A stretch of DNA of 64,000 nucleotides from a virus. The notes under the pieces were generated by a model. It made no database searches. It was not told where the DNA came from and saw only the letters and a program-made list of their open reading frames with translations. The position numbers and the translations under genes are program-made. The DNA is taken from IMG/VR virus record IMGVR_UViG_3300044726_000013, positions 1 to 64,000 of that record; one strand, written 5' to 3'. This document shows positions 1-64,000 of this stretch, in pieces (positions within the stretch are counted from its first letter, which is position 1; each line of letters starts with the position of its first letter).

Positions 1-45
1 ACTCAGATAGACGGGTTCTACCGCTACAATGATGAAGCCGCTTGA
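1..45 (+). CDS. 3' end of a tail-assembly protein (NlpC/P60, lambda K-like), partial
   Basis: Frame 1 reads TQIDGFYRYNDEAA*. A GFYRY C-terminus directly before a J-like gene is typical of these proteins. Confidence 0.45.
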   Translation, partial: TQIDGFYRYNDEAA

Positions 46-3000
46 GCCGCGCACAGGTGAAATCTATGGCCCTGACACCATGGTCAGGTTCTTCCTGTTC
101 AAGCACGCGCTTCAGGGTGACCGCCACGTCTGTGAGGTGCCAGCGGGCCTGAGCATAGCTGAGGCGCTTGACCTGAGCATTGAAGACAGCGGCTGGCGTG
201 AGCGCTACCGGCACAGCTTCACCATCTTTCTGCAAGACGGCAGCTTGGTGCCAGAGCATATGTGGGACCGCGTGCGGCTCAAGGCAGGCACCGCCTGCGT
301 GGCGCGCCCGGTGGCTGAGGGGCCGTTCTTGGCCATCATACCGGCGCTGCTACCCACCCTGCTTGGCCCGCTGTTTGCTGGCATGGGCTTCTTTGGCCAG
401 TTGCTGCTGACGGGCATCACAATCGGCCTGAAGTTTCTGCTGAACAAGCTGTTTGCGCCCAAGCCGGTCAAGCCCACGCCCAGTGACCGTAAGGAAGTCT
501 ACTCAATTCTCGGCTCACGCAATGAGATCACCCAGTGGGAGCCCATACCGCTGGTGCTGGGCCGCCACCGCATCACGCCGCCTCTGTGCGCCAGTCCTTA
601 CACTGAGACGGTGGGTGATGAGCAATACCTGCGGCAGTTGTTCTGCAACGGCTACGGCGCGCTGGCCATTGAGGCCAACAGCATCAAGATTGGTGAGACG
701 CTGGTCAGCGCCTTTCCAGAAGCCCAACTTGAACACCGCTACGGCTATGCCGGTGACGCGGCATCCACGCTCTACCCCCGCAATGTTCTTGAGCAGCCGT
801 TTTCCATAGATTTGCTGAAGAACGTGCCTGATGCGCAGGGCTACCCCACCGCTGCGGTGACGCCTTGGGTTGAAAAAAGAACTGCCACCGATACCGTAAG
901 CTGCGGGCTTGATTTCTCATGGCCGCAGGGCCTTGGCGTCATCTCAGATGAAGGCCAGCGCAGCGGGCGTGAGGCCATCATCTACATTCAATGGCGCAAG
1001 GCGGCCACCGAAATACCCCCAGCGGCTGCGGGCGCGTGGTCTGGCAACCTTGTGATGAAGGTTAGCGCATCCACACAAAAGACGGTCAGGCGCACGTACA
1101 ACATCACATTTCCCGCTGCCGGGCAGTATGACGTGCGCGTCCACAAAGAAAGCCCTGAGATAACCAAGTACTGGGTAGACGCCAACTGGACCGCTCTTGA
1201 CATGCTGCTGTTCACGGCGCTGCGCAGCTTCACGCTTGGCGTGCCGCTGCGGTTTGCTGACGCGCCGCTGAGCGTCACCGCCATACGCATCAGGGCCAGC
1301 GGCCAACTGAACCAAGTGGTGGACAGCTACAACTGCGTGGTGCAGTCAAGGGTGGTGGCGTTCAACGGCACCTCTTGGGTGAATGACGTGGCGTCAAACA
1401 ACCCGGCTGACCTGTTCAGGCACGTGCTGACGTGCAAGGCCAACAGGCGGCCATTCCCAGTAGCGCAGATTGATCTGGTGCAGCTTCAGAAATGGTGGAC
1501 GTACTGCGTCCAGCAGAAGTGGCACTACAACAAAGTAGTCCGCAGCCAGATGTCAGTCTATGACCTGATCATTGAAATCTGTGCTGCCGGGCGCGGCATG
1601 CCAGTCTTCAGGGACGGCAAATGGTCTGTGGTCTGGGATGAGCAGGCCGTACCCATCAGCCAGTTGTTCACCCCGCGCAATAGCTGGAACTTTGAAGAGC
1701 AACGTGACCTTGAGCCCATACCGCATGGCTACCGCATGCGCTTCCCCAGTGAAACCAAGGGCTGGCGTGAAGATGAGCGGGTGGTCTACAACGACGGCTA
1801 CAGCAAGACCAACGCCACGTTGCTTGAGGGCTTTGAAATGCCCGGCGTCACCAACACTGACAGCATCTGGAAGCACGGGCGCTTTCACCTTGCCCAGCGC
1901 ATTCTGCGCCCCGGCATCTTCAGCCTCTATGCCGGGTGGGACGCACTGCCGCTCATCCGGGGTGACCGCGTGCGCGTCAACCATGACAGCTTCAGGTACG
2001 GGCTCTACAGCGGGCGCGTGACGGCGGTGGACGCCGCCAAGCAAGAGGTGACCATTGACACCAACGTGACGCTGGCAGGTGCCACCAACTACATGTTCAG
2101 GTTCAGGCTGGCGGGCGGCACGTTCCTTGAGCGCACCATTGACCCCGGCTACATAGGCGTGGAACTCAACAAGCTGGGGCTGGTGGGCACCGCCATGCCC
2201 ATGCCCGCCGTGGGTGACCTGTTTGCGCTTGGCTACGCCAGCCTAGACAGCGAAATCTTCAGGGTCATCGGCATAGAGCCTGAAGACAACTTTGTGCACC
2301 GGCTGATGATGGTGGCTGATGCACCTGAGATAGCTGACGCTGACACCGGCCAGATACCCGACTACACTGAGGGTATCAGCGTACCCATTGACCCCTACAC
2401 CCTGCCGCCGCGCAACCTGAAGGTCAGTGATGGCGTCTATGCCGATGGCGGCGGCGTCTACTGGGCCTACCTGCTGGTCAGTTGGGAGCCCCCGGCCTAC
2501 GGCAGGGTCACCAGCTTCCAGCTTCAGTACCGTGAAGGCGCTGATGATGATGACCCGTGGTCAAGCGGTGGGTCATTTGGCCCCAACGTCACGTCAGGTG
2601 AAATCAGGCGGCTGGACAGCGGCGTCTACACCGTGCGCTGCCGCTGCGTCTTTGACAGTGGCACCTACAGCGGCTGGGGCTACGCTGAGGCCAAGGCCAC
2701 CAACGAGTACACGCTGCCCCCGGCTGACGTGACCAACTTCAGGATAAACATCACGGGTGACACGGCCATCCTGCGGTGGGACCCAGTGCCCGGCATAGGC
2801 ATCATTTATGATCTGCGCTGGGCGTCTGAGGCGGTGCCCATACCTACGTGGAATGCATCAATACCCTTGGTCACCAGCGTCACTGACAGCGCTACCATAG
2901 CCACGCGCACCGGCACGTTCTTCATCAAGGCCAAGAAGCCATGGGGCGTCAGCAGCCTGAACGCCAAGATGATCAGCAGTCTGGTGGGCAGCTTCACGCA

Positions 3001-3745
3001 ACTGAATTTCATTCAGAACATTTCTGAGCATCCAACGTTTGCGGGCGTCAAGACCGGCGTCAGCGTGCAGGATGTTGATGAACTGCGCCTGACGCCTGAC
3101 CCCACCAACACCTACTACCCGGTCACCGGCACCTACAACTTTGCCCAGCGCATTGATCTGGGTGAAAAGATATCAAGCCGCCTGAGCATCATCCTCTATG
3201 CCTACGGCTACAACCCCGGCAGCAGCATGGCCAAGTGGGTGAGCCTGTCACAGGTCAACCCGCTGGATAGCACTGACGCGTCTGAGTGGGGCATCACGTC
3301 AGAGTTCAGGGTCAGTCTGGTTGGCGCGCCCTACGTCTGGGGTGAGTGGCAGACGTTCAGGCTGAGTGACGTGCAGGCGTGGGCCATGGAATTTAGATTG
3401 ACCCTGACCGGCAAGAAGGTTGTAGACACGGGCACTGACGTGATCAGGTCAGTGACCACGCCAAGCGTCAAGCTGCTGACCGTGCAGGTTGACATGCAGG
3501 ACCGCATTGAGAAGGGTGAAGACATTCTGTCAACCACGGCGGGCAAGACCGTTGTGTTTCCCCGTGGGCGCTTTAGAGTAGTGCCTGCGGTGGTGGTCAC
3601 GGTGCAAGATATTGTGGCCGGTGATTACTGGATAGTTGACCAGAAGAGTGACACATCATTCAGGATACGCATCTACAATGTTGCCAACGCGCTGATCAGC
3701 AAGAAGTTTGACTGGGTAGCTAAAGGCTGGGGACTGGTGATATGA
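29..3745 (+). CDS. Tail tip/host-specificity protein (lambda J-like, with N-terminal I-like part and FN3 domains)
   Basis: 1238 aa; PIPLVLGRHRITPP, SNNPA, GRFHLAQ and RGDRVRV motifs; FN3-like repeats; followed by fibre genes. Confidence 0.88.
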   Translation: MMKPLEPRTGEIYGPDTMVRFFLFKHALQGDRHVCEVPAGLSIAEALDLSIEDSGWRERYRHSFTIFLQDGSLVPEHMWDRVRLKAGTACVARPVAEGPFLAIIPALLPTLLGPLFAGMGFFGQLLLTGITIGLKFLLNKLFAPKPVKPTPSDRKEVYSILGSRNEITQWEPIPLVLGRHRITPPLCASPYTETVGDEQYLRQLFCNGYGALAIEANSIKIGETLVSAFPEAQLEHRYGYAGDAASTLYPRNVLEQPFSIDLLKNVPDAQGYPTAAVTPWVEKRTATDTVSCGLDFSWPQGLGVISDEGQRSGREAIIYIQWRKAATEIPPAAAGAWSGNLVMKVSASTQKTVRRTYNITFPAAGQYDVRVHKESPEITKYWVDANWTALDMLLFTALRSFTLGVPLRFADAPLSVTAIRIRASGQLNQVVDSYNCVVQSRVVAFNGTSWVNDVASNNPADLFRHVLTCKANRRPFPVAQIDLVQLQKWWTYCVQQKWHYNKVVRSQMSVYDLIIEICAAGRGMPVFRDGKWSVVWDEQAVPISQLFTPRNSWNFEEQRDLEPIPHGYRMRFPSETKGWREDERVVYNDGYSKTNATLLEGFEMPGVTNTDSIWKHGRFHLAQRILRPGIFSLYAGWDALPLIRGDRVRVNHDSFRYGLYSGRVTAVDAAKQEVTIDTNVTLAGATNYMFRFRLAGGTFLERTIDPGYIGVELNKLGLVGTAMPMPAVGDLFALGYASLDSEIFRVIGIEPEDNFVHRLMMVADAPEIADADTGQIPDYTEGISVPIDPYTLPPRNLKVSDGVYADGGGVYWAYLLVSWEPPAYGRVTSFQLQYREGADDDDPWSSGGSFGPNVTSGEIRRLDSGVYTVRCRCVFDSGTYSGWGYAEAKATNEYTLPPADVTNFRINITGDTAILRWDPVPGIGIIYDLRWASEAVPIPTWNASIPLVTSVTDSATIATRTGTFFIKAKKPWGVSSLNAKMISSLVGSFTQLNFIQNISEHPTFAGVKTGVSVQDVDELRLTPDPTNTYYPVTGTYNFAQRIDLGEKISSRLSIILYAYGYNPGSSMAKWVSLSQVNPLDSTDASEWGITSEFRVSLVGAPYVWGEWQTFRLSDVQAWAMEFRLTLTGKKVVDTGTDVIRSVTTPSVKLLTVQVDMQDRIEKGEDILSTTAGKTVVFPRGRFRVVPAVVVTVQDIVAGDYWIVDQKSDTSFRIRIYNVANALISKKFDWVAKGWGLVI

Positions 3746-4917
3746 CGCAGTTCAATTTCGGCACCATCATTGCCAGTCAAAAGTCAGGTGCCGGTCTGGC
3801 GTCTGACCTGAACGCTTGGCGTGATGCCGTGCACTCAGGCCACAAGGGCCCGTCACTGCCCACCTACAAGGTGCCGGGCATGGCTTGGCTGAATGATGTC
3901 AACAGCCCGTGGGAAGATTACGTCTGGGACGGCGCAGCCAACGCCCTGAGGGGCTTCATTGACCCGGTGACGCACCGCTACAGCGTGGCGGGCAACTACG
4001 CCATCAGCTACCCCAGCGGCGGCGCTGTGGCGCACCTGTCTGACTGGGGCACCCTGTTCAACATGACCGGCGTTGCGGCCCAGACGGTGGCCATAGACCC
4101 CATCAGCACGCTGTTGCCGGGCTGGTGGTGCCGCATCGTAGCGCGCACCATTGCCGTGACCATTGACCCGTTTGGCGCTGAGACGCTTGACGGCGCGGCC
4201 ACCAAGCTGTTGCCCGCAGGTAGCAGCACCACGGTGTTCTTTGACGGCAGCTTCTTGTACACCGATCAGGGCGGCGGCGGTCTGACTGACTTCCCCATAG
4301 GCGGTGTGGTGATGGTGCCGGGCATCAACCCACCCGGTGGGTTCCTGCGGCTGAACGGCGGCTCTATTTCACGTGTGACCTACGCGGGCCTGTGGGGCTA
4401 TGCACAGGTGAGCGGCAACCTTGCCACCACTCAGGCAGCGTGGACAGAGGGCAAGTTTGGCCCCGGTGACGGCAGCACCACGTTTGTGCTGCCTGACCTG
4501 CGTGGCAACTTTCTACGTGCTTGGGACAACGCCCGCAACTTTGACCCCAGCCGCGTCATCGGCTCAAGTCAGGCTGACGGCATTGAAACCCATGCCCATA
4601 CGGTTGACGTGACACCGGGCGGCGCGCACGCTCACAGCCTCACTGGCGGCGTCACTGACACTGAGAGCAGCCACTTTCACAACATTGACCAGCGCAACGC
4701 CAACATCGCTGGTGGTGTCGTACCCATGGCCACCGGGTTTGACGTTGCCCAGAGCGTCATGCCATCCGCCTACGCGGGCGCGCACAGCCATACGGTCACC
4801 GGCACCATCAGCACGGCCACCACCCATGACCACGCCGTCACCGTGGGCAACAACCCCGGTGCCAGCCCTGAAACGCGGCCCAAGAACATCGCGCTGTTGG
4901 CCTGCATCAAATATTGA
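3742..4917 (+). CDS. Tail fibre protein with tail-collar domain and HxH needle
   Basis: PGGFLRLNG...GDGSTTFVLPDLRGNFLR collar motif; five HxH motifs; ETRPKNIALLACIKY C-terminus. Confidence 0.88.
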   Translation: MTQFNFGTIIASQKSGAGLASDLNAWRDAVHSGHKGPSLPTYKVPGMAWLNDVNSPWEDYVWDGAANALRGFIDPVTHRYSVAGNYAISYPSGGAVAHLSDWGTLFNMTGVAAQTVAIDPISTLLPGWWCRIVARTIAVTIDPFGAETLDGAATKLLPAGSSTTVFFDGSFLYTDQGGGGLTDFPIGGVVMVPGINPPGGFLRLNGGSISRVTYAGLWGYAQVSGNLATTQAAWTEGKFGPGDGSTTFVLPDLRGNFLRAWDNARNFDPSRVIGSSQADGIETHAHTVDVTPGGAHAHSLTGGVTDTESSHFHNIDQRNANIAGGVVPMATGFDVAQSVMPSAYAGAHSHTVTGTISTATTHDHAVTVGNNPGASPETRPKNIALLACIKY

Positions 4918-4929
4918 GGGAGAGAACCT

Positions 4930-5208
4930 ATGGCTGGCCTGAAGATTTACAATTACAACTGGGCCACCGGGGAGTATATCAGTGACAGCATGGCTGACGT
5001 GAGCCCGCTTGAGCCAGACAAGTGGATTGTGCCCGGCTACGCCACCACCAAGGCCCCGCCAAGCCCAGAGCCGGGGCACCATGCGGTGTTTGACCGTGAT
5101 GCTGATAACTGGGTGCTTGAGAAGCTGCCGCCGCCTACGCCTGCCCCGCCACCAGATATGGTTGGTGAGAATGTCACTATAGGAGACCTGTTCAATGCCG
5201 ACAAATAA
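4930..5208 (+). CDS. Tail fibre assembly chaperone (Tfa-like)
   Basis: IYNY..TGEY...AD.SPLE...VP..AT...PP motif directly after the fibre gene. Confidence 0.75.
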   Translation: MAGLKIYNYNWATGEYISDSMADVSPLEPDKWIVPGYATTKAPPSPEPGHHAVFDRDADNWVLEKLPPPTPAPPPDMVGENVTIGDLFNADK

Positions 5209-5620
5209 GATCATAGAACATGCTGCCAGCAAGGTCTTCTGCCAGCGCGTGGCGTTCTTGGCCCTGCGGGCCGCGCACAAGGCCGCCAAAGAAACCCCCA
5301 ATGACATCACGCGCATGGCCTATTCTGAATTTGTCTTCAGGGGTGGCGAAAAGGCTGTGCTGTTGGCCCTGCACGTGGTGGCCGCCAGTGACGCCATCAG
5401 CGCGGCGCTTGAGGGTGGTGACCCTGATGCCGTGCAGGACTCTGACATTGAAGCCGCGCTGGCTGAAATCTGGGCCATGCGCAGCGCGGCCTTTGGCGCG
5501 GCTGACAATCAGGTGATGCAGATGCGGCGCATGGTGGATGAAACGGCAAAGCACGCTGAAGGTGTGATGAATGCCGTGGCTGAGGTGCGCCGTGGCCGCG
5601 CCGCTGCGCCCGGCACCTGA
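5195..5620 (+). CDS. Hypothetical fibre-associated protein (paralog of 59773-60117)
   Basis: Shares RV.FLA, VFRG, LLA.HV and D.DIE.ALA.IW..R..AF with 59773-60117. Confidence 0.7.
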   Translation: MPTNKIIEHAASKVFCQRVAFLALRAAHKAAKETPNDITRMAYSEFVFRGGEKAVLLALHVVAASDAISAALEGGDPDAVQDSDIEAALAEIWAMRSAAFGAADNQVMQMRRMVDETAKHAEGVMNAVAEVRRGRAAAPGT

Positions 5621-5894
5621 GGGTGCACAGTCTTGGCTGAGGGAAAATTCAACCTTAATCTATTTTCTGGTTGCGCAGGTGCTTGCCATAGGCGCGGGTG
5701 GTGCCAGCATTCTGGCCTATATGGTCAGGCTTGAGACACGCGTGGCAATAATGGAAACACGCGGCGCAGAGTACAGCGTGGCCAGAATGGCAAGGATGGA
5801 AGAGCGCATCACTATCCTTGAACAACAGACTGAAGCAAACGCGGCCCGGCTTGAACGCCTTGTTGACCAGTACCTGAAGCAGAAACAGCAATGA
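5571..5894 (+). CDS. Single-TM coiled-coil protein, putative holin/lysis accessory (start uncertain)
   Basis: Hydrophobic stretch LIYFLVAQVLAIGAGGASILAYMV followed by a coiled coil; directly upstream of the endolysin. Confidence 0.5.
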   Translation: MPWLRCAVAAPLRPAPEGAQSWLRENSTLIYFLVAQVLAIGAGGASILAYMVRLETRVAIMETRGAEYSVARMARMEERITILEQQTEANAARLERLVDQYLKQKQQ

Positions 5895-5912
5895 CGGCGG
5901 AGGACCCACCTA

Positions 5913-6671
5913 ATGCTGAGGTTTGAGCGCAAGACCTACTTTGATGAGGTGCGTGACACACTGTTCTACGGCAAGATGGACCAAGGGCAGGTAGATGGCC
6001 AAGAGTTCATCATTGATACGTGGGAAGACACCCGTCACACCCAAGACTTCCGCTTCTTGGCATATGAACTGGCAACTACAATCCATGAGACGGCCAGTAC
6101 AATGCTGCCTATAGAGGAATACGGCAAAGGTAAAGGCATGCCCTACGGCGTGCCTGATGCCATCACGGGTGAGACATACTATGGGCGCGGCTTTGTCCAA
6201 CTTACGTGGAAGGACAACTACGTCAAGATGACCCCGCTGGTTGACCCGCTGTTCCCCAGCCAACCCATTGATCTGGCCAAGAACGCCGTGCAGGCGCTGG
6301 TGCCTGAGTTTGCCGCCGCCATCATGTTTGAGGGCATGGAGCGCGGCATGTTCAGAAAAGATGACAAGGGACCACAGACGCTGGCCCGCTACTTTGACAG
6401 TGACACCGATGACCCCTACGGGGCGCGTGAAATCATCAATGGTGACAAGCACAAGGTGCCGTCATGGTCAAACGGCGTCTCAATCGGCAACCTGATTGCA
6501 GGCTACCACAAGAAGTTTCTGGCGGCGCTGACCGCCTCAGCAGAAGCGTTAGGGCCTCCCCCGGTTGAGCCTGACGCGCTGCCCCCGGTGCACGCCGCCT
6601 TCACGCTGGCTGACGGGCAGGCGCTGATCATCACGGTCAATGACGGCCAGCCCATGCAGGTGCTGCCATGA
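5913..6671 (+). CDS. Endolysin, glycoside hydrolase family 19 (chitinase/lysozyme-like)
   Basis: LAY.LAT..HET...PIEE, YYGRGFVQLTW..NY and AREIING motifs; GGAGG RBS. Confidence 0.88.
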   Translation: MLRFERKTYFDEVRDTLFYGKMDQGQVDGQEFIIDTWEDTRHTQDFRFLAYELATTIHETASTMLPIEEYGKGKGMPYGVPDAITGETYYGRGFVQLTWKDNYVKMTPLVDPLFPSQPIDLAKNAVQALVPEFAAAIMFEGMERGMFRKDDKGPQTLARYFDSDTDDPYGAREIINGDKHKVPSWSNGVSIGNLIAGYHKKFLAALTASAEALGPPPVEPDALPPVHAAFTLADGQALIITVNDGQPMQVLP

Positions 6672-7423
6672 TCAGCCTGTATGACCCGGTGACCATCAAC
6701 GCCACTGGCCAGAAGGGCTGGGTGCTGGGTGACCGGGGAGGCCCCGGTGGCCAGACTGAATATCACGTTGACGGCACAGACATCGAGATGTCTGACTGGT
6801 TTATTGAAGCTGACCTGTCACCGCGCATCCGGCCCATGATGCCCGCCATAGGCAGTCTGGTGAAGTGCTACGCCCAAGACTGTGAGGTGCTGCACCATGA
6901 CTGGGCGGCGGGCACCCTGTATCTGGTGGCCCCACAACCCATCAAGGACGGCGCGTTTGAGTGCCTGCACCGCTACCCCAACGTGCCGCAGGCGCACCTT
7001 GCCATCTGGCACGGTGAAAGCAGTGAACTAATGGATGTCACCACGGCGTGCACCTTTGTTGACGGTGAGACGTGGGTGGCGCTGCCGCAGTTCCTCAAGT
7101 TGCGGTTCAACAGCGCCATGGGGCCGTGGGCCAATGTTGAGGATGGTGACCTGAGGGTGGTGCTGGCTGACAGCGCCACGGTTGAGTTTCAGGTCACCGT
7201 TTCACAAAAAGCGAACAACTACGCCATCTTTGGCTACGGCTGGGACGGTGCCCCGGCCGTTGAGTTTGGCCGCATACTGTTGGCCGGGGCCGCACCGGCC
7301 CGCTACACGCTGACGCGCACCGTGCAGGTGGCTGAGGCTGGCCACCTTCTGGCGTTCTACATTTCATCTGATGATGCAACAAAGGCCCTGTTATGGTCTG
7401 ACGGGGAATTGGTGATCAAATGA
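6668..7423 (+). CDS. Hypothetical protein
   Basis: 251-aa ORF overlapping both neighbours (ATGA); typical codon bias. Confidence 0.7.
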   Translation: MISLYDPVTINATGQKGWVLGDRGGPGGQTEYHVDGTDIEMSDWFIEADLSPRIRPMMPAIGSLVKCYAQDCEVLHHDWAAGTLYLVAPQPIKDGAFECLHRYPNVPQAHLAIWHGESSELMDVTTACTFVDGETWVALPQFLKLRFNSAMGPWANVEDGDLRVVLADSATVEFQVTVSQKANNYAIFGYGWDGAPAVEFGRILLAGAAPARYTLTRTVQVAEAGHLLAFYISSDDATKALLWSDGELVIK

Positions 7424-7647
7424 CACTGGCTGGCATACTTCTGGGCGTCATCAACATCGCTATTGTGGTGGCAATTCTGATGCTGATAGGGGCCGTCATT
7501 GTGTGGTTCTTGTCGCTGATGAGTTACCCGGTACCCGCGCAGGTGCAGCGCGGCTACATGGGGGTGGTGGCGTTGATCGCCCTATACATGCTGGTGGCCC
7601 TGCTTTTGGGCATACCAACCATTCATGTGATCACCAGCGCCTCTTAA
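7420..7647 (+). CDS. Small two-TM membrane protein, putative holin
   Basis: Two long hydrophobic helices; end of the lysis cassette. Confidence 0.6.
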   Translation: MTLAGILLGVINIAIVVAILMLIGAVIVWFLSLMSYPVPAQVQRGYMGVVALIALYMLVALLLGIPTIHVITSAS

Positions 7648-7649
7648 CG

Positions 7650-7710
7650 TGCCCGCTGGGGTGCCTAGCAGCCCCGCCAGAGCGTTTTGTGGTGCCGGGT
7701 GGCATCTGAG
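7650..7710 (+). repeat. 61-bp dispersed repeat, copy A (copy B at 37758-37818)
   Basis: 53/61 identical by manual alignment; core GCAGCCCCGCCAGAGCGTTTTGTGG identical. Confidence 0.85.
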
Positions 7711-7763
7711 TGCCCCCAGAGGCCCTGAAGCCTCTGTACGGGCCTGCTGTGAGGTTTTGAGAA

Positions 7764-7961
7764 ATGTCTGAAGAGGCACCTGTGGCCATGCCCACAGATT
7801 TCTACACTGAAGCCGGGTTCGTGAAGTCATGCAGCATGAGTTCACACCCGGCCGTGGGTGACATGGTTGTGGTTGATGGCCAGATGTACACGGTGACCGG
7901 CCGTAGCTGGGACTTTGACGTTGGCGGCATGCCGGTGCTGGTGCGCATCCGCATAGAATGA
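7764..7961 (+). CDS. Small hypothetical beta-rich protein (similar to 37066-37263)
   Basis: P..GD....DG..YTV..R..D....VRI.I pattern shared; GAGG RBS. Confidence 0.6.
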   Translation: MSEEAPVAMPTDFYTEAGFVKSCSMSSHPAVGDMVVVDGQMYTVTGRSWDFDVGGMPVLVRIRIE

Positions 7962-8058
7962 TTGTGGGGCGGCACCCTGTTGGCTTTTGGGGAGCGCAGG
8001 GGTGCCAGCCCCCTGCCCTACCAATTGCTCAGCGGGGCATTGGGGTGATCATAGCACA

Positions 8059-9078
8059 TCAATGGGCCGTGGTCTTGGCTGCTTTGCGTGCGTCACGCTC
8101 AGCCTTCTTGCGGGCGTCATAGGCGCGCACGTTGGCCATCAGGTCTTCAGGCGTCAGGTTTTTGCGCAGATCGTCAGTTGGCCGCTCCCGTTCATTGCAC
8201 AGAGCAAGTTCATAGTGCTTGAAGATGCTGAAGGCTTCATTGAATGCATCCAAGGTAGCTTGGGGCGGGTTCAGGTGTTGGATGAAATCCGTATGCAGGC
8301 ACCGCATGATCTTGCGGTATTCCTCATGCTTCATGACGCCCTTGCGGTACTTGATGGCGCTCAGCAGTTGCTCAAAGTTCTTCAGCCATGCCGGTATGAC
8401 CACGGTGTCCATGCGTTTCTTGACTTCGGCCAACACGCGCGTCTCAAACACCAGTTCAAGCCGTCGCTGTTCAGCTTTCAGGGCTGCGTCATACTGGGCC
8501 TGCTTTGACTTGCTGAGTACCACCTTTTCCTCAGCCTGCTTTTCTTCAGCCTGCCGCATGGCAATGGCCTGCCCGGCAATACCATCACTGACGCCAGCCT
8601 CTTGCCCTATGGCTTCACGGGTCAGGCTCTCACCCGCAGCCTTGCGGCGGTCATAGGCGCGCAGGGCGCGGTCACGGGCAACGTGTTCTTTTTCCTTGGC
8701 AGGCTTGGGCTTCTTTTTGTCTGCGTATTGTTCCATGATCTTCTGTGCTTCACGAAAACTCAGATTGGGCTTCTCTAGCACAATACGTTCCTTGTCAGGG
8801 TGGTCGTTCAATTGAAGGGCAACAGTCAAAGGCAGAGTTTGCAAGCGCTTGCAATTTGCCCATGCCAGATAGGTTGCACGATAGTCATAAACTATCCTGT
8901 ATTTACGGTCTATGTCTTTGGCGAATTGCTTTAGCGTGCCCTCACCGTGTTTAGGCTCTAGGTGGGCTACAATCTCAGCGATGCGCCACAGGTCACGCTC
9001 AGCCCGTGTGAACAGGTCACGCACTTCAGTCACGGCGGCGTCATAGGGTATGGTGTCTGGTTGTGTCAGGCTGGTCAT
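8059..9078 (-). CDS. Hypothetical helical protein with J-domain-like C-terminal segment
   Basis: 339-aa ORF; YRKIMRCLHTD...FNEAFSIF resembles the J-domain HPD region. Confidence 0.65.
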   Translation of the reverse strand: MTSLTQPDTIPYDAAVTEVRDLFTRAERDLWRIAEIVAHLEPKHGEGTLKQFAKDIDRKYRIVYDYRATYLAWANCKRLQTLPLTVALQLNDHPDKERIVLEKPNLSFREAQKIMEQYADKKKPKPAKEKEHVARDRALRAYDRRKAAGESLTREAIGQEAGVSDGIAGQAIAMRQAEEKQAEEKVVLSKSKQAQYDAALKAEQRRLELVFETRVLAEVKKRMDTVVIPAWLKNFEQLLSAIKYRKGVMKHEEYRKIMRCLHTDFIQHLNPPQATLDAFNEAFSIFKHYELALCNERERPTDDLRKNLTPEDLMANVRAYDARKKAERDARKAAKTTAH

Positions 9079-9100
9079 AGCACCCCCTTGATTTGAAAGG

Positions 9101-9126
9101 GGGGCAGACGGTTGCCCGCCTGCCCC
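9101..9126 (-). terminator. GC-rich hairpin, possible terminator
   Basis: GGGGCAGACGG-TTGC-CCGCCTGCCCC between two minus-strand genes. Confidence 0.45.
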
Positions 9127-9132
9127 AGTGGT

Positions 9133-9525
9133 CTACTCAGCAGCGGCGCTGTCAGCGCCGTCACTGCTATGGCCAATCACCGGGCCGCCCGCCTTGCGGC
9201 GGGTGGTGATGTCAATGCCCAGATGCTTGCGCGTGTGGGTGTAGCTGTTCTTGGCCACGTTCAGGGGCGCATCAGAAACCAGCGTGTCGCCCTTGATCTT
9301 GGCGGCTTGCTGCACCTTCTGGGTTGCCACAATGTGGTCAAGTGCAAGAGTGCCGTGGGTCGTGTCACTGTTGTTGACCGCCGTGTTCAGCTTCTTGAAC
9401 TCTGCGTCAGTCATCCACAATTCAACGGCATACGGTATCATGCGTAGAAACAGCTTGACCGGCTGCATGACTTCCGTCAGCACATCAGGTACTGGCGGTG
9501 TGTTGTATTTAGCGACTTTACTCAT
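9133..9525 (-). CDS. Hypothetical protein
   Basis: 130-aa ORF with GAGGAG RBS. Confidence 0.65.
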   Translation of the reverse strand: MSKVAKYNTPPVPDVLTEVMQPVKLFLRMIPYAVELWMTDAEFKKLNTAVNNSDTTHGTLALDHIVATQKVQQAAKIKGDTLVSDAPLNVAKNSYTHTRKHLGIDITTRRKAGGPVIGHSSDGADSAAAE

Positions 9526-9590
9526 ACGCTACTCCTCTGTTGTACAACAGGACCAGCATAAAATCGCCCACACCTGAAAGTCAAATTCCT

Positions 9591-11084
9591 TTATATCCAA
9601 TCAGCCAGACCGTCTTGCACCACGCTGCGCGCCACGTTGCGCTTGGTGCGCAGGGCGTTCAGTATCTTCTCATCCACCGTCTTGGGGGCCACAATGTCAA
9701 CGTAGGTCACGGTGCCCACGGTGCCTATGCGGTGGGTGCGGTCTTCAGACTGTTCACGTATCTCCCAATCATAGCCGTTGCTGTAGTAGATCACCAGCGT
9801 GCCTGCCGTCCACGTGCGGCCACGGGCACCGGCTTGGTCAGTGGCCACCATGAAGCGCCGCCTGCCCATCTGAAAGCCAGCCTCATGGGCTTCACGCTCA
9901 GCCACGCTGATGCCGCCGTGCCACTCACCCACGGCGTCAGGGCCGTACAGTTGGCGCAGCCGCCCGGTCACCAGCATGGCGTCAGGCCGCCAGTGGCACC
10001 AGATGACCACCTGTTCTTCGCTGGCGGCAATGATCTGCTCAACGGCTGACAGGCGGTTGCTGTCAAGGCGGCGCAGTATGCCATCGTCAGTCTTGACGTG
10101 GCCGCAGATGACGCAGTGCATGCGCATAAGCTGGGTGACAACAAGTTCGGTTGAAACCTCTTCACCCCGCACCTTGGCCAGAGCAAACTGCCGCAGTTCC
10201 TTGTAGACGGTCTGCTGTTCTTTGGTCAGTTCAACTTCCCATCTGCGGTAGACCTTGGGCGGCAGGTCAAGGCACTCAACCTTGCGCCGCCTGAAGCTGT
10301 GCAGGCTGACCAATCGCTGCAACTCTTCAGTGTTGGCGGGGCCCACTTCCTTCTTGATGGTGCGGTTGCCAATCTGCATCAGCGCCAGCTTGTTGAAGCG
10401 GGCCTGAAAGGTGATGAAGTGCTTGTAGCCCAGCGGGTTCATGCCGGGCCGCAGGAACTCAAACTGCGCCCACAGGTCACTCTGGCTGCCGGTGCTGGGG
10501 CTGCCGGTCATGATGCGGTGCATGACCGCCTTGGCGCTCAGCTTGTGCAACAGCTTGGTGCGCTTGGCACCGGGGTTCTTGATGGTGGTTGACTCGTCAA
10601 TGACCATCATGGTGCGGTGGGCCTTGCAGAACGCCAGAATGAGCCCGGTGGCGTCAGCCGTGGCAGCCAGCGCCTCAACGTTGATCAGCAGTATGCGCGG
10701 GCTGGGCTGGCTGGTGTCAAGCAGCCGCCGCCGTTCATCATGGTCAACCCGGCTGCGCCCGGCCCGGTACATATGCACGCGAGCCGTGCGGGTGTATTCT
10801 GACCACAGCCAGCGCTGCACCTCACCGGGGTTGTCTTGGCTGTCACGGTGCCAGTTGGTGTACACGCCCTTGGGGGCAATCACTATCATGCCGTCAACCC
10901 GGTTGTCGGCATAGTTCATCATGAAGTCATCAATGACCACCCGGCTCTTGCCCAAGCCCATCTCCAGAAAGTAGGCAAAGAAGTCACGCCGCCAGCCAAT
11001 CTCAAGCGCCTCTAGCTGGTGCTGAAGCGGGGCTGATCGGGGGGCGTAAACCGGGGTTGCCGTCTTGGGTGCCGTCTGAACCAT
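9591..11084 (-). CDS. SNF2-family (SF2) DNA helicase
   Basis: EMGLGKS motif I, IDES motif II, TGSP motif III, QSEDRTHRIG motif VI. Confidence 0.92.
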   Translation of the reverse strand: MVQTAPKTATPVYAPRSAPLQHQLEALEIGWRRDFFAYFLEMGLGKSRVVIDDFMMNYADNRVDGMIVIAPKGVYTNWHRDSQDNPGEVQRWLWSEYTRTARVHMYRAGRSRVDHDERRRLLDTSQPSPRILLINVEALAATADATGLILAFCKAHRTMMVIDESTTIKNPGAKRTKLLHKLSAKAVMHRIMTGSPSTGSQSDLWAQFEFLRPGMNPLGYKHFITFQARFNKLALMQIGNRTIKKEVGPANTEELQRLVSLHSFRRRKVECLDLPPKVYRRWEVELTKEQQTVYKELRQFALAKVRGEEVSTELVVTQLMRMHCVICGHVKTDDGILRRLDSNRLSAVEQIIAASEEQVVIWCHWRPDAMLVTGRLRQLYGPDAVGEWHGGISVAEREAHEAGFQMGRRRFMVATDQAGARGRTWTAGTLVIYYSNGYDWEIREQSEDRTHRIGTVGTVTYVDIVAPKTVDEKILNALRTKRNVARSVVQDGLADWI

Positions 11085-11090
11085 GAAAAC

Positions 11091-11119
11091 ACTGTAAAGT
11101 CCCCTGTGCGGGGTGTCAA
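11091..11119 (-). promoter_or_regulatory. Sigma70-type promoter of the SNF2 helicase (likely leaderless transcript)
   Basis: TTGACA-N17-TACAGT-N6-ATG. Confidence 0.65.
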
Positions 11120-11146
11120 AGCCACTTTATCGCTTACCATTTCAAT

Positions 11147-11229
11147 ACACACGCGCACACGTAATAGGTCAAAAACCCTTGCATTGCGCGCTACGCGCCC
11201 GTGCAACTATTACGCTATTACGCTATTAG
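11147..11229 (-). other. Non-coding element I (origin-like), inverted homologue of 45578-45690
   Basis: Three CTATT repeats (11207, 11215, 11223) plus blocks shared with element II. Confidence 0.55.
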
Positions 11230-11329
11230 AGGTGATGACCCTTTCAACTTCAAAAAGTTTTTGCCTTGCGCGCGTATAGGGTGGGAGCCTACCATACCCC
11301 GGTAACCTCAAAACTGGATAGGCAACCCA

Positions 11330-11923
11330 ATGACCACAGACGATGACCTGTCAGCCGCGCTGGCGGCAGAAGCCCAAGCGGCATCCCCGGCTGACGCTGA
11401 GGCCCCACCCACCCTAGAGCGCATGCAACAGCTTGCGGCTGAGGTGGCTGACATAGATGACCGCATTGAAAAGAACACGCTACGCATCGCGGTGCTGCAA
11501 GCCCGGCGCAACGCCATTGTGTTCAAAGACCTTGTTGAATTGATGGATGAGGCCCACGTGACCCAGCTTCAGGTGGGCGCTGACGTGTTCAAGGCCGGGC
11601 CGTACTACAAGGCCGTCATACCTGTTGAGGACCAGAACCACCCCGGCTATGCGTGGCTTGAGGCCCATGAGGCAGGCAGCTTGATCAAAAATCAGGTGGT
11701 GCTTGAGTTTCCACGTGGCTCAGAAGATGACGCCAAGCTGGCTGAAGACATGTGCCGCAAGCGTTTTCAACAGGCTGAGGTGAGCCGCAAGCGCATGGTT
11801 CACCACGGCACCTTGACGAAATGGCTGAAGGAGGTGCATGAAAGTGGTGACACCATGCCACCGCTTGACGTGATTGGCGGCACGGTGGGCCGCGTTGTGA
11901 AGATAACCAAAGCAAAGGAATAA
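11330..11923 (+). CDS. Conserved hypothetical protein of YuA-type replication modules
   Basis: WL...G.LIK and VH..TL..W motifs; lies between the helicase and the SSB-like gene. Confidence 0.7.
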   Translation: MTTDDDLSAALAAEAQAASPADAEAPPTLERMQQLAAEVADIDDRIEKNTLRIAVLQARRNAIVFKDLVELMDEAHVTQLQVGADVFKAGPYYKAVIPVEDQNHPGYAWLEAHEAGSLIKNQVVLEFPRGSEDDAKLAEDMCRKRFQQAEVSRKRMVHHGTLTKWLKEVHESGDTMPPLDVIGGTVGRVVKITKAKE

Positions 11924-11926
11924 ATC

Positions 11927-12811
11927 ATGGCCAAAGAAGTAGTAGCGAAGAAGAACGGCAACGGCGGTGACCTGATACCGGCTGATATGCTTGACGAGAT
12001 GATTGCCAATGCCGGTGCCGGTGTCAGCACGGCGTCTGACGACAATATTTTGCCATTCATAATCTTGCTTCAGGACCTCAGCCCTGAAGTCAAGAAGCGT
12101 GACCCTGCCTACGTTGAGGGTGCTGAGGCTGGCATGTATCTCAACAGGGCCACCAAGGCGCTGTACGCGGGTGACAGGGCCATGGCTGAGCGCACCGGCA
12201 AGCCGCAACTTGAGTTTCAGCACTGCGTGCTGACCAAGGAAATTGTTGAGTGGGTGCCCCGCAATGACGGCGGCGGCTTTGTGGCCCGCTACCCGCTGGT
12301 GGGCACGGTTGAAGACACCATGCGCAAGCTGGGGGCCCGGCAGATGGCTGACCCGCAAGACCCCAACAAGGTGGTCTGGAAGACCGCAGACGGCGCGCAT
12401 GACCTGATTGAGACGCGCTATCACTTTGGCAACATCATCAATGACGACCTGCCGCAGCCCGCCGTCATTGCCTTCAAGTCAACCGGCCACACCGCCAGCA
12501 AGTCATGGAACACCATGATGCTGGGCTTCAAGATTGTGGACCCCAAGACCCAGCGCCCCATGCTGCACAACGGGCAGGTGCTGACCATGCCTGCGTGGTT
12601 CAGGCGCTATGTGGTGGGCACCACCCCCAAGGAGAACAACAAGGGCAGCTTCTTTGTCACCACGGTGGCTGATGGCGGGGTGATCAAAGACCCCGGCCTG
12701 AGGGCGGCTGGCAAGACCCTGCACGACGGTGCCAAGGCTGGGCTGATCAAGGCTGGCACTGATGAAGATGGCGGCGGCGGTGGCCGCGCTGAGGCTTCTG
12801 ACGAAATCTAG
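11927..12811 (+). CDS. Putative single-stranded DNA-binding protein
   Basis: PFI.LLQ.LSPEV and EWVPR..GGG.V motifs, acidic C-terminal tail, upstream of primase. Confidence 0.55.
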   Translation: MAKEVVAKKNGNGGDLIPADMLDEMIANAGAGVSTASDDNILPFIILLQDLSPEVKKRDPAYVEGAEAGMYLNRATKALYAGDRAMAERTGKPQLEFQHCVLTKEIVEWVPRNDGGGFVARYPLVGTVEDTMRKLGARQMADPQDPNKVVWKTADGAHDLIETRYHFGNIINDDLPQPAVIAFKSTGHTASKSWNTMMLGFKIVDPKTQRPMLHNGQVLTMPAWFRRYVVGTTPKENNKGSFFVTTVADGGVIKDPGLRAAGKTLHDGAKAGLIKAGTDEDGGGGGRAEASDEI

Positions 12812-12921
12812 TCTGAGCCCAAAAGGTCTGGCATAGCCTGCTTTGATGCCGGGTCGCCCCCGGCCAGCGAACACCAAGTATGCCCCCTTTCTTAAGCCCC
12901 CTAAGATAGGACCCAGACCCC

Positions 12922-14610
12922 ATGGTTGATGAAGCACTGGCGCGCCGGTTCATGCAACGGTTTGAAGGCTACACCACGGCCTACGGTACTTACGACAAGA
13001 ACAAAACGGTCACAGGCATTCTGGGCGGCAAGGTTGAGATCAAAAGCACCGCCATCACCAAGCGTGAGCCGGTGACGCTCAAACTCTGGCTTGACCACCT
13101 GAACGGCGTGGCCCCGCTGGGTATCATCCCCATACGCTCAAACAACACCTGCCTGTGGGGCTGCATTGATATCGACCAATACGGCGTTGATGTTGTTGAA
13201 CTGCAAGCACGCATAGCCAGAAAGGGCCTGCCGTTGATCTTGGCGGCCAGCAAGTCAGGCGGCGCGCACGCCTTCTTGGTCATGATGCGCAAGCTGAGCG
13301 CGCCACCAGCGGCCAGCGTCATGAAATACCGCCTAGAGGAAATGGCCGCCATGCTTGGCTATGGTGGCTCAGAGATATTCCCCAAGCAAAGCACGGTGCT
13401 GTACGCGCGCGGTGATCTGGGCAGTTGGCTCAACATGCCATACTTTGGGGACACCCGCTGGGCCTACCGCCCTGACGGCAGCACCATGCCGCCTGAAGAG
13501 TTCATGAACACACTTGACGCGCTTGAGCAGACATCTGAATGGCTGCTTGAGGTGGATGACGCAACCAAGAGCGCAGCGGCTGATGATACAGGCAAGAAGG
13601 GTGACGTGGAGTTCAGTGACGGGCCACCCTGCATGCAGCACCTGAGCGCCATTGGCATTGGTGAAGGTGGCCGCAATGAAGGCATCATGGCCATGGGTAT
13701 CTTTGCCAAGAAGAAATTCCCAAACAACTGGGAAGAGGTGCTTGAGCGTTGGAACAGGCTTTACGCTATGCCGCCGCTGCCCGCTGCTGAAATACTGGAT
13801 GTCATCAAGCGGCTGAAGCTAAAGGACTACTTTTACCCGTGCAAGAAGCAACCCATCAAGGCGCACTGCAACAGCGCCCTGTGCCGCACGCGCAAGCACG
13901 GCGTGGCGTCTGGCTCACCTGAAGACATGCCGGTTATAGGTGGCCTGTCATGCCTGCCCGGTGATGAAGAACTGTGGTTCTTGGATGTTGGTGACACGCG
14001 CATAGAACTGACCACCGAACAGTTGATGAATTACCGGGTATTTCAGCGTGTCTTGGCCGCGAAATACTACAAGATGTTCACGGGCATGGCACAGTCTGAC
14101 TGGAACATTGTGGTTGGCGCGGCACTGCGTGAAGTCAACGTCTTGGATGTGCGGCCTGAAGTGGGGCATCTGGGCCAGTTTGTTGAGTTGCTTGATGATT
14201 TTGTCAACAACAAGCACAGAGCAACCACCCGTGAGGAAATACGACTGGGGCGGCCATGGCTTGACGCAGACCTGACCGTGAAGCTTGAGGGCTTGCCTGA
14301 TGAAGCCCGGCATTTCTTCAGGCTGCGTGACCTGAGGCGATTTCTTGAAGAGGCCAAGTTCACGGTCTTCAACGCGTCACAACTGACCACGCGCCTGAAG
14401 CACCTGAATGGCGGCTCACACTTTTTTCAATTGGCTGTGGAGCCATCAAAGCCGGGCAAGGCCGGGGCCCCGGATGATGGGGCTGACGACAAGAAGAACG
14501 GCAAAAAGAAGGAGACCAAGGGCACCAACGTTTGGTGGGTGCCCGCTGACTTCATTGTGCCAATGCCCCGCGTTGAGACGCCACCCATAAAGAAGGATGA
14601 ACTGGCATGA
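12922..14610 (+). CDS. AEP-type DNA primase with PriCT domain
   Basis: WGCIDID, SKSGGAH, EIFPKQ, WLNMPY, PPC and GGRN motifs; Cys cluster. Confidence 0.85.
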   Translation: MVDEALARRFMQRFEGYTTAYGTYDKNKTVTGILGGKVEIKSTAITKREPVTLKLWLDHLNGVAPLGIIPIRSNNTCLWGCIDIDQYGVDVVELQARIARKGLPLILAASKSGGAHAFLVMMRKLSAPPAASVMKYRLEEMAAMLGYGGSEIFPKQSTVLYARGDLGSWLNMPYFGDTRWAYRPDGSTMPPEEFMNTLDALEQTSEWLLEVDDATKSAAADDTGKKGDVEFSDGPPCMQHLSAIGIGEGGRNEGIMAMGIFAKKKFPNNWEEVLERWNRLYAMPPLPAAEILDVIKRLKLKDYFYPCKKQPIKAHCNSALCRTRKHGVASGSPEDMPVIGGLSCLPGDEELWFLDVGDTRIELTTEQLMNYRVFQRVLAAKYYKMFTGMAQSDWNIVVGAALREVNVLDVRPEVGHLGQFVELLDDFVNNKHRATTREEIRLGRPWLDADLTVKLEGLPDEARHFFRLRDLRRFLEEAKFTVFNASQLTTRLKHLNGGSHFFQLAVEPSKPGKAGAPDDGADDKKNGKKKETKGTNVWWVPADFIVPMPRVETPPIKKDELA

Positions 14611-14804
14611 GTGACGTTGACCTGATCCTGTACATGCACCATGAGACGCCTGACGCCGTGCTGGTGTCTGAAGACGGCACAGAAGCGGACGCCGTCTGGC
14701 TACCCAAGAAATTTGCTGAGCGGGGTGAGCGCCGCAGCAAAAACGAGCCTATATTTGAGTTCAGCGTGGCCGAGTGGCTGGCTCAGAAAGAAGGTTTGAT
14801 ATGA
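14607..14804 (+). CDS. Small hypothetical protein
   Basis: ET.DAVLV...VWLPK...V.EWLA..EGL motif; overlapping starts and stops. Confidence 0.7.
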   Translation: MSDVDLILYMHHETPDAVLVSEDGTEADAVWLPKKFAERGERRSKNEPIFEFSVAEWLAQKEGLI

Positions 14805-15115
14805 TTGAATTTGCATTGTTACACCCGCGTGTCACCCCTGAGTGGCTGGGCTTCTTGCCCACGTTCTTCAGCCCCCGTGACCCGCGCCCGGCGCGTGAAC
14901 AGATACACACCGCCTACCTGCACGGCGGTGGCTGGCGGCCCCAGAAGGGCTTTACCTACAACCCGCAGACCCGCACCATGAAGTACCCCGGTGACCCCGC
15001 CTTCAAGCCGCTGGCCATAGCCAAGCTGCGTGATGAGACACTGATCTTCTATGAGGCTGAATATCTGGCTATCATTCAGCCTGACGGCAGCTTTGAGATG
15101 GCGCGCGTCAATTGA
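14801..15115 (+). CDS. Hypothetical protein
   Basis: ATG overlaps the previous stop; HGGGW and YPGDP motifs. Confidence 0.7.
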   Translation: MIEFALLHPRVTPEWLGFLPTFFSPRDPRPAREQIHTAYLHGGGWRPQKGFTYNPQTRTMKYPGDPAFKPLAIAKLRDETLIFYEAEYLAIIQPDGSFEMARVN

Positions 15116-15360
15116 TCGGCCATACCGTCAAGCGCTGGGGCGTGCTGTGGCACTCACGCAACGCGCTTGACGGTGACCGGCAGCACCTGATGCACGGCGC
15201 GATCTTTGAAACGCGCCGTGAGGCCCGTGCCTACATTGAAGCGGAGTACGGCTACATACGCACCCGCTCTGATCTGCGCCGTGAGCCGCACGGCTGGCAC
15301 ATGCCCAAGGCGGTGCGGGTCAGCATCACAACGGAGGTTCTGCATGAACACCAGCCCTGA
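15112..15360 (+). CDS. Hypothetical protein
   Basis: Coupled ORF; FETRREARA.I...YGYI motif. Confidence 0.6.
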   Translation: MIGHTVKRWGVLWHSRNALDGDRQHLMHGAIFETRREARAYIEAEYGYIRTRSDLRREPHGWHMPKAVRVSITTEVLHEHQP

Positions 15361-15766
15361 CGGCTACCTGACCACGGCGCGCGTGCTTGAGGCGTACCAG
15401 CAATGCTGGCGGCCTGAGGGCAGCGCCCCGGCGCACAACGTTGAGGTGGCGGGCTGGCTGGTGCGCCACACCTTCAGCATCATGCGCCTGCAACGGTCAC
15501 GGGAGGCTATCATACGCATGCTGCTGAGCCTGAATGAAGGCTTCAGGGCTGACGTGGGTGAGGGCGGCAGCGTGGGTGCCATGGTGCAGCGCGGTGACGG
15601 CAGCGTGTGGACCCAAGACATGACTGACGTTGAGAAGCTGGTGGCGCTGGGCATAGCCAGCGGGCTGGCCAGCTTCTGCGCGCCGCGTGACAAGTGGGAC
15701 CGGCTGCCCGGTGGCCTGCCCTACGTCAGGGTGGAAATCACAAGATTTGGTGTGAGCGTCAATTGA
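15344..15766 (+). CDS. Hypothetical protein
   Basis: GGAGG RBS before the ATG at 15344; LPGG.PY motif. Confidence 0.65.
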   Translation: MNTSPDGYLTTARVLEAYQQCWRPEGSAPAHNVEVAGWLVRHTFSIMRLQRSREAIIRMLLSLNEGFRADVGEGGSVGAMVQRGDGSVWTQDMTDVEKLVALGIASGLASFCAPRDKWDRLPGGLPYVRVEITRFGVSVN

Positions 15767-17280
15767 TGGAAATTGTACTTGGCCCGCCCGGCACTGGCAA
15801 GACTACCTACCTACTCAACCAGATGGAGCAGGAACTTGGCCGGGGCCTGCGGCCTGAGCGCATAGGCTTTGTCAGCTTCACCCGGCGCGCCACGCAAGAG
15901 GCCAAGGACCGGGCCAAGGCCAAGTTTGGGTTTGTCTCACACCAGTTGCCGTGGATGCGCACGCTGCACAGCCTGTGCTTCAGGGCACTGGGTATGGACA
16001 AGGCTGAAGTGCTTGAGGGCAAGAAGCTAAAGGAATTTGGTCTGCACATAGGCGCGCCCATCACCGGGTTTGTCTCACTGGATGAAGGCACCACCTTTGG
16101 CTTTCAGACAGGTGACCGCTGCCTATTCATGGATAACCTTGCGCGGGTGCAGTGCATACCGCTGCGCCAACAATATGATGCGGACCCTGACGGCCTGACT
16201 TGGCGGGTGGTTGACCACTTCTCACGGGGGCTGGCTGAGTACAAGAGCGCGCACGGTCTAAAGGACTACACTGACATGCTTGCCCAGTTTGTTCAGCAGG
16301 GCTGGTCAACCAAACTTGACGCCCTGTTTGTGGATGAGGCGCAAGACCTGAGCGCCCTGCAATGGCAGGTGGTCAGCGTGCTGGCCAGAGGCGTTGGGCG
16401 CGTGGTGGTGGCCGGTGATGATGATCAGGCTATCTACCACTGGGCCGGGGCGGCGGTAGAGCATTTCATAGGGCTACAGGGCAGCACGGTGACCGTGCTT
16501 GACCATAGCTGGCGCGTGCCGCCTGAGGTGCAGGCCGTGGCCAACAACATCATAGGCCGCGTCACCTACCGGCGTGACAAGAAGTGGAACCCGCGTGACG
16601 GCACCGGCAAGGTGGTGCGGGTGGGTACGCTGGATGAGGCTGACATTGACGTGGGTGAAGACACGCTGATCCTTGCCCGCAACACGTGCTTTCTGCGTGA
16701 TGACGCCATGCGCCTGCTACAGGCCAGAGGCATACTGTACGAGTACAAGGGCGGCGTCAGCGTCAAGCAGTCACTGGTTGACGCCATTGTGGCGTGGGAG
16801 CGCCTGCGCCGTGGCGGTGAGGTGATGGTTGAGACTGCCGTCAAGATTTATGACGTGATGACGGCGGGCACCGGCTACCGGCGTGGCTTCAAGAAGCTGA
16901 CCGCGTGGGCGGACCATGAGCAACTGGTTACCCTGCAAGACCTTAAGGAGGCAGGCGGTCTGCTGACTGACGCCCCTTGGCATCAGGCGCTGACCCGCTT
17001 GACTGTGGATGAACGCATCTACATGCTCAAGGTCTTGCAGCACGGCCAGAAGCTGACAGAGCCCACCAAGATCAGGCTCAGCACCATTCACGGGGCCAAG
17101 GGCGCGCAGGCCGATCACGTCATTGTGTTGACTGACAGGGCGTGGCGCAGTTTCAAGGAGGGTGAACGCCTGCCTGATGATGAGGCCCGCACATGGTATG
17201 TGGCGGTGACGCGGGCCAAGCACAAACTAACGATAGTTTCTGACCTTCTCACCTACCGGAGCAAGAATTACCCCATCTAA
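15766..17280 (+). CDS. UvrD/Rep-like SF1 helicase
   Basis: GPPGTGKT, VDEAQD, GDDDQAIY, STIHGAKG and YVAVTRA motifs. Confidence 0.92.
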   Translation: MEIVLGPPGTGKTTYLLNQMEQELGRGLRPERIGFVSFTRRATQEAKDRAKAKFGFVSHQLPWMRTLHSLCFRALGMDKAEVLEGKKLKEFGLHIGAPITGFVSLDEGTTFGFQTGDRCLFMDNLARVQCIPLRQQYDADPDGLTWRVVDHFSRGLAEYKSAHGLKDYTDMLAQFVQQGWSTKLDALFVDEAQDLSALQWQVVSVLARGVGRVVVAGDDDQAIYHWAGAAVEHFIGLQGSTVTVLDHSWRVPPEVQAVANNIIGRVTYRRDKKWNPRDGTGKVVRVGTLDEADIDVGEDTLILARNTCFLRDDAMRLLQARGILYEYKGGVSVKQSLVDAIVAWERLRRGGEVMVETAVKIYDVMTAGTGYRRGFKKLTAWADHEQLVTLQDLKEAGGLLTDAPWHQALTRLTVDERIYMLKVLQHGQKLTEPTKIRLSTIHGAKGAQADHVIVLTDRAWRSFKEGERLPDDEARTWYVAVTRAKHKLTIVSDLLTYRSKNYPI

Positions 17281-17285
17281 GGGGT

Positions 17286-17316
17286 GCTTTACATTTGATG
17301 GAACGGAGTGTACAGC
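17286..17316 (+). promoter_or_regulatory. Repeated phage promoter
   Basis: GCTTTACA-N17-TACAGC. Confidence 0.6.
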
Positions 17317-17363
17317 TAAGTGTCGAGCGGACACTTGACTGCAACAGTAAAAGGAAGACTAAA

Positions 17364-17777
17364 ATGGCTGTAACGCGTAAACGGATTGATGAGAATGCCA
17401 TCATCACCGTACTGGCTGAAGACAACCCCAAGCGTGAGGGCTCTGCCGCCCGCGCCCGGTTTGACCTGTACCGTGATGGCATGACCGTCAGGGAGGCCAA
17501 GGCCAATGGCCTGTGGGCCACTGACATTGCCTATGACAGCGACCCCGGCCGCAACTTCATCAGGCTGACAACGGCTGACGGTGAGGACGCCACCCCGGCA
17601 CCCAAGGCCAAGAAGGCCAAGAGCGCCAAGAAGGTGGCCAAGAAGGTGGCCAAGAAGGTGGCCAAGAAGGTGGCCAAAAAGGCCGCCAAGAAGCGGGTCA
17701 AAAAGCAACCCGAGCCTGAGGTGGCAGTTGACCCTGAGGCTGAGGGAACTGAGACTGACGCCATGGCCGCTGAGTAA
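17364..17777 (+). CDS. Histone H1-like basic protein with N-terminal NPKxxGS domain
   Basis: NPKREGS...YRDGMTV domain, AKKV repeats, acidic tail; AAGGAAG RBS. Confidence 0.8.
   Translation: MAVTRKRIDENAIITVLAEDNPKREGSAARARFDLYRDGMTVREAKANGLWATDIAYDSDPGRNFIRLTTADGEDATPAPKAKKAKSAKKVAKKVAKKVAKKVAKKAAKKRVKKQPEPEVAVDPEAEGTETDAMAAE
17625..17672 (+). repeat. 12-bp tandem repeat GCCAAGAAGGTG x4 (AKKV)
   Basis: Four perfect copies followed by two degenerate ones. Confidence 0.9.
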
Positions 17778-17806
17778 AGCGGCGGCAACCGGGGGAGCCC
17801 TGAGGC

Positions 17807-18649
17807 ATGCGCGTTGAAGACATCTGGGTGTTCGCCCAAAAGCGGCACTACATCTACCTGAGACGCACAGCCGGGGCACCCCCGGAAACGTGGACTGATG
17901 ACCCCATTCTGAAGACCTACCGCTTCTGCAACATGTACCGTGAACTTGACACCGTGACCGATTGGTTGCGGGTCAACTGGCGTGAGCCGCACGCTGACCA
18001 CCCTGACCTGTGGCACGCCTTTGTGGTGGCCCGGCACATCAACAACGTGCCCATGCTGACTGCGCTGGGCGGCATCACGCTGCCGTGGGACCCCGGCCAT
18101 TTCATTGACGTGGGCATGGCCCGCAAGCAGGCTGGTGAGCGCGTCTGGTCTGCCGCCTACATCATTGGCACCCGCACGCCCGGTGACAAGTGCATCTACA
18201 TTGCCGATAACGTGCTGACGCCCATGTGGCGCAAGCGTGACAAGATCAGGCCGCAACAGGGTGACACGCTGACCAGTTGGCACATGCAGCTTGGCCTATG
18301 GTTCGGCATGGCCAGCTTCATGGCGGCGCAGGTGATTGCGGATATCAAGCACGCCACCCCGGCGCTGAAGAACGCTGGTGACTGGCACACCTTCTGCGCC
18401 AGCGGGCCGGGCAGCCGCCGTGGGCTCAACCGCATCTTTGAGCGTGACAAGAATGCGCCTTGGCGTGAAGATGACTTCAGGCTGAAGCTGCTGAGCCTGA
18501 GGCAGGAACTGGCACCCATGTTTGCCGCCAGCGGCTGGGCTATACCTGACGCGCAAGACGTGCAGAACATGCTGTGTGAGTTTGACAAGTACGAGCGCAC
18601 CCGGCTGGGTGAGGGCAAACCCAAGCAACTGTTCAGAGGTGGATCATGA
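17807..18649 (+). CDS. aGPT-Pplase clade 1 (HhH-glycosylase-like helical protein of thymine hypermodification systems)
   Basis: WTDDPIL..YRFCN.YRE.D, F.A.QV..D, GPGS.RGL and D.QN.LCEFDKY.R motifs. Confidence 0.85.
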   Translation: MRVEDIWVFAQKRHYIYLRRTAGAPPETWTDDPILKTYRFCNMYRELDTVTDWLRVNWREPHADHPDLWHAFVVARHINNVPMLTALGGITLPWDPGHFIDVGMARKQAGERVWSAAYIIGTRTPGDKCIYIADNVLTPMWRKRDKIRPQQGDTLTSWHMQLGLWFGMASFMAAQVIADIKHATPALKNAGDWHTFCASGPGSRRGLNRIFERDKNAPWREDDFRLKLLSLRQELAPMFAASGWAIPDAQDVQNMLCEFDKYERTRLGEGKPKQLFRGGS

Positions 18650-18713
18650 CCCGCAGCAACACCACATGGCACGCACACAAGCTGTTCAAGCGTCGGTACA
18701 AGAAAAGGCCCAA

Positions 18714-18869
18714 GTGATTTTGCCCAAGTACGACTGGCACAGCGCAGATGATGATTATGAGCCGTTGCCCGTGCCGGGCATGGGTGCGTTCTGGTTTGGC
18801 GCGCTGGTGGGCGCGCTGATTGAGGCTGGGCTGATACTGGTATTCGCTTTCATCTTCTGGGTGCTGTGA
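18714..18869 (+). CDS. Small membrane protein
   Basis: GTG start overlapping the stop of a 23-aa ORF; C-terminal TM helix. Confidence 0.45.
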   Translation: MILPKYDWHSADDDYEPLPVPGMGAFWFGALVGALIEAGLILVFAFIFWVL

Positions 18870-18955
18870 TGAATATGACGCCTGAGCGGTTGGGTGCCTA
18901 TCTGGTGGCGGTGGTGGTGGTGCTGGCATTGCTGGTGTGGTTTGGAGTGATCTGA
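18869..18955 (+). CDS. Small membrane peptide
   Basis: MNMTPERLGAYLVAVVVVLALLVWFGVI*, coupled to both neighbours. Confidence 0.45.
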   Translation: MNMTPERLGAYLVAVVVVLALLVWFGVI

Positions 18956-19155
18956 TGATGCCTGAGCGGTTGACGGATTGGTTTGACTGGCCCGGTGGCC
19001 CGGTGCCGCCCATGCCACCTGAGACGGCGGTGGTGGTGAAGTTCCGTGACGGGCTTGAGGGCCGGGCGCGCAAGGTCAAGAGCCTGCGGTGGGATCACGT
19101 CAATAGCCCTGATGACGTGGTGGCCTACCGCTACTGGGTGAGGGTTGATGGCTGA
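18955..19155 (+). CDS. Hypothetical protein
   Basis: W.GGP.P...V.VKFRDG...W.H...D.VAYR motif. Confidence 0.65.
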   Translation: MMPERLTDWFDWPGGPVPPMPPETAVVVKFRDGLEGRARKVKSLRWDHVNSPDDVVAYRYWVRVDG

Positions 19156-19378
19156 GGCTGAAGATGCTTCAGTGGAAGCGGCGCACACCAAGGCCACCCT
19201 TGAGGTGCTGAGGGCCGTCTGGACCATTGCCAAGCGGCATCAGGTCTGCGCCTCATGCCTGATGTTCAACGCCGCGTCACAGGTGAGGCTGGCGCTTGAT
19301 GATGGTGACATAGACCACGGGCCGCCTGACATTGACGAAGAGTTTGAAATAGTGGGTGAATTTCGTACTGACCACTAA
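19148..19378 (+). CDS. Hypothetical protein
   Basis: Coupled ORF with a CxxC motif. Confidence 0.55.
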   Translation: MAEAEDASVEAAHTKATLEVLRAVWTIAKRHQVCASCLMFNAASQVRLALDDGDIDHGPPDIDEEFEIVGEFRTDH

Positions 19379-19381
19379 ATA

Positions 19382-19415
19382 TCGCTTTACAATCAGGCAT
19401 GAAGGATGCTACTTA
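19382..19415 (+). promoter_or_regulatory. Repeated phage promoter
   Basis: TCGCTTTACA-N18-TACTTA. Confidence 0.7.
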
Positions 19416-19447
19416 GGGGACTCAACCAACCCCTCTGGAGCCAACCC

Positions 19448-19843
19448 ATGTTTGAACTTTTTAGCACTACCCTCTACCCCCACCTTGATGCCCGCACCGC
19501 CAACTGGGTCATCGCCTTTGATGAAGACGGGCGCTACTACGTAGACCACACGCCCGGCTCTGACTTCTGGGTGCCGGTGCCCTACGCCTACGCCACCCGT
19601 GAGGGCGCTGAGGCTGGCATTGCCGCCATCAAGGCGTGGGAGGCCCCTGTGGCCGCTGGTGAAGACGTGCTGAGCCTTGAGGCCCTGCGCGCCACGCCAG
19701 AGTGGGCGGCGCTGCTGACCCACGTGCACATGCGCCAAGCCATAGTGCCTGACCTGAGCGTGTTTGATTTCAACGTGGAAATCATGCCCGGTGCCTATGA
19801 CCACTACCGCGCCATCACCCTTGCTGGCGCGCAAGTGCTGTAA
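19448..19843 (+). CDS. Hypothetical protein
   Basis: CCTCTGGAG RBS motif then ATG at 19448. Confidence 0.65.
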   Translation: MFELFSTTLYPHLDARTANWVIAFDEDGRYYVDHTPGSDFWVPVPYAYATREGAEAGIAAIKAWEAPVAAGEDVLSLEALRATPEWAALLTHVHMRQAIVPDLSVFDFNVEIMPGAYDHYRAITLAGAQVL

Positions 19844-19876
19844 CCATCAACCCTGAAACCAAGAAGGACCAAGACC

Positions 19877-20149
19877 ATGAATAACGACCGCCGCAAGAGC
19901 ATCAGCAAGCTGCATGACGAACTTGACACGCTCAAGAGCGCGCTTGAGGATTTGCGTGACCAGATAGACACCCTGAAGGGTGAAGAGGAAGACGGCTTCA
20001 ACAACCTGCCTGAGGGCCTGCAACAGGCTGAGCGTGGGCAGGCCATGGAAGAGGCCACCAACCAGCTTCAGACCGCCTATGACGCCGCTGACAGCGCCGT
20101 CAGCAGTCTGGATGAGGCCCTGACCGCCCTTGATGACGCGGGGGTCTGA
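19877..20149 (+). CDS. Acidic coiled-coil hypothetical protein
   Basis: MN..RRK.I and N.PE.LQ..ERG motifs. Confidence 0.75.
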   Translation: MNNDRRKSISKLHDELDTLKSALEDLRDQIDTLKGEEEDGFNNLPEGLQQAERGQAMEEATNQLQTAYDAADSAVSSLDEALTALDDAGV

Positions 20150-20150
20150 G

Positions 20151-20435
20151 ATGCGCAACGCCATGATCAACCCTGTGCCGAACCTGAACGGCAACAGCAG
20201 TGAGAGCCTGCTGAAACAACTGGGTGGCGTGCTGACCGCCCTGCATGACCTTGAGAAGGCCATGCGGGGTGCCAGCGACTGCTACCACGGGCGCAACTTT
20301 CAGACCGTGAGGTTTAGCGTTGAGAGCCAACAGGCCGCCCAGCGGGCGTGGCATGAGCGCTTTGAGTGGCTGAGCCAGTTTGAGCGTGAGATTGAAGACA
20401 TGAGGCTGGCAATCCAGCAGAAAGAAGGCATGTAA
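20151..20435 (+). CDS. Hypothetical protein
   Basis: P..NLNG.S...L and HGRN.Q motifs. Confidence 0.65.
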   Translation: MRNAMINPVPNLNGNSSESLLKQLGGVLTALHDLEKAMRGASDCYHGRNFQTVRFSVESQQAAQRAWHERFEWLSQFEREIEDMRLAIQQKEGM

Positions 20436-20764
20436 TGTGGATTTGTTTCAACAACGCGTTTGTCAGCGTGGTACAAGACAGGGATAAGCCCGGCTACTTG
20501 CTGGTGCGCGCCCGGCGCAAGGCGCACCTGACCAAGCTGTTCCCCAAGGCCAAGATCACCGAGACACCCAAGCGTGACTACCGCTGGCGCGTCAGCGTGC
20601 CCCCCCTCTACATGGCCGATCTAGTGGCCAAGCACATCATAGGCATTGACTACGGCAACTTCAAAGACAGCGTGAAGGAAGACGCCCTGCATGACATGTA
20701 CAGCCTCTGGTGGGGTGACCATCACCGCTACCAGACCGACCGGCACCGGCAGAAGTGGGGGTGA
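20435..20764 (+). CDS. Hypothetical protein
   Basis: MWI....F.SVV, LLVRAR, DYRWR and IDY.NFK motifs. Confidence 0.75.
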   Translation: MWICFNNAFVSVVQDRDKPGYLLVRARRKAHLTKLFPKAKITETPKRDYRWRVSVPPLYMADLVAKHIIGIDYGNFKDSVKEDALHDMYSLWWGDHHRYQTDRHRQKWG

Positions 20765-20795
20765 GCGATTTTTCTTCAGCGGGGTCCATTTAGGT

Positions 20796-20827
20796 GCTTT
20801 ACAGGGCCGTCGCATATGGGCTATACG
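20796..20827 (+). promoter_or_regulatory. Repeated phage promoter
   Basis: GCTTTACA-N18-TATACG; upstream GGGTCCATTT..GG block shared with the 37.65-kb promoter. Confidence 0.7.
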
Positions 20828-20874
20828 AGATGTACCGGGGCGCTGGTGCCCCGGCACATTTTGAGGTTTTCACC

Positions 20875-22488
20875 ATGACCACCACCAAAGTTTTTACCCC
20901 GTCACCTGAACAGGCCGTGTTTCTTGACTGGATTTCTAACGGCAAGGGCTCTTGCGTGCTTGAGGCGGTTGCCGGTGCGGGCAAGACCACCACGCTGCTT
21001 GAAGGCGTCAAGCGCATGCAGGGTGAGGTTTTTCTGGGTGCCTACAACACCAAGATGGCTGCTGAGTTGAAGCAGAAGCTGGCGGCCATGGGCCTGCCCA
21101 ACAAGGGCGCTGACGGCAAGAACGCCGCCACGTTTCACTCTGCGGGCATGAGCGCCCTGCGCAGCGCCAACAAGGCCATTCAGGTCAATGACAAGAAGGT
21201 GCGTGATCTGGTTGACGGTCTGGTCAAGAGCCAGAGCGGCGTCTTTGCCGTGCGTGACGCGGCTGACGGTGAAATCACCGCCATCTGCCAGTTGGTCGGC
21301 CTTGCCAAGCAGACCGGCTTTGGCGTTGACAATCTGGTGCCCAACGTGAAGCCCGCCTACTGGGTTGAACTGATCAACCGCCATGACGTGGCTGACCGTC
21401 TGCCCGATGATTACAACGTGGCTGATCTGGTGACCACCGCTGAGCGGGTGCTGGCGCTGAGCAACGCTGACCGTGACACCATTGATTTTGATGACATGTG
21501 CTACCTGCCGCTGTTGCGCCGCCTGCGCTTTTGGCCCAAGGATTGGGTGCTGATTGATGAGGCGCAAGACACCAACGCCGTGCGCCGTGAGATTGCCCGC
21601 AAGATGCTGCGCCCGCATACCGGCCGCCTGATTGCCGTGGGTGATCCCCATCAGGCCATTTTTGGCTTCACGGGCGCTGATAACCAGAGCCTTGATCTGA
21701 TCCGCAAGCTGTTCAACGCCAGCACGCTGGCGCTGAGCGTTAGCTGGCGCTGCCCGTCTGCGGTGGTTGCGGTGGCGCGTGAGTACGTCAGCCACATTCA
21801 GCCCGCGCCTACCGCGCCTGAGGGTGTGGTGCGCTCTGCCACCTACCGCCAGATGGTTGACACCATTCAGCCCGGTCAGGCGGTACTGTGCCGCACCAAT
21901 GCGCCGCTGATTGAATTGTGCTTCAGGTTGATCCGTGAAGGCAAGCCCGCCAAGATTGAGGGCCGGTCTATTGGTGACGGTCTGGTGGCGCTGGTTGGCC
22001 GCTGGAAGGTCAAGGGCCTTGATGCCTTTGAAGGCAAGCTGACCAAGTGGAACCTGCGTGAGACGGCCAAGCTGGCTGGCGCGCCCAAGGTTGATGAGGC
22101 CAAGATTGCCCGCCATGAAGACAAGTACGCCACCATTCTGGTGCTGCTTGAGCGTGCCCGTGAGCGTGGTTTGCAGACGGTGGCTGAGATGCAGGCCATG
22201 GTGCAGGGCATGTTCTCTGACACGGCGCTTGAAGGCCAGACGGCCAATCTGGTGGTGCTGTCTAGCGTGCACAAGAGCAAGGGGTTGGAGTGGCCGGTGG
22301 TGCACATTCTGGGCCGTGGTGACATCATGCCCAGCCCGCGCGCCAAGCAAGATTGGCAGATCGAGCAGGAAATCAACCTCTGCTACGTGGCGGTGACTAG
22401 GGCGCAAGAGGTGCTGGTTGACGTGCCCATGCCTACCCCGGAAGACCTGAAGCCCACCCAGAAGCCGGTTGAGGGGGTGGCGGCATGA
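20875..22488 (+). CDS. Second UvrD-like SF1 helicase
   Basis: AVAGAGKT, IDEAQD, VGDPHQAIFGF, SVHKSKGLEW and YVAVTRA motifs. Confidence 0.92.
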   Translation: MTTTKVFTPSPEQAVFLDWISNGKGSCVLEAVAGAGKTTTLLEGVKRMQGEVFLGAYNTKMAAELKQKLAAMGLPNKGADGKNAATFHSAGMSALRSANKAIQVNDKKVRDLVDGLVKSQSGVFAVRDAADGEITAICQLVGLAKQTGFGVDNLVPNVKPAYWVELINRHDVADRLPDDYNVADLVTTAERVLALSNADRDTIDFDDMCYLPLLRRLRFWPKDWVLIDEAQDTNAVRREIARKMLRPHTGRLIAVGDPHQAIFGFTGADNQSLDLIRKLFNASTLALSVSWRCPSAVVAVAREYVSHIQPAPTAPEGVVRSATYRQMVDTIQPGQAVLCRTNAPLIELCFRLIREGKPAKIEGRSIGDGLVALVGRWKVKGLDAFEGKLTKWNLRETAKLAGAPKVDEAKIARHEDKYATILVLLERARERGLQTVAEMQAMVQGMFSDTALEGQTANLVVLSSVHKSKGLEWPVVHILGRGDIMPSPRAKQDWQIEQEINLCYVAVTRAQEVLVDVPMPTPEDLKPTQKPVEGVAA

Positions 22489-22658
22489 AAAGCAACTTCA
22501 CCTACGCCCAGAGCCAGAGGATGACCACCGCTGAGGTGGTCATTCTGCTGACCGTCAGCTTTGGCTGCTGGTTTACCGATCACCGGGCGGCGGCCATTGT
22601 GTTCTTGGCTTTGGCGGCGCTGTCACTGAACTGCCATTTCAGGAGAACCTACAAATGA
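22485..22658 (+). CDS. Small membrane protein
   Basis: 57-aa ORF read manually, coupled to both neighbours, two hydrophobic stretches. Confidence 0.5.
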   Translation: MKSNFTYAQSQRMTTAEVVILLTVSFGCWFTDHRAAAIVFLALAALSLNCHFRRTYK

Positions 22659-23665
22659 AAGCCCCCAAGCGCCAGCCGCTGCTGAGTGACATGCTACTAC
22701 AGCAGACCCGCAGCCCCTACGACCCGCCGCGCCAGAGCATGCTGACGGCCAAGCGGTTTGACTTTGACGTGCCTGCCTCAGAGTTCGTGGGCAAGCTGCT
22801 GAACAAGACAGCCCGGCTGATCTTGCGTGAACAGGAGTTTGCCCGGCAGCCCTACCCGCAGACGTGGGTTGAACTTGACGCCAGCGCCTACAGCGCGGGC
22901 CTGATGGGCGCGGTTGAGGGCAACCCTGAGACGGCCGACACCAAGTTTGGCTTCCTGTATGACCGGGGCACGGTTCACGGCGGCACGGTCTATTGCGGCG
23001 CGGCCAGCAAGTGGGGCTGCAACTGGTCACCGTTCAAGATCATGCTGCACAAGCCCATGTCATTTGAGGATGAGATGGCGCTGGCCACCCAAACGGGGCA
23101 TTCCCGGTTGACCCTGCGCCAAGCCCTGATTGGCTACGCTGAACACATGCATGACCCATGGTGGCATAGCGATGAGGCCAAGAGCCTTGTGCGCAGCCAC
23201 ACCTACGTGCCCGCGCCCGGTCTGAGCATGGAACAGAACAGGGGCATCTTGCAACAGCATCAGGGCGTGCTGAAACAGGTGCTGGCCATGCTGCTGATCT
23301 TGACCCGACCGGGACGCCGCGTGCTGACCATCACTGATGAAGGCCACCAGCGCATGATATGGAAGGGCAAGAGCATAGTTCTGGCCAAGCACAGCGTGGT
23401 CAGGCTGCATATTGACCAGAGCGTGGCCATACGGCGGTTTATCAGCGGCGTGCATACAGGCTTGCACAGAAGGCTGCACGATGTCAGAGGTCATTGGGCG
23501 CAGACGCGCCGCCACCAGAACGCCTGCACGCACGTGTGGGACCCGGTTGACGTTGACCACTACCGCTGCCTGCGGTGTGAGGCCAAGCGGTGGTGGCGCA
23601 AGAACCACAGCAGGGGCCTGCCTGAGGTGGGCACCATTGTTAAGGAATATGAGGTGAGCAAGTGA
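22655..23665 (+). CDS. Hypothetical protein with C-terminal H.VRGHW motif and Zn-finger
   Basis: HDVRGHW, C.H.W, C..C and WWRK.H.RG motifs; AGGAG RBS. Confidence 0.75.
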   Translation: MKAPKRQPLLSDMLLQQTRSPYDPPRQSMLTAKRFDFDVPASEFVGKLLNKTARLILREQEFARQPYPQTWVELDASAYSAGLMGAVEGNPETADTKFGFLYDRGTVHGGTVYCGAASKWGCNWSPFKIMLHKPMSFEDEMALATQTGHSRLTLRQALIGYAEHMHDPWWHSDEAKSLVRSHTYVPAPGLSMEQNRGILQQHQGVLKQVLAMLLILTRPGRRVLTITDEGHQRMIWKGKSIVLAKHSVVRLHIDQSVAIRRFISGVHTGLHRRLHDVRGHWAQTRRHQNACTHVWDPVDVDHYRCLRCEAKRWWRKNHSRGLPEVGTIVKEYEVSK

Positions 23666-23811
23666 AGGAGATTGAACTGTCACGTACACCCATCAAGCCT
23701 GACGTACTCATTGCATGGCTCAAGGAAGCCGGTAAGGGTGGCGTCACGCCCAAGGGCATGCGGCGGCTCTGCCTTGAGGCGGCACGCGCTCTGGAGGACG
23801 CTAAGCCATGA
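23662..23811 (+). CDS. Small hypothetical protein
   Basis: GTG-start 49-aa ORF overlapping both neighbours. Confidence 0.45.
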   Translation: MKEIELSRTPIKPDVLIAWLKEAGKGGVTPKGMRRLCLEAARALEDAKP

Positions 23812-24089
23812 AGCCCATCTGTCTGAAGTGCCAGCGGTTCTACCGGCCCAAGCACAACGGCTACGCCTTCATCGAGGGCATGCCGCTGGGCGCGTCACCG
23901 CCCGGCACCGAGTACCCTGAAGGCTGGGTGCCGTACAAGCTGTGGATTGGTGACCTGTGGCAGTGCAAGGGCTGCGGCCATGAGTTGGTGTCCGGCGTGG
24001 CGCGCCTGCCGCGCGCAGAGCATTATGAGCCAGACTTTGAAGAGAAGGTGAAAAGCTATGGACCCTTGGTTCAAATTAACGACTGCTGA
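23808..24089 (+). CDS. Zn-ribbon hypothetical protein
   Basis: CxxC...GDLW.CxxCG motif; GGAGG RBS. Confidence 0.7.
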   Translation: MKPICLKCQRFYRPKHNGYAFIEGMPLGASPPGTEYPEGWVPYKLWIGDLWQCKGCGHELVSGVARLPRAEHYEPDFEEKVKSYGPLVQINDC

Positions 24090-24261
24090 GCGGCGGCGCG
24101 CTGAGCGGGCGGCGCACAAGTTCAGTGATGACATAGGCGGGCACGCCAGCAACTACCGCCAGACCGTGCCGCCCATGGTGCACACCAACATCAAGGATCA
24201 CAGTGATGTGCGTGACGCCACAACCGAAAAACCGCTGGCACCAAAACCTGACCGATGTTAG
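24058..24261 (+). CDS. Hypothetical protein
   Basis: 67-aa ORF filling the gap before the ino1 leader. Confidence 0.4.
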   Translation: MDPWFKLTTAERRRAERAAHKFSDDIGGHASNYRQTVPPMVHTNIKDHSDVRDATTEKPLAPKPDRC

Positions 24262-24312
24262 GTTCAGGGGTAGCAGGGCCTGTAGGGGTACGGGAGTAAC
24301 AGGCTCTGCAAC

Positions 24313-24356
24313 GGCGGCCCGTGGCATTGGCTGGTCACGGGCCGCCTGTTTATTTC
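24313..24356 (+). terminator. Terminator-like hairpin just upstream of the ino1 RBS
   Basis: GGCGGCCCGTGGC...GTCACGGGCCGCC followed by TGTTTATTTC. Confidence 0.55.
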
Positions 24357-24373
24357 AACACAGTGAGGGTTTC

Positions 24374-25456
24374 ATGAGGAAAATACGCGTGGCCATTGTG
24401 GGCGTGGGCAATTGCGCCAGCGCCCTGATCCAAGGGCTGGCTTACTACGGCCAGACATCTGACAACTACCCCAAGCCCGGCATGATCACACCCTTGCTGG
24501 GCGGCTACGGCCCGGCTGACATTGAGGTGGTCACCGCCTTTGATGTGGTAGACACCAAGGTGGGGTTGCCCATCAATCAGGCCATCTGGGCGCAACCCAA
24601 CAACACCACGGCAATAGTGGATAGCGTGCCTGAGTGCGGCAAGGTCTACCGTGGCCCCACGCTTGACGGTCTGGGCAAGTACCTGCGTGAGGTGGTGGGT
24701 GAAAGCACAGTAGAGCCGATTGACGTTGAAGACACGCTGGCGCTGCTGAATGTGGATGTTCTGGTCAGCTACCTGCCGGTGGGCTCTGATCTGGCGGCCC
24801 AGCACTATGCCGGGGCGGCGCTGCGCGCCAACACAGCATTCGTGAACTGCATGCCTGCGTTCATTGCCTCTGACCCTGAATGGGCCGCTGCCTTCAAGCG
24901 GGCGGGGGTGCCCATCATTGGGGATGACATCAAGTCACAGGTGGGGGCCACCATTGTGCACCGCACGCTGGTGCAGTTGCTGCGTGAGCGCGGCTATGTG
25001 CTGAGGCGCACCAGCCAGTTGAATGTGGGCGGCAATTCTGACTTCCTCAACATGCTTGAGCGCAGCCGCCTGACCAGCAAGAAGATCAGCAAGACGCGGG
25101 CCGTCACCAGCATCATGGGCGTGGAACTGCCTGCTGAAGACGTGCACATTGGCCCGTCTGACTATGTGCCGTGGCTGGGTGACACCAAGGTGGCGCACAT
25201 CAGGCTTGAGGCTGAGGGCTTTGGTGGCGCACCGTTGACCATGGACCTGAAGCTTGAGGTGGTTGACAGCCCCAACAGCGCGGGCGTGGTGATGGACGCC
25301 ATACGCTGCGCCGCCGTGGCGCAGGACCGTGGGCAGGGCGGGCCGGTGGCGGCAGCCTGCGCTTGGTACATGAAAAGCCCGCCCGAACAGTGGGATGATA
25401 GCGTGGCCAGTGATCTGCTTGATGAATGGCTGAGAGGGGATGATCTGACATGGTGA
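24374..25456 (+). CDS. ino1: myo-inositol-1-phosphate synthase (inositol-3-phosphate synthase)
   Basis: GVGNCAS Rossmann motif, YLPVGS, GDDIKSQVGAT, QLNVGGN.DFLNM, SKKISKT, HIGPSDYVPWL and DSPNSAG; 360 aa; GAGGG RBS. Confidence 0.95.
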   Translation: MRKIRVAIVGVGNCASALIQGLAYYGQTSDNYPKPGMITPLLGGYGPADIEVVTAFDVVDTKVGLPINQAIWAQPNNTTAIVDSVPECGKVYRGPTLDGLGKYLREVVGESTVEPIDVEDTLALLNVDVLVSYLPVGSDLAAQHYAGAALRANTAFVNCMPAFIASDPEWAAAFKRAGVPIIGDDIKSQVGATIVHRTLVQLLRERGYVLRRTSQLNVGGNSDFLNMLERSRLTSKKISKTRAVTSIMGVELPAEDVHIGPSDYVPWLGDTKVAHIRLEAEGFGGAPLTMDLKLEVVDSPNSAGVVMDAIRCAAVAQDRGQGGPVAAACAWYMKSPPEQWDDSVASDLLDEWLRGDDLTW

Positions 25457-26496
25457 GAGAATTTTCAACTGAGCAACACCGCAAGCACTTTGCTGAGTTC
25501 TGTAGGTGGGAGTTGGCCAGCGGTGGCCCAGACCCGCAACTGGCCATGGTGGCTTATATGGCCCGCCAGCAAGAGGTGAATGAAGAGGAGCAGTTGTGGC
25601 GGGCCTTCTGCTACATTGGCCCCTACAACGTGCCCTACGGTGAAGTGCTGTGGCGGCACTGGTCATACCGCGATCTGGCTGATGACGAGAAGGGCATCAT
25701 AAAGGCGGGCCTGCGCAACTGGCTTGATGCCGCTTTCAACGCTGACAAGATCACCACCCGCATTGAGCGGCGCACGGTGCGGCGGGCCGATTGGCTGCAT
25801 GAGTACCTGTTGGGTGCCCGGCGCTTCATCTGGCATGACTGGCCTGAGTTGGTGGATGAGTGCCTGAGCCTTCACCCGCACCAAGCCTATGAGGTGGCAT
25901 GGCAGAAGGTCACGGCGCTGCCGCGCATAGGCCGCTACGCGGCAATCAAGCTGATTGAGTACCTGAGGCGCTATCAGGGGCTGATGGTCCTCACGCCCGA
26001 TATACGGCCCAAAGACGCATGGTCACCGCGCCATACGCTGGGCTACATCTGGCCAGACCGCAACCTTGGCAACCGTGACAACAGCCCTGAGGCGCTGACG
26101 GTGGCCAGCCAAGCCTGCATTGACGCGCTGACGCTGCTGAAGCATGACTACGATGTCACCATAGACATGTTTCAGCTTCAGGTGCTGCTGTGTGAGTACC
26201 GTGAAAGCTGGGAAAAGGGCAAGCAATACCCCGGCCGCTCACTAGATAGCGAACTGGGCTACGCCCGCAAGGCTGAACTTGACTGGGCCTACAACAGCGG
26301 CATCTGGCGCGCCCGGCGTGACCTGTTCCCGCTACAGCATCTGGGTGAGCATCAGGGCTGGGAGGGGCCGCGCAAGCCGGTGGCCGGGTGCCTGCGTGAC
26401 CACGGCTACACGTGGACTGACCTGAAGTATGACTTCATCAAAACCACTGATATGGATGAGCCTGTGATGTGGAGAGGGTCTGATGGCAGCCGGTGA
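25450..26496 (+). CDS. aGPT-Pplase clade 2-like / amino acid:DNA transferase-family protein (divergent)
   Basis: GGPDP N-terminus, ERR..R, HhH-like LPRIGRYAAIKLIEYL, LLCEY...GKQYPGRSLD; same cluster as the 5-hmU kinase. Confidence 0.72.
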   Translation: MVREFSTEQHRKHFAEFCRWELASGGPDPQLAMVAYMARQQEVNEEEQLWRAFCYIGPYNVPYGEVLWRHWSYRDLADDEKGIIKAGLRNWLDAAFNADKITTRIERRTVRRADWLHEYLLGARRFIWHDWPELVDECLSLHPHQAYEVAWQKVTALPRIGRYAAIKLIEYLRRYQGLMVLTPDIRPKDAWSPRHTLGYIWPDRNLGNRDNSPEALTVASQACIDALTLLKHDYDVTIDMFQLQVLLCEYRESWEKGKQYPGRSLDSELGYARKAELDWAYNSGIWRARRDLFPLQHLGEHQGWEGPRKPVAGCLRDHGYTWTDLKYDFIKTTDMDEPVMWRGSDGSR

Positions 26497-26677
26497 CCGG
26501 GTTGAGGGTGAGACGTTGCACACGTACCTTGGGGATGGCGTCTACGCCAGCTTTGACGGCTACCAGATATGGCTGCGGGCCGACCGCTTTGGCATAGAGC
26601 AAGCCGTGGCCGTTGAGCCTGAGGTGATGGCCCAACTGGTGATCTACGCCGCCAAGGTCTTTGGGGAAAAGCCATGA
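26483..26677 (+). CDS. Small hypothetical protein
   Basis: YLGDGVYASFDGYQIWL motif. Confidence 0.7.
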   Translation: MAAGDRVEGETLHTYLGDGVYASFDGYQIWLRADRFGIEQAVAVEPEVMAQLVIYAAKVFGEKP

Positions 26678-27111
26678 TGAAAATCTACCGCGTGGCAACA
26701 GACCTGATGCTGTCTGCCCGCACCCACACCCTGACCGATGACCAGTGCGTTGATCTGGTCAACAGGCATGAACTCACCGCCATCATCAACCTGTGGCACA
26801 CGCCGGATCAGCGCGTGGCCAAGATGGTTGACTGGTATGAGTGCGTGCCGCTGCCTGACGGCCAGATCAGTGAGCGCATGGCCCACTGCCTTGAAACCTT
26901 GGCAGATGACGTGGCCGCTGAGGTGCGCAGGGGCGGCAGGGTGCTGATGCATTGTTGGGGCGGGCGCAACCGCTCAGGTTTGCTGGCGGCCTTGGTGCTG
27001 ACCCGGCTGGAGCGTATAACCGGCAGCCAAGCCTATGACCGCGTGCGGGCCGTGCGGCGCGGCGCGCTGGTCAACCTGCACTTTGCCAACTACCTGAAGA
27101 GGCGGCCATGA
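26674..27111 (+). CDS. CX5R (dual-specificity/PTP-like) phosphatase
   Basis: VLMHCWGGRNRSGL active-site loop; PLPD acid loop. Confidence 0.9.
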   Translation: MMKIYRVATDLMLSARTHTLTDDQCVDLVNRHELTAIINLWHTPDQRVAKMVDWYECVPLPDGQISERMAHCLETLADDVAAEVRRGGRVLMHCWGGRNRSGLLAALVLTRLERITGSQAYDRVRAVRRGALVNLHFANYLKRRP

Positions 27112-27521
27112 GCATTCCTGAAAAGCTACGTCAGGCATATCATAACGATCTGACTGACGTGCCCTTGCTGCTTGAGGCGGCTGATGAAATTGACAAGTGG
27201 GACCGGCGTTGGTGCGTGGCTGTTAAGACGATAGCTGAGCGTGATGAAACCATCGAGCGGCTGACGGCAGAGCGCAACAAGCTGGAAGACATGTGGCGTG
27301 AGCGCCCCACCGGCACCCGCAACCAGCGTGAGCGCCAGCTTACCAAGCGGTTGGAAGACGCTGAGGCATTAGCTTTCACGCTGGCAACGCAGGTCAGGGC
27401 GGCTGAGGCCGTACTGGTGACCATTGAGAGCCGGGCCAGCGGCTACACCCATGGGGATGAACGGGTTGAAGCCACGTTCAGGGGCATAGCGGAACTTGCC
27501 CGTAAGAAGGCGGCGTCATGA
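27108..27521 (+). CDS. Coiled-coil hypothetical protein
   Basis: EAADEI..L motif and heptad pattern; coupled ORF. Confidence 0.65.
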   Translation: MSIPEKLRQAYHNDLTDVPLLLEAADEIDKWDRRWCVAVKTIAERDETIERLTAERNKLEDMWRERPTGTRNQRERQLTKRLEDAEALAFTLATQVRAAEAVLVTIESRASGYTHGDERVEATFRGIAELARKKAAS

Positions 27522-28081
27522 GCATTGTTCTGATCAGGGGCACGGGCGGCAGCGGCAAGACCTACATTGCCGAGCAGGTGATCAAGGCGCTGGGCGGCCT
27601 GAGCGCGGCCACCACGTTCACCATGGGGCCCAAAGACAAGACGGCGGGCTACATCTGGCGGGCTCCCCCGGTTACCATCATGGGGCGCTACGGCAACGCC
27701 TGCGGCGGCTGTGACACCATTGGCGGCTGGCCGGGGGGTCCAGATGATATCTGCAAGCGCATTGCCGTTGAGGCGTCACTGGGCCAGAGCGTGCTGTGGG
27801 AGGGCATTGCCGTCAGCAGCTACGGCCAGAAGCGGTTGCTGCTGATGCCGGGCCTGACGGTCATTCAGCTTGACACTTCACTTGAGGAATGCGTTAAGTC
27901 AATCTATGCGCGGCGCGCGGCCAAGGGCAATGCAAAGCCGCTTGACCTGTACCACACCGAGCGTAAGCATAAGGCGCTGTTTACGACCACGCGCAGCAAC
28001 GCGGCGGCGGGCATTGCCACTGAGACGCACAGCCGTGAAACTGCATTGCCGCGCGTCATGGAATTACTTGGTTTAGTTTAG
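27518..28081 (+). CDS. P-loop kinase, putative 5-hydroxymethyluracil DNA kinase
   Basis: IRGTGGSGKT Walker A, G.Y..ACGGCDTI, V.WEG and L..SLEEC...I..RR motifs. Confidence 0.8.
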   Translation: MSIVLIRGTGGSGKTYIAEQVIKALGGLSAATTFTMGPKDKTAGYIWRAPPVTIMGRYGNACGGCDTIGGWPGGPDDICKRIAVEASLGQSVLWEGIAVSSYGQKRLLLMPGLTVIQLDTSLEECVKSIYARRAAKGNAKPLDLYHTERKHKALFTTTRSNAAAGIATETHSRETALPRVMELLGLV

Positions 28082-28222
28082 GGGAGATCATTTTGAGGGC
28101 GAACGGCCAGCCCAACAACGGTAAGTCACCTCCCTATCTCCCCGGCCCAGTGCGGCTTGCTTAGAGGGTCAAGGTGATGCGGCTAGGAAAGTGCATACCT
28201 TTTTGGTTCAGAGCGTTGAGAG

Positions 28223-28262
28223 TGGCGGCGGGGCAGGCGAACCCCCCGCCGCCATTTTATTT
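28223..28262 (+). terminator. Terminator-like hairpin just upstream of the hydroxymethylase RBS
   Basis: TGGCGGCGGGG...CCCCGCCGCCA followed by TTTTATTT. Confidence 0.55.
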
Positions 28263-28276
28263 GAGGGGAGTTTCAC

Positions 28277-29332
28277 ATGTTTACTATTCACGTCAGCAAC
28301 GTCAACTACGCATGGCTTGACGCCATCAAGCTTATTCAGCAGTACGGCGTGCCAGAAGACAGCCGCGCGGGGCGCGTCAGCGTGATGCCCGGCCCGGTGA
28401 CCACCATCTATAACCAGCCGCGCCAGAGGGTGCTGTTTGATGCTGTGCGTGACGCCAACCCGGTGTTTCACCTGCATGAGGCGCTGTGGATGCTGGCGGG
28501 GCGCAATGACGCTACGGGGCTAGATATATTCGTCTCAGATTTCAGCGCCCGGTTTGCTGAAGAGGATGGCCGCCAGCACGGGGCCTATGGCTACCGCTGG
28601 CGCAACCACTTCACCAACGTGCGTGACTTTGCGGGCGTTGACATGGATCAGCTTGACGTGGTGGTTGACATGCTGGCGCGTGACCCCGGCACACGGCAGG
28701 CGGTCATTGCAATGTGGGACGCTGAGGTTGACCTTGACCAGCCGCGCCTGAAGGATAAGCCCTGCAACACCCACATCTACCTGCGCCTGCGCATCACGCC
28801 ACGCACCGCTGGGGCTAGTGCCAGTGGGCTGATGGTGCAGGCTGACCTGCGTGAACTTGACATGGCCGTGATGTGCCGCAGCAATGACATCGTGTGGGGT
28901 TGCTACGGTGCCAACGCCGTGCACTTCAGCATCTTGCAGGAGTATCTGGCAGCGCGGATGGGCGTAGAGATGGGGCGGCTGACGCAGTTCAGCTTCAACT
29001 GGCACATGTACTCTGCCACCAAGCATCTGGCTGACATCGTGGGGGCTGAGGCGGGCATCATGGGCGGCTACCCCGGCACCGTGCCGCTGGTGACAGACCC
29101 CCGCAGCTTTGACCGTGAGGTGCGCGCCTATGTGCAAGACCCCAGCCTTGCCACGCTGGGTGAATTTGATAACGAGTTTCTGACCCGCACGGCATGGCCC
29201 ATGTACATGGCCAACATTGAGCGCAAGGCGGGCAACACGGCCACGTCTGCCCTGACGTGGGCAGAAAGCATTCAGGCACCAGATTGGCGCAAGGCCACCA
29301 TGGCGTGGCTAGAAAGGAAGATAAAGAAATGA
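28277..29332 (+). CDS. Thymidylate-synthase-family dUMP hydroxymethylase
   Basis: RDANP.FHL.E.LWML.GRND, HGAYG.RWR, D.PCN and CRSND...G.YGAN..HFS.LQEY; Asn indicates dUMP specificity. Confidence 0.85.
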   Translation: MFTIHVSNVNYAWLDAIKLIQQYGVPEDSRAGRVSVMPGPVTTIYNQPRQRVLFDAVRDANPVFHLHEALWMLAGRNDATGLDIFVSDFSARFAEEDGRQHGAYGYRWRNHFTNVRDFAGVDMDQLDVVVDMLARDPGTRQAVIAMWDAEVDLDQPRLKDKPCNTHIYLRLRITPRTAGASASGLMVQADLRELDMAVMCRSNDIVWGCYGANAVHFSILQEYLAARMGVEMGRLTQFSFNWHMYSATKHLADIVGAEAGIMGGYPGTVPLVTDPRSFDREVRAYVQDPSLATLGEFDNEFLTRTAWPMYMANIERKAGNTATSALTWAESIQAPDWRKATMAWLERKIKK

Positions 29333-29628
29333 GCATCTTCAGGACGGTCAGAAAGATCAAGGACTGTGACACCTGCAACGGCAGCGGCCGGGTACTTACC
29401 GACCCCGCCAAGGGCACTGAGGGGCCGTGTGATACCTGTGGCGGCGAGGGCCGGGTAGAGGTGCTGGTCAGGGCCAACCGGGCGGCGGTGCATCAGGCTG
29501 AGGTGGCTACCAAGCAGATGAACCCCGGCCCGGCGCGCAAGGCCGCCAAAGCCCGGCTTGCCGGTGTTGAGAAGGATGGTACTGTCAGTTCTGATGACAG
29601 TAGAGGGTTTGTGAATGAAGACGAGTGA
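29329..29628 (+). CDS. Small protein with DnaJ-type Zn finger
   Basis: CDTCNGSG...CDTCGGEG. Confidence 0.7.
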   Translation: MSIFRTVRKIKDCDTCNGSGRVLTDPAKGTEGPCDTCGGEGRVEVLVRANRAAVHQAEVATKQMNPGPARKAAKARLAGVEKDGTVSSDDSRGFVNEDE

Positions 29629-30166
29629 CACTGATTTTGTGACTGACTGCCTGATGTTTGCCGGGCGCATCAAGCGATACCACTCTTGGCCGGTGATCCA
29701 AAACCAGACGGTGGGTGAGCATTGCTGGCAGGTGGCGCTGATCTACCAGCAACTTTGGGGTGACATCCCCAGCCCGGTTGAGAAGTACATCAGGCTGCAT
29801 GACGTGGCTGAACTTGTGCTGGGTGACATACCGTTCCCCGCCAAGGCCAACAACCCTGACCTGAAGGCGGCCTATGACGCGGCTGAGGGCCGGGCGCTGG
29901 CTGAGTTGGGCCTGTACGTGCCCACGCTGCACCCTGACGTGCGGCTCAAGGTCAAGATTTGCGACCTGCTTGAGATGATGTGCTTTGGCATGGTTGAGCG
30001 TGAACTGGGCAACACGCTGGCCCTGCCCATCATCATACGCACGCGTGAGGCGGCGCTGAAGCTGGTCAACAAAATAGATACAGAAGGTGAGCGCAACCGA
30101 ATATATGCTTGGTCTGATCAACAGATTGAGCGGCACCACGCCGCGTTGGCACAGACAGAAGATTAA
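29615..30166 (+). CDS. HD-domain 5'-deoxynucleotidase (YfbR-like)
   Basis: R...Q.V.EH.W.V, LHD..E...GDIP.P.K and K.CD.LE motifs. Confidence 0.82.
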   Translation: MKTSDTDFVTDCLMFAGRIKRYHSWPVIQNQTVGEHCWQVALIYQQLWGDIPSPVEKYIRLHDVAELVLGDIPFPAKANNPDLKAAYDAAEGRALAELGLYVPTLHPDVRLKVKICDLLEMMCFGMVERELGNTLALPIIIRTREAALKLVNKIDTEGERNRIYAWSDQQIERHHAALAQTED

Positions 30167-30175
30167 GGAGTACTA

Positions 30176-30796
30176 ATGTTGGATAAAGTCAAGACAATAC
30201 TTGAGGAGCGGCCCGGCAAGCACGGTGAGTTTGCTGAGAACAGTCACGCTACTTGGGAAATCATGCGCGCTATGCAGCATGAGCGCAACTGGCCGACCAT
30301 GACCGATCAACAGAAGCACGCCGTCTACATGGTGGCGCACAAGCTGGCGCGCATTGTCTGTGGTGACCCGGCTGAGCCTGACCACTGGGATGACATTGCC
30401 GGGTATGCCACGCTGGTGGCTGACCGTCTGCGCAAACCCGTGGTGCCCTATGACGGCACTGACGTGTACAGCGCGCTGGCTGTGGCGTGGCACGTGCCGC
30501 GTGAAGAGGCCAAGGCCCGCGTGCAGCAGATCATGCGCCAGCAAGCTGGCCAGCGCACTGAGGCCGCCGCCACCATGGCCAAAGACCTGTCAGGCAGGCC
30601 CACCAGCGCGCTTGAGGCGTTTGGGCGGTCACAGACACTACCCAAGGCGTCAGACGCGCCCCAGCGGCCCCAGCGGCCCGGCACGGGCACGCCTGAAGAC
30701 GGTGGCCACCACGCTGATGTCAGCGCTGAAGAGCTGGCTGAAGAACTGCGGCGTGAACTTGAGGCTGATCTGGGCACGCGGCAACAGGGCGTGTGA
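30176..30796 (+). CDS. DUF6378-like (all-alpha NTP-pyrophosphatase-related) protein with C-terminal extension
   Basis: L.ER...HG.F and K.ARI..GDP...DHW.DIAGYA.L motifs. Confidence 0.65.
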   Translation: MLDKVKTILEERPGKHGEFAENSHATWEIMRAMQHERNWPTMTDQQKHAVYMVAHKLARIVCGDPAEPDHWDDIAGYATLVADRLRKPVVPYDGTDVYSALAVAWHVPREEAKARVQQIMRQQAGQRTEAAATMAKDLSGRPTSALEAFGRSQTLPKASDAPQRPQRPGTGTPEDGGHHADVSAEELAEELRRELEADLGTRQQGV

Positions 30797-30799
30797 GCC

Positions 30800-32800
30800 T
30801 TGGCCAAAGCCAGACGCCATCAAGAGGGTCAGCTAGGCTTGTTCAAACCCGATAGCGACTGGCAGCCACCGGCCGAGTTGCCTGACCTGAGGGGCAGGCC
30901 GGTGGTGGCCCTAGATTGTGAAACCAAAGATCAGGGCCTGATGGACAAGAAGGGCTCAGGCTGGGCGCTTCTGAGAAGCGGCACCATCTGCGGTGTCAGT
31001 TGGGCGGCGGCGGGCAGTAGCGGCTACGCGCCCATGGCGCACCCTGACACGGCAGAGCCGCTGAACGTGATTGAGTGGGTCAGCGATCTGGTCAAGAGCG
31101 GCACCAAGCTGGTATTCCACAGTGCCGCCTATGACTATGGCTGGCTGACCCGGCTTGATGCCGACATGACCGGCGCTGACATCAATGACACGCTGGCCGC
31201 CTGCGTGCTGGTTGATGAAACGGAATACAGCTACGCCCTTGATGATTGCTGCAAGCGCATAGGCTTGCCGGGCAAAGACATGACCATGCTGCTCAAGGCC
31301 GTGGAGGCGTTTGGCAGCGACCCCAAGAAGGCGCGTGAGAACATCTGGCGGCTACCGGCCAAGTATGTTGCGCCCTACGCCATAGCCGACGCCGAGCAGA
31401 CGCTGGCGCTGTGGCACGCCACGCAGCCGCTGCTGATTGAACAGAACCTGATGGCCGCCTATGAGACTGAGATGGGTCTGGTGCCCATGGTGGTGGCCAT
31501 GCGGCGGCGGGGGATCAGGCTTGACCTACCCCGCATTGAGGCCCTGATCAAGGCGCTGGCGGTAGAACGTGACGCGGCACTGGCTGACGTGGGTGAACTC
31601 ATGGAAATGCCCCGCCCCGCCAGCATGGATGAGATACGCAGCCCCAAGAACATGGAGAAGTGGTTCACCGTCAACAAGATCACTTTTCCTTACACGGCCA
31701 AGGCACAGCAGGGCAGCTTCACCAAAGACTGGATGGAGAAGCATGAACACCCGCTGCCGCGTGCCTGTGCGCGGGCAGAACTGTATGAAGAGGCGGCGGC
31801 CAAGTTCGTCAACAACTACCTGTTGGGCTACCAGAGCAACGGGCGCATTCACGCGGAAATTCACCAGTACCGTGACACGACCGGGGGCACCCGCAGCCAC
31901 CGCTTTAGCTACTCTGAGCCGCCGCTGCAACAGATGACCAGCCCCGACAAGCCGGGGCCGCTGGGTGCCATAGGCAAGGCCATCAGGGGGTGCTTCTTGC
32001 CTGAGCCCGGTGAGCGCTGGGTGGCGCTTGATTACTCTCAGCAGGAACCCCGGCTGACCGTGCACTTTGCCAGCAAGGTGGGTGCTGAGGGCGCTGAAGC
32101 GGCGGTGCAGCGGTACATAGACAAACCCGATACCGACTATCACGCCATGGTGGCAGAGATGACCGGCAGGCCCCGACCCATAGCCAAAATCCTCAACCTT
32201 GCCATGACCTACGGCAAGGGCAAGCGCAGTCTGGCTGAGGAACTGGGCGTCAGCCTGTCAGACGCTGAGGCCATACTGGCTGACTACCACGACCGGCTGC
32301 CGTTCATCAAAAGCCTAGAGGACAAGTGCAAGAACGCCGCCAGCCAGCGCGGCTACATCAGGCTGATAGACGGGGCGCGCATGCACTACCCGCAATGGGA
32401 GGGTGGCTACGTTGACTGGGACCGGCGCGCTGACGCTGAGCGGCGCGGCAAGGTGCTGACGCCAACTGATCTGGCCACCGCGCAAGAGCGGCAGGCCGAC
32501 CCCGACCACCCGTGGTCTGGCACAAGGCTGCGGCGGGCTGACACGCGCAAGGCGCTGAACAATCTGGTGCAGGGCAGCGCGGCCCGGCAGACCAAGCGGG
32601 CCATGCTGGCCATCTGGCAAGAGGGCATCATACCCATGGTGCAGTTGCATGACGAACTTGACATCAGCACCGCTGACCGGGCAGTGGCGCTGCGGGTACA
32701 GCAGATCATGGTTGAGACGACCCCGCTGGTGGTGCCTACCATTGTGGACCTTGAGGTTGGCCCCACGTGGGGTGAAGCAAAAGAGGAGTGGCATGCCTAA
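30800..32800 (+). CDS. polA: DNA polymerase family A with 3'-5' exonuclease
   Basis: LDCET exo motif, RFS.S.P.LQQ, DYSQQEPR motif A, K..NLA..YG motif B, QGSAA, QLHDEL motif C. Confidence 0.95.
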   Translation: MAKARRHQEGQLGLFKPDSDWQPPAELPDLRGRPVVALDCETKDQGLMDKKGSGWALLRSGTICGVSWAAAGSSGYAPMAHPDTAEPLNVIEWVSDLVKSGTKLVFHSAAYDYGWLTRLDADMTGADINDTLAACVLVDETEYSYALDDCCKRIGLPGKDMTMLLKAVEAFGSDPKKARENIWRLPAKYVAPYAIADAEQTLALWHATQPLLIEQNLMAAYETEMGLVPMVVAMRRRGIRLDLPRIEALIKALAVERDAALADVGELMEMPRPASMDEIRSPKNMEKWFTVNKITFPYTAKAQQGSFTKDWMEKHEHPLPRACARAELYEEAAAKFVNNYLLGYQSNGRIHAEIHQYRDTTGGTRSHRFSYSEPPLQQMTSPDKPGPLGAIGKAIRGCFLPEPGERWVALDYSQQEPRLTVHFASKVGAEGAEAAVQRYIDKPDTDYHAMVAEMTGRPRPIAKILNLAMTYGKGKRSLAEELGVSLSDAEAILADYHDRLPFIKSLEDKCKNAASQRGYIRLIDGARMHYPQWEGGYVDWDRRADAERRGKVLTPTDLATAQERQADPDHPWSGTRLRRADTRKALNNLVQGSAARQTKRAMLAIWQEGIIPMVQLHDELDISTADRAVALRVQQIMVETTPLVVPTIVDLEVGPTWGEAKEEWHA

Positions 32801-33050
32801 GCATGTATTTCATTCACGCTGCCCGTGGTGTGAGGCGGTCAACACCCGCGCCAGCAACGCCGTGCCCGGTGAGGCCGTAGCACCCACTGACGGGGATGCT
32901 TCACTGTGCTTCTACTGTGGGGAATGGGCCATCTTTGATGGTGACCGACAGCGCAAGCCTACCGCTGCTGAGTTCATTGAGATTGGTGAAGACCCAGACT
33001 GCCAGAAGCTACGGGCAGCGTGGGCGCACCTTGAGGGTGGGCGGGGGTAA
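32793..33050 (+). CDS. Zn-finger hypothetical protein
   Basis: CPWC...P..GD.S.C..CG motif; GAGGAG RBS. Confidence 0.7.
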   Translation: MPKHVFHSRCPWCEAVNTRASNAVPGEAVAPTDGDASLCFYCGEWAIFDGDRQRKPTAAEFIEIGEDPDCQKLRAAWAHLEGGRG

Positions 33051-33101
33051 AGGGATGCTATGATGCGGCATGTGAAACAACGCTGAAGGAGCAACAATCA
33101 C

Positions 33102-33374
33102 ATGGCCGCTACCGTTACTGCCATCACCGCCCGGCGCGGGCTGCATGTCTCACTGGATGAACTGGTGGGCTTTGAGGGGGTCAAGCTGTTGGCCAAGCTG
33201 ATCCAGCAGCACGTCAGAAAGCAGCACAGCACGGTCAAGGATTTGGCCCGTGCCGCCAACCTGACGCCCACCACGGTGTCACGCATCATGAGCCGGGAGA
33301 CACGCAGCCCGCGCATGCTGACGTGCATCATGTTATTCAAGGCTCTGGGCTTCACCGCAGTGAGGTTTGAGTGA
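33102..33374 (+). CDS. XRE/Cro-like HTH regulator
   Basis: LARAANLTPTTVSRI...P...T...L..ALG. Confidence 0.8.
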   Translation: MAATVTAITARRGLHVSLDELVGFEGVKLLAKLIQQHVRKQHSTVKDLARAANLTPTTVSRIMSRETRSPRMLTCIMLFKALGFTAVRFE

Positions 33375-33535
33375 TGCCAGAAATGATGGCGATGCCAGAG
33401 GTGGAATTTCAACTGCGCCAGAACATAGCCACGCTTGAGGCCATGGTCACGCAGCTACGGGATGAGAACGCATGGCTGCGTGAACAGGTGGCCAAGGTGC
33501 TTGAGGAATTGATGGCTCACGTAGCTACGGGATGA
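33374..33535 (+). CDS. Small coiled-coil protein flanked by 14-bp direct repeats
   Basis: 53-aa ORF read manually; GCAGTGAGGTTTGA at 33357 and 33536. Confidence 0.5.
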   Translation: MPEMMAMPEVEFQLRQNIATLEAMVTQLRDENAWLREQVAKVLEELMAHVATG

Positions 33536-33552
33536 GCAGTGAGGTTTGAATA

Positions 33553-33771
33553 ATGGATAAACTGACACCGCGTGAGCGGCAAATAGCGCACCTGATCGCC
33601 CACGGCCACCGCAACAGGGCGGTGGCTGAGCAACTGGGCGTCACAACCGGCACCGTGAAGGTGCACGTCAACAACATCTATGCCAAGCTGGGCATAGACA
33701 ACCGCGTGACGCTGGTCAGGGCGTGGCTGTTGGCTGAGAAGGCTGTTGGCTGGCAGGATGCTGCTGAATGA
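33553..33771 (+). CDS. LuxR/GerE-type HTH regulator
   Basis: LTPRE.QI..L...G..N..VA..L....GTVK.HV.NIY.KLG...R. Confidence 0.9.
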   Translation: MDKLTPRERQIAHLIAHGHRNRAVAEQLGVTTGTVKVHVNNIYAKLGIDNRVTLVRAWLLAEKAVGWQDAAE

Positions 33772-34490
33772 TGCGGGATTTGTTCAGGCGTGATGAGGTT
33801 GGCACCATCACGTTTCATTGCCTGCCTGAGTACATGGGCGTGATAGCACCGCCAATCAGGGCGGCTGACTTCTTGCCGGATTGGTACAAGAAGCTGCCAG
33901 CGATAGACCCTGATGTGTACGCGGTGAACAACCCGGCGCTGACCATCAAGCGGTGCATGCCGTTTCAGGACGCCATGACTGAGGGCTACATCTTGGTGAC
34001 CCCGGCTGAGATAACCTTTGAGGTTGACGCGGCGGGCACCAGCGTGACGCATCACAGTGAGTTCCTGAAGGTGACACGCGTGATTGACGCGCACCCAGCC
34101 TATCAGATCAAGGGCGCGCCGCGTGCCGCCAGCCGGGTAGCGCTGAAGTTCCTCATGCACTGGGTGGTCAAGACGCCGCCCGGCTGGTCAACCCTATTCA
34201 TACCGCTGATCAATAGGGAACAGCCAGAGATTGAAATCTTCTCAGGGCTGGTTGACACTGACAGGTATGACGCGGTGGTCAACCTGCCGTTCTTTCTGAA
34301 GGTGACGGGCAAGACGTTCATATTGCCCAAGGGCACGCCCATCTGCCAGTTGATCCCCGTTAAGCGCAATGACTTCACCATGGTGGTGCGGGCGGCCACG
34401 CCTGATGAGACGCTGGCCAAGCAACGCATGAACTCGGTGCTAGACAGCGCGTTGGGCTGGTACAGGCAGCACATCAGGGCCAAGCGGTGA
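33768..34490 (+). CDS. Conserved phage protein, DUF6065/dUTPase-like beta-clip family
   Basis: PDWYK, TIKRCMPF.DAMT.GY, TPPG.S.LF, SG.VDTD.Y and KGTP..Q.IP.KR motifs. Confidence 0.6.
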   Translation: MMRDLFRRDEVGTITFHCLPEYMGVIAPPIRAADFLPDWYKKLPAIDPDVYAVNNPALTIKRCMPFQDAMTEGYILVTPAEITFEVDAAGTSVTHHSEFLKVTRVIDAHPAYQIKGAPRAASRVALKFLMHWVVKTPPGWSTLFIPLINREQPEIEIFSGLVDTDRYDAVVNLPFFLKVTGKTFILPKGTPICQLIPVKRNDFTMVVRAATPDETLAKQRMNSVLDSALGWYRQHIRAKR

Positions 34491-34505
34491 GCCCGGCCCC
34501 AAAAG

Positions 34506-34532
34506 AAGAGGGCCCCCGCAGGGGCCCCTTTT
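34506..34532. terminator. Bidirectional intrinsic terminator
   Basis: A-tract, GGGCCCC-CGCA-GGGGCCC, T-tract between convergent genes. Confidence 0.8.
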
Positions 34533-35212
34533 CACTTGATGCTGATGTGGCCGTGGCGGGTGTCCCACCTGAAGTCTTCACGGGTCAGGCCCGCCAAGAT
34601 GGCATCACCCACGGTCATGCCGTCAACGTAGCGGGCGTAGCGCTTGAAGGCCAAGCTGCCCTTGCGCTTGGGGTTGGCCACGATCAGCGTGATCACCTGC
34701 CCGTCAGCGTACTCAGGGCGCGGGCCACGGTGGGCGCTGGCCTTGACGGTGACCTTGACCGCCTTGGCCTTGACCGGCTTGGCGGCTGGCGCGGCCTTGG
34801 CGGCCTTCTCAGGCTTGGCGTTGGCCATGGCCTTCTTGAACTGGGCCACCAGACCGGCACCGCCCTTGGCCACGCCCTTGGCGGCCTTCTTGGTGGTCAC
34901 GGCCTTGAACTTGACCACGTTGCCGCTCAGGCTGTCAGCCAGCCCCTCAAGGCCGTTGCCCGTGCCCGCTACCGGCGCTTCAACGCCATGGGCGGCAAGG
35001 CCAGCCATGTCAGCGTTGAGCCCGGCAAGGCCGTTGCGCACCAGCTTGGTGCCGTCAAGCACCAGAGAATGGTCAGCCATGATCTTGGTCAGGCGGGCAA
35101 CGCCCGTGGGCTTGTCATGGAAGCCCTTGATTTCTTTCAGCGGCAGCTTGAGTTCAGACACCGCGCGGTTGTAGGCCACGTTAAGCTGGGCCAGAGAAAG
35201 TTCGGTAAGCAT
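34532..35212 (-). CDS. Lys/Ala-rich protein with C-terminal NPKxxGS domain
   Basis: NPKRKGS...YVDGMTV...DFRWD domain after an H1-like linker; own promoter. Confidence 0.8.
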   Translation of the reverse strand: MLTELSLAQLNVAYNRAVSELKLPLKEIKGFHDKPTGVARLTKIMADHSLVLDGTKLVRNGLAGLNADMAGLAAHGVEAPVAGTGNGLEGLADSLSGNVVKFKAVTTKKAAKGVAKGGAGLVAQFKKAMANAKPEKAAKAAPAAKPVKAKAVKVTVKASAHRGPRPEYADGQVITLIVANPKRKGSLAFKRYARYVDGMTVGDAILAGLTREDFRWDTRHGHISIK

Positions 35213-35272
35213 GGTTTTCACCCTATGGTTTTGTGGGCCGCAGCCCGGTTGGTGCTCAATGGCACAAACTCC

Positions 35273-35305
35273 TTTTTACGCTCGGCGCATTGCCTTGTAA
35301 AGCGA
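35273..35305 (-). promoter_or_regulatory. Repeated phage promoter
   Basis: TCGCTTTACA-N17-TAAAAA. Confidence 0.7.
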
Positions 35306-35367
35306 GAAATGGAAATTTGTGAAAATAATTGGCGGAGCCTACAATACGGCGGCCAGAAGGGGTAGCT

Positions 35368-36105
35368 ATGATTGACACCATAGTGGTTCTAGACACTGAG
35401 ACGACCGGCCTGAGCCCAGAAACCGGGGCTGAGATATGTGAAGTGGCGTGGGTGAGCCTTGAACTTGAGGGTGCCCACTGGGTGTTTGGGCCGGGCAGCA
35501 CGTTCTTCGTTGAAACTTTTGCGCCGTTTGACCCGGCCGCGCGGGCGGCCCACCACATCAACCCGGCGTGGTGCCAGCCCGGCGCGCCCAACTGCGCGCC
35601 ACGCGGCATCATCATTGGCAGCATGAAGACCATGGAGCGGCCCGGCCAGATGCTGTACGCGGCGCACAACGCACCCTACGACCGGGCCTTTTTGCCTGAA
35701 CTGAGCCTAGCGTGGATAGACACCTACCAGTGCGCCCGGCACCTGTGGCCTGACGCGCCCAAGTACAGCAACCAGACCCTGCGCTACTGGCTCAACGCTG
35801 AGCCGCCTGAGCATCTGTTGGCCGGGCAGGCCGCTCACAGGGCGCTGTACGATGCCGCCTGCACGGCGGCGGTGTTGGTGCGCATGCTGGCGCTGAAATC
35901 CCCTACGGACCTTGTACGGCTCAGCAACACACCCATGCTGCTTGAGACGGTGAAGTTTGGCAAGCATGACGGCCAGCCGTGGTCTACGGTGCCGCACGGC
36001 TACCTGTCATGGATGGTGCGGGCCAGTGACATGTACACCAAAGACAAAGACATCAAGCACACAGTGGATCATTACCTTGGCCAAAGCACCAACGCCCTTG
36101 CCTGA
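35368..36105 (+). CDS. DEDDh 3'-5' exonuclease (ExoX-like)
   Basis: LDTETTG, AHNA.YD, HRALYD and C-terminal FGKH.G motifs. Confidence 0.9.
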   Translation: MIDTIVVLDTETTGLSPETGAEICEVAWVSLELEGAHWVFGPGSTFFVETFAPFDPAARAAHHINPAWCQPGAPNCAPRGIIIGSMKTMERPGQMLYAAHNAPYDRAFLPELSLAWIDTYQCARHLWPDAPKYSNQTLRYWLNAEPPEHLLAGQAAHRALYDAACTAAVLVRMLALKSPTDLVRLSNTPMLLETVKFGKHDGQPWSTVPHGYLSWMVRASDMYTKDKDIKHTVDHYLGQSTNALA

Positions 36106-36424
36106 GACGGCACCCACCAGCCAGTATCTGGCGGACACCCTGAAGCGTGCCGGGTTCATGGAACTTGCGGCGCGTGCCGAGCGCAATGAGTTTCATGACT
36201 ACCTGTCAGCGCACGACCTGCCCGGCATGGAACTTGACATGGCGCTGGTGGCCATCATCAAAGACCCCACCTACAGCAACGAAAAGCGTGACATAGCCAG
36301 CCGCATCCGCGCCCGCCACCATGACGGTGCCTTTGACGCCAGCAAGGCTGAGAGTGACGCGTGGATGGCCAGTGAAGACGGCAAGGCCACCTTCAACAGG
36401 CTGGTCAAAGACTTCAAGCCGTGA
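36077..36424 (+). CDS. Hypothetical protein (start uncertain)
   Basis: A.RA....HDY.S and G.FDA...ESD.W..S.DG motifs. Confidence 0.6.
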   Translation: MAKAPTPLPETAPTSQYLADTLKRAGFMELAARAERNEFHDYLSAHDLPGMELDMALVAIIKDPTYSNEKRDIASRIRARHHDGAFDASKAESDAWMASEDGKATFNRLVKDFKP

Positions 36425-36506
36425 GCGCCATGATGTCTTTTGCCTTGGTCATCGGGTTCATAGTGACCGTCGGCATTGTATCACTGACGATCATAGGGCT
36501 GCTACC

Positions 36507-36965
36507 GTGACCATTGCGGATGCCGGGCTGCGCAAGGTGGTGCAACATCACCTGCACAAGTCACAGGGCTGGCTGTGGACCCCGGTTGAGACGGCGGGCA
36601 CCCGGCAGGGCGTGCCTGACACCCACTGGGCGCACATCCCCAGCTTCACCAGCGGCTGGGTTGAGCATAAGGCCACCCACGGCTGGGCGGTGACGGTCAG
36701 GCCGCACCAGATAGCGTGGATTGACCTGCACATGCGGGCTGGCGTGCATTGCCTGATCATGGTCAGGGCCATGGGGGTCGGTAGCAGCCACGACCGGGGA
36801 GACAGTCTTTGGGTCATTGACGGCGCGGCCATCAAGGCGCTGGCTGAAAAGGGGCTCAACGGCATCCCCGGTCTGGCCGTGCTGGGCCGCTGGTGTGGTG
36901 AGCCGCATGAATGGAACTGGCCTGCGGTGCAGCAACTGATGACCGGGCGGCAGCATGACCGATAG
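36507..36965 (+). CDS. PD-(D/E)xK nuclease, VRR-NUC/Holliday junction resolvase-like
   Basis: GVPD, WVEHK and RPHQIAW motifs. Confidence 0.75.
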   Translation: MTIADAGLRKVVQHHLHKSQGWLWTPVETAGTRQGVPDTHWAHIPSFTSGWVEHKATHGWAVTVRPHQIAWIDLHMRAGVHCLIMVRAMGVGSSHDRGDSLWVIDGAAIKALAEKGLNGIPGLAVLGRWCGEPHEWNWPAVQQLMTGRQHDR

Positions 36966-37065
36966 CTGGCCCGTGCGGTACTTCAAGGCCGGTGCGGCGC
37001 TGGCTGATGAGATGCTGGGGCGGCTCAAGAATTATAACGACCAGTACCGTCTAGAGGAGAAAACT

Positions 37066-37263
37066 ATGGCAGACGGCGCTTCAAGCTGTGAGTTCTTTGT
37101 TGAGGGCGGCGGCAGCAAGGGCCGCTACCTGATGTACAACCCGCCTATCACGGGGGATGACATCACGTTTGACGATGGTGACACCTACACGGTGGTGCGC
37201 CGCAACGTTGATGTTCAAGACAACTTTGTGCGCATCACGATCAGGCGCAAAGACAGCGCATGA
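37066..37263 (+). CDS. Small hypothetical protein (similar to 7764-7961)
   Basis: GAGGAG RBS before the ATG at 37066. Confidence 0.6.
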   Translation: MADGASSCEFFVEGGGSKGRYLMYNPPITGDDITFDDGDTYTVVRRNVDVQDNFVRITIRRKDSA

Positions 37264-37337
37264 AGCGTTGGTTTGCTGGGTTACGTCCGCGCCCAGAGCC
37301 GGTAGGGCCTCCAACCCGTGACCGGCACCAAATGCAA

Positions 37338-37359
37338 AAGGCCGCCCGTAGGCGGCCTT
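37338..37359. terminator. Hairpin terminator between convergent units
   Basis: AAGGCCGCC-CGTA-GGCGGCCTT; second hairpin at 37368-37386. Confidence 0.75.
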
Positions 37360-37389
37360 GCAGGGCACCGCGCCTTTAAGGCGCGGGGG

Positions 37390-37584
37390 TCAGGCGGTGA
37401 GCGCGGCCAGTGCGGCCAGCGTGTCACGCAGGCCACCGCGCTGCCAGTTCAGCGCATTGGCCAGACGCTCAGCGTGTTCACGGCAGATGGGCTTGGTGTT
37501 GGTGGTCAGCACGATCTGCGCCTCTATCTGCTTGGCGCGGGTGGTCAGTTCAGCGGCGGTGAGGTGGGCAAGAAAGTTGGTCAC
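37390..37584 (-). CDS. Hypothetical early protein
   Basis: CCTCTGGAG RBS motif and upstream promoter. Confidence 0.6.
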   Translation of the reverse strand: MTNFLAHLTAAELTTRAKQIEAQIVLTTNTKPICREHAERLANALNWQRGGLRDTLAALAALTA

Positions 37585-37618
37585 GGCAGGTCTCCAGAGG
37601 CATAAGCGCCTGTGATCC

Positions 37619-37649
37619 CTTTTGCCTGAAGACGACCCTGCTGTAAAGC
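37619..37649 (-). promoter_or_regulatory. Repeated phage promoter (weak -10)
   Basis: GCTTTACA-N17-CAAAAG; upstream GGGTCCATTTTAGG. Confidence 0.5.
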
Positions 37650-37757
37650 CCTAAAATGGACCCAGACGCAAAAAAGGCCGCTGCACAGGTTGGTACGGTT
37701 GCAGCGGCCAAAATTGGGGTGAGGCGGCAATCTAGGGGTAGGGTGGGCACTTGGCAA

Positions 37758-37818
37758 TGCCCGCTGGGGCGTCAGGCAGCCCCGCCAGAGCGTTTTGTGG
37801 GGCTGGGTGGTGTCTGAG
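37758..37818 (+). repeat. 61-bp dispersed repeat, copy B
   Basis: 53/61 identical to 7650-7710. Confidence 0.85.
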
Positions 37819-37843
37819 CCCACCCAAGCCCCTCAGACGCGCC

Positions 37844-38092
37844 CTAGACCAGCCTGAGGGCCGTGGGCGCTGGCGCTGGCAGGTCAGGGTCTGGCTCAGC
37901 GTGCATGTAGGCGCGGGCCAGCTTGCCGTCAGGCTTGCGTATGACGTAGGCCACCACGGTGGGGTAGGGGCCAAACATGTCACAGACAACCTCAGTCAGC
38001 ACGTGGTAGGTGCCGTCAGCGGGCACGCCGTAGGCGGTGGTGATGTGACGCGGCCCGTCAACGCGGGTGAACTTCATGTTTTGATCAGTCAT
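37844..38092 (-). CDS. Hypothetical early protein
   Basis: ATG at 38092 after the repeated promoter. Confidence 0.6.
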   Translation of the reverse strand: MTDQNMKFTRVDGPRHITTAYGVPADGTYHVLTEVVCDMFGPYPTVVAYVIRKPDGKLARAYMHAEPDPDLPAPAPTALRLV

Positions 38093-38144
38093 TTGGGTGC
38101 CTTTCAGATGGCGTTGAGGCGGGGCAGGGTTGCCCCGCCCCGCC

Positions 38145-38178
38145 CCCATAGACGGTAAAATCGTGTTGTGTAAAGCGA
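38145..38178 (-). promoter_or_regulatory. Repeated phage promoter
   Basis: TCGCTTTACA-N18-TATGGG. Confidence 0.65.
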
Positions 38179-38181
38179 ATT

Positions 38182-38337
38182 TTATGATGAGGCCCCCATG
38201 GCGTGCAGAAAGCGCACCAGATCAGCCTCAGCCTTGGCCACCGGGCGGCGGCGGCCCACCAGCCAGACGGTGGCCCAGCCGTCAGTGCTGGTGTAGACCC
38301 GGCCGTCAAGCATCTCAATCTTCAGGTGCTTAGACAT
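38182..38337 (-). CDS. Small hypothetical early protein
   Basis: 51-aa ORF (MSKHLKIEMLDGRVY...) after a CCTCTGGAG RBS. Confidence 0.55.
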   Translation of the reverse strand: MSKHLKIEMLDGRVYTSTDGWATVWLVGRRRPVAKAEADLVRFLHAMGASS

Positions 38338-38353
38338 GTGGTTCTCCAGAGGG

Positions 38354-38536
38354 TTACAGGTAGGCTACGGCACGCGCCACGGCGCGCAGCATGATGAACT
38401 CCTTGCCCATCAGGCCGCGCACGCTGGTGCGCCAGTAGCCGGTGATCAGCTTGCGCACGGTGCCCACGGGCACGCCGTCACTGAATACGGTGTAGGTGTC
38501 AGGGGCAACTTTGCTGAAGGTGACGCGGCGGGGCAT
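38354..38536 (-). CDS. Small hypothetical early protein
   Basis: 60-aa ORF downstream of the 38.6-kb promoter. Confidence 0.55.
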   Translation of the reverse strand: MPRRVTFSKVAPDTYTVFSDGVPVGTVRKLITGYWRTSVRGLMGKEFIMLRAVARAVAYL

Positions 38537-38572
38537 GAAGGTGGGTCCAAAGGCAAAAGCGCCTTGGCATCC

Positions 38573-38603
38573 TTCTTACGCTAGGTCGCATACTGCTGTA
38601 AAG
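38573..38603 (-). promoter_or_regulatory. Repeated phage promoter
   Basis: CTTTACA-N18-TAAGAA. Confidence 0.55.
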
Positions 38604-39276
38604 GACCTATTTGCACCCTACTCCATAATTCTTCAACGGCGGCGTGCCGGGCAGCCTCACGCTCAGGGTCACGCAGTGATGTCATCAGGTCATCAGGCTC
38701 ATGGCCGTCAGCCTCACCAAACAGCCTGCGCATGGCGTTGCGGTACTTGGGGCCGCAGATGCGGTAATTCATCAGGGTGATGGTGGGGTCAATGCCTGCC
38801 ATCCACACCAGACCGTTGTTGGTCTGGGCGTCAACCAGCGCCACGCGGGTGATGGCCATGGGCGCTATCACGTCATGGTAGGTGCAGTTGCCCAGACCCT
38901 TAAGGCTATCCTGCCAGTTGGTGGCATAGTTCATCAGGCGGCTGCGGTACCAGCGGGTGCGGGCCTTCATGGGCTTGCCAAGCGGGGCGTGCCCCTCTTG
39001 CTTGCGGCTGACCTGTTCAAGCCAGTCCTCATCCGGCGCAAGCCACCACGGGGCCAACAGGCCCACGTCAATCTCAAGCACCGCCAGCGCCTCACCGGGC
39101 TTGGCGGCCTCGTGGGCGTAGTGCAGGGCGTAGGCGTTGGTCAGGTAGACGGCATCAGGGCAGCTTTCAACGCTGTGCTGCCAGTTGCCCTTGCGCTTGC
39201 CGCGCGGGCGCAGGCCGTTGGCCTTGATGTCAGGCAGGTGCCGGGCGGCGGTGCCGTGGTAGAGTTTGGGGCTCAT
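38581..39276 (-). CDS. ADP-ribosyltransferase-fold protein (KptA/Tpt1-like YHGT clade)
   Basis: LYHGT...I...GL.P, VYLT..YA..YA, VLEID, L.PDED and I.P..I motifs. Confidence 0.6.
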   Translation of the reverse strand: MSPKLYHGTAARHLPDIKANGLRPRGKRKGNWQHSVESCPDAVYLTNAYALHYAHEAAKPGEALAVLEIDVGLLAPWWLAPDEDWLEQVSRKQEGHAPLGKPMKARTRWYRSRLMNYATNWQDSLKGLGNCTYHDVIAPMAITRVALVDAQTNNGLVWMAGIDPTITLMNYRICGPKYRNAMRRLFGEADGHEPDDLMTSLRDPEREAARHAAVEELWSRVQIGPLQQYAT

Positions 39277-39464
39277 GACGCCACCGGGCGGGTCTGGTCA
39301 AGCGTAGCCTCAAAGGCCGCTTCACCGTGCTTCTGGCGCAGCCGCGCCAGCATCCAGTGGCTTGCGCCATAGTACGGGTGGCAATGCTGCCCCCAGCCGT
39401 CAGCAGGGCCGTTCAGCACGGCCCAGTAGGCGCGGGCATCTTTCTCAATCTCAGTCATCTTCAT
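39273..39464 (-). CDS. Hypothetical early protein
   Basis: Coupled small ORF. Confidence 0.55.
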   Translation of the reverse strand: MKMTEIEKDARAYWAVLNGPADGWGQHCHPYYGASHWMLARLRQKHGEAAFEATLDQTRPVAS

Positions 39465-39636
39465 CTTCCTCTATGGCCAGCAAATCAGCAATGGCCTGTT
39501 GTTTGGTTTCACCGTAGCCATAGTGGCCGTCTTCCTCATAGCCGTCACGGCAGGCCATCCAGTCAAACTGGCGTATGGGTATGGGCGGGTAGATCAGGGT
39601 GGCCACAATGGCCGCGTCACGCTTGCCCATTGTCAC
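39451..39636 (-). CDS. Hypothetical early protein
   Basis: YPPIPIR.FDW.A...YE....G.G.T...AI.DL motif. Confidence 0.7.
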   Translation of the reverse strand: MTMGKRDAAIVATLIYPPIPIRQFDWMACRDGYEEDGHYGYGETKQQAIADLLAIEEDEDD

Positions 39637-39784
39637 GCTCCTGAAGGGCCCGCAGCCACATGGTGATGGGGCTCAGGCTGACGTTGGTCTTCTTGCGGGC
39701 AGCGGCCAGCGTGGCGGCAAGGGCCCACTTGACGCGCTCGGCATTAGCAGCGCGCTGCTTGGCGTCATCCACCTTGATGATCAT
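39617..39784 (-). CDS. Small basic hypothetical protein
   Basis: 55-aa ORF read manually, coupled to the upstream stop. Confidence 0.45.
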   Translation of the reverse strand: MIIKVDDAKQRAANAERVKWALAATLAAARKKTNVSLSPITMWLRALQERDNGQA

Positions 39785-39978
39785 CACGCACCTTCTCGGC
39801 GCACGGCGTCTACCGCCCGGCGCACTTCATCAGCCTTGGCCAGCGTCTTGTCAGACAACAGGCCGCCATTGCCGCCCACCAGCTTACCGCCGATCAGTTC
39901 ACCGTGCATGTCAAACGCCACGGCGTCGGCCAGTTCAAGCGCCACGCGCAGCAGCGTCTGCATGCGGCTGGTCATCAC
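39784..39978 (-). CDS. Hypothetical early protein
   Basis: GG.GGLLS..T...ADE.R motif. Confidence 0.6.
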   Translation of the reverse strand: MMTSRMQTLLRVALELADAVAFDMHGELIGGKLVGGNGGLLSDKTLAKADEVRRAVDAVRREGA

Positions 39979-40166
39979 GGCAACTCCTTGGCCACGTGTG
40001 GGTGGGCAGGCACGCGCTTGGTGCTGCCGTCAGGCATCACCACCTCACCAGCGGTCAGGTCACGCGCAATCTCTTCAGCCAGCTTCTGGCTGGCCGTCAC
40101 AGAGCGGCTGACGTAGCGGTGGTCACCGCTCTTCAGCACGCGGTAGACGCCGTACATGGTCATCAC
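39975..40166 (-). CDS. Hypothetical early protein
   Basis: Coupled small ORF. Confidence 0.55.
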   Translation of the reverse strand: MMTMYGVYRVLKSGDHRYVSRSVTASQKLAEEIARDLTAGEVVMPDGSTKRVPAHPHVAKELP

Positions 40167-40327
40167 AGCCCCCGGCGCTTGAGTTCGGCCTTGACGCCAG
40201 CAATCATGGCTGGGTTCATGGCATCGCCATTGGGCCGGTCAACCAGCAGCGTCAGCATCATGCGCAGGCGCTTCACGGTCAGGGTCTTGAGGTAGGCATA
40301 GTTCAGTCTTGGCTTTGGGCCGGACAT
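40163..40327 (-). CDS. Small hypothetical early protein
   Basis: 54-aa ORF read manually, first gene after the 40.39-kb promoter. Confidence 0.5.
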   Translation of the reverse strand: MSGPKPRLNYAYLKTLTVKRLRMMLTLLVDRPNGDAMNPAMIAGVKAELKRRGL

Positions 40328-40361
40328 GGGTAACCCCTTTTGGTTGGTGTTGAGCCCGGTC

Positions 40362-40394
40362 CTTTTACCCCAAGGTCGCGCTGGTGTAAAGCGA
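40362..40394 (-). promoter_or_regulatory. Repeated phage promoter
   Basis: TCGCTTTACA-N17-TAAAAG. Confidence 0.7.
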
Positions 40395-40395
40395 C

Positions 40396-40869
40396 CTACT
40401 CAAAGAAATTGGTCATCAGGCCGGTGTCACGGTCAGCCGCAGTGTGGTCAGCCGCACCCAGAACCGGGGGCTCCCCGGTAGCACCGTAGGTGACCGGGTA
40501 GGTGGTGTTGAGGGCTTCACCGTTACGGTTGCGGCTGGTCACCATCAGCACGTCTTGGCGCTGGCTGTGTTCGCGCACGGGCACCTTCAGCATCTCAGGC
40601 TGGGTGCGCGGGTCAATGCGGGCCATCCATGCCTCACTGACAAAGCTGTAGCTGGCAATGCCCATGCCGTTGAGAACCTCCTTGATGATGGCGGCCCAAT
40701 GCGCCTTCTCAGCCGGGTTGCGCCACGGCGGCGCTGGCCACTGCGCCAAGTCTTCACCGTCAGGTATCAGGATCACCGGGTCAACCTTGCCGCGCTCAGC
40801 CATGGCCAGCTTGGCGTAGACGCAGGCGGCGGCGTGCTGGGCTTTGAGGCTCATTGACTTGCCTTCCAT
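40396..40869 (-). CDS. Hypothetical protein
   Basis: YSF.SEAW...R.D.L motif. Confidence 0.65.
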   Translation of the reverse strand: MEGKSMSLKAQHAAACVYAKLAMAERGKVDPVILIPDGEDLAQWPAPPWRNPAEKAHWAAIIKEVLNGMGIASYSFVSEAWMARIDPRTQPEMLKVPVREHSQRQDVLMVTSRNRNGEALNTTYPVTYGATGEPPVLGAADHTAADRDTGLMTNFFE

Positions 40870-40950
40870 ATGATCAGGGTCAGCATGGCACCTATGGCCA
40901 AGGCCCAGAGTATAGTTTCCACAACAGGGTGTAGTTTCACAGTATCATCC

Positions 40951-41877
40951 TCAGAGTTTGTAGAAAAGGCGGTGCAGTTCTTCCTCAGTGCGCCAGTTCA
41001 CCTTGCTGGCCTTGACCGGCACCAGCTTGCCGTTGCTGAGGTGGCGCATGTGGCCGCGTCGCCAGTGCGCCACCGGGCTGGCATGGTGGCCGCCTCTGGC
41101 AGACGCCTTGGCGTAGGCGCGGCTCTGAAAGGCGCTGACGTAATCCTTGGTATGCACCACGTTGTGGGCGGGTATCTGGTGCCTGCCCTTCTTGGCGCGG
41201 GCGGCGTTCAGCTTGGCCGGGGCGGCCACGTGGGTGATGGGTATGGCGGCATCCGCAAGCAGGCGCAGCATGGTGACCAGCGGGTCAAGGCTGTTTGAGC
41301 CACGGTTGCGTTGCTCCAGTTCACTCTCAACGTGGCCACCGGGGTAGCGCATGTAGGCCGGGCTGACCAGCGTGTTGCCGGGCTTGGCGTTGATGCTGAC
41401 CATATCGTAGATCAGCACGGCATCACCCAGCTTGGGCTCAGCAATGCTGAGGCCGTAGAGTTCAACCACCAGCGTGTCTTCAGGGCGCGCGGGGTGCGGT
41501 GCCACAAGGTAGCCGTTGAAGCCGCCCTCCCAACTGGTGACGCCCAGCCAGCTTTCAAACGGGTGCGGCAGTTCGCCAGCCTCATACATGTGGCGGCTGG
41601 CAATGCTCTCACGCTTGATCACCGCGTTGGGGATGAAGCCAAAGTCAATCATGCGGCCATCAGCCACCACGTCTTTGATGACGTTGCGCAGGTAGGTCAC
41701 GTCACGCTCTTCAGTGATGGCAAGCAATGGGTTGATGGCCAGCATGGCGTCACCAAGCACGGCGTTGCGGAACGCCTCAGCGCTCTTGATGGGCCAATCG
41801 GGCAGGTGCTGAAACAGCAAGCTGACCACTTCAGCGGCTTCACGTTGGGGCAGCAGGGGCATGGTGTCTTGGGTCAT
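40951..41877 (-). CDS. Hypothetical protein with C-terminal SP..H.RRGH motif
   Basis: KLN.AR.K.G..., HASP..HWRRGH.R.L; distantly like the 22655-23665 C-terminus. Confidence 0.75.
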   Translation of the reverse strand: MTQDTMPLLPQREAAEVVSLLFQHLPDWPIKSAEAFRNAVLGDAMLAINPLLAITEERDVTYLRNVIKDVVADGRMIDFGFIPNAVIKRESIASRHMYEAGELPHPFESWLGVTSWEGGFNGYLVAPHPARPEDTLVVELYGLSIAEPKLGDAVLIYDMVSINAKPGNTLVSPAYMRYPGGHVESELEQRNRGSNSLDPLVTMLRLLADAAIPITHVAAPAKLNAARAKKGRHQIPAHNVVHTKDYVSAFQSRAYAKASARGGHHASPVAHWRRGHMRHLSNGKLVPVKASKVNWRTEEELHRLFYKL

Positions 41878-41897
41878 GCCCCTAGCTATAGCATCCC

Positions 41898-42128
41898 TTA
41901 AGCGTCTGGTGAAGGGACCATGTTGCGGCGGGTGTTCTTCAGTTGGTGCATGCGCATTGCAAGGAACAGGTGCACCAGTTGCGCCACGTCAGCGTTTAGT
42001 TCGGCGCTGGTGTAGCCCGTGGTCTTGTAGCCGTGCAGGTTCTGCAACAGGGTCTGAATGACGGGCAGATCGTTCTTGGCACCGTCAAGCAGGTCAAACC
42101 ATTCCATGTGGTTCAGGGCGCGGGTCAT
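41898..42128 (-). CDS. Hypothetical protein
   Basis: Coupled ORF. Confidence 0.55.
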   Translation of the reverse strand: MTRALNHMEWFDLLDGAKNDLPVIQTLLQNLHGYKTTGYTSAELNADVAQLVHLFLAMRMHQLKNTRRNMVPSPDA

Positions 42129-42403
42129 GGTGCGGTCTTTCTGGTGTTCCAGCGGGTGGCGGCGGCGTGCAGCAGGGTGGTTTCAAAGGCATCCCACGCG
42201 TGCTTGGTGTAGGGGTAGCGCGGCTGTGTGGCGCGTGTTGACATCTCAGCGCCGCATTCCCAGCACTCAACCTTGACCAGCCAGTCAGGGCTGTCCTGAA
42301 CGTCTATCAGGCCGCTGATGTCAGCCCGGCCATGGCAGAACGGGCATGCGTCAAGCTGCGGCTGGTAGGCACCCAGCTTGGTCTTGGTGCCGTGCGCGGT
42401 CAT
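42125..42403 (-). CDS. Lar-like restriction alleviation Zn-finger protein
   Basis: L..CPFC.G.A...V.C..CGA...A..WN.R. Confidence 0.7.
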   Translation of the reverse strand: MTAHGTKTKLGAYQPQLDACPFCHGRADISGLIDVQDSPDWLVKVECWECGAEMSTRATQPRYPYTKHAWDAFETTLLHAAATRWNTRKTAP

Positions 42404-42591
42404 GGTGCCTCACCCACGCAACAGCCGTTGGTCAGCACGGTGTGGGTCATCCACATCTGGTCAGGGCGCAGCCTGACCACGGCCACCCAGCCGCCTTTAA
42501 GCTTGACGGCGGTGGGTATGGTGTTGGGCAGGCCCAGCCGCAGGGCGGCGGCGGTGGCCGCAGCCTGCGTGGCGTAGATGGCGGCGCTCAT
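42400..42591 (-). CDS. Hypothetical protein
   Basis: Coupled small ORF. Confidence 0.5.
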   Translation of the reverse strand: MSAAIYATQAAATAAALRLGLPNTIPTAVKLKGGWVAVVRLRPDQMWMTHTVLTNGCCVGEAP

Positions 42592-42887
42592 GCCGCCACC
42601 ACCTGTTCCTCAAAGCCGCACGCGGCCACCACGTAGGTGACGCCTTCAAAGATGAAGCGGTCACCCATCATGCTTGAGCGCAGGCCGTATTCCCTGCCAT
42701 CAATGATGGGCAGCATGGCGCGCACGGTCACGGCGTCATGGTGATCAGGGTTGCCCGGCCGTGACCAAGAGCCGCTGATGTTCTGGGTATAGCGCCACGC
42801 AAACTCAAGCGCGTCGTAGGGGTCGGCGTAGGGGGTTTCAACAGAGGCCACGTGCACGGGGCCGTGGTAGACTTCTACGGTAGACAT
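42588..42887 (-). CDS. Hypothetical protein (YodL-like RS..GD motif)
   Basis: LE.A..YTQN..SW and RSSM.GD......Y.VA..GF motifs. Confidence 0.65.
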   Translation of the reverse strand: MSTVEVYHGPVHVASVETPYADPYDALEFAWRYTQNISGSWSRPGNPDHHDAVTVRAMLPIIDGREYGLRSSMMGDRFIFEGVTYVVAACGFEEQVVAA

Positions 42888-42916
42888 CAGGTAACTCCTA
42901 TCCAGTTGACAGGTCT

Positions 42917-42950
42917 ACCCTAGCATCGTCTGGGGGCGCTTGTAAAGCGA
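42917..42950 (-). promoter_or_regulatory. Repeated phage promoter
   Basis: TCGCTTTACA-N18-TAGGGT. Confidence 0.7.
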
Positions 42951-42964
42951 CTTTGCAAAAGTGT

Positions 42965-42984
42965 TGACGGCACTGGTGCCGTCA
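42965..42984. repeat. Perfect 9-bp inverted repeat (terminator or operator)
   Basis: TGACGGCAC-TG-GTGCCGTCA. Confidence 0.5.
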
Positions 42985-43401
42985 TCACTTTGCCGGGCGG
43001 CGCAGTTCAATCTCAGGGGTAGTGCTTTCAACCACAAAGCCAAAGTCTTCAAACAGGCCGGTCAGCCGCTGCGGGTCACAGTCAGGCTCATAATTGCGGA
43101 TGATGCTGGTGCATTCCATACCGTCAGCGTCTAGATCAGCCATCACGGTGGCCATCAGGCTGCGCATGTGGCCTTGGCCGCGCTTGGTGCGGTCCTGCAC
43201 GTTGACGTAGACAATGCGGTGGGCCTCCCCGGACGCACCCAGCGCTAGGCTGATCAGGGCCGGGTCTACCTGATAGGTCTGGTGCGTCCGGGGCCCGGTG
43301 GGCTCAGCATGCGGCGTGACGGCCTGCGGCTGAGCGTCACCCGGCTGAGACAGGCTCTCAGGCGGGTGAAGGCGGGTACCATCGTGGGTAAAGGTGGCCA
43401 T
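42985..43401 (-). CDS. GNAT-family acetyltransferase-like protein
   Basis: V.V....RGQG..R.LM acetyl-CoA motif A; L..LFE.FGF motif B. Confidence 0.6.
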   Translation of the reverse strand: MATFTHDGTRLHPPESLSQPGDAQPQAVTPHAEPTGPRTHQTYQVDPALISLALGASGEAHRIVYVNVQDRTKRGQGHMRSLMATVMADLDADGMECTSIIRNYEPDCDPQRLTGLFEDFGFVVESTTPEIELRRPAK

Positions 43402-43414
43402 GCCCCGGTATAGC

Positions 43415-43912
43415 CTATGCGGGCCGCCATGTCAGGTGCTGACGTGCGCCGTCCCACCGCAAGTCTTCACGGGTAATGCCACGGGCCAGCAACTCGGCCT
43501 CGGTAAGGCCGTCTTGGTAGAGCGCGTAGCGGCCATACGCCTTGCTGCCCTTCTGCTTGGGGTTGGGCACATGGCTGACCAGCACGCGGGCGGCCTTGGC
43601 GGCCCGTGCAACGGGGCTGCGTGGGCTGGGCTGGGCTGGCTTGGGCGGCTGCGGCTTGGGGTAGGGCTTGGGCTTCAGTTGGGCGCTGTCAGGGCACTTG
43701 GTCAGAACACCCTTCAGGCAGGCGGTGGCGATCATGGCGCGCAGATCAGTGCTGCGCTCAAGGCGTGACAGGGCGGCCTGTGGCGGCAGCTTGTGCTGAA
43801 TGAGGATCACATCAAGCGGCACGCCGGGCGTGGGCAGGGGCAGTTGCAGGGCCTTGCAGACGGCCAGTTGGTCAGCCGGGCACAGGCGCGTAAATGCGGC
43901 AGCGTCAATCAT
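43415..43912 (-). CDS. Protein with Pro-rich linker and C-terminal NPKxxGS domain
   Basis: NPKQKGS...YQDGLT...DLRWD. Confidence 0.75.
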   Translation of the reverse strand: MIDAAAFTRLCPADQLAVCKALQLPLPTPGVPLDVILIQHKLPPQAALSRLERSTDLRAMIATACLKGVLTKCPDSAQLKPKPYPKPQPPKPAQPSPRSPVARAAKAARVLVSHVPNPKQKGSKAYGRYALYQDGLTEAELLARGITREDLRWDGARQHLTWRPA

Positions 43913-44005
43913 TTGGGGTTCAGCCTATCCAGAGGTGAGGGGGTAGCTTGCACCGGGATTTGCCCCGGCGCAAGCGGTATTTTGGTTTGTAACCGGGTAC
44001 AAACG

Positions 44006-44932
44006 TCACGCCAGCCGCAGCTTGGTGGCGCTGGTGCCCACGGCGGTGCCAAGGTGCACCTTGTTGCCCGCAGCCATGCCCGCCTCACGCGCGCTCTGGC
44101 TGCCGCTGGTGGCCACGCGGGTGTTGCTGGCCTTGCGCAGCTTGCGGTCACCCCATTGCTCGGCAACCACGGCGTTCTTGACCACCATCAGGGCGGTGCC
44201 GCTGGTGGTGACCAGCGTCTCCGTATGCCTTGCCTTCAGCATTTCCCTGATACGGGTGCTGACGCGCGCGGTGTAGGCCAGCATGAAATCATTGCGGGTG
44301 CGGCGGTTGTTGACCCAGTTGGTGGCCTTGAAGGCGGCATAGCCACGGTCACCGGCACCCTCAATGACGCGCATCAGGTAGGTGGCCACCTCAACGTCAG
44401 CCGGGAGGCCGAAGAAGATGATCTGCCCGGTGCCGGTCTTGTGGTAGACAATGCAGGCGCAGTAATCGGCAATGGCCTTGGCGCACCACTGGCTGGGGTG
44501 CGGCCGGGCGCGGTGCGCGCCGTGAATGCCGCTTTCACACTTTTCGGCTTTGATCTCAGTCTCAGATTGTTCAATGCCGTACTTGTCCATAAGCTGCCCG
44601 GCCTTTTCAGCGGCGGCCATGGCCTCTTCCTCGGTGCAGCCGTTTTCAACGGTCTTGCTCAGCAGGGCGCGTATGCGGTTGACGGCGGCGCTGCGGTTGG
44701 CGGTGGGCGCGGCAGCGGTGGCGGCGCTGAAGGTGCTTTCACCGGCCGGTATGGCAATGAAGCCGCGCTTCTCATCCCAGTGCAGGTCTTCACGCGTGCC
44801 ACCGGCCCGCAGGTACTCACCGGGCGTCATGCCGTCACGGTAGAGGCTGAAGCGGTAGTGCGCCTTGCTGCCGGGCTTCTTGGGGTTGGGTACCAGCACG
44901 CGGATGCGCGCAACGGGTGATTTGAAAGACAT
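44006..44932 (-). CDS. NPKxxGS domain fused to DUF2786-like domain
   Basis: N-terminal NPKKPGS...YRDGMT...DLHWD; RIRALL.K....EEEA.AA..KA..LM.KY. Confidence 0.8.
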   Translation of the reverse strand: MSFKSPVARIRVLVPNPKKPGSKAHYRFSLYRDGMTPGEYLRAGGTREDLHWDEKRGFIAIPAGESTFSAATAAAPTANRSAAVNRIRALLSKTVENGCTEEEAMAAAEKAGQLMDKYGIEQSETEIKAEKCESGIHGAHRARPHPSQWCAKAIADYCACIVYHKTGTGQIIFFGLPADVEVATYLMRVIEGAGDRGYAAFKATNWVNNRRTRNDFMLAYTARVSTRIREMLKARHTETLVTTSGTALMVVKNAVVAEQWGDRKLRKASNTRVATSGSQSAREAGMAAGNKVHLGTAVGTSATKLRLA

Positions 44933-44983
44933 GGTGGTTCTCCAGAGGTTGAAAAGGCGCAGCCGGGTGGCCGCGCCTTGAAT

Positions 44984-45016
44984 GGTTTAGCACGACCTCG
45001 TGCCCGTGTAAAGCGA
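44984..45016 (-). promoter_or_regulatory. Repeated phage promoter
   Basis: TCGCTTTACA-N17-TAAACC. Confidence 0.7.
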
Positions 45017-45018
45017 GG

Positions 45019-45420
45019 TTATGTGCATTCAGCCTCAAGCGCGTCAAGCTGGGGCTGAATGGCGGCCATGATGGCTTCAGCAAGGGCGTTGACGCCGTAG
45101 TCAGCAATCACGTCATAGCCGTCATTGCCGTAGATCAGGCTGAAGGTGGCGGCCTGCTTGGGGTCACCGGGCAGGCCAATGGTCTGGGCGCGCAGGGTGT
45201 CTTCATCAGTGCTGGCAAGGGCGCACATGATTTCGTGGCGGTTCTGGCTCTTGCGCAGGCACCAGTCTTCACCGTCATTGATGCTGACCAGAAGGCCACG
45301 GCGCAGGCATTCATCAATCAGGTAGCCGCAGGCGCGGCTCTCAGTCTCAAGGCGCTTGGCAAGGTCAGCATGGCCAGCGGCGCGGGCACGTTCAGCGTAG
45401 GTGGTGAAGGCGGTTTTCAT
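45019..45420 (-). CDS. Hypothetical early protein
   Basis: S.NDGE...STDED.L...LIYGNDG.DVI.DY motif. Confidence 0.7.
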   Translation of the reverse strand: MKTAFTTYAERARAAGHADLAKRLETESRACGYLIDECLRRGLLVSINDGEDWCLRKSQNRHEIMCALASTDEDTLRAQTIGLPGDPKQAATFSLIYGNDGYDVIADYGVNALAEAIMAAIQPQLDALEAECT

Positions 45421-45476
45421 GGGTGTTGCTTTCTTTGGGTTCAGAGGGGTGACCGGGGACGCCGGGCACATCAGGT

Positions 45477-45506
45477 CGTTTACAACATGAAAGCGACTGC
45501 TGTCAA
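45477..45506 (-). promoter_or_regulatory. Promoter at the head of the leftward early region
   Basis: TTGACA-N18-TAAACG. Confidence 0.55.
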
Positions 45507-45577
45507 CAGGGCCCTTGAAAGCGCATAAATATGCGCGCGTCACGTAGAAGGGGGTATGGGGTCAAACCATTTAGGCC

Positions 45578-45690
45578 AATAGTGACAATAGGCCAATAGT
45601 AACAGGACCTAAGTCATTGATTAAAAACGCGTGGGCGCGTATTGCGCAATACTCAGATTATTACGTCGTTATGTGTGTGCGCGTGTATGT
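45578..45690 (+). other. Non-coding element II (origin- or pac-like), inverted homologue of 11147-11229
   Basis: Three AATAG repeats, GGGCGCGTA..GCGCAAT, TATTACGT, GTGTGCGCGTGT. Confidence 0.55.
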
Positions 45691-45754
45691 AGGGTTGAGT
45701 ATCGTTACGGTATGCAAACCCCGGTTGCAGTGCCCAAAACCCCGGTCTGGGCCA

Positions 45755-45785
45755 CTTTACAGGCTCACCGGCAGGGGCCTATACT
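45755..45785 (+). promoter_or_regulatory. Promoter of terS (likely leaderless)
   Basis: CTTTACA-N18-TATACT-N6-ATG. Confidence 0.7.
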
Positions 45786-45791
45786 CCGGCC

Positions 45792-46295
45792 ATGACACGC
45801 CCTTACCCGCAGACTACGGTCTACCAGCCCCGGTGGGCAGAGGAAGATTACCGTAGACGCCCCAAGTCATTTGACCCCGAGATTGCGCTGCTGATCATTG
45901 AGCGGATCAAGAACGGTGAGACGTTGAACGCGCTGTGCGCCAACAACCGTGACTACCCGCTGCCCGGCACGTTCGTTGAGTGGCTTGAGCAAGAGCCTGA
46001 CATGATGGCCCGCTACCGCAGGGCCAAGAACATTCAGGCTGAGTTGCTGGTTGATGGCATGCTTGAAGACGGCAAGGCTGGCACGTGGGATGCCGCCACG
46101 CGGGTGGCGGCGGGCAAGACCTACGTTGAGAAGACTGACCCCGCCCGCTACGGGCCAAGGGCCACGGTGATCAACCAGCCCGTGCCTGAGGCTGAGCCCC
46201 AGTCAGACGCGGCCAAGGTCAGCGTCAAGGCCAAGGTCAATCAGATCGTTGAACGCATAGCAGCCCGCAAACGCAAGACAGAGGAAGCCAGCTAA
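45792..46295 (+). CDS. terS: Terminase small subunit
   Basis: I.ERI..GETL..LC....P...F..WL......RY.RA...QAE HTH; P..YG motif; upstream of terL. Confidence 0.78.
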   Translation: MTRPYPQTTVYQPRWAEEDYRRRPKSFDPEIALLIIERIKNGETLNALCANNRDYPLPGTFVEWLEQEPDMMARYRRAKNIQAELLVDGMLEDGKAGTWDAATRVAAGKTYVEKTDPARYGPRATVINQPVPEAEPQSDAAKVSVKAKVNQIVERIAARKRKTEEAS

Positions 46296-46768
46296 TGGCC
46301 GCCACCCTACGCACCACCGCACGCAACATCCAGCGCTTTGAGCCGGTCTACCACGGCAAGGGCAAGCACGCCTACGGCATCAAGCGCATAGGCAACGTCT
46401 ACCGCGCCTACCGCTTGAACAGCGGCAGGTACACCGGCATGAGCGCCAAGAGCGCTGACCATGCCACCAAGGCGCTGGCGCTGGCTTGGTGCCAGACTGA
46501 CTTTGGCTTGGCGCGGCCGGGCACCATTGCCCCCACGACCACCACGGCCAGCTTTGTGCAGCCCGCCATTGGGGCCACGGTGGCCGTGGCGGTGACCAGC
46601 GCAGCCGGGCTGGTGGTGGGCCAGAACGTGACAATCGGCACGGGCGGCAAGTATGAGATCACAGCCATTGCGGGCCTGAGCATCACCTGCAAGAACCTTG
46701 GCACGGGTGTGACCACTGGCGCTACCGTGCCAACGGCACAGGCGTTCACGGTGGTGGGTGCTTGGTGA
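46295..46768 (+). CDS. Hypothetical protein with C-terminal beta-rich virion-like domain
   Basis: Coupled ORF; TTASF.QPA.G.TV.V...VGQ.V.I...G.Y motif. Confidence 0.65.
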   Translation: MAATLRTTARNIQRFEPVYHGKGKHAYGIKRIGNVYRAYRLNSGRYTGMSAKSADHATKALALAWCQTDFGLARPGTIAPTTTTASFVQPAIGATVAVAVTSAAGLVVGQNVTIGTGGKYEITAIAGLSITCKNLGTGVTTGATVPTAQAFTVVGAW

Positions 46769-47067
46769 ACCTGAAGCTGGTTGATGAGCCACAGCAGGGG
46801 CCAGAGCCCCCGGTTGAGCCGCCCCCGGTCTATGTGGTCAAGGTGGCCATCCTTACGCCCAAGGGCAGGCTGCTGGGGTGTCTTGAATGCCCGTGGTCAG
46901 GGCCCGGCACCATCGGTGATTTGTGCAACAACCTGATTGCGGTGAACAAGGAACGTGCAGACCTAGACCACTGCCGCATTGAAGTGAGGTGGGTGCGGCA
47001 GCGGCCACTACAGGATCACCCTGAGGCGGGTTCAGGCAGCAAGCAAATGAGCCTCAATCAAGGGTGA
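46765..47067 (+). CDS. Hypothetical protein
   Basis: GTG start overlapping the previous stop. Confidence 0.5.
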   Translation: MNLKLVDEPQQGPEPPVEPPPVYVVKVAILTPKGRLLGCLECPWSGPGTIGDLCNNLIAVNKERADLDHCRIEVRWVRQRPLQDHPEAGSGSKQMSLNQG

Positions 47068-47120
47068 TGGCGCTAAAGGCAAGCCTCTGGCCCAGCCCGG
47101 CTGCAAGGCCGGGCACCCAT

Positions 47121-47420
47121 TCAGACCGTGTGCAGCTTGAAGCCGGGCACGCCCGGCATCTTGAACCGGGTGACCTTGCGCTCTTCCCTGATATCAGACC
47201 AGCCGCAGTAGATGCCAAGCGCCTTTTCCAGTGACAGCACAAGGCTGTGCACGTCTTGCGGGCACTCAACATCGTCGGGTGACCACGGCGTCAGGGGCCG
47301 CAGTTCACTGGCCTTGATCAAGGGCACGCCGTTGAGCGTGACCACAAAGCTGACGCGCAGGCTGTCAGTACCCTCGGCAGCATCAGGCATACGGTATAGT
47401 TTCAAGGTTGGCGTCTTCAT
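47121..47420 (-). CDS. Hypothetical protein (opposite-strand gene in the packaging module)
   Basis: 99-aa ORF with AGGGGG RBS and its own CTTTACT-N18-TATACA promoter. Confidence 0.6.
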   Translation of the reverse strand: MKTPTLKLYRMPDAAEGTDSLRVSFVVTLNGVPLIKASELRPLTPWSPDDVECPQDVHSLVLSLEKALGIYCGWSDIREERKVTRFKMPGVPGFKLHTV

Positions 47421-47516
47421 CGGTTAACCCCCTAGTAATTGCTGATGTATAGCCTCCCATTGTCAAAAAAGTAAAGGACCCGACCGGCTCACCTAACGTA
47501 AATCATCACACATTGG

Positions 47517-47545
47517 TTGCAATCAGTAGCGTTGGACTGTAGTTT
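47517..47545 (+). promoter_or_regulatory. Sigma70-type promoter
   Basis: TTGCAA-N17-TAGTTT. Confidence 0.55.
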
Positions 47546-47551
47546 ACCCAC

Positions 47552-47628
47552 AGGGCTGTAATGGCTCCGGCCACCCCCGTGGCAGTACTTCCTATCCAGA
47601 GGTTGACGCGGGGGTGGCTGTTTATCAT
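47552..47628 (+). ncRNA. Candidate small RNA (or terL leader) with an anti-RBS loop
   Basis: Own promoter, 13-bp GC stem plus T-rich tail; loop CCTATCCAGAGG is complementary to the early RBS motif. Confidence 0.4.
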
Positions 47629-47660
47629 TTACCTTTCTGAGGGGGTAAAAGGATTAATAC

Positions 47661-49088
47661 TTGAACGCCAACGTAGCCGTGGCGACGTTGCTTGCTGAAA
47701 TGCCCGCTCATGAGCGGGAAATCTTTTTCATGGGCCTGAGCCCACAAGAGGCAGACTATCTGCTGTATGACTGGTCCTTCTGGGGCCGCCCATCACAGCA
47801 AGAGCCGCCCGGTGAGTGGTCTGTGTGGCTGGCGCTGGCAGGCAGAGGTTACGGCAAGACCCGCATGGGCGCTGAGTGGGTGCGCGCCATGATGTGCGGT
47901 GACACGCCGTTGGCGCGCGGGCGCTGCGGGCACATGGCGCTGGTGGCTGAGACAGCGGCCGATGCCCGTGATGTCATGGTGCAGTCAAGCGGCGGCATAC
48001 TGAAGTGCCATCCACCTGAGTTCAGACCCGTCTACACCCCCAGCCTGCGCAAGCTGACATGGCCCAACGGGGCCACGGCGCACACCTACAGTGCCGACGA
48101 CCCTGAGCAACTGCGCGGGCCTGAGCATGAGGCTGCATGGTCAGATGAGTTGGCCAAGTGGCGCTATGCCCAAGAAACGTGGGACATGCTGCAATTTGGC
48201 CTGCGCGTGGGCATCAACCCCCAGCAACTGGTGACCACGACCCCGCGCCCCATACCTGTCATCAAGGAATTACTTGAAGCCCCCGACACCTATATTACGC
48301 GCGGCAGTACTTACGAAAACTATGAGAACCTGAGCCCGGCTTTCATCACCAAGATGGAGCGGCGCTATGAGGGCACGCGGCTGGGCAGGCAAGAACTGCA
48401 CGCTGAGGTGCTTGATGACGTGCCGGGCGCGCTCTGGACCCGGCGCATGCTTGAGACGCGCAGCGCAACCAACCCCATGGGGGCGGGCATGCGCAAGGGC
48501 GAGGACCTGCCAGACATGCTGCGGGTGACGGTGGGCGTTGACCCGTCTGGCACCCAAGGGGAACTCAACATGCGGCGCGTTGAGGCGCGCGGCGGTGACC
48601 ATGATGATGAGGTGGGTGATGACATCGGCATTGTGGCGGCGGGCCTTGGTGAAGACGGCATGATCTACGTGCTGGATGACGCCACGGTGAACTGGGGCCC
48701 GGCTGATTGGGCGCGCCGCGTGGTGCAGACCTACAACAACCATGAGGCAGACATGATCGTGGGTGAGGCCAACTTTGGCGGGGCCATGGTTGAGCATACC
48801 ATCCGCACCGTTGACAGGCGGGTGCCGTACCGCGCCGTGCACGCATCAAGGGGCAAGGCAGTGCGTGCAGAACCCATTGCGGCGTTGTATGAACAGGGCC
48901 GCGTGCGCCACGTCTATGGCAAGCCGCTGAGCAAACTAGAGGATCAGATGATCTACATGACGCAGCGCGGCTATGAGGGGGCGGGCTCCCCGGACAGGCT
49001 TGATGCAGCCGTGTGGGCCATCACTGACCTGATGTTTGGCAAGAGCGCCAGAGGCGGTGCCGTGAGCATGAAGGGAGGGCATCACTGA
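47661..49088 (+). CDS. terL: Terminase large subunit
   Basis: AGRGYGKT, LRGP, DELAKW, TTTP, VGVDP, EANFGG and DRLDA motifs. Confidence 0.95.
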   Translation: MNANVAVATLLAEMPAHEREIFFMGLSPQEADYLLYDWSFWGRPSQQEPPGEWSVWLALAGRGYGKTRMGAEWVRAMMCGDTPLARGRCGHMALVAETAADARDVMVQSSGGILKCHPPEFRPVYTPSLRKLTWPNGATAHTYSADDPEQLRGPEHEAAWSDELAKWRYAQETWDMLQFGLRVGINPQQLVTTTPRPIPVIKELLEAPDTYITRGSTYENYENLSPAFITKMERRYEGTRLGRQELHAEVLDDVPGALWTRRMLETRSATNPMGAGMRKGEDLPDMLRVTVGVDPSGTQGELNMRRVEARGGDHDDEVGDDIGIVAAGLGEDGMIYVLDDATVNWGPADWARRVVQTYNNHEADMIVGEANFGGAMVEHTIRTVDRRVPYRAVHASRGKAVRAEPIAALYEQGRVRHVYGKPLSKLEDQMIYMTQRGYEGAGSPDRLDAAVWAITDLMFGKSARGGAVSMKGGHH

Positions 49089-50713
49089 TGGCCAAGACAC
49101 CCTTGAAGGTGGTCAAGCCTGAGCCTGAGCCCACAACCAAGGGTGACGTTAAGGAGAAACACCCTGATCTGGCGCTGATCTGGGAAGATTGGCAAGAATG
49201 CCGTGACACCGTGGCCGGGGCCACCACGGTCAAGGCCAGAGCCGAAACCTACCTGCCCATGCCAAGCGGCTTCAAGGGCAGCACGCACCCCAATGACATG
49301 TACGCAGCCTACAAGATGCGGGCGCAGTTCCCTGATCTGGTAGCGCCTACCATTCAGGGCATGCTGGGCATCATCCACCAATCAGAGGCGCACATTGAGG
49401 GCCTTGAAGAGGGCAGCCCGCTGGCTGAGATGTGGGAAAACGCCACGCCAGACGGCCTGACGCTTGAGGCGTTGCACCGCAAGATCACTGAGGAAATCTT
49501 GACGGTTGGCCGGGTGGCCTTGCTGGTTGATCTGCCGCCTGAGGGCGGTGACCTGCCGTGGATTGCCTTCTACCGGGCTGAGAGCCTGATCAACTGGTCT
49601 GAGAGCCGCAATTTCTTTGTGCTAGAAGAGGATTACCGGGTACGCAACGGCTATTCTTGGAACGGCAAGCAACGCTACCGGGTGCTTGAACTAGTAGACG
49701 AAATCTATCAGGTGCAGGTGCTGGCTGAAGACGGCACCCCGCTGACCAAGGATGATGACACCAGTGACCAAGACGTGGCTGAGGGCATTGCCACCAGCGT
49801 GGTGGTGCCGCAGGCGCGCGGCGGTGAGGCGCTGGGTGAGATACCGCTGGTGATAGCGGGCAGCCGTGACCTGAGCCTGACGCCCGACCAGATACCGCTC
49901 ATTGGCGTGGTGCGCAGCGCCACGGCCATCTACAGGCTTGACGCTGATTACAGGCACCAGCTTTTCATGAGCGGGCAGGAGACCCTGTTCTACATTGGGC
50001 TGGCGGCTGAAGACGTGCCTGAATACGTGGGCGCAGGCGTCGGCATCAGCATACCTGAGGGCGGTGACGCCAAGTATGTGGGCCCAAGCGGGGCGGGCAT
50101 TGCCGCGCACAAGACAGCAATTGAGGATGAACGCGCCAATGCGGCTGAGGCAGGCTCACGCATGTTTGCGGTGGGTGACAAGAAGGCGGCTGAGAGCGGT
50201 GAGGCCCTACGCATACGGGCGCGGGCTGGTAGCGCCACCCTTATCAGCGTGGCGCAGACATCAGCGGCGGCGCTTGAGAAGGCGCTGCGCTACAGCGCAT
50301 TGCTGGTGGGTGAAGACCCGGATGAGATCATAGTAAAGCCCAACCTTAGTTTCCTTGACAGTGACATGACCGCTGAAGAGGCCAACAAGATGACAGAACT
50401 GTGGATGAACAAGGTCATCAGCTATGAAACCCTATACAACAACCTTCAGCGTGGCCGCATTACATCGGAGGAGAGAACCGCTGAGGAGGAACAAGAGTTG
50501 GTGGCTGAAGAGGAATCTGCGGCAATACCCGAGAGTGACGTGGCTACTGGGGGAACTGAAGTGCCGTTGGCTGTGGACCTGTCAGAGGGCACCGGCACAG
50601 ATGAGTACGGCCCGGTAAGCCAAGCTGAGATTGATGAACTGTTTGCCCCTGAAGAGCCTGAGTTGCCCAACCCTGATGATATGCCGCCACCTGAAGGGAC
50701 GCCCCAGCCATGA
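49088..50713 (+). CDS. Portal protein (DUF4055-type)
   Basis: Directly after terL; YLP, Y..RA, GR..LLVD, Y.AE..INW and ESG.AL..R motifs. Confidence 0.88.
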   Translation: MAKTPLKVVKPEPEPTTKGDVKEKHPDLALIWEDWQECRDTVAGATTVKARAETYLPMPSGFKGSTHPNDMYAAYKMRAQFPDLVAPTIQGMLGIIHQSEAHIEGLEEGSPLAEMWENATPDGLTLEALHRKITEEILTVGRVALLVDLPPEGGDLPWIAFYRAESLINWSESRNFFVLEEDYRVRNGYSWNGKQRYRVLELVDEIYQVQVLAEDGTPLTKDDDTSDQDVAEGIATSVVVPQARGGEALGEIPLVIAGSRDLSLTPDQIPLIGVVRSATAIYRLDADYRHQLFMSGQETLFYIGLAAEDVPEYVGAGVGISIPEGGDAKYVGPSGAGIAAHKTAIEDERANAAEAGSRMFAVGDKKAAESGEALRIRARAGSATLISVAQTSAAALEKALRYSALLVGEDPDEIIVKPNLSFLDSDMTAEEANKMTELWMNKVISYETLYNNLQRGRITSEERTAEEEQELVAEEESAAIPESDVATGGTEVPLAVDLSEGTGTDEYGPVSQAEIDELFAPEEPELPNPDDMPPPEGTPQP

Positions 50714-51132
50714 GCATGCCCGGTGACTACCCGCTGGACCTCTACCACGGTGACAGCTACAACTGGCAGTTCAAGCTGTGGACTGATGAGGCCAAGACGC
50801 AGGCGCTTGACCTGACGGGCGTCACGGTCAAGGCTGAAATCCGTGACAAGCCCGCAGGGCTGGCCATCTACCCGCTGGACTGCACGGTGGCTCTGCCCAA
50901 CGTGATTGAGGCCATTCTACCAGCCAACATGAGTGACACGCTGCCCATAGGCACTGATATGGTGTGGGATATTCAGCTAACCTACCCAAATGGCAGCGTG
51001 AACACCCTGTTGGCGGGCAAGGTGAGCGTTACCCAAGACGTTACCGACGCCGTTGACCCAACCACCCTGCCTGAGGCGCGCACCACGGTGAAGGTGATGC
51101 AGCCCCAGTTGGTGAGGGCACCACGCAGATGA
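50710..51132 (+). CDS. BppU-like small virion/fibre-attachment protein
   Basis: L....GD.....DLTG.T.KA.IR...WD.QL......T...G.V.V..DVT. Confidence 0.65.
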   Translation: MSMPGDYPLDLYHGDSYNWQFKLWTDEAKTQALDLTGVTVKAEIRDKPAGLAIYPLDCTVALPNVIEAILPANMSDTLPIGTDMVWDIQLTYPNGSVNTLLAGKVSVTQDVTDAVDPTTLPEARTTVKVMQPQLVRAPRR

Positions 51133-52484
51133 ACCAGATCATCACCGACTTGGTGGTCACGCTGGCTGAGGCCACCAGCGTTGACATCACGGTGCATCCG
51201 GGGCCGGTGATTGAGGTTGTGCAGCCTGCCGCCATCTATGTGGAGATTGGTGACATAGGCGGCCCGGTTGGTCCTCAGGGGGCGCAGGGCATACCGGGGC
51301 CAGCGGGCCCGCAGGGCTTGCCCGGCACAGGCTTTGTGATCAAGGGCACCGTGCCCACTGAAGACGCGCTGCCCATAGCCCCGGCACCGCTTTACATGGA
51401 TGGCTGGGTCACAGAAGACACTGACCATCTGTGGGTGTGGAACGGCTCAACATGGGTAGACTGTGGTGACCTGAGCGGTCCCCCCGGCCCTACCGGCGCG
51501 CAGGGCAATACCGGGGAAACCGGCATTGAGGGCCCCATTGGCCCAGAGGGGCCGGGCGGGCCCATTGGCCATGAGGGCCCGCAAGGGCCGCAGGGCCTTC
51601 AAGGGGAAATTGGCTATCAGGGCCCCATTGGCCCGCAGGGCGCGGCTGGTCTGGGCGTCAACTTCAAGGGCACCGTGGCCAATAGCGGGGCGCTGCCGCC
51701 CACCGGCAACCAGCCCAATGACGGCTGGGTGACGCTTGACACGGGCTACACGTGGGTCTGGACCGGCACGGCGTGGATCAACGTGGGCATCATTCAGGGC
51801 CCGGTTGGCCCCATGGGGCCGCAGGGCATCAAGGGCGACCAAGGCCCGCAGGGCGTCACGGGCATACAGGGCAACCCCGGCGTGGATGGCGCAGAGGGGC
51901 CCGCAGGCGTGCCGGGCGCGCCGGGCAATCAGGGCAGTCAGGGCATACCGGGCGCGGCTGGCGCACAAGGCCCACCGGGCTCAACCGGGCCCATTGGCCC
52001 TACCGGCGAGACCGGGCCCATGGGGCCTGTTGGCACCAATGATTACGCTGATCTGGTGAACGTGCCAGCCACGTTTCCACCGTCTGAGCATGCACACTCA
52101 CAAGATGAGGTGGCGGGCCTGCCTGAGGATCAGGCGGCGCAGAACGCGGCCATTGCCGCCAAGGTGCCTGAGGCCCCCCTAGACGGCCTTCAGTATGCCC
52201 GCATGAGCGCCACATGGGTTGTGGTGGAGGCCAGCGGCGGCAGCGCCACCTACGTGGGTGATACGCCACCCGCAGACGCTGTGCCCGGCCAGTTCTGGTG
52301 GGAGAGTGACACCGGCAACCTGCTGATCTTCTATGACGACCTGAACGGCGCACCCCAGTGGGTGCCTGCCATGTCTAGCCTCACGCAACCGGGCGGCGGC
52401 GCGGTGGCCGGTGGCCGCATCACCATTGGCACCAGCCCGCCAGCAACCCCATCCATCAATGATGTCTGGATTGATACAACATGA
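51129..52484 (+). CDS. Collagen-like fibre protein
   Basis: Long Gly-X-Y runs separated by W.W.G..W modules. Confidence 0.9.
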
Positions 52485-52714
52485 GTGACTTTGGTGAAGT
52501 AGGCAAGGTTTCCGTAGCAACGTCTTCAAACGGCGGCATGCCGGTGGAGTACTTTGCTGAGCGTATAGTGGAAAAGCTGATATTTGTTGGTGAAAATGCG
52601 CCTGAGCCCATCAAGGCGCAGGCGCTGGAATACCGTGAGCGCATGCTTGGCATTGTGTTGGCCGGGCTCAAACAGGCAATAACGTCAGACCGGGCCTATA
52701 GAAAGGGCATGTGA
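52481..52714 (+). CDS. Small conserved virion-cluster protein
   Basis: V.V.T....G...E...A....I..QA..Y...SDR motif. Confidence 0.65.
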   Translation: MSDFGEVGKVSVATSSNGGMPVEYFAERIVEKLIFVGENAPEPIKAQALEYRERMLGIVLAGLKQAITSDRAYRKGM

Positions 52715-52715
52715 A

Positions 52716-53171
52716 ATGGCAATCGTTCAAGCAATGTGCAGCAGCTTCAAGGTAGACTTGCTGTGCGCACGCCATAATTTCCTGCTGTCAGGCGGCCACA
52801 GCTTCAAGATCGCGCTCTACACCAGCGCGTCTAACCTGTCTGCCGCAACAACAGCCTATGGCGGCGGCAGCGCCACCAATGAGGTGGCGGCGGGCGGCGG
52901 CTACACGGCAGGCGGCGTGGCGCTGACCCGCGTGGACCCGGTGGCGGCGGTGTCACCCATCACCACGGCCATCACCGACTTCTCAAATGACCCCACGTGG
53001 TCAGGCAGCACCATCACGGCGCGCGGTGCGCTGGTCTATAACGACACGGCGGCGGGCAAGAACGCTTGCGTGACGCTTGACTTTGGTGCTGACAAGATAT
53101 CCAGCGCAGGTGACTTCATTGTGCAGTTCCCCCCGCCTGACGGCACGCAGGCAGTCATCCGTATTGCCTGA
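52716..53171 (+). CDS. Virion structural protein
   Basis: A.C.SFK..L...HNF, FK.ALY, NEV...GYTAGG, ARGAL.YN and LDFG.DK motifs. Confidence 0.75.
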   Translation: MAIVQAMCSSFKVDLLCARHNFLLSGGHSFKIALYTSASNLSAATTAYGGGSATNEVAAGGGYTAGGVALTRVDPVAAVSPITTAITDFSNDPTWSGSTITARGALVYNDTAAGKNACVTLDFGADKISSAGDFIVQFPPPDGTQAVIRIA

Positions 53172-53177
53172 CACTAG

Positions 53178-54785
53178 ATGGCCGATGATGTCCGCCTATT
53201 TACCACGCCCGGCGCGGGTAGCCTGAATGTCCCGGCTGGTGTCACGCAGGCCAAGGTTGAGGCGTGGGGCGCAGGTGGTGGCGGGCAGGTGGCCACTGCG
53301 CAAGAGGGCGGTGGTGGCGGCGGCGGCTATTGCGCTAACACTGTAACGGTCACACCGGGCCAGTTACTCTATTGGACAGTTGGCGCTGGCGGCGCGCCGG
53401 GTGTCAATGGTGGCGAAAGCCATGTTGGTGACGCTTCTTTACAAGTAAATTGCAATATTTCCGTTGCGGGTTTTGGTGGCAACGCTGGCAATGCTGTCAA
53501 TGCCGGTGGTGGCGTTAGTCTTGGGCGCGGCGCTTGGAACACTGGCGTCACTGGCAACAACGGTGGCATGGGCCTTGCGCCGCAAGGCGGTGGCGGCACG
53601 CGCGGTGGTTCTGGCGGTGGTGGTTGCGGCGGCCCGGCTGGCGTAGGTAGCCCCGGCGCTGCGGGTGCCAGCGGTGCCAGCGGTGCTGGCGGCGGGGGCA
53701 ATGGCAACACAACGGCGGGCGGTACATCGTCAGCCTCTGGCGTGGCTGGCAAGGTTGGCGGCAGTGACATTGACGGCGGTGCCGGTGGCAGTGGTGGTGG
53801 CGGCGGCGCGGCGGGTACAGGCGGTGCCGGTGGCGTGCCGGGTGGTGGTGCGGGTGGTGGTGGTAGCAGCGCCAATGCAGGCACGGGCGCGCGCGGTCAG
53901 GTCCGCATCACGTTCTATGAGCCAGCGGCCCCGGTCAGCGTCACGGTCAGCGCCACGGGCGTGGCGGCCACGGGCGCGGTGGGCACGGTCACTGTCAGCA
54001 CGCCTGCCCCAGCGGTCAACGTCACCGTGCCGGTCACGGGCGTTGAGGCCACGGGCGCGGCTGGCTATGCCAGCGTCAGTGCTGGCACGGGCGTAAGCAC
54101 AGGCGTCACGGGCGTAGCGGGCACAGGCGCGGTCGGCTCTGTCACGGCCACAGGCAAGCAGAACATCAGCACCACGGTGAGCGGCGTTGCAGCGGCGGGC
54201 GCAGTGGGCACGCCTATCGTCACAGCCAAGAGCAGCGTCACCACGGTGGTGTCAGGCGTTGAGGCCACGGGTGCCGTGGGCACGGCCACGGCGGGCACCA
54301 GCACCAACGCCAACGTTGCCGTCACGGGCGTGGCGGCCACGGGCGCAGTGGGCACGGCCACGGCCAAGGTGAACGCCAGCGTTGCAGCCACGGGCGTGGC
54401 GGCCACCGGGGCGGCGGGCTCGGCCACGGCCACCGGCAAGCAGAACGTCAGCACGGTGGTGAGCGGCGTTCAGGCGGCGGGCGCGGTAGGCTCTGTGGGC
54501 GTTGCCGTGGGCGGCGCGGCCAGTGCTGCGGTGACCGGCGTTGAGGCCACGGGCGCGGTCGGCTCTGTCAGCGTCACCGCCAAGGTGAACGCCAGTGCCG
54601 TGGTGAGCGGTGTACAGGCGGCCGGTTCTGTTGGTACAGTGAACGTGTCAACCCCTGTCACCCCAACTGGTCTGATAGCTGTTTGGAATGGCAGTGCTTG
54701 GGTCGGTAAGCCAGCCAAAGTATGGACAGGGGCCGCGTGGGTGCAGAAACCAGTCAAAGTATGGAACGGGGGCGCGTGGGCATGA
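53178..54785 (+). CDS. Glycine-rich fibre-like protein with V(T/S)GV.ATG.VG repeats
   Basis: WGAGGGG Gly-rich domain, many ATGAVG repeats, C-terminal W.G.AW repeats. Confidence 0.8.
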   Translation: MADDVRLFTTPGAGSLNVPAGVTQAKVEAWGAGGGGQVATAQEGGGGGGGYCANTVTVTPGQLLYWTVGAGGAPGVNGGESHVGDASLQVNCNISVAGFGGNAGNAVNAGGGVSLGRGAWNTGVTGNNGGMGLAPQGGGGTRGGSGGGGCGGPAGVGSPGAAGASGASGAGGGGNGNTTAGGTSSASGVAGKVGGSDIDGGAGGSGGGGGAAGTGGAGGVPGGGAGGGGSSANAGTGARGQVRITFYEPAAPVSVTVSATGVAATGAVGTVTVSTPAPAVNVTVPVTGVEATGAAGYASVSAGTGVSTGVTGVAGTGAVGSVTATGKQNISTTVSGVAAAGAVGTPIVTAKSSVTTVVSGVEATGAVGTATAGTSTNANVAVTGVAATGAVGTATAKVNASVAATGVAATGAAGSATATGKQNVSTVVSGVQAAGAVGSVGVAVGGAASAAVTGVEATGAVGSVSVTAKVNASAVVSGVQAAGSVGTVNVSTPVTPTGLIAVWNGSAWVGKPAKVWTGAAWVQKPVKVWNGGAWA

Positions 54786-57700
54786 ATGGCCTTTGATTTC
54801 CCAACTAGCCCCGCTGAAAATCAGGAGTTCACGCCGCCCGGTGGCGTGACCTACATCTACAAGACCCCGCGCTGGCAGGTGAAGCCGCCCACCAACGGCT
54901 CAGGCTCAGCACTTGATGCTGATCTACTGGACGGTCAGCACGGCAGTTACTATCTCAGCTACCTCAACCAGACGAACAAGCCGTCAGGGTATCCCCCGGC
55001 TACGCACACGCATGTTATAGGGGACATCACCAACCTTCAGATAAGCCTTGACGCCAAGGCACCGTTGGCCAGCCCCACCTTCAACGGCAAGGCTACCACG
55101 GCGGCCAGCGCGGCCGGGGGCGCGGGCTTTGCCGTGCTGCCGGGCGCAGCACCCAGTGCGCCGGTCAACGGTGACATCTGGCTGACCACGCTTGGCCTGT
55201 ACGTGCGCACCAATGGCGCAACCATGGGGCCGCTGGGGGTCGGTGGTGAGCCAGCCATAGCCTTGGGCACCGCTGCCCAGTACTGGCGCGGTGACAAGAA
55301 CTGGGCCACGCTTGACAAGGCGGCGGTCGGCCTTGGTAACGTTGACAATACTACCGACCTGAACAAGCCGCTCAGCACAGCCACCACCAGCGCCCTGAGT
55401 GGCAAGGAAAATACCATTGCCGGGGGCACCGGCACTCAGTACTGGACTGGCTTGAAGGCGTGGGCCACGCTTGACAAGGCCGCAGTGGGCCTTGGCAACG
55501 TTGATAACGTCAGTGACGCCAACAAGGCCATTAGCACGGCTACCCAGACGGCGCTGAACCTCAAGGCCACCTTGGCGGACCCCACCTTCACGGGTGACCC
55601 CAAGGCACCTACGCCGCTCACGGCTGATAACGACACCAGCATAGCCACCACGGCCTTTGTGCAGGCCAACATGGCGCTGAAGGCCAACGCCACGCACACG
55701 CATACCATTACCGATATCACCAGCCTGCAAACCAGTTTGGATGCCAAGGCCCCGCTGGCCAACCCCAGCTTCACCGGCAAGGTGACCACCCAGCTTAGCA
55801 GCACCACGGCGGCGGGCCTGATATTGCCCCATGGCGCGGCCCCCAGCGCGCCGGTCAACGGTGATATCTGGACCACTACCGTTGGCCTGTACGCGCGCAT
55901 CAACGGCAGCACGGTTGGTCCCTACGGCGGCACGGGCAGCTTTGAGCCTATCATTGCGGGTGGCTTGGGCTCTCAATACTGGACCGGCCTGAAGACGTGG
56001 GCAACGCTGGACAAGGCGGCTGTTGGCCTAGCGAATGTAGACAATATCAGTGACGCCAACAAGCCGGTCAGCACCGCCCAGCAAACCGCCCTGAATGGTA
56101 AGGAAAACACCATTGCCGGTGGCACCAGTGCGCAGTATTGGACTGGCCTGAAGGCATGGGCAACGCTTGACAAGGCTGCGGTCGGCCTTGGTAATGTTGA
56201 GAACACCACTGACCTGAACAAGCCGGTCAGCACGGCCACCACTACAGCGCTCAACCTGAAGGAAAACACGGCCAGCAAGAACGCCCTGAACGGCTACGCG
56301 GGCCTTGATGGCACTGGCAAGATACCAAGCACCCTGTTGCCAGCCTATGTTGACGACGTTATTGAGGTAGCGAACTATAGTTCACTGCCCTCTACCGGCA
56401 GTACTGGCATCATCTATGTCACGCTGGATAACAACAAGACTTACCGCTGGTCAGGTCTGGCTTACGTTGAGATTTCATCCAGCCCCGGCAGCACTGACGC
56501 GGTGCCTGAGGGCAGCATCAACCTGTACTTCACGGCTGCGCGGTCAATGGCCAACAGCCCGGTGCAGAGCGTGGCCACGCGCACGGGCGCGGTGGTCCTC
56601 ACCAGCACAGATGTGGGCCTTGGCAACGTCACCAACACCAGCGACGCCAACAAGCCGGTCAGCACGGCACAGCAGACCGCCCTGAACCTGAAGGCCAACA
56701 TTGCCAGCCCCACCTTCACGGGCAAGACCACCACCCAGCTTAGCAGCACGACCGAGGCCGGTCTGGCGCTACCTCACGGCGTTGCGCCCAGTGCCCCGGT
56801 CAACGGTGACATCTGGACGACCACAGTGGGGCTCTACGCCCGCATCAACGGCCAGACCGTTGGCCCCTATGGCGGCTCAGGCAGCTTTGAGCCCATCATA
56901 GCGGGTGGCACTGCCGCCCAGTACTGGACCGGCCTGAAGACGTGGGCAACGCTTGACAAGGCCGCCGTAGGCTTGGCGAATGTGGATAACATTGCTGACG
57001 CCAACAAGCCGGTCAGCACTGCGCAGGCGGCGGCTGACGCGCTGCGCGTGCTGAAGGCCGGTGACACCATGTCAGGCGGCCTTAACTTTGGCACCGCAGC
57101 GGCGGCGTCTGCCCAAGACCTGACCCGGCATCTGGCCCTGTACAGCACCACCTACGGGTGGAACGTCACGGCAAGCAGCCTCAACCACGTCACCAACACC
57201 GGGGCGGCCCACAATTTCTACGCGGGCGTCACGCTTGTGGGTACGCTTGGGCCCACCGTTGCCAATCTGCCGCTGGGCCTCACCACGTTGGCCCCCGCCG
57301 CCAATGACAGCACCACACGCGTGCCCACCACGGCGTGGGTGCAGGCTGAGATTGCCTCTGACATCACGGGCAAGGAAAACACCATTGCTGGCGGCACCAG
57401 CGGCCAGTATTGGACCGGCCTGAAGACGTGGGCGGCGCTTGACAAGACTGCCGTTGGTCTAGCGAACGTTGACAACACCACTGACGCCAACAAGCCCATC
57501 AGCACGGCCACCGCCACCGCCCTGAGCGGCAAGGAACCCACCATTGCAGGCGGCACCGTTGCCCAATACTGGCGCGGTGACAAGTCATGGCAGAACCTGC
57601 CAGCGGGCGGAGAGCCGCCCATAGCATTGGGCACCACGCTGCAATACTGGCGCGGTGACAAGTCATGGCAAACACTGGACAAGACTGCGGTTGGCCTCGC

Positions 57701-59438
57701 TAACGTTGACAATACTTCTGATGTCAACAAGCCGGTCAGCACGGCGCAGGCGGCGGCTGACGCGCTGAAGCTGGCGCTGGCTGGCGGCACCATGAGCGGC
57801 ATGCTCAGGATAAACACGGTAGATGGCGTCACCAGCCTGTTGCTGTCAGGCACCAGCAAGGGTATTCGGTTTGTACCCAGCGCCAGCTATTTTGCCATTG
57901 AGGGCGTGGATTACACGGGCGTGGGCTCATACCAGCCGCTGCGGTTGTACGGCACGGCCATCATTCTGGCAGCGGCCACCAGCGTACCAGCCAGCACCGC
58001 TACCGTGGCTGGCTTCAACACAGCCCATGGCGTTGCGCCCACCGCCCCGGTCAACGGGGATTTCTGGTCAACCACGACGGGCTTCTATGGGCGCGTCAAC
58101 GGCGTCACCAAGGGTCCCTTTACGGATGACGCTGCTGTCACCGCTGCCGTAGCTACCAAGGAACCCGCCATTGCCATGGGCACCACCGCCCAGTATTGGC
58201 GCGGTGACAAGTCTTGGCAGACGCTGGACAAGGCTGCGGTTGGCCTTGATCAGGTTGACAACACCAGCGATGCCAACAAGCCCGTCAGCAATGCCACCAG
58301 CGTTGCCCTGAACCTGAAGGCCAATCTGGCCAGCCCTGCGCTCACGGGCGTGCCTACAGCGCCAACGGCGGCAACAGGCACCAACACCACGCAACTGGCC
58401 ACCACGGCGTATGTGATGGCCCTCACAGGCACACCGCCAGTTGACGGGTCACCCGCTGACGGCACCACCGGCCTGAACACGATGATTGCGCCCGGCTGGT
58501 GGCAGAAACTGGTGGGGCCCAACAACACCAACAACCCTGCACCGGGTACTTACTGGTGGATACTGACCCTAGTCTACGTGCCCAATTACTATACCCAGTA
58601 CGCTTATCCCTATTACAGCAATGACGGCTTCGGCTTACTGCATCGTAGCTGCAACAACGGTGTCTGGGGGCCGTGGTCAGGTGAGGTGTCACCCGGCACG
58701 GTGGCGCATCTGGCCAGAGCAACAGCACCTGTTGGCTGGCTGAAGGCCAACGGCGCAGCCGTCAACCGCACCACCTACGCGGCGTTGTTTGCGGCCATAG
58801 GCACGGTCTATGGCGCGGGTGACGGCACCACCACCTTTTTGCTGCCCGACCTGCGCGGTGAGTTCATACGCGGCTTTGACGATGCCAGAGGCATTGACAG
58901 CGGGCGCGCGTTCAACAGCGTCGTGCAGCTAGGCGGCGTTGAGAGCCACACCCACCCTATACTCGCTATTGCCACTGGCGGGCGGTCAGCGGGGCATACG
59001 CACACCACCGCCGTGTCTGGCACCACTGGCGGCGTCAGCGCCAACCACACGCACAGCTTCTCAGACACCAGCAGCGCCACCGGCAACGCCAGCGCCAACC
59101 ACACACACGAACCATCCACCGTAGCCAATAGCTTCGCTACCAATCTGCCTACGGCTGGCACTGGCATAGCGATCACATCCAGTTCTTTTGCTACGGCGTC
59201 TGTGGCTACGACCAGCGCATCTGGCGCGGCGCACACCCACACGGTAGCGGTGTCAGGCACGTCTGGCGGCAACAGCGTTGGCCACACGCACACCTTTGCT
59301 GACAATGCGTCAAGCAGCGGCACTGAGAGTGTAGACCACACCCACACCACACCGGCCACCAACACCGTAGCCAACACCGGGGGCATCACTGAGACGCGCC
59401 CGCGCAACCTTGCTATGCTTGCATGCATCAAGTACTGA
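54786..59438 (+). CDS. Long repetitive fibre with collar domain and HxH needle
   Basis: 9 x VGL.NV.N..D.NKP.S, 4 x AP.APVNGD.W, collar GWLKANG...LPDLRGEFIRG, 7 HxH, ETRPRN...CIKY. Confidence 0.9.
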   Translation: MAFDFPTSPAENQEFTPPGGVTYIYKTPRWQVKPPTNGSGSALDADLLDGQHGSYYLSYLNQTNKPSGYPPATHTHVIGDITNLQISLDAKAPLASPTFNGKATTAASAAGGAGFAVLPGAAPSAPVNGDIWLTTLGLYVRTNGATMGPLGVGGEPAIALGTAAQYWRGDKNWATLDKAAVGLGNVDNTTDLNKPLSTATTSALSGKENTIAGGTGTQYWTGLKAWATLDKAAVGLGNVDNVSDANKAISTATQTALNLKATLADPTFTGDPKAPTPLTADNDTSIATTAFVQANMALKANATHTHTITDITSLQTSLDAKAPLANPSFTGKVTTQLSSTTAAGLILPHGAAPSAPVNGDIWTTTVGLYARINGSTVGPYGGTGSFEPIIAGGLGSQYWTGLKTWATLDKAAVGLANVDNISDANKPVSTAQQTALNGKENTIAGGTSAQYWTGLKAWATLDKAAVGLGNVENTTDLNKPVSTATTTALNLKENTASKNALNGYAGLDGTGKIPSTLLPAYVDDVIEVANYSSLPSTGSTGIIYVTLDNNKTYRWSGLAYVEISSSPGSTDAVPEGSINLYFTAARSMANSPVQSVATRTGAVVLTSTDVGLGNVTNTSDANKPVSTAQQTALNLKANIASPTFTGKTTTQLSSTTEAGLALPHGVAPSAPVNGDIWTTTVGLYARINGQTVGPYGGSGSFEPIIAGGTAAQYWTGLKTWATLDKAAVGLANVDNIADANKPVSTAQAAADALRVLKAGDTMSGGLNFGTAAAASAQDLTRHLALYSTTYGWNVTASSLNHVTNTGAAHNFYAGVTLVGTLGPTVANLPLGLTTLAPAANDSTTRVPTTAWVQAEIASDITGKENTIAGGTSGQYWTGLKTWAALDKTAVGLANVDNTTDANKPISTATATALSGKEPTIAGGTVAQYWRGDKSWQNLPAGGEPPIALGTTLQYWRGDKSWQTLDKTAVGLANVDNTSDVNKPVSTAQAAADALKLALAGGTMSGMLRINTVDGVTSLLLSGTSKGIRFVPSASYFAIEGVDYTGVGSYQPLRLYGTAIILAAATSVPASTATVAGFNTAHGVAPTAPVNGDFWSTTTGFYGRVNGVTKGPFTDDAAVTAAVATKEPAIAMGTTAQYWRGDKSWQTLDKAAVGLDQVDNTSDANKPVSNATSVALNLKANLASPALTGVPTAPTAATGTNTTQLATTAYVMALTGTPPVDGSPADGTTGLNTMIAPGWWQKLVGPNNTNNPAPGTYWWILTLVYVPNYYTQYAYPYYSNDGFGLLHRSCNNGVWGPWSGEVSPGTVAHLARATAPVGWLKANGAAVNRTTYAALFAAIGTVYGAGDGTTTFLLPDLRGEFIRGFDDARGIDSGRAFNSVVQLGGVESHTHPILAIATGGRSAGHTHTTAVSGTTGGVSANHTHSFSDTSSATGNASANHTHEPSTVANSFATNLPTAGTGIAITSSSFATASVATTSASGAAHTHTVAVSGTSGGNSVGHTHTFADNASSSGTESVDHTHTTPATNTVANTGGITETRPRNLAMLACIKY

Positions 59439-59448
59439 GGGAACTGAC

Positions 59449-59769
59449 ATGGCCAACCCCCCAATTGTTTATCACTACCACCACACCACGGGCGTTTATC
59501 TCAACGCCAGCAGTGAAGCCGACCCTGACCCCATGGATGAGGGCAAATGGCTCTACCCGGCTGACACCACCACCAAGGTGCCGCCCAACGTACCCAACCC
59601 CAAGACGCAGCACGCGGTGTTTGCAGACGGGGCGTGGGCAGTACAAACCATACCGCCACCACCAAAACCAACGCATGCCGAGAACGTTGCCAACGCGCCC
59701 AAGAACCGGCTAGTACGCGGGCCGCAAATTTCTGACGTTCTGACGGGTCAAACCGTAGATAGGGGATAA
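59449..59769 (+). CDS. Fibre assembly chaperone (Tfa-like)
   Basis: VY.Y...TG.Y....AD.DP....W..PA..T...PP; paralog of 4930-5208. Confidence 0.75.
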   Translation: MANPPIVYHYHHTTGVYLNASSEADPDPMDEGKWLYPADTTTKVPPNVPNPKTQHAVFADGAWAVQTIPPPPKPTHAENVANAPKNRLVRGPQISDVLTGQTVDRG

Positions 59770-59772
59770 ACC

Positions 59773-60117
59773 ATGACAAGTCTTAATATCGTGCAGGCCG
59801 CTTCTGACCCTGACTTCTACACAAGGGTGAGTTTCCTTGCCGTGAAGACGGCGCAGAACGTGGCATCTGAAGACCCCGGCGCGGCCAATCACCTTGCCCG
59901 CGTGGACTATGCCAACCGGGTGTTCAGGGGCGATGACAATGCGGCGCTTCTGGCGCAGCACGTGGCCACCAACCCGGCCATAGGTGCGGCGCTTGAGGCC
60001 GGTGCCACCGTGCCAGACGGCGACATTGAGTTTGCGCTGGCCAGCATCTGGGATGCCCGCGCCACCGCCTTCTACGTGCCGCCACGCGAGCCGACACCCG
60101 CAGCCACCGCTGAGTAA
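59773..60117 (+). CDS. Hypothetical fibre-associated protein (paralog of 5195-5620)
   Basis: Near full-length similarity to 5195-5620. Confidence 0.7.
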   Translation: MTSLNIVQAASDPDFYTRVSFLAVKTAQNVASEDPGAANHLARVDYANRVFRGDDNAALLAQHVATNPAIGAALEAGATVPDGDIEFALASIWDARATAFYVPPREPTPAATAE

Positions 60118-60123
60118 ACTGCC

Positions 60124-62718
60124 ATGGCCAAGCGTCTGGGCAAGAAGCTGCATATGAGCCGTGGGGCAACCCACGCCCGCATGCAGTTTCAGGAAGCCAA
60201 GCACAAGCGTGATGTCAGCGGCAAGTTTGCTGACATGCCGGGCAGCGTTGTGCCGGGCCTTGACGGCAACGTTGCTGACATAGCGCCCGCAATGCAGCCA
60301 GCCACCAAGGCTGACTGGATGGCAGGTGCCAAGACCAGCAAGGTGACGGGTGATGACCTGATCAAGCTGCACGTCACCAGCAACCCCAAGAAGGCGGGCA
60401 GCGCGGCGGCTGAGCGCTTTGCCAAATACACCGACGGCATGAGCGTGGCTGACTACCGCAAGGCCGGGGGCACCGCTGAAGACTTGGCTTGGGACCGCAA
60501 GCGCGGCTTTGTCAGCTTTCACACGCCAGACACCTACCACAGCATCAGCACCAACGGGGCCTCCCCGGTCAGTCAGATCAACCACCAGACCGCCACTGGG
60601 CGGCTGGCCAACATCAAGGCGCAGGCTGAGGCCAAGGCAGGCGTGACCACTGAGGCGGTGAAGCCACCCCCACCTGACGTGCCCATGAAGGCGTCTGGTG
60701 AGCCGCCTGAGCCACCGCCGCCGCCCAAGCCGGTAGAAGCGGCCCCTAAACCCGCCGCTGCGGCCCCAGCCAGCCCCGCCAGCGCGTCTGCGGCCCCCAA
60801 GGCACCTGAGACACCCGCCGCGCCCAAACCCGCGCCCACGGGCACGCCTGAGGCCGCTGTGGTGGCCAAGCCGCCTGAGGTGGGCGTGGTTGAGCCTGCG
60901 GCAGCCCCCAAGATTGAGCCAAGCACCAAGGTTGGCTTCTACAAGAAGGGGGTGACGCCGGATGAGACAACCACGCTGAACGGCGTTGAGTTGAAGCCGT
61001 GGACCCCGCCCAAAGACAATGCGGGCTGGGCCAAGGTTGACGGGCAGAACCCAGATATCGGTGAGACACCGCTGAATGCCAAGGGCAAGCGGCCGGGCGC
61101 TGGCGTGCTGATCACTGAGCCTGACGGCAGGGTTTGGCTGGTCAAGCCCACCAAGGGTTATGGCGGCTATGAGTACACATTCCCCAAGGGTGGCCAAGAC
61201 CCCGGTGAGGGCCTGTCACTGCAAGCCACCGCCATCAAGGAAGCGTATGAAGAAAGCGGCCTGAAGGTGCGCATCACTGGCGTGGCCGGTGACTTTGAGG
61301 GTGACACCAGCGTGGCGCGCTACTACCACGCGGTGCGTGAGGACGGTAGGCCCGCAGATCATGGCTGGGAGAGTGAAGCCGTTGTGCTGGTGCCCAAGGA
61401 CCAGCTTGACCTGTACTTGAACAAGAGCCGTGACAAGAGCATTGCCACACAGCACCTGAAGCCTGAGCCCAAGCCCGCTGGCGCGCCGCCTGCCGCGCCT
61501 GCGCCCAAGCCTGCTGAAGGCCCAACCGTGGCACCCAGCGGTCTACCGCCGCAGATGCCCAATGACCACCGCTTCAAGATTGAAGACGTGGTGGACATGC
61601 CCGCCCACAAGATGGTTGATGAGGGTGACGCGGGTCTGGAGTGGGAGTACAAGAAAGAATATCACCAGTACGGTGGCGATAACTGGGTCAAGAGCGTGGG
61701 CGGCACCCGCATCACAGACCAAGCTGACTTCAACAAGAAGTATAAGGATGCCCCGCTCACTTATCTGACCAATGATCAATACGATAACCTTGGCTACACC
61801 AGCGTCAACACCAAGAAGTTGCCCACGTTCAACGAGATTGCGCCGGGCCTGATACAGCGCAACCGTGACCCCAAGGCTATCAGGGACCGCATGTTCAACG
61901 GTGTGACCACGCCGCCTATTGTGCTGAAGCACGGCAACACCTACCGCCTGATGGCAGGCCAGAGCCGCATTTGGACCGGCCTGTCTGCGGGCATCAGGGT
62001 GCCGGTCAAGGTCATAGACGTGACGCCCGGTGCAGCCAAGCCAGTGGTGGGCAAGGGCAAGTTCACTGAGGCTGACATTGTGGGTGACAAGGTAGTCACT
62101 TCAATGTTCAGGGAAAAATTCACCACCCGCATGAACAAGCTGCCTGAGAAGTTTGTCAGTGCGGCCATAAAGGATGGTAAGCCTCACCTCTACGGCAGCT
62201 ACAAAGGTGCCACAGACGCACCGCACATGAAGATGAGCGGCACGTCAAAGGCCCCGGTGGCTTATTATGCCATCAAGGAAAAGCACACAGCCTTCTTTGA
62301 AGACATGAACAGCAAGTCGGGCAAGGCTCTGAAGGGCAATGGCTACACTGACGCGGAGGTAGAGGAATATCACTTGGGCAACATTGCCCATGAACTGGGC
62401 CATCAAATGGATTATATCAACCGCACCAAGGTGCCGGGTAAATTTCAGATGACGGGTGGGTCAAAAGACCCTGAGTTCATGACCAAGGCTGAGAAGATAC
62501 GGAAGAGATATGTCACAACGCCCAACCAGACCGATCAAGAGAAGTGGGCCACCTATTTCACGTCTGATCAAGAGATGTGGGCGGCGGGCACCGAGGTGGT
62601 GATGATGGGCGGGCGCAGGGGCGTCAGCAGCAAGAACAGCTTGCTGGGCAAATTGATGCATGAAGAGGGCTTGGTTGATTGGATGACTGCCCATTACAAG
62701 AGTAGGGGTGCGCTGTGA
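60124..62718 (+). CDS. Polyvalent protein: KHKRD..GKF leader, NPKxxGS domain, NUDIX hydrolase, ParB-like domain, zincin metallopeptidase
   Basis: FPKGG...TAIKEAYEESG Nudix box; PPIVL....L.AG.SR; AHELGHQMD plus EMWA. Confidence 0.8.
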   Translation: MAKRLGKKLHMSRGATHARMQFQEAKHKRDVSGKFADMPGSVVPGLDGNVADIAPAMQPATKADWMAGAKTSKVTGDDLIKLHVTSNPKKAGSAAAERFAKYTDGMSVADYRKAGGTAEDLAWDRKRGFVSFHTPDTYHSISTNGASPVSQINHQTATGRLANIKAQAEAKAGVTTEAVKPPPPDVPMKASGEPPEPPPPPKPVEAAPKPAAAAPASPASASAAPKAPETPAAPKPAPTGTPEAAVVAKPPEVGVVEPAAAPKIEPSTKVGFYKKGVTPDETTTLNGVELKPWTPPKDNAGWAKVDGQNPDIGETPLNAKGKRPGAGVLITEPDGRVWLVKPTKGYGGYEYTFPKGGQDPGEGLSLQATAIKEAYEESGLKVRITGVAGDFEGDTSVARYYHAVREDGRPADHGWESEAVVLVPKDQLDLYLNKSRDKSIATQHLKPEPKPAGAPPAAPAPKPAEGPTVAPSGLPPQMPNDHRFKIEDVVDMPAHKMVDEGDAGLEWEYKKEYHQYGGDNWVKSVGGTRITDQADFNKKYKDAPLTYLTNDQYDNLGYTSVNTKKLPTFNEIAPGLIQRNRDPKAIRDRMFNGVTTPPIVLKHGNTYRLMAGQSRIWTGLSAGIRVPVKVIDVTPGAAKPVVGKGKFTEADIVGDKVVTSMFREKFTTRMNKLPEKFVSAAIKDGKPHLYGSYKGATDAPHMKMSGTSKAPVAYYAIKEKHTAFFEDMNSKSGKALKGNGYTDAEVEEYHLGNIAHELGHQMDYINRTKVPGKFQMTGGSKDPEFMTKAEKIRKRYVTTPNQTDQEKWATYFTSDQEMWAAGTEVVMMGGRRGVSSKNSLLGKLMHEEGLVDWMTAHYKSRGAL

Positions 62719-62945
62719 CAACGTTTGTGCATGTGATCAGCCTGACTGCAACGCTGTACCCGGTGCTGACCCAGAATGAAAACATTCTGGGCGACGGTGA
62801 GATGACGCGTGATGAATTGGAGGCCATGCTGCCTGAGGGTGAGCGGCTGAGTGAGGGGCATTACGAAATCAGTGATGACGGCGTGGCCCGGTGGGTGGGC
62901 TTTGATCTGCCGCCACCCGCTGATGAGGCGGATGAGGCGTTCTGA
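62715..62945 (+). CDS. Small acidic hypothetical protein
   Basis: Coupled to both neighbours. Confidence 0.5.
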   Translation: MTTFVHVISLTATLYPVLTQNENILGDGEMTRDELEAMLPEGERLSEGHYEISDDGVARWVGFDLPPPADEADEAF

Positions 62946-64000
62946 TGCCCGCTGGTCTGAAGCTGAAGACAGCTAAGATATCCAAGGGTGCCCACGGCAT
63001 CAAGATCAAGTGGGACATGAACAAGCACAAGCGTGACAGCTTGACTGGTCGGTTCACGTTCAAGCCCGGCACTGAAGAGTTCAAGTCTGAGCCGTTCGGC
63101 CCCGGCAAGACCGGCAACATCAAGGGCACAGATGTCATCAAGCTGCACGTCACCAGCAACCCAAAGAAGCCGGGTAGCAAGGCCAATACTGACTTTGAGA
63201 ATTACAAGGATGACATGACGGTTGCTGAGTTCAGGGCGGCAGTCGGCAGCAACGTCAAGGCCAATGAGCATCTGACCTATGACACCAAGAAGGGCTTCAT
63301 CACCATTCATGACCCGGCCACGCTGCCCGCCAAGCCGCTGGCCCAGCCTGAGCCGCCGCCCCCGCCCAAGCTGACCATGGCCGAGTATGCCATCACCAGC
63401 AAGACCAAGAACCTGCAACCGCACGACAAGATCAAATTGCTGGCGGGTGAGAACCCCAAGAAGGCGGGCAGCAAGTCTGCGGCCCTATTCTCAAACTATA
63501 AGGATGAGATGACCGTTGGTGAGTTCCACGCGGCCATTGGCAACAAGAAGGCCAGTCAGGAAACGTTGCTCTACGACCTCAAGAAAGGCTTCATCAGCGT
63601 GCACAACGGCGCTGATCTGGCTGACATGCAGAGCGGCAAGCTGAGCCCCGGCAAGCTGGCGGCGCACATGCAGACGGGTGACAAGGGCCTTGGCGTGGTC
63701 AGCAAGAACCCGTTCACCCCCGGCACCAAGAATTATCAGGACTTTGAAGACGCCGCCTTTGACCAAGGGCTGACCACGCAGGCCAAGGTGACAGCCAGCG
63801 TTGACCCGGCCACGGGTGCGCCCAAGCCCAAGTCACTGGCTGATCTGACAGATGATGACGTGGTGGTGAGCCAGTACGGCACTGAATACACCGCGTCGAT
63901 GATGAAGGCCAACACTGACCCACTCTTCAAGAAACAGGTGGATGACAGTCTGGCGTCTGGCAAATGGACCGTCAAGCCCAAGCCGCCTGCCCTTATGGAT
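62945..64000 (+). CDS. Second polyvalent-type protein, partial (runs off the window; absent from the ORF track)
   Basis: ATG overlaps the previous stop; open for 352 codons; KHKRDSLTGRF leader; two NPKxxGS domains plus a degenerate third (NPFTPGT). Confidence 0.8.
   Translation, partial: MPAGLKLKTAKISKGAHGIKIKWDMNKHKRDSLTGRFTFKPGTEEFKSEPFGPGKTGNIKGTDVIKLHVTSNPKKPGSKANTDFENYKDDMTVAEFRAAVGSNVKANEHLTYDTKKGFITIHDPATLPAKPLAQPEPPPPPKLTMAEYAITSKTKNLQPHDKIKLLAGENPKKAGSKSAALFSNYKDEMTVGEFHAAIGNKKASQETLLYDLKKGFISVHNGADLADMQSGKLSPGKLAAHMQTGDKGLGVVSKNPFTPGTKNYQDFEDAAFDQGLTTQAKVTASVDPATGAPKPKSLADLTDDDVVVSQYGTEYTASMMKANTDPLFKKQVDDSLASGKWTVKPKPPALMD

Follow-up and report, generated by a model that had tools for sequence, protein, structure and literature searches.

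Avoidance of a word by a phage is normally taken as the fingerprint of a restriction enzyme. The genome described here raises the question of what could drive out a word of just three bases: in this uncultured soil/sediment phage and its closest relatives, ~80% of TCC and TCG (GGA and CGA on the other strand) has been removed by silent recoding. The phage genome (79.6 kb; 79,594 bp, 61% GC) is known solely from metagenome assemblies and, as G000, is the reference for the identity figures below. The window is the whole stretch of DNA analysed, 64,000 nt in length. In word names, S is C or G and W is A or T, such that TCS stands for TCC/TCG and SGA for GGA/CGA.

TCS words are depleted throughout the phage genome

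An earlier note, made from the sequence alone, had described strong genome-wide avoidance of TCC/TCG (GGA/CGA). Word counts confirmed this, with a depletion far beyond chance, and its hand count for positions 21001–21300 proved exact (18 GA dinucleotides, none after S; 13 TC dinucleotides, one before S). Relative to base composition, observed/expected ratios in the window were 0.12 for TCG, 0.17 for CGA, 0.19 for TCC and 0.32 for GGA, the four lowest of the 64 trinucleotides, and TCA (1.90) and TGA (2.56) were the two highest. Strand-symmetrised over the whole genome, the ratios were 0.14 for TCG/CGA, 0.27 for TCC/GGA and 2.24 for TCA/TGA. This strand-symmetric pattern of TCS/SGA depletion with TCA/TGA and TG/CA enrichment spans the window (1..64000) and continues to the genome end at 79,594 bp. 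Each 1-kb bin was depleted (range 0.08–0.31), intergenic DNA likewise (TCG 0.15, CGA 0.19), and the depletion was the same across the three frames and across both strands and gene orientations. A residue of 1,199 TCS sites remains, 79% of the genic ones being silently removable.

Codon usage and restriction sites do not account for the depletion

As codons, TCC, TCG, GGA and CGA are rare (1–3% of their families), and the word also sits inside many avoided palindromes (TCGA occurs 10 times versus 282 expected; GGATCC, GTCGAC and CTCGAG are each at 0). Both observations would suit a by-product of codon usage, of translational selection or of the avoidance of many longer restriction sites containing TCS/SGA. 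However, in the codon-preserving shuffles that the earlier note had proposed (protein sequence and codon usage kept), the depletion persisted out of frame, with observed/expected ratios of 0.16 for CGA (z −40), 0.17 for TCG (z −31), 0.29 for TCC (z −20) and 0.42 for GGA (z −34). Codon choice followed the neighbouring codon: Arg was encoded by AGR in 84% of cases after xTC versus 10% elsewhere, and before codons starting with S versus W, ATC made up 16% versus 87% of Ile codons, TTC 21% versus 91% of Phe codons and GTC 3% versus 57% of Val codons. The depletion of intergenic DNA, and the equal depletion of TCS and SGA on the coding strand, also argue against such a by-product; codon usage and translational selection were rejected as explanations because the effect is tied neither to frame nor to coding strand.

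Longer palindromic restriction sites, which the same note had named as a possible full explanation, cover too little of the signal: in shuffled genes, 14% of TCS sites fall inside any 4- or 6-bp palindrome, CCWGG or GANTC, and outside these words TCS is still at 0.31 of expectation. Every TCGN and NTCG context is down 4- to 30-fold relative to sister clades, and flank analysis identified the 3-bp non-palindromic TCS as the core avoided word. Sister clades already show mild depletion of TCC and CTC. Classical restriction avoidance is also present in the genome, where CCWGG is absent (263 expected), GANTC occurs 5 times (282 expected) and more than 12 hexamer palindromes are at 0; by these losses, the phage lineage clearly responds to nucleases. 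TCS itself was rejected as a case of type II site avoidance, both by its form, which is not that of a 4–8 bp site, and by its incomplete loss, since true restriction words stand at 0. Taken together, these data make a by-product of codon usage or of longer sites extremely improbable.

TCS is removed by selection rather than by mutation

If TCS were hypermutable, whether because methylated TCG deaminates or because a base is lost 5' of GA and A is then inserted, its scarcity could be an equilibrium like vertebrate CpG depletion. Such a bias would fit a depletion that is partial, uniform and about five-fold, and the surplus of TCA/TGA and TTG/CAA, which CpG transitions would produce. Four-fold codons preceding GAx have T as third base in 74% of cases (A 12%, C 6%, G 7%), versus T/A/C/G proportions of 11/8/44/37 elsewhere, and the 74:12 ratio of T to A would suit an S-to-T process. 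A hypermutability model predicts gains at 1x and losses at ~13x, however, whereas three triples of strongly depleted genomes, together holding 600 synonymous changes, showed 60 TCS gains versus 274.5 expected (x0.22) and 44 losses versus 15.3 expected (x2.87). A single coefficient (S=2.57) predicts gains of x0.21 and losses of x2.78, and the control words ACS/SGT and CTS/SAG gave flux ratios of ~1.0. Residual TCS sites are nearly as conserved as average words (95% versus 95% at 97% identity; 60% versus 69% at 83%), and other CpG contexts are intact (ACG 0.93, GCG 1.09). The fluxes thus contradict a deamination or CpG-type signature of raised loss and normal gain, and we regard a mutational origin as very improbable. 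The preference of the earlier note for selection over such a signature is borne out, in that TCS is not hypermutable and its creation is suppressed; so is its argument from transversions, C and G before GA having both mostly become T and not transition products. The positive favouring of T before GA, and of TG/CA words generally, is absent from that reading, as is the graded confinement of the trait to one clade.

These data show that TCS/SGA is under weak per-site purifying selection, with scaled coefficients of about −2.6 for TCG/CGA and −1.7 for TCC/GGA, irrespective of strand and frame. The selection acts on the DNA itself, since the same depletion is seen in all frames, in both gene orientations and in intergenic DNA. 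They also show that TG/CA words are favoured generally: flux-based S is positive for every trinucleotide containing TG or CA (+0.8 to +1.7; about +1, with TCA/TGA at +1.7). A selective purge of TCS implies in turn that some factor reads a 3-base word on the phage DNA. The earlier note had suggested an unprotectable context, a harmful T adduct or a host defence with a very short motif, each of which may be the cause. As 1,199 sites are left and most genic ones could be lost silently, any nuclease involved must have low per-site efficiency.

The spacing of the remaining sites is likewise non-random. The coefficient of variation of their gaps is 0.83, versus 0.99±0.03 when sites are placed at random; short gaps (≤20 bp) occur at 0.57 of expectation, and opposite-strand pairs at 3–15 bp are at 0.16–0.40, a result repeated in other contigs of the strongly depleted clade. 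The cost is thereby shown to be more than additive for sites within ~20 bp, especially on opposite strands.

Depletion follows a phage lineage

Relatives were found via the family A DNA polymerase (30800..32800, + strand; Pfam PF00476). The depleted contigs form one clade (support 99/99) with graded depletion (0.38, 0.28 and 0.14), showing that the regime arose once, in the clade ancestor, and then intensified along the lineage. The TG/CA observed/expected ratio is 1.47 in this phage versus 1.03–1.19 in non-depleted relatives; compared with sister phages, 44.6% of its T's are followed by G (34–37% in the sisters) and 3.8% sit in TCS (14–18%).

The main rival to an explanation rooted in the phage's own DNA chemistry is a host defence that reads TCS, mainly TCG, on any DNA regardless of base modification and with a low probability of damage per site; a nicking enzyme, a glycosylase or a phosphorothioate-like system with a 3-base mark would serve, and fewer sites and fewer close pairs would mean better survival. 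We know of no restriction or defence nuclease with a 3-bp non-palindromic specificity. The losses of CCWGG, GANTC and hexamers show that this lineage responds to nucleases, and the short-range repulsion of sites, stronger on opposite strands, suits nicks that become double-strand breaks. No phage gene among those compared accounts for the trait, and a system with a 3-base motif does exist in Ssp phosphorothioation, which reads CCA (PMC9646914). Against a host defence, the relative 3300009610_000003 carries nearly the whole avoidance fingerprint (CCWGG 0, GANTC 2, more than 12 hexamers at 0) and shares a sample with a close relative (97% identity) of this phage, yet is non-depleted (TCG 1.3). 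Conversely, the mid clade keeps the depletion despite a different restriction-site profile (CAGCTG 79 versus 22 expected). Depletion therefore tracks phage lineage and not the restriction landscape; nor would a host defence predict a general advantage of all TG/CA words. We consider it a possible but rather unlikely explanation.

Clade-linked genes and possible self-avoidance

The clade might also have gained an enzyme that attacks or marks host DNA at TCS/SGA and then purged the word from its own genome, on the model of T4 endonuclease IV or DarT. Published enzymes do act on DNA words of 3–4 bases: T4 endonuclease IV reads TCA on ssDNA (PMC1635256) and DarT2 reads TNTC (PMC11543638). One candidate is a 231-aa protein with a predicted ADP-ribosyltransferase (ART) fold (38581..39276, − strand). 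Among close relatives it occurs in the depleted clade alone: G000 has it, as do one contig of the strong clade (74% identity) and one of the mid clade (66%), whereas neither non-depleted relative does. It had no Pfam match. Its AF2 model (pLDDT 93) gave Foldseek matches to pertussis toxin S1, DarT1, DarT and Tpt1 (E 1e-4 to 2e-2), with low TM-scores to solved ARTs (0.3–0.45), a point against self-avoidance; its ESM Atlas neighbour cluster is named DarT-domain, and across 50 homologues Y44 and E83 do not vary and H7 hardly does, making them candidates for an H-Y-E type catalytic set. Two further candidates lie in the virion module, namely an 864-aa protein with a NUDIX domain (60124..62718, + strand) and a 969-aa protein with a C-terminal R-S-E type ADP-ribosyltransferase domain (62945..64000, running to 65854, + strand; Pfam PF03496, E 7e-9), full-length homologues of both being found solely in depleted relatives.

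Homologues of the 231-aa protein are, however, widespread in other, non-depleted phages: 78 other phage loci carry them (34–47% identity), and these showed neither TCS depletion nor any other odd trinucleotide, on which ground avoidance of a target word by DarT-like carriers was rejected. Flank analysis gave no sign of a longer context like that of DarT2 (T at position −2 was without effect), and the 1,199 sites left would mean incomplete self-protection. We therefore view self-avoidance as improbable. The depleted clade also lacks the canonical SSB gene that both non-depleted relatives carry at the junction at 20764..20794 (+ strand). No homologue with a demonstrated link to depletion was found in the phage genome.

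Thymidine hypermodification genes

The genome has the gene set of a 5-hmdU pathway, including a thymidylate synthase homologue (28277..29332, + strand; Pfam PF00303, E 4.5e-18) that is probably a dUMP hydroxymethylase, and an aGPT-Pplase/5-HMUDK-type protein, with the 5-hmdU DNA kinase helical domain of the thymidine hypermodification machinery (17807..18649, + strand; Pfam PF18723, E 5e-36). The latter matches YuA gp14 and the Sonora 'alpha-glutamyl/putrescinyl thymine pyrophosphorylase' in tblastn and has homologues in YuA-like, Bordetella, Stenotrophomonas and Delftia phages; its identity to G000 is 92% and 79% in depleted relatives and 60% in non-depleted ones. A putative P-loop 5-hmdU DNA kinase, a weak assignment (27518..28081, + strand; PHROG 800, E 1e-8), resembles by annotation YuA gp13, which lies beside the aGPT-Pplase-like gene and is also annotated 'terminase small subunit / putative kinase'; it shares 87% and 77% identity with depleted relatives and 51% and 44% with non-depleted ones. 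The modification operon also encodes a dual-specificity (CX5R) phosphatase (26674..27111, + strand; Pfam PF00782, E 2e-10).

The genome also encodes a myo-inositol-1-phosphate synthase, Ino1 (24203..25456, + strand; Pfam PF01658, E 5e-35), and an adjacent transferase-like protein (25450..26496, + strand) that had no Pfam match and had been labelled aGPT-Pplase2-like in an earlier reading. The earlier note had proposed comparing phages with and without this cluster, and the comparison showed no link to the depletion. In 3300047409_000468, which has both Ino1 (67% identity) and its neighbouring transferase (65%), TCG stands at ~1.0 and the contig is non-depleted; mid-depleted contigs carry a different transferase (30%) and are still depleted. 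With identities of 86% in the strong clade and 57% in the other non-depleted clade, the transferase does not track depletion. Ino1 was not found in positions 22,576–82,172 (two-thirds) of non-depleted 3300009610_000003.

A possible role for the state of thymine in TCS

We tentatively favour an explanation, plausible though short of probable, in which the cost of TCS depends on the state of the modified T in a T-C-S context. A dUMP-hydroxymethylase-type pathway would replace T, and a DNA kinase and transferases would hypermodify it after replication. In this clade, T-G would be the context that ends in a finished, protective base, whereas T in T-C-S (and more weakly in C-T-C) would end in a liability state: unfinished 5-hmU, a phosphorylated intermediate, or a mark read by a host nuclease or glycosylase. 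Any one TCS site would then be nicked or damaged with low probability, close pairs on opposite strands would be worse, and because these T's would be a liability, the genome's T's would have been moved out of TC(S) into TG contexts. T-S-A, which offers T on both strands, would be the preferred replacement.

Several observations are consistent with this thymine-based explanation, namely the advantage of all TG/CA words, the presence of the pathway genes, the tracking of lineage and the short-range synergy of sites. Published T-modifying enzymes also read TG or TC: thymidine hypermodification by a 5-hmdU kinase and transferases is context-specific, with TS contexts in M6, ViI and phiW-14 (PMC6449724, PMC5889632, PMC8989533), resistant restriction sites in these phages contain TS, TG is the context used by the M6 kinase (PMC6449724), and T-dioxygenases favour NTC or NTG (PMC13229309). 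Such enzymes read the 3' context of T, and it is this context (TC versus TG) that sets the avoided words apart from the favoured ones here. The third base (S versus W) also matters in this genome, an effect for which no published case was found.

Against this explanation, TCS depletion was not found in YuA, phiW-14, ViI, FP1 or Sonora, all five characterised or predicted to hypermodify thymidine, nor in sister clades with the same gene cluster. The explanation would thus require enzyme specificity to have changed within this clade, a change to which only the faster divergence of the kinase (44–51% identity) points. That the mid clade is depleted with a different Ino1-adjacent transferase further argues against any one particular adduct. 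In an unlikely but specific variant, a host nuclease or glycosylase would recognise the clade's modified T solely in T-C-S, and the phage would escape by moving its T's into TG. Such a reader would be comparable in its 3-base context to MspJI-type enzymes, which read modified cytosine, but would act on modified T.

Discussion

To our knowledge, TCS matches no restriction specificity. The selective removal of a word by silent changes, symmetrically on both strands, is shared with restriction-site avoidance in virulent dsDNA phages (Rusinov et al. 2018, PMC6286503); the TCS purge differs in its 3-bp non-palindromic word, in its partial extent (~80%, 1,199 sites left, S ~2.6 per site) and in the positive selection for TG/CA words that accompanies it. 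T4 endonuclease IV, DarT2 and Ssp are precedents for phage or host proteins with such short recognition words, which makes a reader of TCS plausible, although none of them reads TCS.

Vertebrate CpG depletion and the APOBEC3 TC footprint in human viruses also present a 2–3-base word that is partially and uniformly depleted, with related words in excess. In both cases hypermutation of the word is all or part of the cause, whereas here the word is not hypermutable and the creation of TCS is suppressed. Counting how often a word is gained and lost between close relatives, and fitting both fluxes with a single selection coefficient, tells selection apart from mutation bias, and the approach is reusable.

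A 3-bp non-palindromic word is thus under measurable genome-wide selection in one young clade, and its non-depleted sisters, together with the hypermodification gene set, make the context setting and the cost of thymidine hypermodification testable. Should a host factor be responsible, this defence would recognise a shorter sequence than any known nuclease does; a host enzyme that does recognise the modified T in T-C-S would represent the first case of modification-dependent restriction directed at thymidine hypermodification.

Depletion of TCC and TCG throughout the genome

In the genome of virus IMGVR_UViG_3300044726_000013 (79,594 bp, 61% GC, CheckV completeness 97%; the window covers the first 64 kb), the rarest four of the 64 trinucleotides are TCG, CGA, TCC and GGA, and the two most over-represented are TCA and TGA. 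Strand-symmetrised observed/expected ratios over the whole genome were 0.14 for TCG/CGA, 0.27 for TCC/GGA, 0.99 for TCT/AGA and 2.24 for TCA/TGA. This depletion of TCC and TCG (hereafter TCS, where S is C or G and W is A or T; SGA on the other strand) was present in all 1-kb bins (range 0.08–0.31) and in intergenic DNA, with the same pattern for genes of both strands. An earlier note, made from the sequence alone, had proposed such avoidance from codon choice and a hand count of the bases flanking GA and TC; the count proved exact on recount. It had also called for a control for codon usage, and the depletion persists in one: when synonymous codons were permuted inside each gene, retaining protein and codon usage, out-of-frame observed/expected ratios were 0.16 for CGA, 0.17 for TCG, 0.29 for TCC and 0.42 for GGA (z −20 to −40).

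The same avoidance is seen in the choice of neighbouring codons. Arginine codons following xTC were AGR in 84% of cases, versus 10% elsewhere, while the share of ATC fell from 87% before W-starting codons to 16% before S-starting codons, that of TTC from 91% to 21%, and that of GTC from 57% to 3%. Codons ending in T were followed by GAx 1538 times, against 506 expected from the codon shuffle. Since the last base of four-fold codons preceding GAx was T in 74% and A in 12%, the rule at GA goes beyond avoidance of a preceding S, and T is actively preferred there. An RNA-level reader of the MazF type was ruled out, as SGA and TCS were equally depleted on the coding strand.

Restriction-site avoidance does not account for the depletion

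Classical restriction-site avoidance is also extreme in this genome. CCWGG is absent, where 231 copies were expected for the window and 263 for the whole genome, and GANTC occurs 5 times versus 282 expected. Hexamer palindromes with a count of zero include ACCGGT, AGATCT, AGGCCT, CAGCTG, CCCGGG, CCGCGG, CTGCAG, GACGTC and GGCGCC, and likewise GAGCTC, GGATCC, GTCGAC, CTCGAG and GAATTC; GCCGGC is absent from the window and present once in the genome. The sole surviving NGGCCN and NGATCN palindromes, TGGCCA and TGATCA, are strongly enriched (observed/expected counts 120/26 and 56/11, respectively). That a few longer palindromic sites might underlie the trinucleotide signal, an alternative raised in the earlier note, is excluded by their coverage: in codon-shuffled genes 14% of TCS sites fall in any 4- or 6-bp palindrome, CCWGG or GANTC, and outside these words the observed/expected ratio for TCS is 0.31. 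The restriction words therefore cannot explain the loss of TCS, and the trinucleotide depletion is not a by-product of restriction avoidance; we give practically no credence to an origin in either codon usage or restriction sites. Compared with sister clades, all NTCG and TCGN contexts were 4- to 30-fold lower, TCC was about two-fold lower, and TCCG and TCCCG were five- to six-fold lower, with only weak effects of bases flanking further out.

Selection rather than mutation bias

Mutation bias would deplete TCS if the word were hypermutable and had reached a CpG-type mutation equilibrium. Gains and losses were compared using synonymous changes in three triples of equally depleted genomes, in which the genome under study (G000) was combined with the related contigs L042 and L056, L056 and L173, or L004 and L010; the triples thus overlap and every one includes G000. 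Changes were admitted where the four neighbouring bases were unchanged, and the neutral rate per substitution type was taken from changes off the word. TCS/SGA was created by 60 of 600 changes versus 274.5 expected (×0.22, P=2e-55) and destroyed by 44 of 600 versus 15.3 expected (×2.87, P=2e-9), while flux ratios for the controls ACS/SGT and CTS/SAG were 0.96–1.12. In a mutation–selection–drift fit, e^S = 2.87/0.22 = 13, giving a scaled selection coefficient of S=2.57; this single coefficient predicts gains of ×0.21 and losses of ×2.78, whereas a hypermutable word predicts ×1 and about ×13. Because the two fluxes match one coefficient and not hypermutability, mutation bias is rejected, and the conservation of the residual TCS sites, which is about that of average trinucleotides and slightly below it, also speaks against it; we regard this explanation as highly improbable. 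The earlier view that selection, and not deamination, shaped the pattern is thereby upheld. A previous polarised test, on a clade of intermediate depletion with distant outgroups, had given more gains than losses; it was discarded because a more strongly depleted outgroup tilts parsimony towards gain, and was superseded by the triples of equally depleted genomes.

Over all 32 word pairs, flux-based coefficients were −2.6 for CGA/TCG, −1.8 for CTC/GAG, −1.7 for GGA/TCC, +1.7 for TCA/TGA, and +0.8 to +1.1 for the other TG/CA words. Selection thus exerts two linked forces, the first disfavouring T-C-S and the second favouring T-G.

Residual sites are tolerated

The genome retains 1,199 TCS sites, and 79% of the genic ones could be removed by a single silent change yet remain, so selection per site is weak. 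Their spacing is under-dispersed: the coefficient of variation of the gaps was 0.83, versus 0.99±0.03 by chance, and was lower than for every other trinucleotide pair and 64 control 4-mers. Neighbouring sites ≤20 bp apart occurred at 0.57 of expectation, and opposite-strand pairs 3–15 bp apart at 0.16–0.40, a deficit repeated in other contigs of the clade. The under-dispersion suggested that TCS might be a regulated mark of the phage itself, an idea rejected on the grounds that long gaps are not suppressed and the sites are slightly less conserved than average. The longest gap, 503 bp, compares with about 506 bp expected for randomly placed sites and an estimate of about 400 bp for simple short-range repulsion. 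With long gaps unsuppressed and no special conservation, the residual sites are tolerated, not needed. Inverted pairs, SGA followed by TCS, were depleted at 3–15 bp and 21–30 bp; at 16–20 bp they were at or above expectation (1.19 in G000, 1.72 in other clade contigs), for which hairpin stems are one possibility.

A single origin within the phage lineage

G000 carries a siphovirus-type gene complement (terminase, portal, capsid, tape measure, tail) and a replication module with a family A polymerase, two UvrD-like helicases, an SNF2 helicase and an AEP primase. Its thymidine-modification gene set comprises a thymidylate-synthase homologue, an aGPT-Pplase/5-hmdU-kinase helical-domain protein (17807–18649), Ino1, a CX5R phosphatase and a probable P-loop kinase (27518–28081), and a transferase-like protein (25450–26496) adjoins Ino1. 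The genes are those of our own greedy ORF search, with a filter on GC at the three codon positions. Two small ORFs, 19877–20149 (+) and 20130–20435 (+), occupy a place that the greedy caller had assigned to a minus-strand ORF, and their homologues are sited elsewhere in the non-depleted relative 3300009610_000003, which looks like a local rearrangement. A small early protein at 42125–42403 (−) has a weak match to Lar restriction alleviation (PF14354, E 9e-5, under the curated cut-off).

DNA near-identical to G000 is present in soil, sediment and groundwater metagenomes, and alignment of four public runs, made up of contigs, to the genome gave 395 variant places. A search of the INPHARED phage collection found no close relatives, and IMG/VR contains many relatives at 62–99% protein identity; those compared were metagenome contigs, mostly partial. 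Scans with the portal protein yielded one further short close contig from metagenomes and, from genomes, no clue to the host. In INPHARED, the protein-level neighbours are the Dinoroseobacter phages R5C and R26L, 7-deazaguanine phages without TCS depletion.

In a portal tree, the depleted contigs formed one clade (support 99/99). Depletion was graded within it, with TCG/TCC ratios of 0.38/0.72 in the basal member, 0.28/0.48 in the middle group and 0.14/0.27 in the G000 group; the sister 3300047409_000468 and the clade of 3300009610_000003 had TCG ratios of 1.0–1.3 and mild TCC and CTC depletion. The non-depleted 3300009610_000003 clade, which shares a sample with a relative 97% identical to G000, has nearly the same list of missing restriction sites as the strongly depleted clade; the list of the middle depleted group differs (CAGCTG, for example, occurs 79 times versus 22 expected, and 0 times in the strong clade). 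Because similar lists accompany different depletion and different lists accompany depletion, the trait follows the phage lineage, not the restriction landscape.

Gene content of the depleted clade

The earlier note had suggested comparing phages with and without the ino1 cluster. No link to the cluster emerged, as the distribution of Ino1 and the neighbouring transferase does not track the trait, and five thymidine-hypermodifying phages, identified from literature or annotation, were without depletion. In the middle-group contig L020/L094 (IMGVR_UViG_3300020000_000032), the gene in the place of the Ino1-adjacent transferase is only 30% identical, and Ino1 is 80% identical.

Genes present in depleted relatives and missing from both non-depleted full-length relatives were several small ORFs without a family match, a 231-aa early-region protein (38581–39276, −), and, at full length, two large virion-module proteins, of which the non-depleted relatives have only short pieces in common. 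One of these contains a NUDIX domain (60124–62718, +); the other, of 969 aa, has a C-terminal ADP-ribosyltransferase (ART) domain of the R-S-E type (62945–64000, continuing to genome position 65854, +), with which a single-sequence search recovered close relatives only. PADLOC, PHROG and Pfam scans of the clade-specific genes detected no nuclease, methyltransferase, deaminase or glycosylase. A canonical SSB (PF00436) lies in both non-depleted clades between the g20435 homologue and the second UvrD-like helicase (L013:68–757, L006:3176–3637); none was found at that junction (20764–20794) in G000 or a middle-group contig, or anywhere in G000. The non-depleted sister contig L021 encodes a protein of 801 aa (18249–20654, −) that contains ten RTX calcium-binding repeats and has no counterpart in G000.

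The 231-aa protein has no Pfam family, and more than 100 homologues of it occur in uncultured phages. Its predicted fold is ART-like, with high confidence (pLDDT 93). Foldseek matched it to pertussis S1, DarT1, DarT and Tpt1 (E 1e-4 to 2e-2, TM-scores 0.3–0.45), and the closest neighbours that carry a name are DarT, PARP and Tpt1; across 50 homologues, Y44 and E83 do not vary and H7 hardly does. ART-fold enzymes can modify DNA at words of 3–4 bases, TNTC in the case of DarT2 (PMC11543638), and the phage could in principle be avoiding the target of an enzyme that it encodes. A DarT2-like extended motif (T at −2) was sought around TCS and was absent, and 78 other phage loci encoding homologues of the 231-aa protein showed no TCS depletion; because of these carriers, the ART-fold gene cannot be a sufficient cause, and we consider self-avoidance improbable. 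Several low-GC (about 33%) phage contigs with homologues of this protein, including L118, L127, L128, L139, L141 and L143, are depleted in CpG generally, every trinucleotide that contains CG being at 0.3–0.5, a pattern that differs from the TCS-specific one.

Interpretation

Selection in this lineage acts at the DNA level, is strand-symmetric and weak per site, and is directed against T-C-S and for T-G. It arose once, and at close spacing its cost exceeds the sum over single sites. Among its T's, 44.6% are followed by G, versus 34–37% in sister clades, and 3.8% lie inside TCS, versus 14–18%. The main rival explanation for such selection, a host factor reading TCS or TCG on any DNA, is in our judgement rather unlikely. 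We lean, tentatively, towards a cost that depends on the state of T, because TCS starts with the base that the phage is predicted to modify, the shift in T contexts was a joint one, the depletion runs with the phage lineage, and the T-modifying enzymes described in print select a T according to the base on its 3' side, in TG or TC (PMC6449724, PMC13229309). Such a cost would include the case of a host enzyme that recognises modified T in the TCS context.

Follow-up and report, generated by a model that had tools for sequence, protein, structure and literature searches.

What does a small protein domain do when a single virus carries it seven times, on six of its proteins? This question is raised by the virus record IMGVR_UViG_3300044726_000013, of which we analysed positions 1 to 64,000; this whole stretch of 64,000 nucleotides is called the window below. 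The domain, which we refer to as NPK, is ~58 aa long, has the motif NPKxxGS…Y.DGMT…WD, and occurs in six ORFs. Its copies, together with a possible relic, are located as follows.

17391..17570, plus strand: NPK copy 1, in a small protein (ORF 17295-17777, likely ATG at 17364); 97.6 bits
34535..34708, minus strand: NPK copy 2, C-terminal in a ~226-aa protein (ORF 34532-35221), after a long Lys/Ala linker; 99.4 bits
43421..43597, minus strand: NPK copy 3, C-terminal in a 165-aa protein (43415-43912), after a Pro/Lys-rich linker; 98.1 bits
44741..44917, minus strand: NPK copy 4, N-terminal in a 308-aa protein (44006-44932), followed by a linker, DUF2786 and DUF7168; 103.7 bits
60349..60531, plus strand: NPK copy 5, near the N-terminus of an 864-aa multidomain protein (60124-62718); 109.3 bits
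63125..63319, plus strand: NPK copy 6, first of a tandem pair in a 969-aa ADP-ribosyltransferase protein; 104.5 bits
63416..63613, plus strand: NPK copy 7, second of the tandem pair in the same 969-aa protein; 96.7 bits
63693..63775, plus strand: possible relic of a third copy in that protein, with only the strand-NP-xxG[ST]-helix 1 half recognisable; 1.1 bits with the HMM

Each of the seven copies scored 89-109 bits against their own profile with none expected by chance, although these bit scores are partly circular because the profile was made from the same seven copies. A degenerate DNA pattern for the motif gave 3 matches against 0.00 expected (100 shuffles), and the profile search retrieved no further match elsewhere in the 79.6-kb genome. 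The residues N, P, K, G, S, Y, D and D are invariant across the seven copies, and copy 6 has an insert of 4 residues between helices 2 and 3. All seven positions given for full copies by the initial annotation were borne out; it did not mention strand, and we found three of the seven (copies 2, 3 and 4) on the minus strand and the rest on the plus strand. The same annotation listed a degenerate eighth copy near 63693-63775, which did not hold as a full domain, since its match to the NPK HMM was not significant (i-Evalue 24). However, its first ~23 residues (strand, NP, xxG[ST], helix 1) are kept in orthologues and align to the NPK profile (hhalign P = 8e-4 over 23 columns, probability 24%), and for these reasons we regard it as, at most, a possible half-domain relic.

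Next, we looked at the proteins that carry the domain. As had been described from the letters of the sequence, NPK is attached to its proteins as a module, by linkers rich in Lys/Ala or Pro; the 40-residue segments that flank it are net positive and about one third of them are >45% Lys/Ala/Pro. The contexts noted for the copies were also confirmed, among them a Lys/Ala-rich tail, which is disordered and ends in an acidic tip, after copy 1, the Lys/Ala linker of copy 2 (an orthologue begins at the MLTEL methionine), and the DUF2786 domain of the copy-4 protein (PF10979, 49.6 bits), where DUF7168 (PF23771, 66.4 bits) and phrog_421 were matched as well. The copy-5 protein belongs to the virion module and has a NUDIX domain (48.3 bits) and a HELGH motif, while the 969-aa protein of copies 6 and 7, which occupies genome positions 62945 to 65854 and extends beyond the end of the window, has an ADPrib_exo_Tox match (35.7 bits) at residues 782-944. 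Both of these large proteins lie after the 1,550-aa tail-fibre gene, in a presumed virion context, and both have the make-up of polyvalent proteins (NPK, NUDIX and HELGH in one, two NPK copies and an ADP-ribosyltransferase in the other). Polyvalent phage proteins carry DNA-binding domains such as ArdC-N, MutS-I, FtsK-wHTH and Rho-N (Iyer et al. 2017, PMC5512222). NPK is comparable in being small, presumably DNA-binding and close to the N-terminus of large virion-module multi-enzyme proteins, but it matches none of the tested Pfam families, which are expected to include those domains, and it is also found in small early and replication-module proteins. Elsewhere in the family, NPK is fused in one lineage to a DNA glycosylase domain, Pyr_excise (T4 endoV-like), which scored 31.2 bits where the cut-off is 23; stand-alone forms of 58-62 aa also occur. 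The description of the module as basic is only in part correct: the family is mildly basic, with a median net charge of +2 and a pI of about 9, and the seven copies here range from -2 to +5, copy 1 being acidic (net -2, pI 4.9).

No named family accounts for NPK. As the initial annotation had supposed, searches of Pfam, NCBIfam, PHROG and the PDB sequences gave no match to the domain, and the ESM Atlas returned only unnamed clusters, mostly viral. In metagenomes the family comprises 4,411 clusters at 50% identity (E <= 1e-3) and is almost entirely viral. The sole cultured carrier found was phage PhiJL001, the only hit when three family members were compared by tblastn with 50,697 GenBank phage records; a tblastn search of 72,556 plasmids with one window copy found none. 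In a phylogenetic tree, each of the seven paralogues grouped with orthologues of other phages in a separate, well-supported clade (copy 1 with other kinase-adjacent copies, 97/85; copy 2, 100/98; copy 3, 100/97; copy 5 in a clade of large proteins, 99/96), and a recent within-genome duplication was rejected on this ground as the origin of the seven copies. The tandem copies 6 and 7 each have their own orthologues, and their duplication is therefore old. The copy-1 orthologues of sister phages have an N-terminal domain that is absent in this genome.

We then considered the fold. Two AF2 models, built from different paralogue alignments, gave the same topology with a domain pLDDT of about 90 or higher (whole-model mean 88.4 for the model from copy 4; domain blocks at 92-96 and the tail below 50 for the model from copy 1). 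From the N- to the C-terminus, the models predict a strand, the NPKxxGS loop, helices 1 and 2, a turn, helix 3 and a further strand (β-α-α-α-β), and H1, H2 and H3 form a predicted helix-turn-helix core with a turn of 3-4 residues between H2 and H3. The alpha/beta fold proposed from the sequence is thus upheld in prediction, in a winged-helix-like form. The structural match lists were mostly of winged-helix domains (PriA WH, Fur, MarR, MecI, Z-alpha, MCM-WH, RRE), with the PriA domain (PDB 6dgd) as best match (Z 5.8, 65 residues aligned, rmsd 2.7) and many others, for example of the Fur, MarR or MecI type, at Z 2.5-5. These matches are weak, the best reaching Z 5.8-5.9, and values up to 5.9 are typical of common arrangements, so the fold tells little on function; a Foldseek search of the NPK model against the PDB gave nothing at E < 1. 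The predicted likeness to winged helix-turn-helix domains lies in the order of strand, helix, helix, turn, helix and strand. Against it, NPK has no sequence similarity to the solved chains, its Z scores are below the level of kinship, and the NPKxxGS and Y.DGMT motifs are unique to it. Its second sheet strand is N-terminal and not part of a hairpin wing: the models have a single short strand behind H3, which pairs with the N-terminal one, and no two-strand hairpin. The putative recognition helix contains conserved acidic residues (..EDL.WD..). Taken as a model, the winged-helix-like fold is consistent with nucleic-acid binding.

The gene that lies 30 bp downstream of the copy-1 gene encodes a protein of the 5-hmdU DNA kinase helical-domain family, and further genes that match parts of a thymidine hypermodification system (Lee et al. 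2018, 2021) at the family level were found in the window.

17807..18649, plus strand: stand-alone 5-hmdU DNA kinase helical-domain protein (PF18723); HMUDK_hel 124.8 bits, profile positions 4-278 of 281
27518-28081: 187-aa protein with a GTGGSGKT P-loop, separate from the PF18723 protein
28277-29332: thymidylate-synthase family gene (PF00303, 65.8 bits), a candidate dUMP hydroxymethylase at family level only

A candidate of the aGPT-Pplase type at 25450-26496 had no Pfam match at E <= 1e-3. The co-occurrence with 5-hmU hypermodification genes that the initial annotation had raised was found well beyond this phage. The viral sample was drawn by a DNA pattern to which 68% of the best-scoring family members conform, and it did not extend to the distant part of the family. 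In this sample, PF18723 was present in 24 of the 29 long NPK-bearing records (14 of the 15 that are >= 90% complete), and a thymidylate-synthase-like gene (PF00303) in 27 of them. One paralogue is conserved next to the PF18723 gene: among viral loci with a PF18723 homologue inside the fetched flank, the homologue lay on the same strand, 48-1,366 bp downstream of the NPK gene, in 33 of 35, and where the gap was ~1 kb the gene between resembles a GT-A-type glycosyltransferase. These carriers are not one clade, since 15 of 28 records had no detectable similarity to this phage's terminase; their kinase-domain proteins are 29-92% identical. Three GenBank phage records with related terminases have neither NPK nor PF18723. 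In a lineage negative for the kinase family, NPK lies between SNF2 and an unknown gene, after which come a P-loop kinase-like gene and then a TS-like gene; we considered the 295-aa gene after NPK in this lineage as a relative of PF18723 and rejected it (hhalign probability 0.1%). A complex prediction for the copy-1 protein and the neighbouring PF18723 protein scored 0.01, which counts neither way.

PhiJL001, a phage of Alphaproteobacteria, also has its NPK gene just ahead of a PF18723 gene, as in the window. Its gp18 (UniProt Q5DN87, whose record gives 'gp18' without a product name or function) is a true NPK member (Foldseek E 7e-6, TMq 0.82, 40% identity, 60.9 bits to the profile) and is encoded directly before the PF18723 gene gp19, after which come a glucosyltransferase-like gene and then a dUMP-hydroxymethylase-like gene. 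It differs in having one NPK copy per genome, compared with seven in the window phage.

The thymidine hypermodification pathways have been elucidated enzyme by enzyme, but we know of no account of how phage proteins locate and handle DNA with hypermodified thymidine. Outside this phage NPK is found almost only in viruses that rewrite thymine, and it is therefore a good candidate for holding modified DNA. We infer that it binds DNA, and we consider it an even call that it is a DNA-targeting module tied to thymidine hypermodification; the interpretation made from the sequence, a DNA-binding module that may read the phage's own modified DNA, is thus partly supported. In the explanation that we favour, NPK would be a winged-helix-like DNA binder and portable tether, shared by a wide range of phages whose thymidine is hypermodified via 5-hydroxymethyl-dU. 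One old paralogue is the small protein with a disordered Lys/Ala-rich tail whose gene heads the modification operon, followed by that of the 5-hmdU DNA kinase helical-domain protein. Its probable target is the DNA substrate, where it could serve the post-replicative modification enzymes as a loading or histone-like factor or else coat hmU-type DNA. Through the other old paralogues, early proteins and two large enzymes of the virion module (NUDIX/HExxH and ADP-ribosyltransferase) would bear this tether as well, and could travel with the phage DNA or act beside it. What is new here is the definition, with a predicted fold, of a sizeable domain family that has no name and is almost confined to viruses, and the finding that one of its paralogues is a conserved gene, overlooked until now, at the start of hypermodification operons in several phage lineages, among them the cultured PhiJL001. 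Whether these phages have their own binder or reader for modified DNA can now be tested by simple assays. By a published estimate, given as a lower limit, no fewer than ~1 in 2,000 virome phages have thymidine hypermodification systems (PMC8989533).

Three known systems offer partial likenesses. The copy-1 protein resembles linker histones H1/H5 in that a small winged-helix-like globule is followed by a disordered KKVAKK-type tail, both predicted; it differs in the acidic tip of the tail, the other six NPK copies have other partners, and Linker_histone (PF00538) gave no Pfam match at E <= 1 for any of the six NPK proteins. TF1 of phage SPO1 is an HU-type protein with the HU/IHF fold that prefers hmU-containing DNA, thymine being replaced in that phage via the dUMP-hydroxymethylase route. 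As an earlier case of a phage protein adapted to binding hmU DNA it would be comparable, provided that NPK binds DNA, but NPK is portable and reused in many proteins, its predicted fold differs, and HU/IHF (PF00216) had no Pfam match at E <= 1 for the NPK proteins. In kinetoplastids, the J-DNA-binding domain of JBP1 is a reader of glucosyl-hmU with a helical bouquet fold, in which a single acidic helix residue gives specificity. It would be a functional analogue if NPK reads hmU-derived bases, and the third helix of NPK keeps conserved Asp residues; its fold and eukaryotic lineage are different and we found no sequence or structural match between the two.

A more specific proposal, which we put forward only tentatively, is that NPK is a reader dedicated to thymidine derived from 5-hmU, phosphorylated or hypermodified, and serves in 'self-DNA' recognition: it would load modification enzymes on nascent DNA and hold early proteins and ejected effectors to phage DNA and not to host DNA. 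If true, it would be, for viruses, the first portable domain that reads hypermodified thymine and, if it prefers modified DNA, a possible reagent to detect or enrich hmU-type bases; such a preference for hmU-derived bases is speculative. Several counts weigh against a strict reader role. NPK is absent in the thymidine-hypermodifying model phages M6, PhiW-14 and ViI. The converse link fails, as most kinase-bearing contigs are without NPK: it lies near 15 of 80 kinase-family loci and occurs in 4 to 13 of 44 whole kinase-bearing viral records (about 10-30%). PF18723 is absent in 12 of 14 bacterial MAG genomes with NPK, where the copies adjoin an Eco57I-like methylase, an HNH nuclease or an integrase. 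The pairing of a bacterial NPK copy with an HNH nuclease was also considered as a modification-dependent restriction pair and set aside, because we saw the HNH_2 neighbour in a single Acidobacteria MAG and did not find it again in three genomes related to that one.

These same counts would suit a generic, non-specific DNA-binding domain, similar to a nucleoid protein, that moves with the replication and modification block by descent and mosaic exchange, so that the link is historical and involves no base reading. Most kinase-bearing phages dispense with NPK, the bacterial copies have their neighbours without PF18723, and the kinase-adjacent paralogue and its neighbours are a syntenic block that could move as a unit. 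We nevertheless consider this rather unlikely, because the linkage persists at kinase-domain identities down to about 30%, across unrelated terminases and in a lineage with different operon parts, and because a generic binder would be expected in many phage types, whereas tblastn with three queries found it in one of 50,697 GenBank phage records.

Winged helices of the RRE and cullin types bind peptides or proteins. An NPK domain of the RRE or cullin WH-B type could dock its carriers on one phage or host partner, such as a modification enzyme, a part of the replisome, or a capsid or portal component for packaging. RRE-type peptide-binding domains are among the top structural matches, the conservation of NPK, including the acidic residues of helix 3, is unusually high for a DNA binder, and a module common to seven carriers suits a shared docking site; moreover, an acidic tip typical of protein-protein tails is conserved at the end of some kinase-adjacent members. 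The Lys/Ala-rich flanks, the fusion to a DNA glycosylase and the place in operons of DNA-acting enzymes indicate DNA instead, and stand-alone 58-62-aa forms exist, which makes docking improbable in our judgement. Finally, a sequence-specific regulator, with the kinase-adjacent protein controlling the modification operon and the other copies acting as autoregulators, would fit a winged-helix-like fold and a small protein at the head of an operon, but it is very improbable given the fusions to virion-module enzymes and to a glycosylase domain and a predicted recognition helix that hardly varies among thousands of clusters or among the seven paralogues of a single genome, and is therefore a poor fit to diverse operator specificities.

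Translation of the reading frames at the positions singled out by the initial annotation recovered the seven proposed copies of the ~58-aa NPKxxGS…Y.DGMT…WD module (the NPK domain) as units of 55–62 residues in six proteins, three of them encoded on the minus strand:

Copy 1, 17391–17570 (+): small protein whose KKVAKK-type tail has an acidic end
Copy 2, 34535–34708 (−): C-terminal to a Lys/Ala linker at the end of a ~226-aa protein
Copy 3, 43421–43597 (−): C-terminal to a Pro/Lys linker at the end of a 165-aa protein
Copy 4, 44741–44917 (−): N-terminus of a DUF2786 + DUF7168 protein
Copy 5, 60349–60531 (+): 864-aa NUDIX/HELGH protein
Copies 6 and 7, 63125–63319 and 63416–63613 (+): in tandem within a 969-aa ADP-ribosyltransferase protein extending beyond the window end

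Each copy scored 89–109 bits against a profile built from these same seven, a partly circular measure, and all of them share N, P, K, G, S, Y, D and D without variation. Searching with a degenerate DNA pattern of the motif gave 3 matches vs 0.00 expected in shuffles. Six-frame searches with the seven-copy profile found no further copies in the window or in the whole genome (an IMG/VR record of 79,594 bp, rated 97% complete), of which the window forms the first 64 kb. The degenerate eighth copy proposed at 63693–63775 (+) is not a full domain (1.1 bits); its first ~23 residues are kept in orthologues and show a weak alignment with the domain's first half (hhalign P = 8e-4), and it is possibly a half-domain relic. 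The NUDIX/HELGH and ADP-ribosyltransferase genes come after a 1,550-aa tail-fibre gene, and both large virion-module proteins start, ahead of the NPK domain, with a similar basic leader that includes KHKRD-x2-3-G(K/R)F (60124–60260 and 62945–63060), perhaps a targeting or processing signal common to the two.

In a maximum-likelihood tree of 125 NPK domain segments, the window copies grouped with orthologues from other phages in separate, well-supported clades: copies 5–7 in a ‘large protein’ clade (99/96), copy 1 in a kinase-adjacent clade (97/85), and copies 4, 2 and 3 each in a clade of their own (100/99, 100/98 and 100/97). These shared clades rule out a recent duplication in this genome as the source of the seven copies and indicate that the module was distributed to different carriers long ago. 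Genomes with several copies are frequent: half of the long viral records (14 of 28) hold one copy, the rest 2 to 7. Within the copy-2 clade, three loci (L120, L040 and L032) have an N-terminus that looks DUF2786-like by eye in place of the MLTELSLAQL… segment of the window phage; the NPK subfamily is retained and the partner domain exchanged.

The NPK domain is a new family, large and overwhelmingly viral, and its specific genomic association is new as well. As the initial annotation held, it has no named family: the six window proteins and 117 relatives gave no Pfam, NCBIfam, PHROG or PDB sequence match over the domain, which belongs to none of the profile families tested. The profile search proposed there retrieved 4,411 representative clusters (50% identity) at E ≤ 1e-3, 1,389 of them at E ≤ 1e-10; relatives from named sources are annotated as hypothetical throughout, and the ESM Atlas neighbours are clusters without names, mostly viral. 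Among the best 149 matches, the domain is C-terminal in 94 of 167 instances, and stand-alone proteins of 58–62 aa occur. A strict DNA pattern, which covers 68% of the top family members and with which the viral sample was drawn, was found in at least 118 viral contigs of IMG/VR and, among 185,579 species genomes, at only 14 loci, each of them in a MAG. PhiJL001 was the sole carrier among 50,697 GenBank phage records (tblastn).

The association is with thymidine hypermodification. A 30-bp gap separates the copy-1 gene from a downstream gene that matches PF18723, the 5-hmdU DNA kinase helical-domain family, over its full length (124.8 bits), and the genome also encodes P-loop kinase-like, thymidylate-synthase (TS)-like, HD nucleotidase, inositol-1-phosphate synthase and family A polymerase proteins. 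Co-occurrence with 5-hmU hypermodification genes was evident in 29 NPK-bearing viral records of 35–111 kb: PF18723 was present in 24 (14 of the 15 that are ≥90% complete) and the TS family PF00303 in 27. In viromes, the occurrence of such systems has been estimated as ‘at least one in 2000 phages’ (PMC8989533). A kinase-domain homologue was found in 35 of the 118 loci retrieved, and in 33 of these it lies 48–1,366 bp downstream of an NPK gene on the same strand. In cultured PhiJL001, gp18 (NPK, 60.9 bits) immediately precedes gp19 (PF18723, 155 bits), followed by glucosyltransferase-like and dUMP-hydroxymethylase-like genes. In four of the five PF18723-negative records an NPK gene lies ~2 kb upstream of the TS-like gene. 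One of them, a 111-kb complete viral record (~48% GC; L066:9251-14481), encodes in this order a SNF2 helicase, a 93-aa NPK protein, a 295-aa protein of unknown kind, a P-loop kinase-like protein and a TS-like protein; as this operon lacks PF18723, it possibly represents a variant pathway of thymidine modification.

Three layouts occur among the kinase-adjacent NPK proteins: NPK after a ~140-aa N-terminal domain of unknown kind; a Pyr_excise (T4 endoV-like glycosylase) domain, Lys/Ala linker, NPK, basic stretch and acidic tip; or a Lys/Ala-rich segment, NPK and tail. An acidic tip (…EETID or similar), conserved after a Lys-rich stretch in the kinase-adjacent NPK proteins of L042, L045, L048, L065, L079, L089 and L113, is reminiscent of the interaction tails at the C-terminus of single-strand-binding proteins. 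Where the NPK–kinase gap is ~1 kb, a GT-A-like ORF fills it: L089 (1357-2219), L079, L045 and L074 share a conserved ORF of ~260 aa, bearing PTYGR and DDDL motifs, between the NPK and PF18723 genes, which looks like a GT-A-type glycosyltransferase inside one lineage's putative hypermodification operon. In the window, the modification genes surround a myo-inositol-1-phosphate synthase (24203–25456, 120 bits) and a dual-specificity phosphatase-like protein (26674–27111), and the module holds two UvrD-like superfamily 1 helicase genes (15694–17280 and 20794–22488), one directly upstream of the copy-1 gene.

The carriers span more than one clade, with terminase identity to the window phage of 71–86% in 5 records, 41–51% in 8 and no match in 15, and kinase-domain proteins 29–92% identical. 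Three terminase-related GenBank phage records had neither NPK nor PF18723. The reverse implication, from kinase family to NPK, fails: loci drawn by the kinase-domain protein had NPK within 3 kb in only 15 of 80 cases, whole records of that sample gave a match in 13 of 44 (only 4 strong), and NPK is absent from M6, PhiW-14 and ViI.

AlphaFold2 models of copy 4 (39-sequence alignment, mean pLDDT 88.4) and of the copy-1 protein (14 sequences, domain blocks 92–96), which rest on different paralogue alignments, agree on the succession of elements: a strand and the long NPKxxGS loop, then helices 1 and 2, a tight turn, helix 3 and a last strand. In the copy-1 protein the domain, with its Lys/Ala tail predicted to be disordered, recalls a linker histone. 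In all-against-all structural alignment, the match lists consisted largely of winged-helix domains: PriA WH (Z 5.8, 65 residues aligned, rmsd 2.7), RRE domains, Fur, MarR, MecI, Z-alpha and MCM-WH. Z did not exceed 5.9, a level too low to establish kinship, and Foldseek gave no PDB matches; a winged-helix-like fold class is plausible. The one clear structural match in BFVD was PhiJL001 gp18 (E 7e-6, TMq 0.82).

We consider that the NPK domain most likely binds DNA, given its winged-helix-like predicted fold, frequent Lys/Ala-rich flanks, fusion with a DNA glycosylase domain, place within operons of enzymes working on DNA post-replication, and the precedent that polyvalent phage proteins carry DNA-binding domains (PMC5512222). 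In its presumed mode of action it would resemble small winged-helix DNA-binding modules. Its near-exclusive presence in hmU-pathway phages suggests that it is adapted to hmU-type DNA or required for its making; alternatively, it could be a generic DNA binder inherited along with the gene block, or an RRE-type protein or peptide adaptor. Against a transcription regulator stands the near-invariant third helix. On the hmU-linked reading, the kinase-adjacent paralogue would be a loading or coating factor, and the remaining copies would hold early proteins and virion-module enzymes on phage DNA. That modified bases are truly preferred is speculation, with SPO1 TF1 and the JBP1 J-binding domain as precedents. 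No description of a conserved DNA-binding component in these operons was found in the hypermodification and polyvalent-protein papers searched.

PF18723 occurs in only 2 of the 14 bacterial MAG genomes with NPK, whose NPK neighbours include an Eco57I-like methylase (near the gene in a Binatia MAG, L009:4011-7368), an HNH nuclease and an integrase. In an Acidobacteriaceae MAG (L018:3693-5140) the NPK gene adjoins an HNH_2 endonuclease gene, a pairing not found in three related genomes. In a Maritimibacter MAG (contig JAGRMO010000309.1, L008:1896-2945, −), the domain (61.8 bits) lies in frame within an ORF whose flanks resemble biotin carboxylase (ATP-grasp), with the appearance of an insertion into a housekeeping gene.

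Follow-up and report, generated by a model that had tools for sequence, protein, structure and literature searches.

The closest described systems are the gene clusters responsible for post-replicative hypermodification of thymidine in the Pseudomonas phages PaMx11 and M6. The 5-AcNmdU cluster of PaMx11 consists of gp46, the 5-PmdU glycinyltransferase (PUGT) of the ADDT family, the FAD lyase gp47, the acetyltransferase gp48, the 5-HMUDK gp49, which is a biochemically proven 5-hmdU DNA kinase (PMC8989533 Table 1), gp50, the hydroxymethylase gp51, the HD protein gp52 and the DNA polymerase PolA, gp55. The 5-NedU cluster of M6 encodes a Gly:DNA transferase (gp51), a PLP decarboxylase (gp52), a radical-SAM isomerase (gp53) and a kinase (gp54). 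The known ADDTs draw on host pools of Gly, Ser, putrescine or diaminopropane (PMC8989533; PMC13458397). In particular, gp247 (O-SerT) of Salmonella phage ViI joins serine to 5-PmdU via the hydroxyl, forming an ether on the path to 5-NeOmdU (PMC8989533), and thus provides the precedent for an oxygen nucleophile that had been invoked for the present locus.

The window analyzed here comprises 64,000 nucleotides of the 79.6-kb genome of an uncultured soil phage that is known from metagenomes alone (Table 1). Because near-identical sequences recur in independent runs from soil, groundwater and sediment, an assembly artefact can be discounted as the source of this arrangement. Domain and homology searches recovered all the genes that the sequence-only reading had named between 24374 and 29332 and downstream, all of them on the plus strand. 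The modification operon starts just 3' of a terminator-like hairpin, with the Ino1 gene in the first position, and overlapping start and stop codons run from there as far as the kinase gene. The stop codon of ino1 (25454-25456) overlaps the ATG of the ADDT-like gene as ATGGTGA at 25450-25456, as previously claimed, and the subsequent overlaps in the chain are 14, 4, 4 and 4 nt long. The kinase gene is followed by those for a dUMP hydroxymethylase homolog, an HD nucleotidase, a DUF6378 protein and PolA, an order shared with PaMx11 and M6.

Table 1. Features of the putative DNA modification locus (positions in the window)
Position	Strand	Feature	Size	Basis or remarks
17807..18649	+	HMUDK_hel protein (formerly aGPT-Pplase clade 1)		PF18723; same pathway, 6 kb upstream
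24313..24346	+	Terminator-like hairpin		13-bp stem, 11 GC pairs, T-rich tail; ends upstream unit
24374..25456	+	Ino1, myo-inositol-1-phosphate (inositol-3-phosphate) synthase homolog	360 aa	PF01658, 1GR0, TIGR03450
25450..26496	+	Divergent ADDT (formerly aGPT-Pplase2) homolog, candidate 5-PmdU:nucleophile transferase	348 aa	Profile, AF2 fold, catalytic Cys
26483..26677	+	Small ORF	64 aa	Conserved in closest relatives only
26674..27111	+	Dual-specificity (CX5R) phosphatase (DSP)	145 aa	Pfam DSPc, motif; loop HCWGGRNRS
27108..27521	+	ORF, essentially orphan	137 aa	Partial relative in a few loci only
27518..28081	+	P-loop 5-hmdU DNA kinase homolog	187 aa	tblastn to PaMx11 gp49
28277..29332	+	Thymidylate-synthase-family dUMP hydroxymethylase homolog	351 aa	Orthology, Asn position
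29615..30166	+	HD-domain YfbR-like 5'-deoxynucleotidase homolog		
30176..30796	+	DUF6378 protein		
30800..32800	+	Family A DNA polymerase (PolA) with 3'-5' exonuclease domain		

Gene order and homologs alike support a layout like that of PaMx11 and M6 in which the tailoring genes have been swapped out. The window shares with PaMx11 the orthologous kinase, HMUDK_hel protein, hydroxymethylase, HD protein and PolA, and with M6 the siphophage genome type and the overall operon, in the order ADDT, tailoring genes, kinase, hydroxymethylase, HD and PolA. In contrast, the FAD lyase and acetyltransferase of PaMx11 are missing, and Ino1, the CX5R phosphatase and the two small ORFs are present instead. 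Unlike M6, the phage encodes no PLP or radical-SAM enzyme anywhere in its 79.6-kb genome, in agreement with the absence of such tailoring enzymes noted earlier; the domain search of the whole genome detected no radical-SAM, PALP or IMPase domain.

The assignment of the kinase as a 5-hmU DNA kinase is borne out by its similarity to PaMx11 gp49 (tblastn, 32% identity, 97% coverage, E=1e-16) and by an HMM built from its family, which recovers gp49 (6e-60) and M6 gp54 (2e-33). The thymidylate-synthase-family gene is orthologous to PaMx11 gp51 (HMM 4e-133) and M6 gp58 (9e-128), and its product has an Asn at the pyrimidine-selecting site, within RSNDIVWGCYGAN, which we take to be the uracil-selecting position. 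The genome thus encodes a predicted source of 5-hmdU, the dUMP hydroxymethylase. The HMUDK_hel protein (PF18723, 5e-36) is the ortholog of PaMx11 gp50 (BLASTP 7e-40) and YuA gp14.

The candidate transferase is divergent. On its own, it falls below the gathering cut-off of Pfam PF18724 (E=0.018, 15.2 bits; cut-off 26.2), but homologs with 45-65% identity to it clear this threshold (29.9-48.4 bits), and the previously proposed ADDT/aGPT-Pplase identity is supported through these homologs and the fold. The AF2 model (pLDDT 96.2) had a single PDB hit with E<1e-3, namely 8Z2N, the PaMx11 gp46 structure (probability 1.0, TM 0.48-0.59), indicating that the two proteins share an all-helical fold. Both pairwise and profile-to-sequence matches to gp46 are weak. 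With the catalytic residues of gp46 as the reference (PMC11472151), the weak alignment (hhalign E=0.022) places the invariant Cys248 opposite the catalytic Cys247 and the near-invariant Lys167 opposite Lys150; in the clade of the window protein, the Gly-binding Trp146 of gp46 is replaced by an invariant Tyr163, and Glu243-Thr244 by Gln-Val. This clade is separated from the Gly transferases by a long branch.

Ino1 matches Pfam Inos-1-P_synth (PF01658, E=5e-35) and aligns full-length and without gaps to the solved Ino1 of M. tuberculosis (1GR0; 415 bits, E=3e-123, 352 residues); the score against the five-membered-cyclitol synthase Ari2 (6K96) is about half of that (218 bits). The match to TIGR03450 covers positions 1-354 of 355 and, at 448.7 bits, is below the equivalog cut-off of 638 bits. 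The motifs GDDIK, QLNVGGN, SKKISK and DSPNSAG are invariant among the phage copies, and the residues aligned with D197, K284, D310 and K346 of M. tuberculosis Ino1, presumably the essential catalytic residues, are D, K, D and K. The phage proteins form a diverged branch of the family that likely retains a function identical to that of MIPS. A GAGGG ribosome-binding site and the hairpin both precede 24374 and fix the start of the gene; a longer ORF from 24203 was rejected as it would pass through the hairpin.

Survey of viral genomes shows that ino1 is conserved next to the transferase gene in very divergent phages, as anticipated: an ADDT gene is located within a few genes of Ino1 in 38 of the 52 dereplicated viral Ino1 lineages. 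The linkage recurs in each of two distinct ADDT clades and in operons of two designs, one with a dUMP hydroxymethylase and a DSP phosphatase, and the other with TET/JBP and a mini-HAD phosphatase. All 10 ADDTs of the second, T4-like clade adjoin Ino1, a mini-HAD phosphatase and a kinase, with TET/JBP as the source of 5-hmU, and none (0/10) is accompanied by DSP. Within the clade of the window protein, Ino1 is present in 16 of 33 lineages, down to about 30% ADDT identity, and is missing in about half, among which are complete genomes bounded by direct terminal repeats; accordingly, either this clade is not strictly inositol-specific or the donor is supplied by the host in some cases. In relatives, the interval between Ino1 and ADDT contains an FkbM-type methyltransferase, a HAD phosphatase or an enzyme of the radical-SAM/SPASM type, for which the only PDB match is a weak one to BtrN. 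The FkbM family includes O-methyltransferases, and these accessory genes are compatible with a polyol substrate.

The CX5R phosphatase is confidently identified (Pfam DSPc, 2e-10, 40.9 bits, cut-off 33.5), and Cys94 and Arg100 of its HCX5R(S/T) P-loop are invariant in 38 homologs; its profile matches in PDB are generic DUSPs and PRLs. The DSP gene is present in 30 of the 33 lineages of the ADDT clade (vs 16 for Ino1), including complete genomes that lack Ino1, and several phages encode DSP and ADDT as a fusion; thus, the phosphatase tracks the transferase rather than Ino1. Because, in addition, some Ino1 loci contain an extra HAD phosphatase, and SuhB-type IMPases, the controls of our IMPase search, are common in bacterial hosts, the role of DSP may be other than a simple second step of inositol supply. 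The sequence-only reading, in which it strips inositol phosphate, therefore needs qualification at this point, whereas the gene identities, layout, linkage and oxygen-nucleophile precedent stand.

With moderate confidence, we favor an M6/PaMx11-type thymidine hypermodification pathway in which an inositol supply module has replaced the amino-acid tailoring genes and ADDT adds inositol; the recurrence of the same wiring across many unrelated phages points to an inositol-bearing DNA base. The thymidylate-synthase-family enzyme would produce 5-hm-dUMP, with the HD nucleotidase helping to bias the nucleotide pool, PolA would incorporate 5-hmdU, and the kinase would convert it in DNA to 5-PmdU. Ino1 would cyclize glucose-6-phosphate to inositol-3-phosphate. 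Cys248 of the ADDT homolog would then attack C6, the phosphate would leave, and a hydroxyl of inositol or inositol phosphate would join the exocyclic methylene, so that, with inositol as the donor, we infer a 5-(inosityl-oxymethyl)uracil ether as the product. The phosphatase could release inositol from inositol-3-phosphate before transfer, remove phosphate from a DNA-bound phospho-inosityl adduct, or erase unused 5-PmdU. These options are about equal, with a slight lean toward the two DNA-level roles, given that it is the transferase, not Ino1, that the phosphatase accompanies. Our literature search brought up no description of an inositol-modified base, in accord with the earlier remark that no described cyclitol-modified base is known.

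Several observations count against inositol as the donor, namely the position of Ino1 below the equivalog cut-off, the sub-threshold ADDT, the radical-SAM gene that takes the place of Ino1 in a close relative (57% ADDT identity) and the 9 of 52 viral Ino1 lineages that adjoin QueC-like/7-deazaguanine genes instead of ADDT, showing that Ino1 is not exclusive to thymine pathways. The proposal is further tempered by the patchy presence of Ino1 in the ADDT clade and the tie of DSP to ADDT. In 17 of the 33 lineages, complete genomes among them, ADDT and DSP co-occur without Ino1, and these, together with the DSP-ADDT fusions and the reliance of known ADDTs on host pools, would fit attachment of another host metabolite, such as glycerol-3-phosphate, phosphoethanolamine or phosphoserine, with DSP removing its phosphate and Ino1 serving an optional later step or side decoration. 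We consider this unlikely given that Ino1 is translationally coupled or directly adjacent to ADDT in the window and at most Ino1 loci, that the T4-like ADDTs combine Ino1 with the lack of DSP, and that the operon encodes no glycosyltransferase or ligase able to add inositol later.

A change in the specificity of Ino1 to another sugar phosphate, as in Ari2, or host conversion of its product, would yield a cyclitol other than myo-inositol. The low TIGR03450 score, the inclusion of a five-membered-cyclitol synthase in the family and the radical-SAM and methyltransferase genes added in relatives are compatible with this scenario, but the full-length ungapped match to the M. tuberculosis enzyme, with roughly twice the 6K96 score, the invariant MIPS motifs and the lack of an extra tailoring gene in the window make it rather improbable. 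Least plausible, to the point of being very improbable, is an auxiliary metabolic role of Ino1 outside DNA chemistry (glucose-6-phosphate drain, host-envelope inositol or osmoprotection), with the gene riding in the early nucleotide-metabolism region. Phage early regions gather many metabolic genes, and in one viral Ino1 lineage, the L083 group, the neighborhood is free of modification genes. However, 47 of the 52 lineages, from siphophages and T4-like phages with differing gene orders, are next to ADDT or QueC-like DNA-modification genes, kinase-bearing contigs make up only about 5e-4 of viromes (PMC8989533), and the codon overlap ties Ino1 to the transferase.

Compared with the known systems, the proposed donor would be made by the phage, whereas M6 draws on the host amino-acid pool. 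In ViI, the donor of gp247 is an amino acid that subsequently undergoes PLP decarboxylation, in contrast to the proposed cyclitol donor and accessory phosphatase of the window. The predicted product would resemble base J (beta-D-glucosyl-hydroxymethyluracil) and the phospho-sugar thymidines of SP-15, YerA41 and Carin-5 in bearing a bulky polyhydroxylated group on the C5 methyl, and phosphate-bearing thymidine adducts exist (PMC12686479). Those modifications, however, employ glycosyltransferases and nucleotide sugars to form glycosidic bonds, whereas the window operon has no glycosyltransferase and would form an ether via the kinase and ADDT. The same combination of Ino1, ADDT homolog and phosphatase as in the window is found in two cultured phages, Caulobacter phage Cr30 (gp114-gp129), which additionally encodes a kinase, and Ralstonia phage RP13 (ORF118-127), with an HMUDK_hel protein. 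Both carry the second of the two operon designs and are T4-like or RP13-like myoviruses with a mini-HAD in place of DSP and with ADDTs in a clade separate from that of the window; Cr30 has TET/JBP instead of the dUMP hydroxymethylase. The DNA of RP13 has been reported to be heavily modified (PMC12686479).

The source IMG/VR record, 79.6 kb long and 97% complete, belongs to a siphophage that encodes a terminase, a portal and a tail tip of the lambda J type. The region flagged in the sequence-only reading is a single chain of rightward genes, and the gene set and order proposed there are borne out by this chain and by the domain matches. A strong terminator-like hairpin closes the upstream unit and is followed by the start previously assigned to the myo-inositol-1-phosphate synthase (Ino1) homolog, which is retained; an alternative start at 24203 was rejected because the resulting ORF passes through the hairpin. 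The Ino1 stop overlaps the start of the ADDT-like (amino-acid:DNA transferase) gene in ATGGTGA, the successive overlaps from this gene to the kinase are 14, 4, 4 and 4 nt, and a gap of 195 nt separates the kinase from the TS-family hydroxymethylase. In agreement with the earlier claim that the cluster contains no PLP or radical-SAM tailoring enzyme, a domain search of the whole 79.6-kb genome detected no radical-SAM, PALP or IMPase domains, and no tailoring domain was found in ten further unassigned ORFs. No homolog of the mini-HAD phosphatase of T4-like phages was found in the window, and the sequencing runs listed as holding the window sequence include no RNA datasets. Directly upstream of the operon, a 336-aa protein (22655-23665) that is conserved in the closest relatives (L005, L006, L010-L012) has no Pfam or NCBIfam match. 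Elsewhere in the window, at 12922-14610 and 11330-12811, there are a primase gene, whose product resembles the TOTE conflict system AEP domain (Pfam PF22548, 9e-12), and two preceding genes that encode proteins similar to Pam3 gp33 and gp34.

Features of the predicted modification operon and the HMUDK_hel gene (window coordinates)
Feature	Position	Strand	Remarks
HMUDK_hel protein (PF18723)	17807-18649		orthologue of PaMx11 gp50
Terminator-like hairpin	24313-24346		13-bp stem, T-rich tail
Ino1	24374-25456	+	GAGGG-N7-ATG; head of chain
ADDT-like gene	25450-26496	+	
64-aa ORF	26483-26677	+	
CX5R phosphatase (DSP)	26674-27111	+	
137-aa ORF	27108-27521	+	
Kinase	27518-28081	+	
TS-family hydroxymethylase	28277-29332	+	followed by HD nucleotidase, DUF6378 protein and PolA

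The Ino1 homolog contains the Pfam Inos-1-P_synth domain (5e-35) and aligns without gaps with Ino1 of M. tuberculosis (1GR0; 415 bits, compared to 218 bits for the five-membered-cyclitol synthase 6K96). TIGR03450 is covered end to end, with a score of 448.7 bits that stays under the equivalog cut-off of 638 bits, and we interpret the protein as a genuine MIPS from a phage branch that has diverged. Across 97% of its length, the kinase is 32% identical to PaMx11 gp49, which is listed among the 5-hmdU DNA kinases (PMC8989533, Table 1), in support of its original assignment as a 5-hmU DNA kinase. In RefSeq, PaMx11 gp49, M6 gp54 and Cr30 gp114 are labeled 'terminase small subunit', and this accounts for the PHROG label of the window kinase; this mis-annotation is widespread among 5-hmdU DNA kinases (window 27518-28081, PaMx11 gp49, M6 gp54, PHROG 800). 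The true small terminase of the window is encoded at 45792-46295 (Pfam Sf6_terminase, 2e-17). The TS-family enzyme is orthologous to those of M6 and PaMx11 and retains Asn at the position that we take to be pyrimidine-selecting, so that the target base is probably thymine, and hydroxymethylcytosine appears unlikely.

The weakest single identification in the operon is that of the transferase, which on its own matches the Pfam ADDT family with E=0.018, below the cut-off. Many of its 125 relatives contain PF18724, and those at 45-65% identity exceed the Pfam cut-off. The only significant PDB match of the AF2 model (pLDDT 96) is the PaMx11 5-PmdU glycinyltransferase gp46, with HhH glycosylases ranking next. 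Direct comparison with gp46 gave nothing in BLASTP (E=1.7), and hhalign of the family profile with the gp46 sequence alone gave E=0.022 at a probability of 2%. When the ADDT alignment was used as a profile against the PDB, it produced just a marginal match to the ADDT-domain entry 25qc (E=0.13). Membership in the ADDT family therefore rests on the Pfam matches of the homologs, the fold search and synteny; in the proposed HMM search, the homologs exceed the cut-off and the window protein by itself does not. In a weak profile alignment, the invariant Cys248 is paired with Cys247, the catalytic residue of gp46, and Lys167 is paired with Lys150; the glycine-binding Trp146 of gp46 corresponds to an invariant Tyr in the window family (gp46 residues from PMC11472151). 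Two clades emerge from the ADDT tree, and both lie far from M6 gp51 and PaMx11 gp46, which transfer Gly. Clade A comes from T4-like phages with the gene order TET/JBP dioxygenase, ADDT, Ino1, mini-HAD, P-loop kinase, and Ino1 adjoins ADDT in 10 of 10 cases. Clade B, to which the window belongs, contains Ino1 in most tree rows, with at least 8 losses or gains.

The linkage between Ino1 and the transferase was surveyed from both sides in the metagenomic contigs of IMG/VR using ORF calls and family HMMs built in this analysis. On the transferase side, 55 loci and the window grouped into 45 lineages (85% identity), and 33 of them have at least 2.5 kb on either side; in these, the kinase is near the transferase in 31, the DSP phosphatase is located within 4 kb in 30 and Ino1 is nearby in 16, a linkage that holds down to about 30% transferase identity. 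On the Ino1 side, the best 80 of 93 matches, ranked by similarity to the window Ino1, formed 52 lineages at 90% identity. Among these, 38 encode ADDT within a few genes of Ino1, 9 a QueC-like neighbor, and 4 neither of these but HMUDK_hel; a single group lacks any modification gene near Ino1. The conservation of ino1 beside the transferase that had been proposed for examination was thus confirmed, and the module is present in dozens of lineages from soil, sediment, freshwater and marine viromes. Because the linkage spans two clades, two sources of 5-hmU, two types of phosphatases and differing gene orders, a functional tie is favored, and an association of these genes without one would be hard to explain; by comparison, kinase-bearing contigs account for about 5e-4 of viromes (PMC8989533).

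In some relatives, the genes between Ino1 and ADDT encode an FkbM-family methyltransferase, a HAD_2 hydrolase or a radical-SAM/SPASM enzyme. The FkbM-family methyltransferase is found in this position or adjoining ADDT in L032 (9310-9990) and approximately 8 more lineages, which suggests O-methylated variants of the adduct. The radical-SAM/SPASM enzyme, which matches a single PDB protein weakly (BtrN, an aminocyclitol dehydrogenase; E=0.003), is encoded directly upstream of ADDT, joining or replacing Ino1, in L010 (9087-10016; from a complete genome that has ADDT and DSP but no Ino1), L006, L017 and others. Circumstantially, such accessory genes are more readily reconciled with a polyol than with an amino acid as the substrate. 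In Ino1-less members of the clade with ADDT and DSP (L036, L042, L055, L030, L046 and others), dUMP hydroxymethylase is replaced by a ParB-associated TET/JBP dioxygenase, which matches the ParB-dependent T-dioxygenase class (PMC13229309). Several loci with Ino1 and ADDT (L045, L057, L058, L077 and others) additionally encode a C5 cytosine DNA methyltransferase and an unassigned protein (about 310 aa) close to the kinase; modification may extend to more than one base in these phages.

The most likely mechanism, which we hold with moderate confidence, is that the ADDT homolog attaches phage-made inositol to 5-PmdU in DNA. Under this scheme, dUMP would be converted to 5-hm-dUMP and built into DNA, the kinase would produce 5-PmdU, and Ino1 would supply inositol-3-phosphate; Cys248 of the ADDT homolog would then drive phosphate elimination, with addition of an inositol hydroxyl yielding inosityl-oxymethyl-uracil, and the phosphatase step would fall before or after the transfer. 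An O-nucleophile has a precedent in ViI gp247 (PMC8989533). The phosphatase passes Pfam DSPc, contains the loop HCWGGRNRS and has generic DUSPs as its PDB profile matches, which point to no particular substrate. One conceivable role is just a dephosphorylation that completes the supply of inositol. However, DSP tracks the transferase rather than Ino1: complete genomes with direct terminal repeats encode ADDT and DSP with Ino1 nowhere, and the nearest Ino1-less relative (57% ADDT and 71-74% PolA/UvrD identity) has a radical-SAM gene in the exact position of Ino1. In several relatives, ADDT and DSP are fused into one protein. In T4-like and Moby-like phages, mini-HAD is the gene following Ino1; some clade B loci combine Ino1, HAD_2 and DSP; and IMPase homologs are present in 14 of 14 control genomes, so that a host enzyme could dephosphorylate inositol-3-phosphate. 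We therefore do not regard the DSP as a plain supply enzyme, and consider action on DNA, with either a phospho-adduct or residual 5-PmdU as the substrate, at least as likely.

A broader and rather unlikely scenario is that inositol-3-phosphate itself is the nucleophile; the CX5R phosphatase acts on DNA, dephosphorylating phospho-inosityl-thymine or erasing leftover 5-phosphomethyl-uracil; relatives adjust the adduct by FkbM O-methylation or radical-SAM oxidation; and the Ino1 and mini-HAD kit feeds 7-deazaguanine systems in Moby-like phages. If correct, no cyclitol-ether base would have been known in DNA before, and the phosphatase would be the first one known to have a modified nucleobase in DNA as its substrate. 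In Stenotrophomonas phage Moby (L001, 8207-13621) and in L103, L127-L129, L133 and L134, Ino1 and mini-HAD are encoded inside a 7-deazaguanine cluster, which in Moby-like and other T4-like phages includes FolE, Ino1, mini-HAD, QueC-like, DpdA/TGT and QueE; inositol may additionally be an input to guanine modification.

The T4-like version of the module is present in two cultured phages. Caulobacter phage Cr30 encodes TET (gp129), ADDT (gp123), Ino1 (gp121), mini-HAD (gp118) and the kinase (gp114); gp129, annotated as 'SNF2 DNA repair protein', matches the TET/JBP family HMM (4e-116), and gp114 is the P-loop kinase. In Ralstonia phage RP13 the module comprises ORF118, ORF120, ORF125 and ORF127, of which the 590-aa ORF118 contains an ADDT domain, and the DNA of this phage is reportedly modified heavily enough to hamper sequencing (PMC12686479). 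Full-text searches, including those for 5-hmdU, Cr30 and RP13, turned up no DNA base modified with inositol or another cyclitol, as the sequence-only reading had maintained, and in these searches neither Ino1 nor a DSP phosphatase was mentioned by papers on thymidine hypermodification. To our knowledge, known thymidine hypermodifications derive from amino acids, polyamines, or sugars via glycosyltransferases. A cyclitol ether formed by kinase/ADDT chemistry, if real, would represent a new chemical class in natural DNA, would widen the nucleophile range of ADDT enzymes, which are of use in enzymatic DNA labeling, and would account for ino1 in phages of inositol-lacking hosts. The phosphatase that accompanies the transferase clade of the window may point to a reaction missing from the pathway schemes drawn so far. 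Except for its tailoring genes, the operon corresponds gene for gene to those of PaMx11 (gp46-gp55) and M6 (gp51-gp62); the kinase/ADDT chemistry is established, and the candidate donor module and the accompanying phosphatase would be additions to it.
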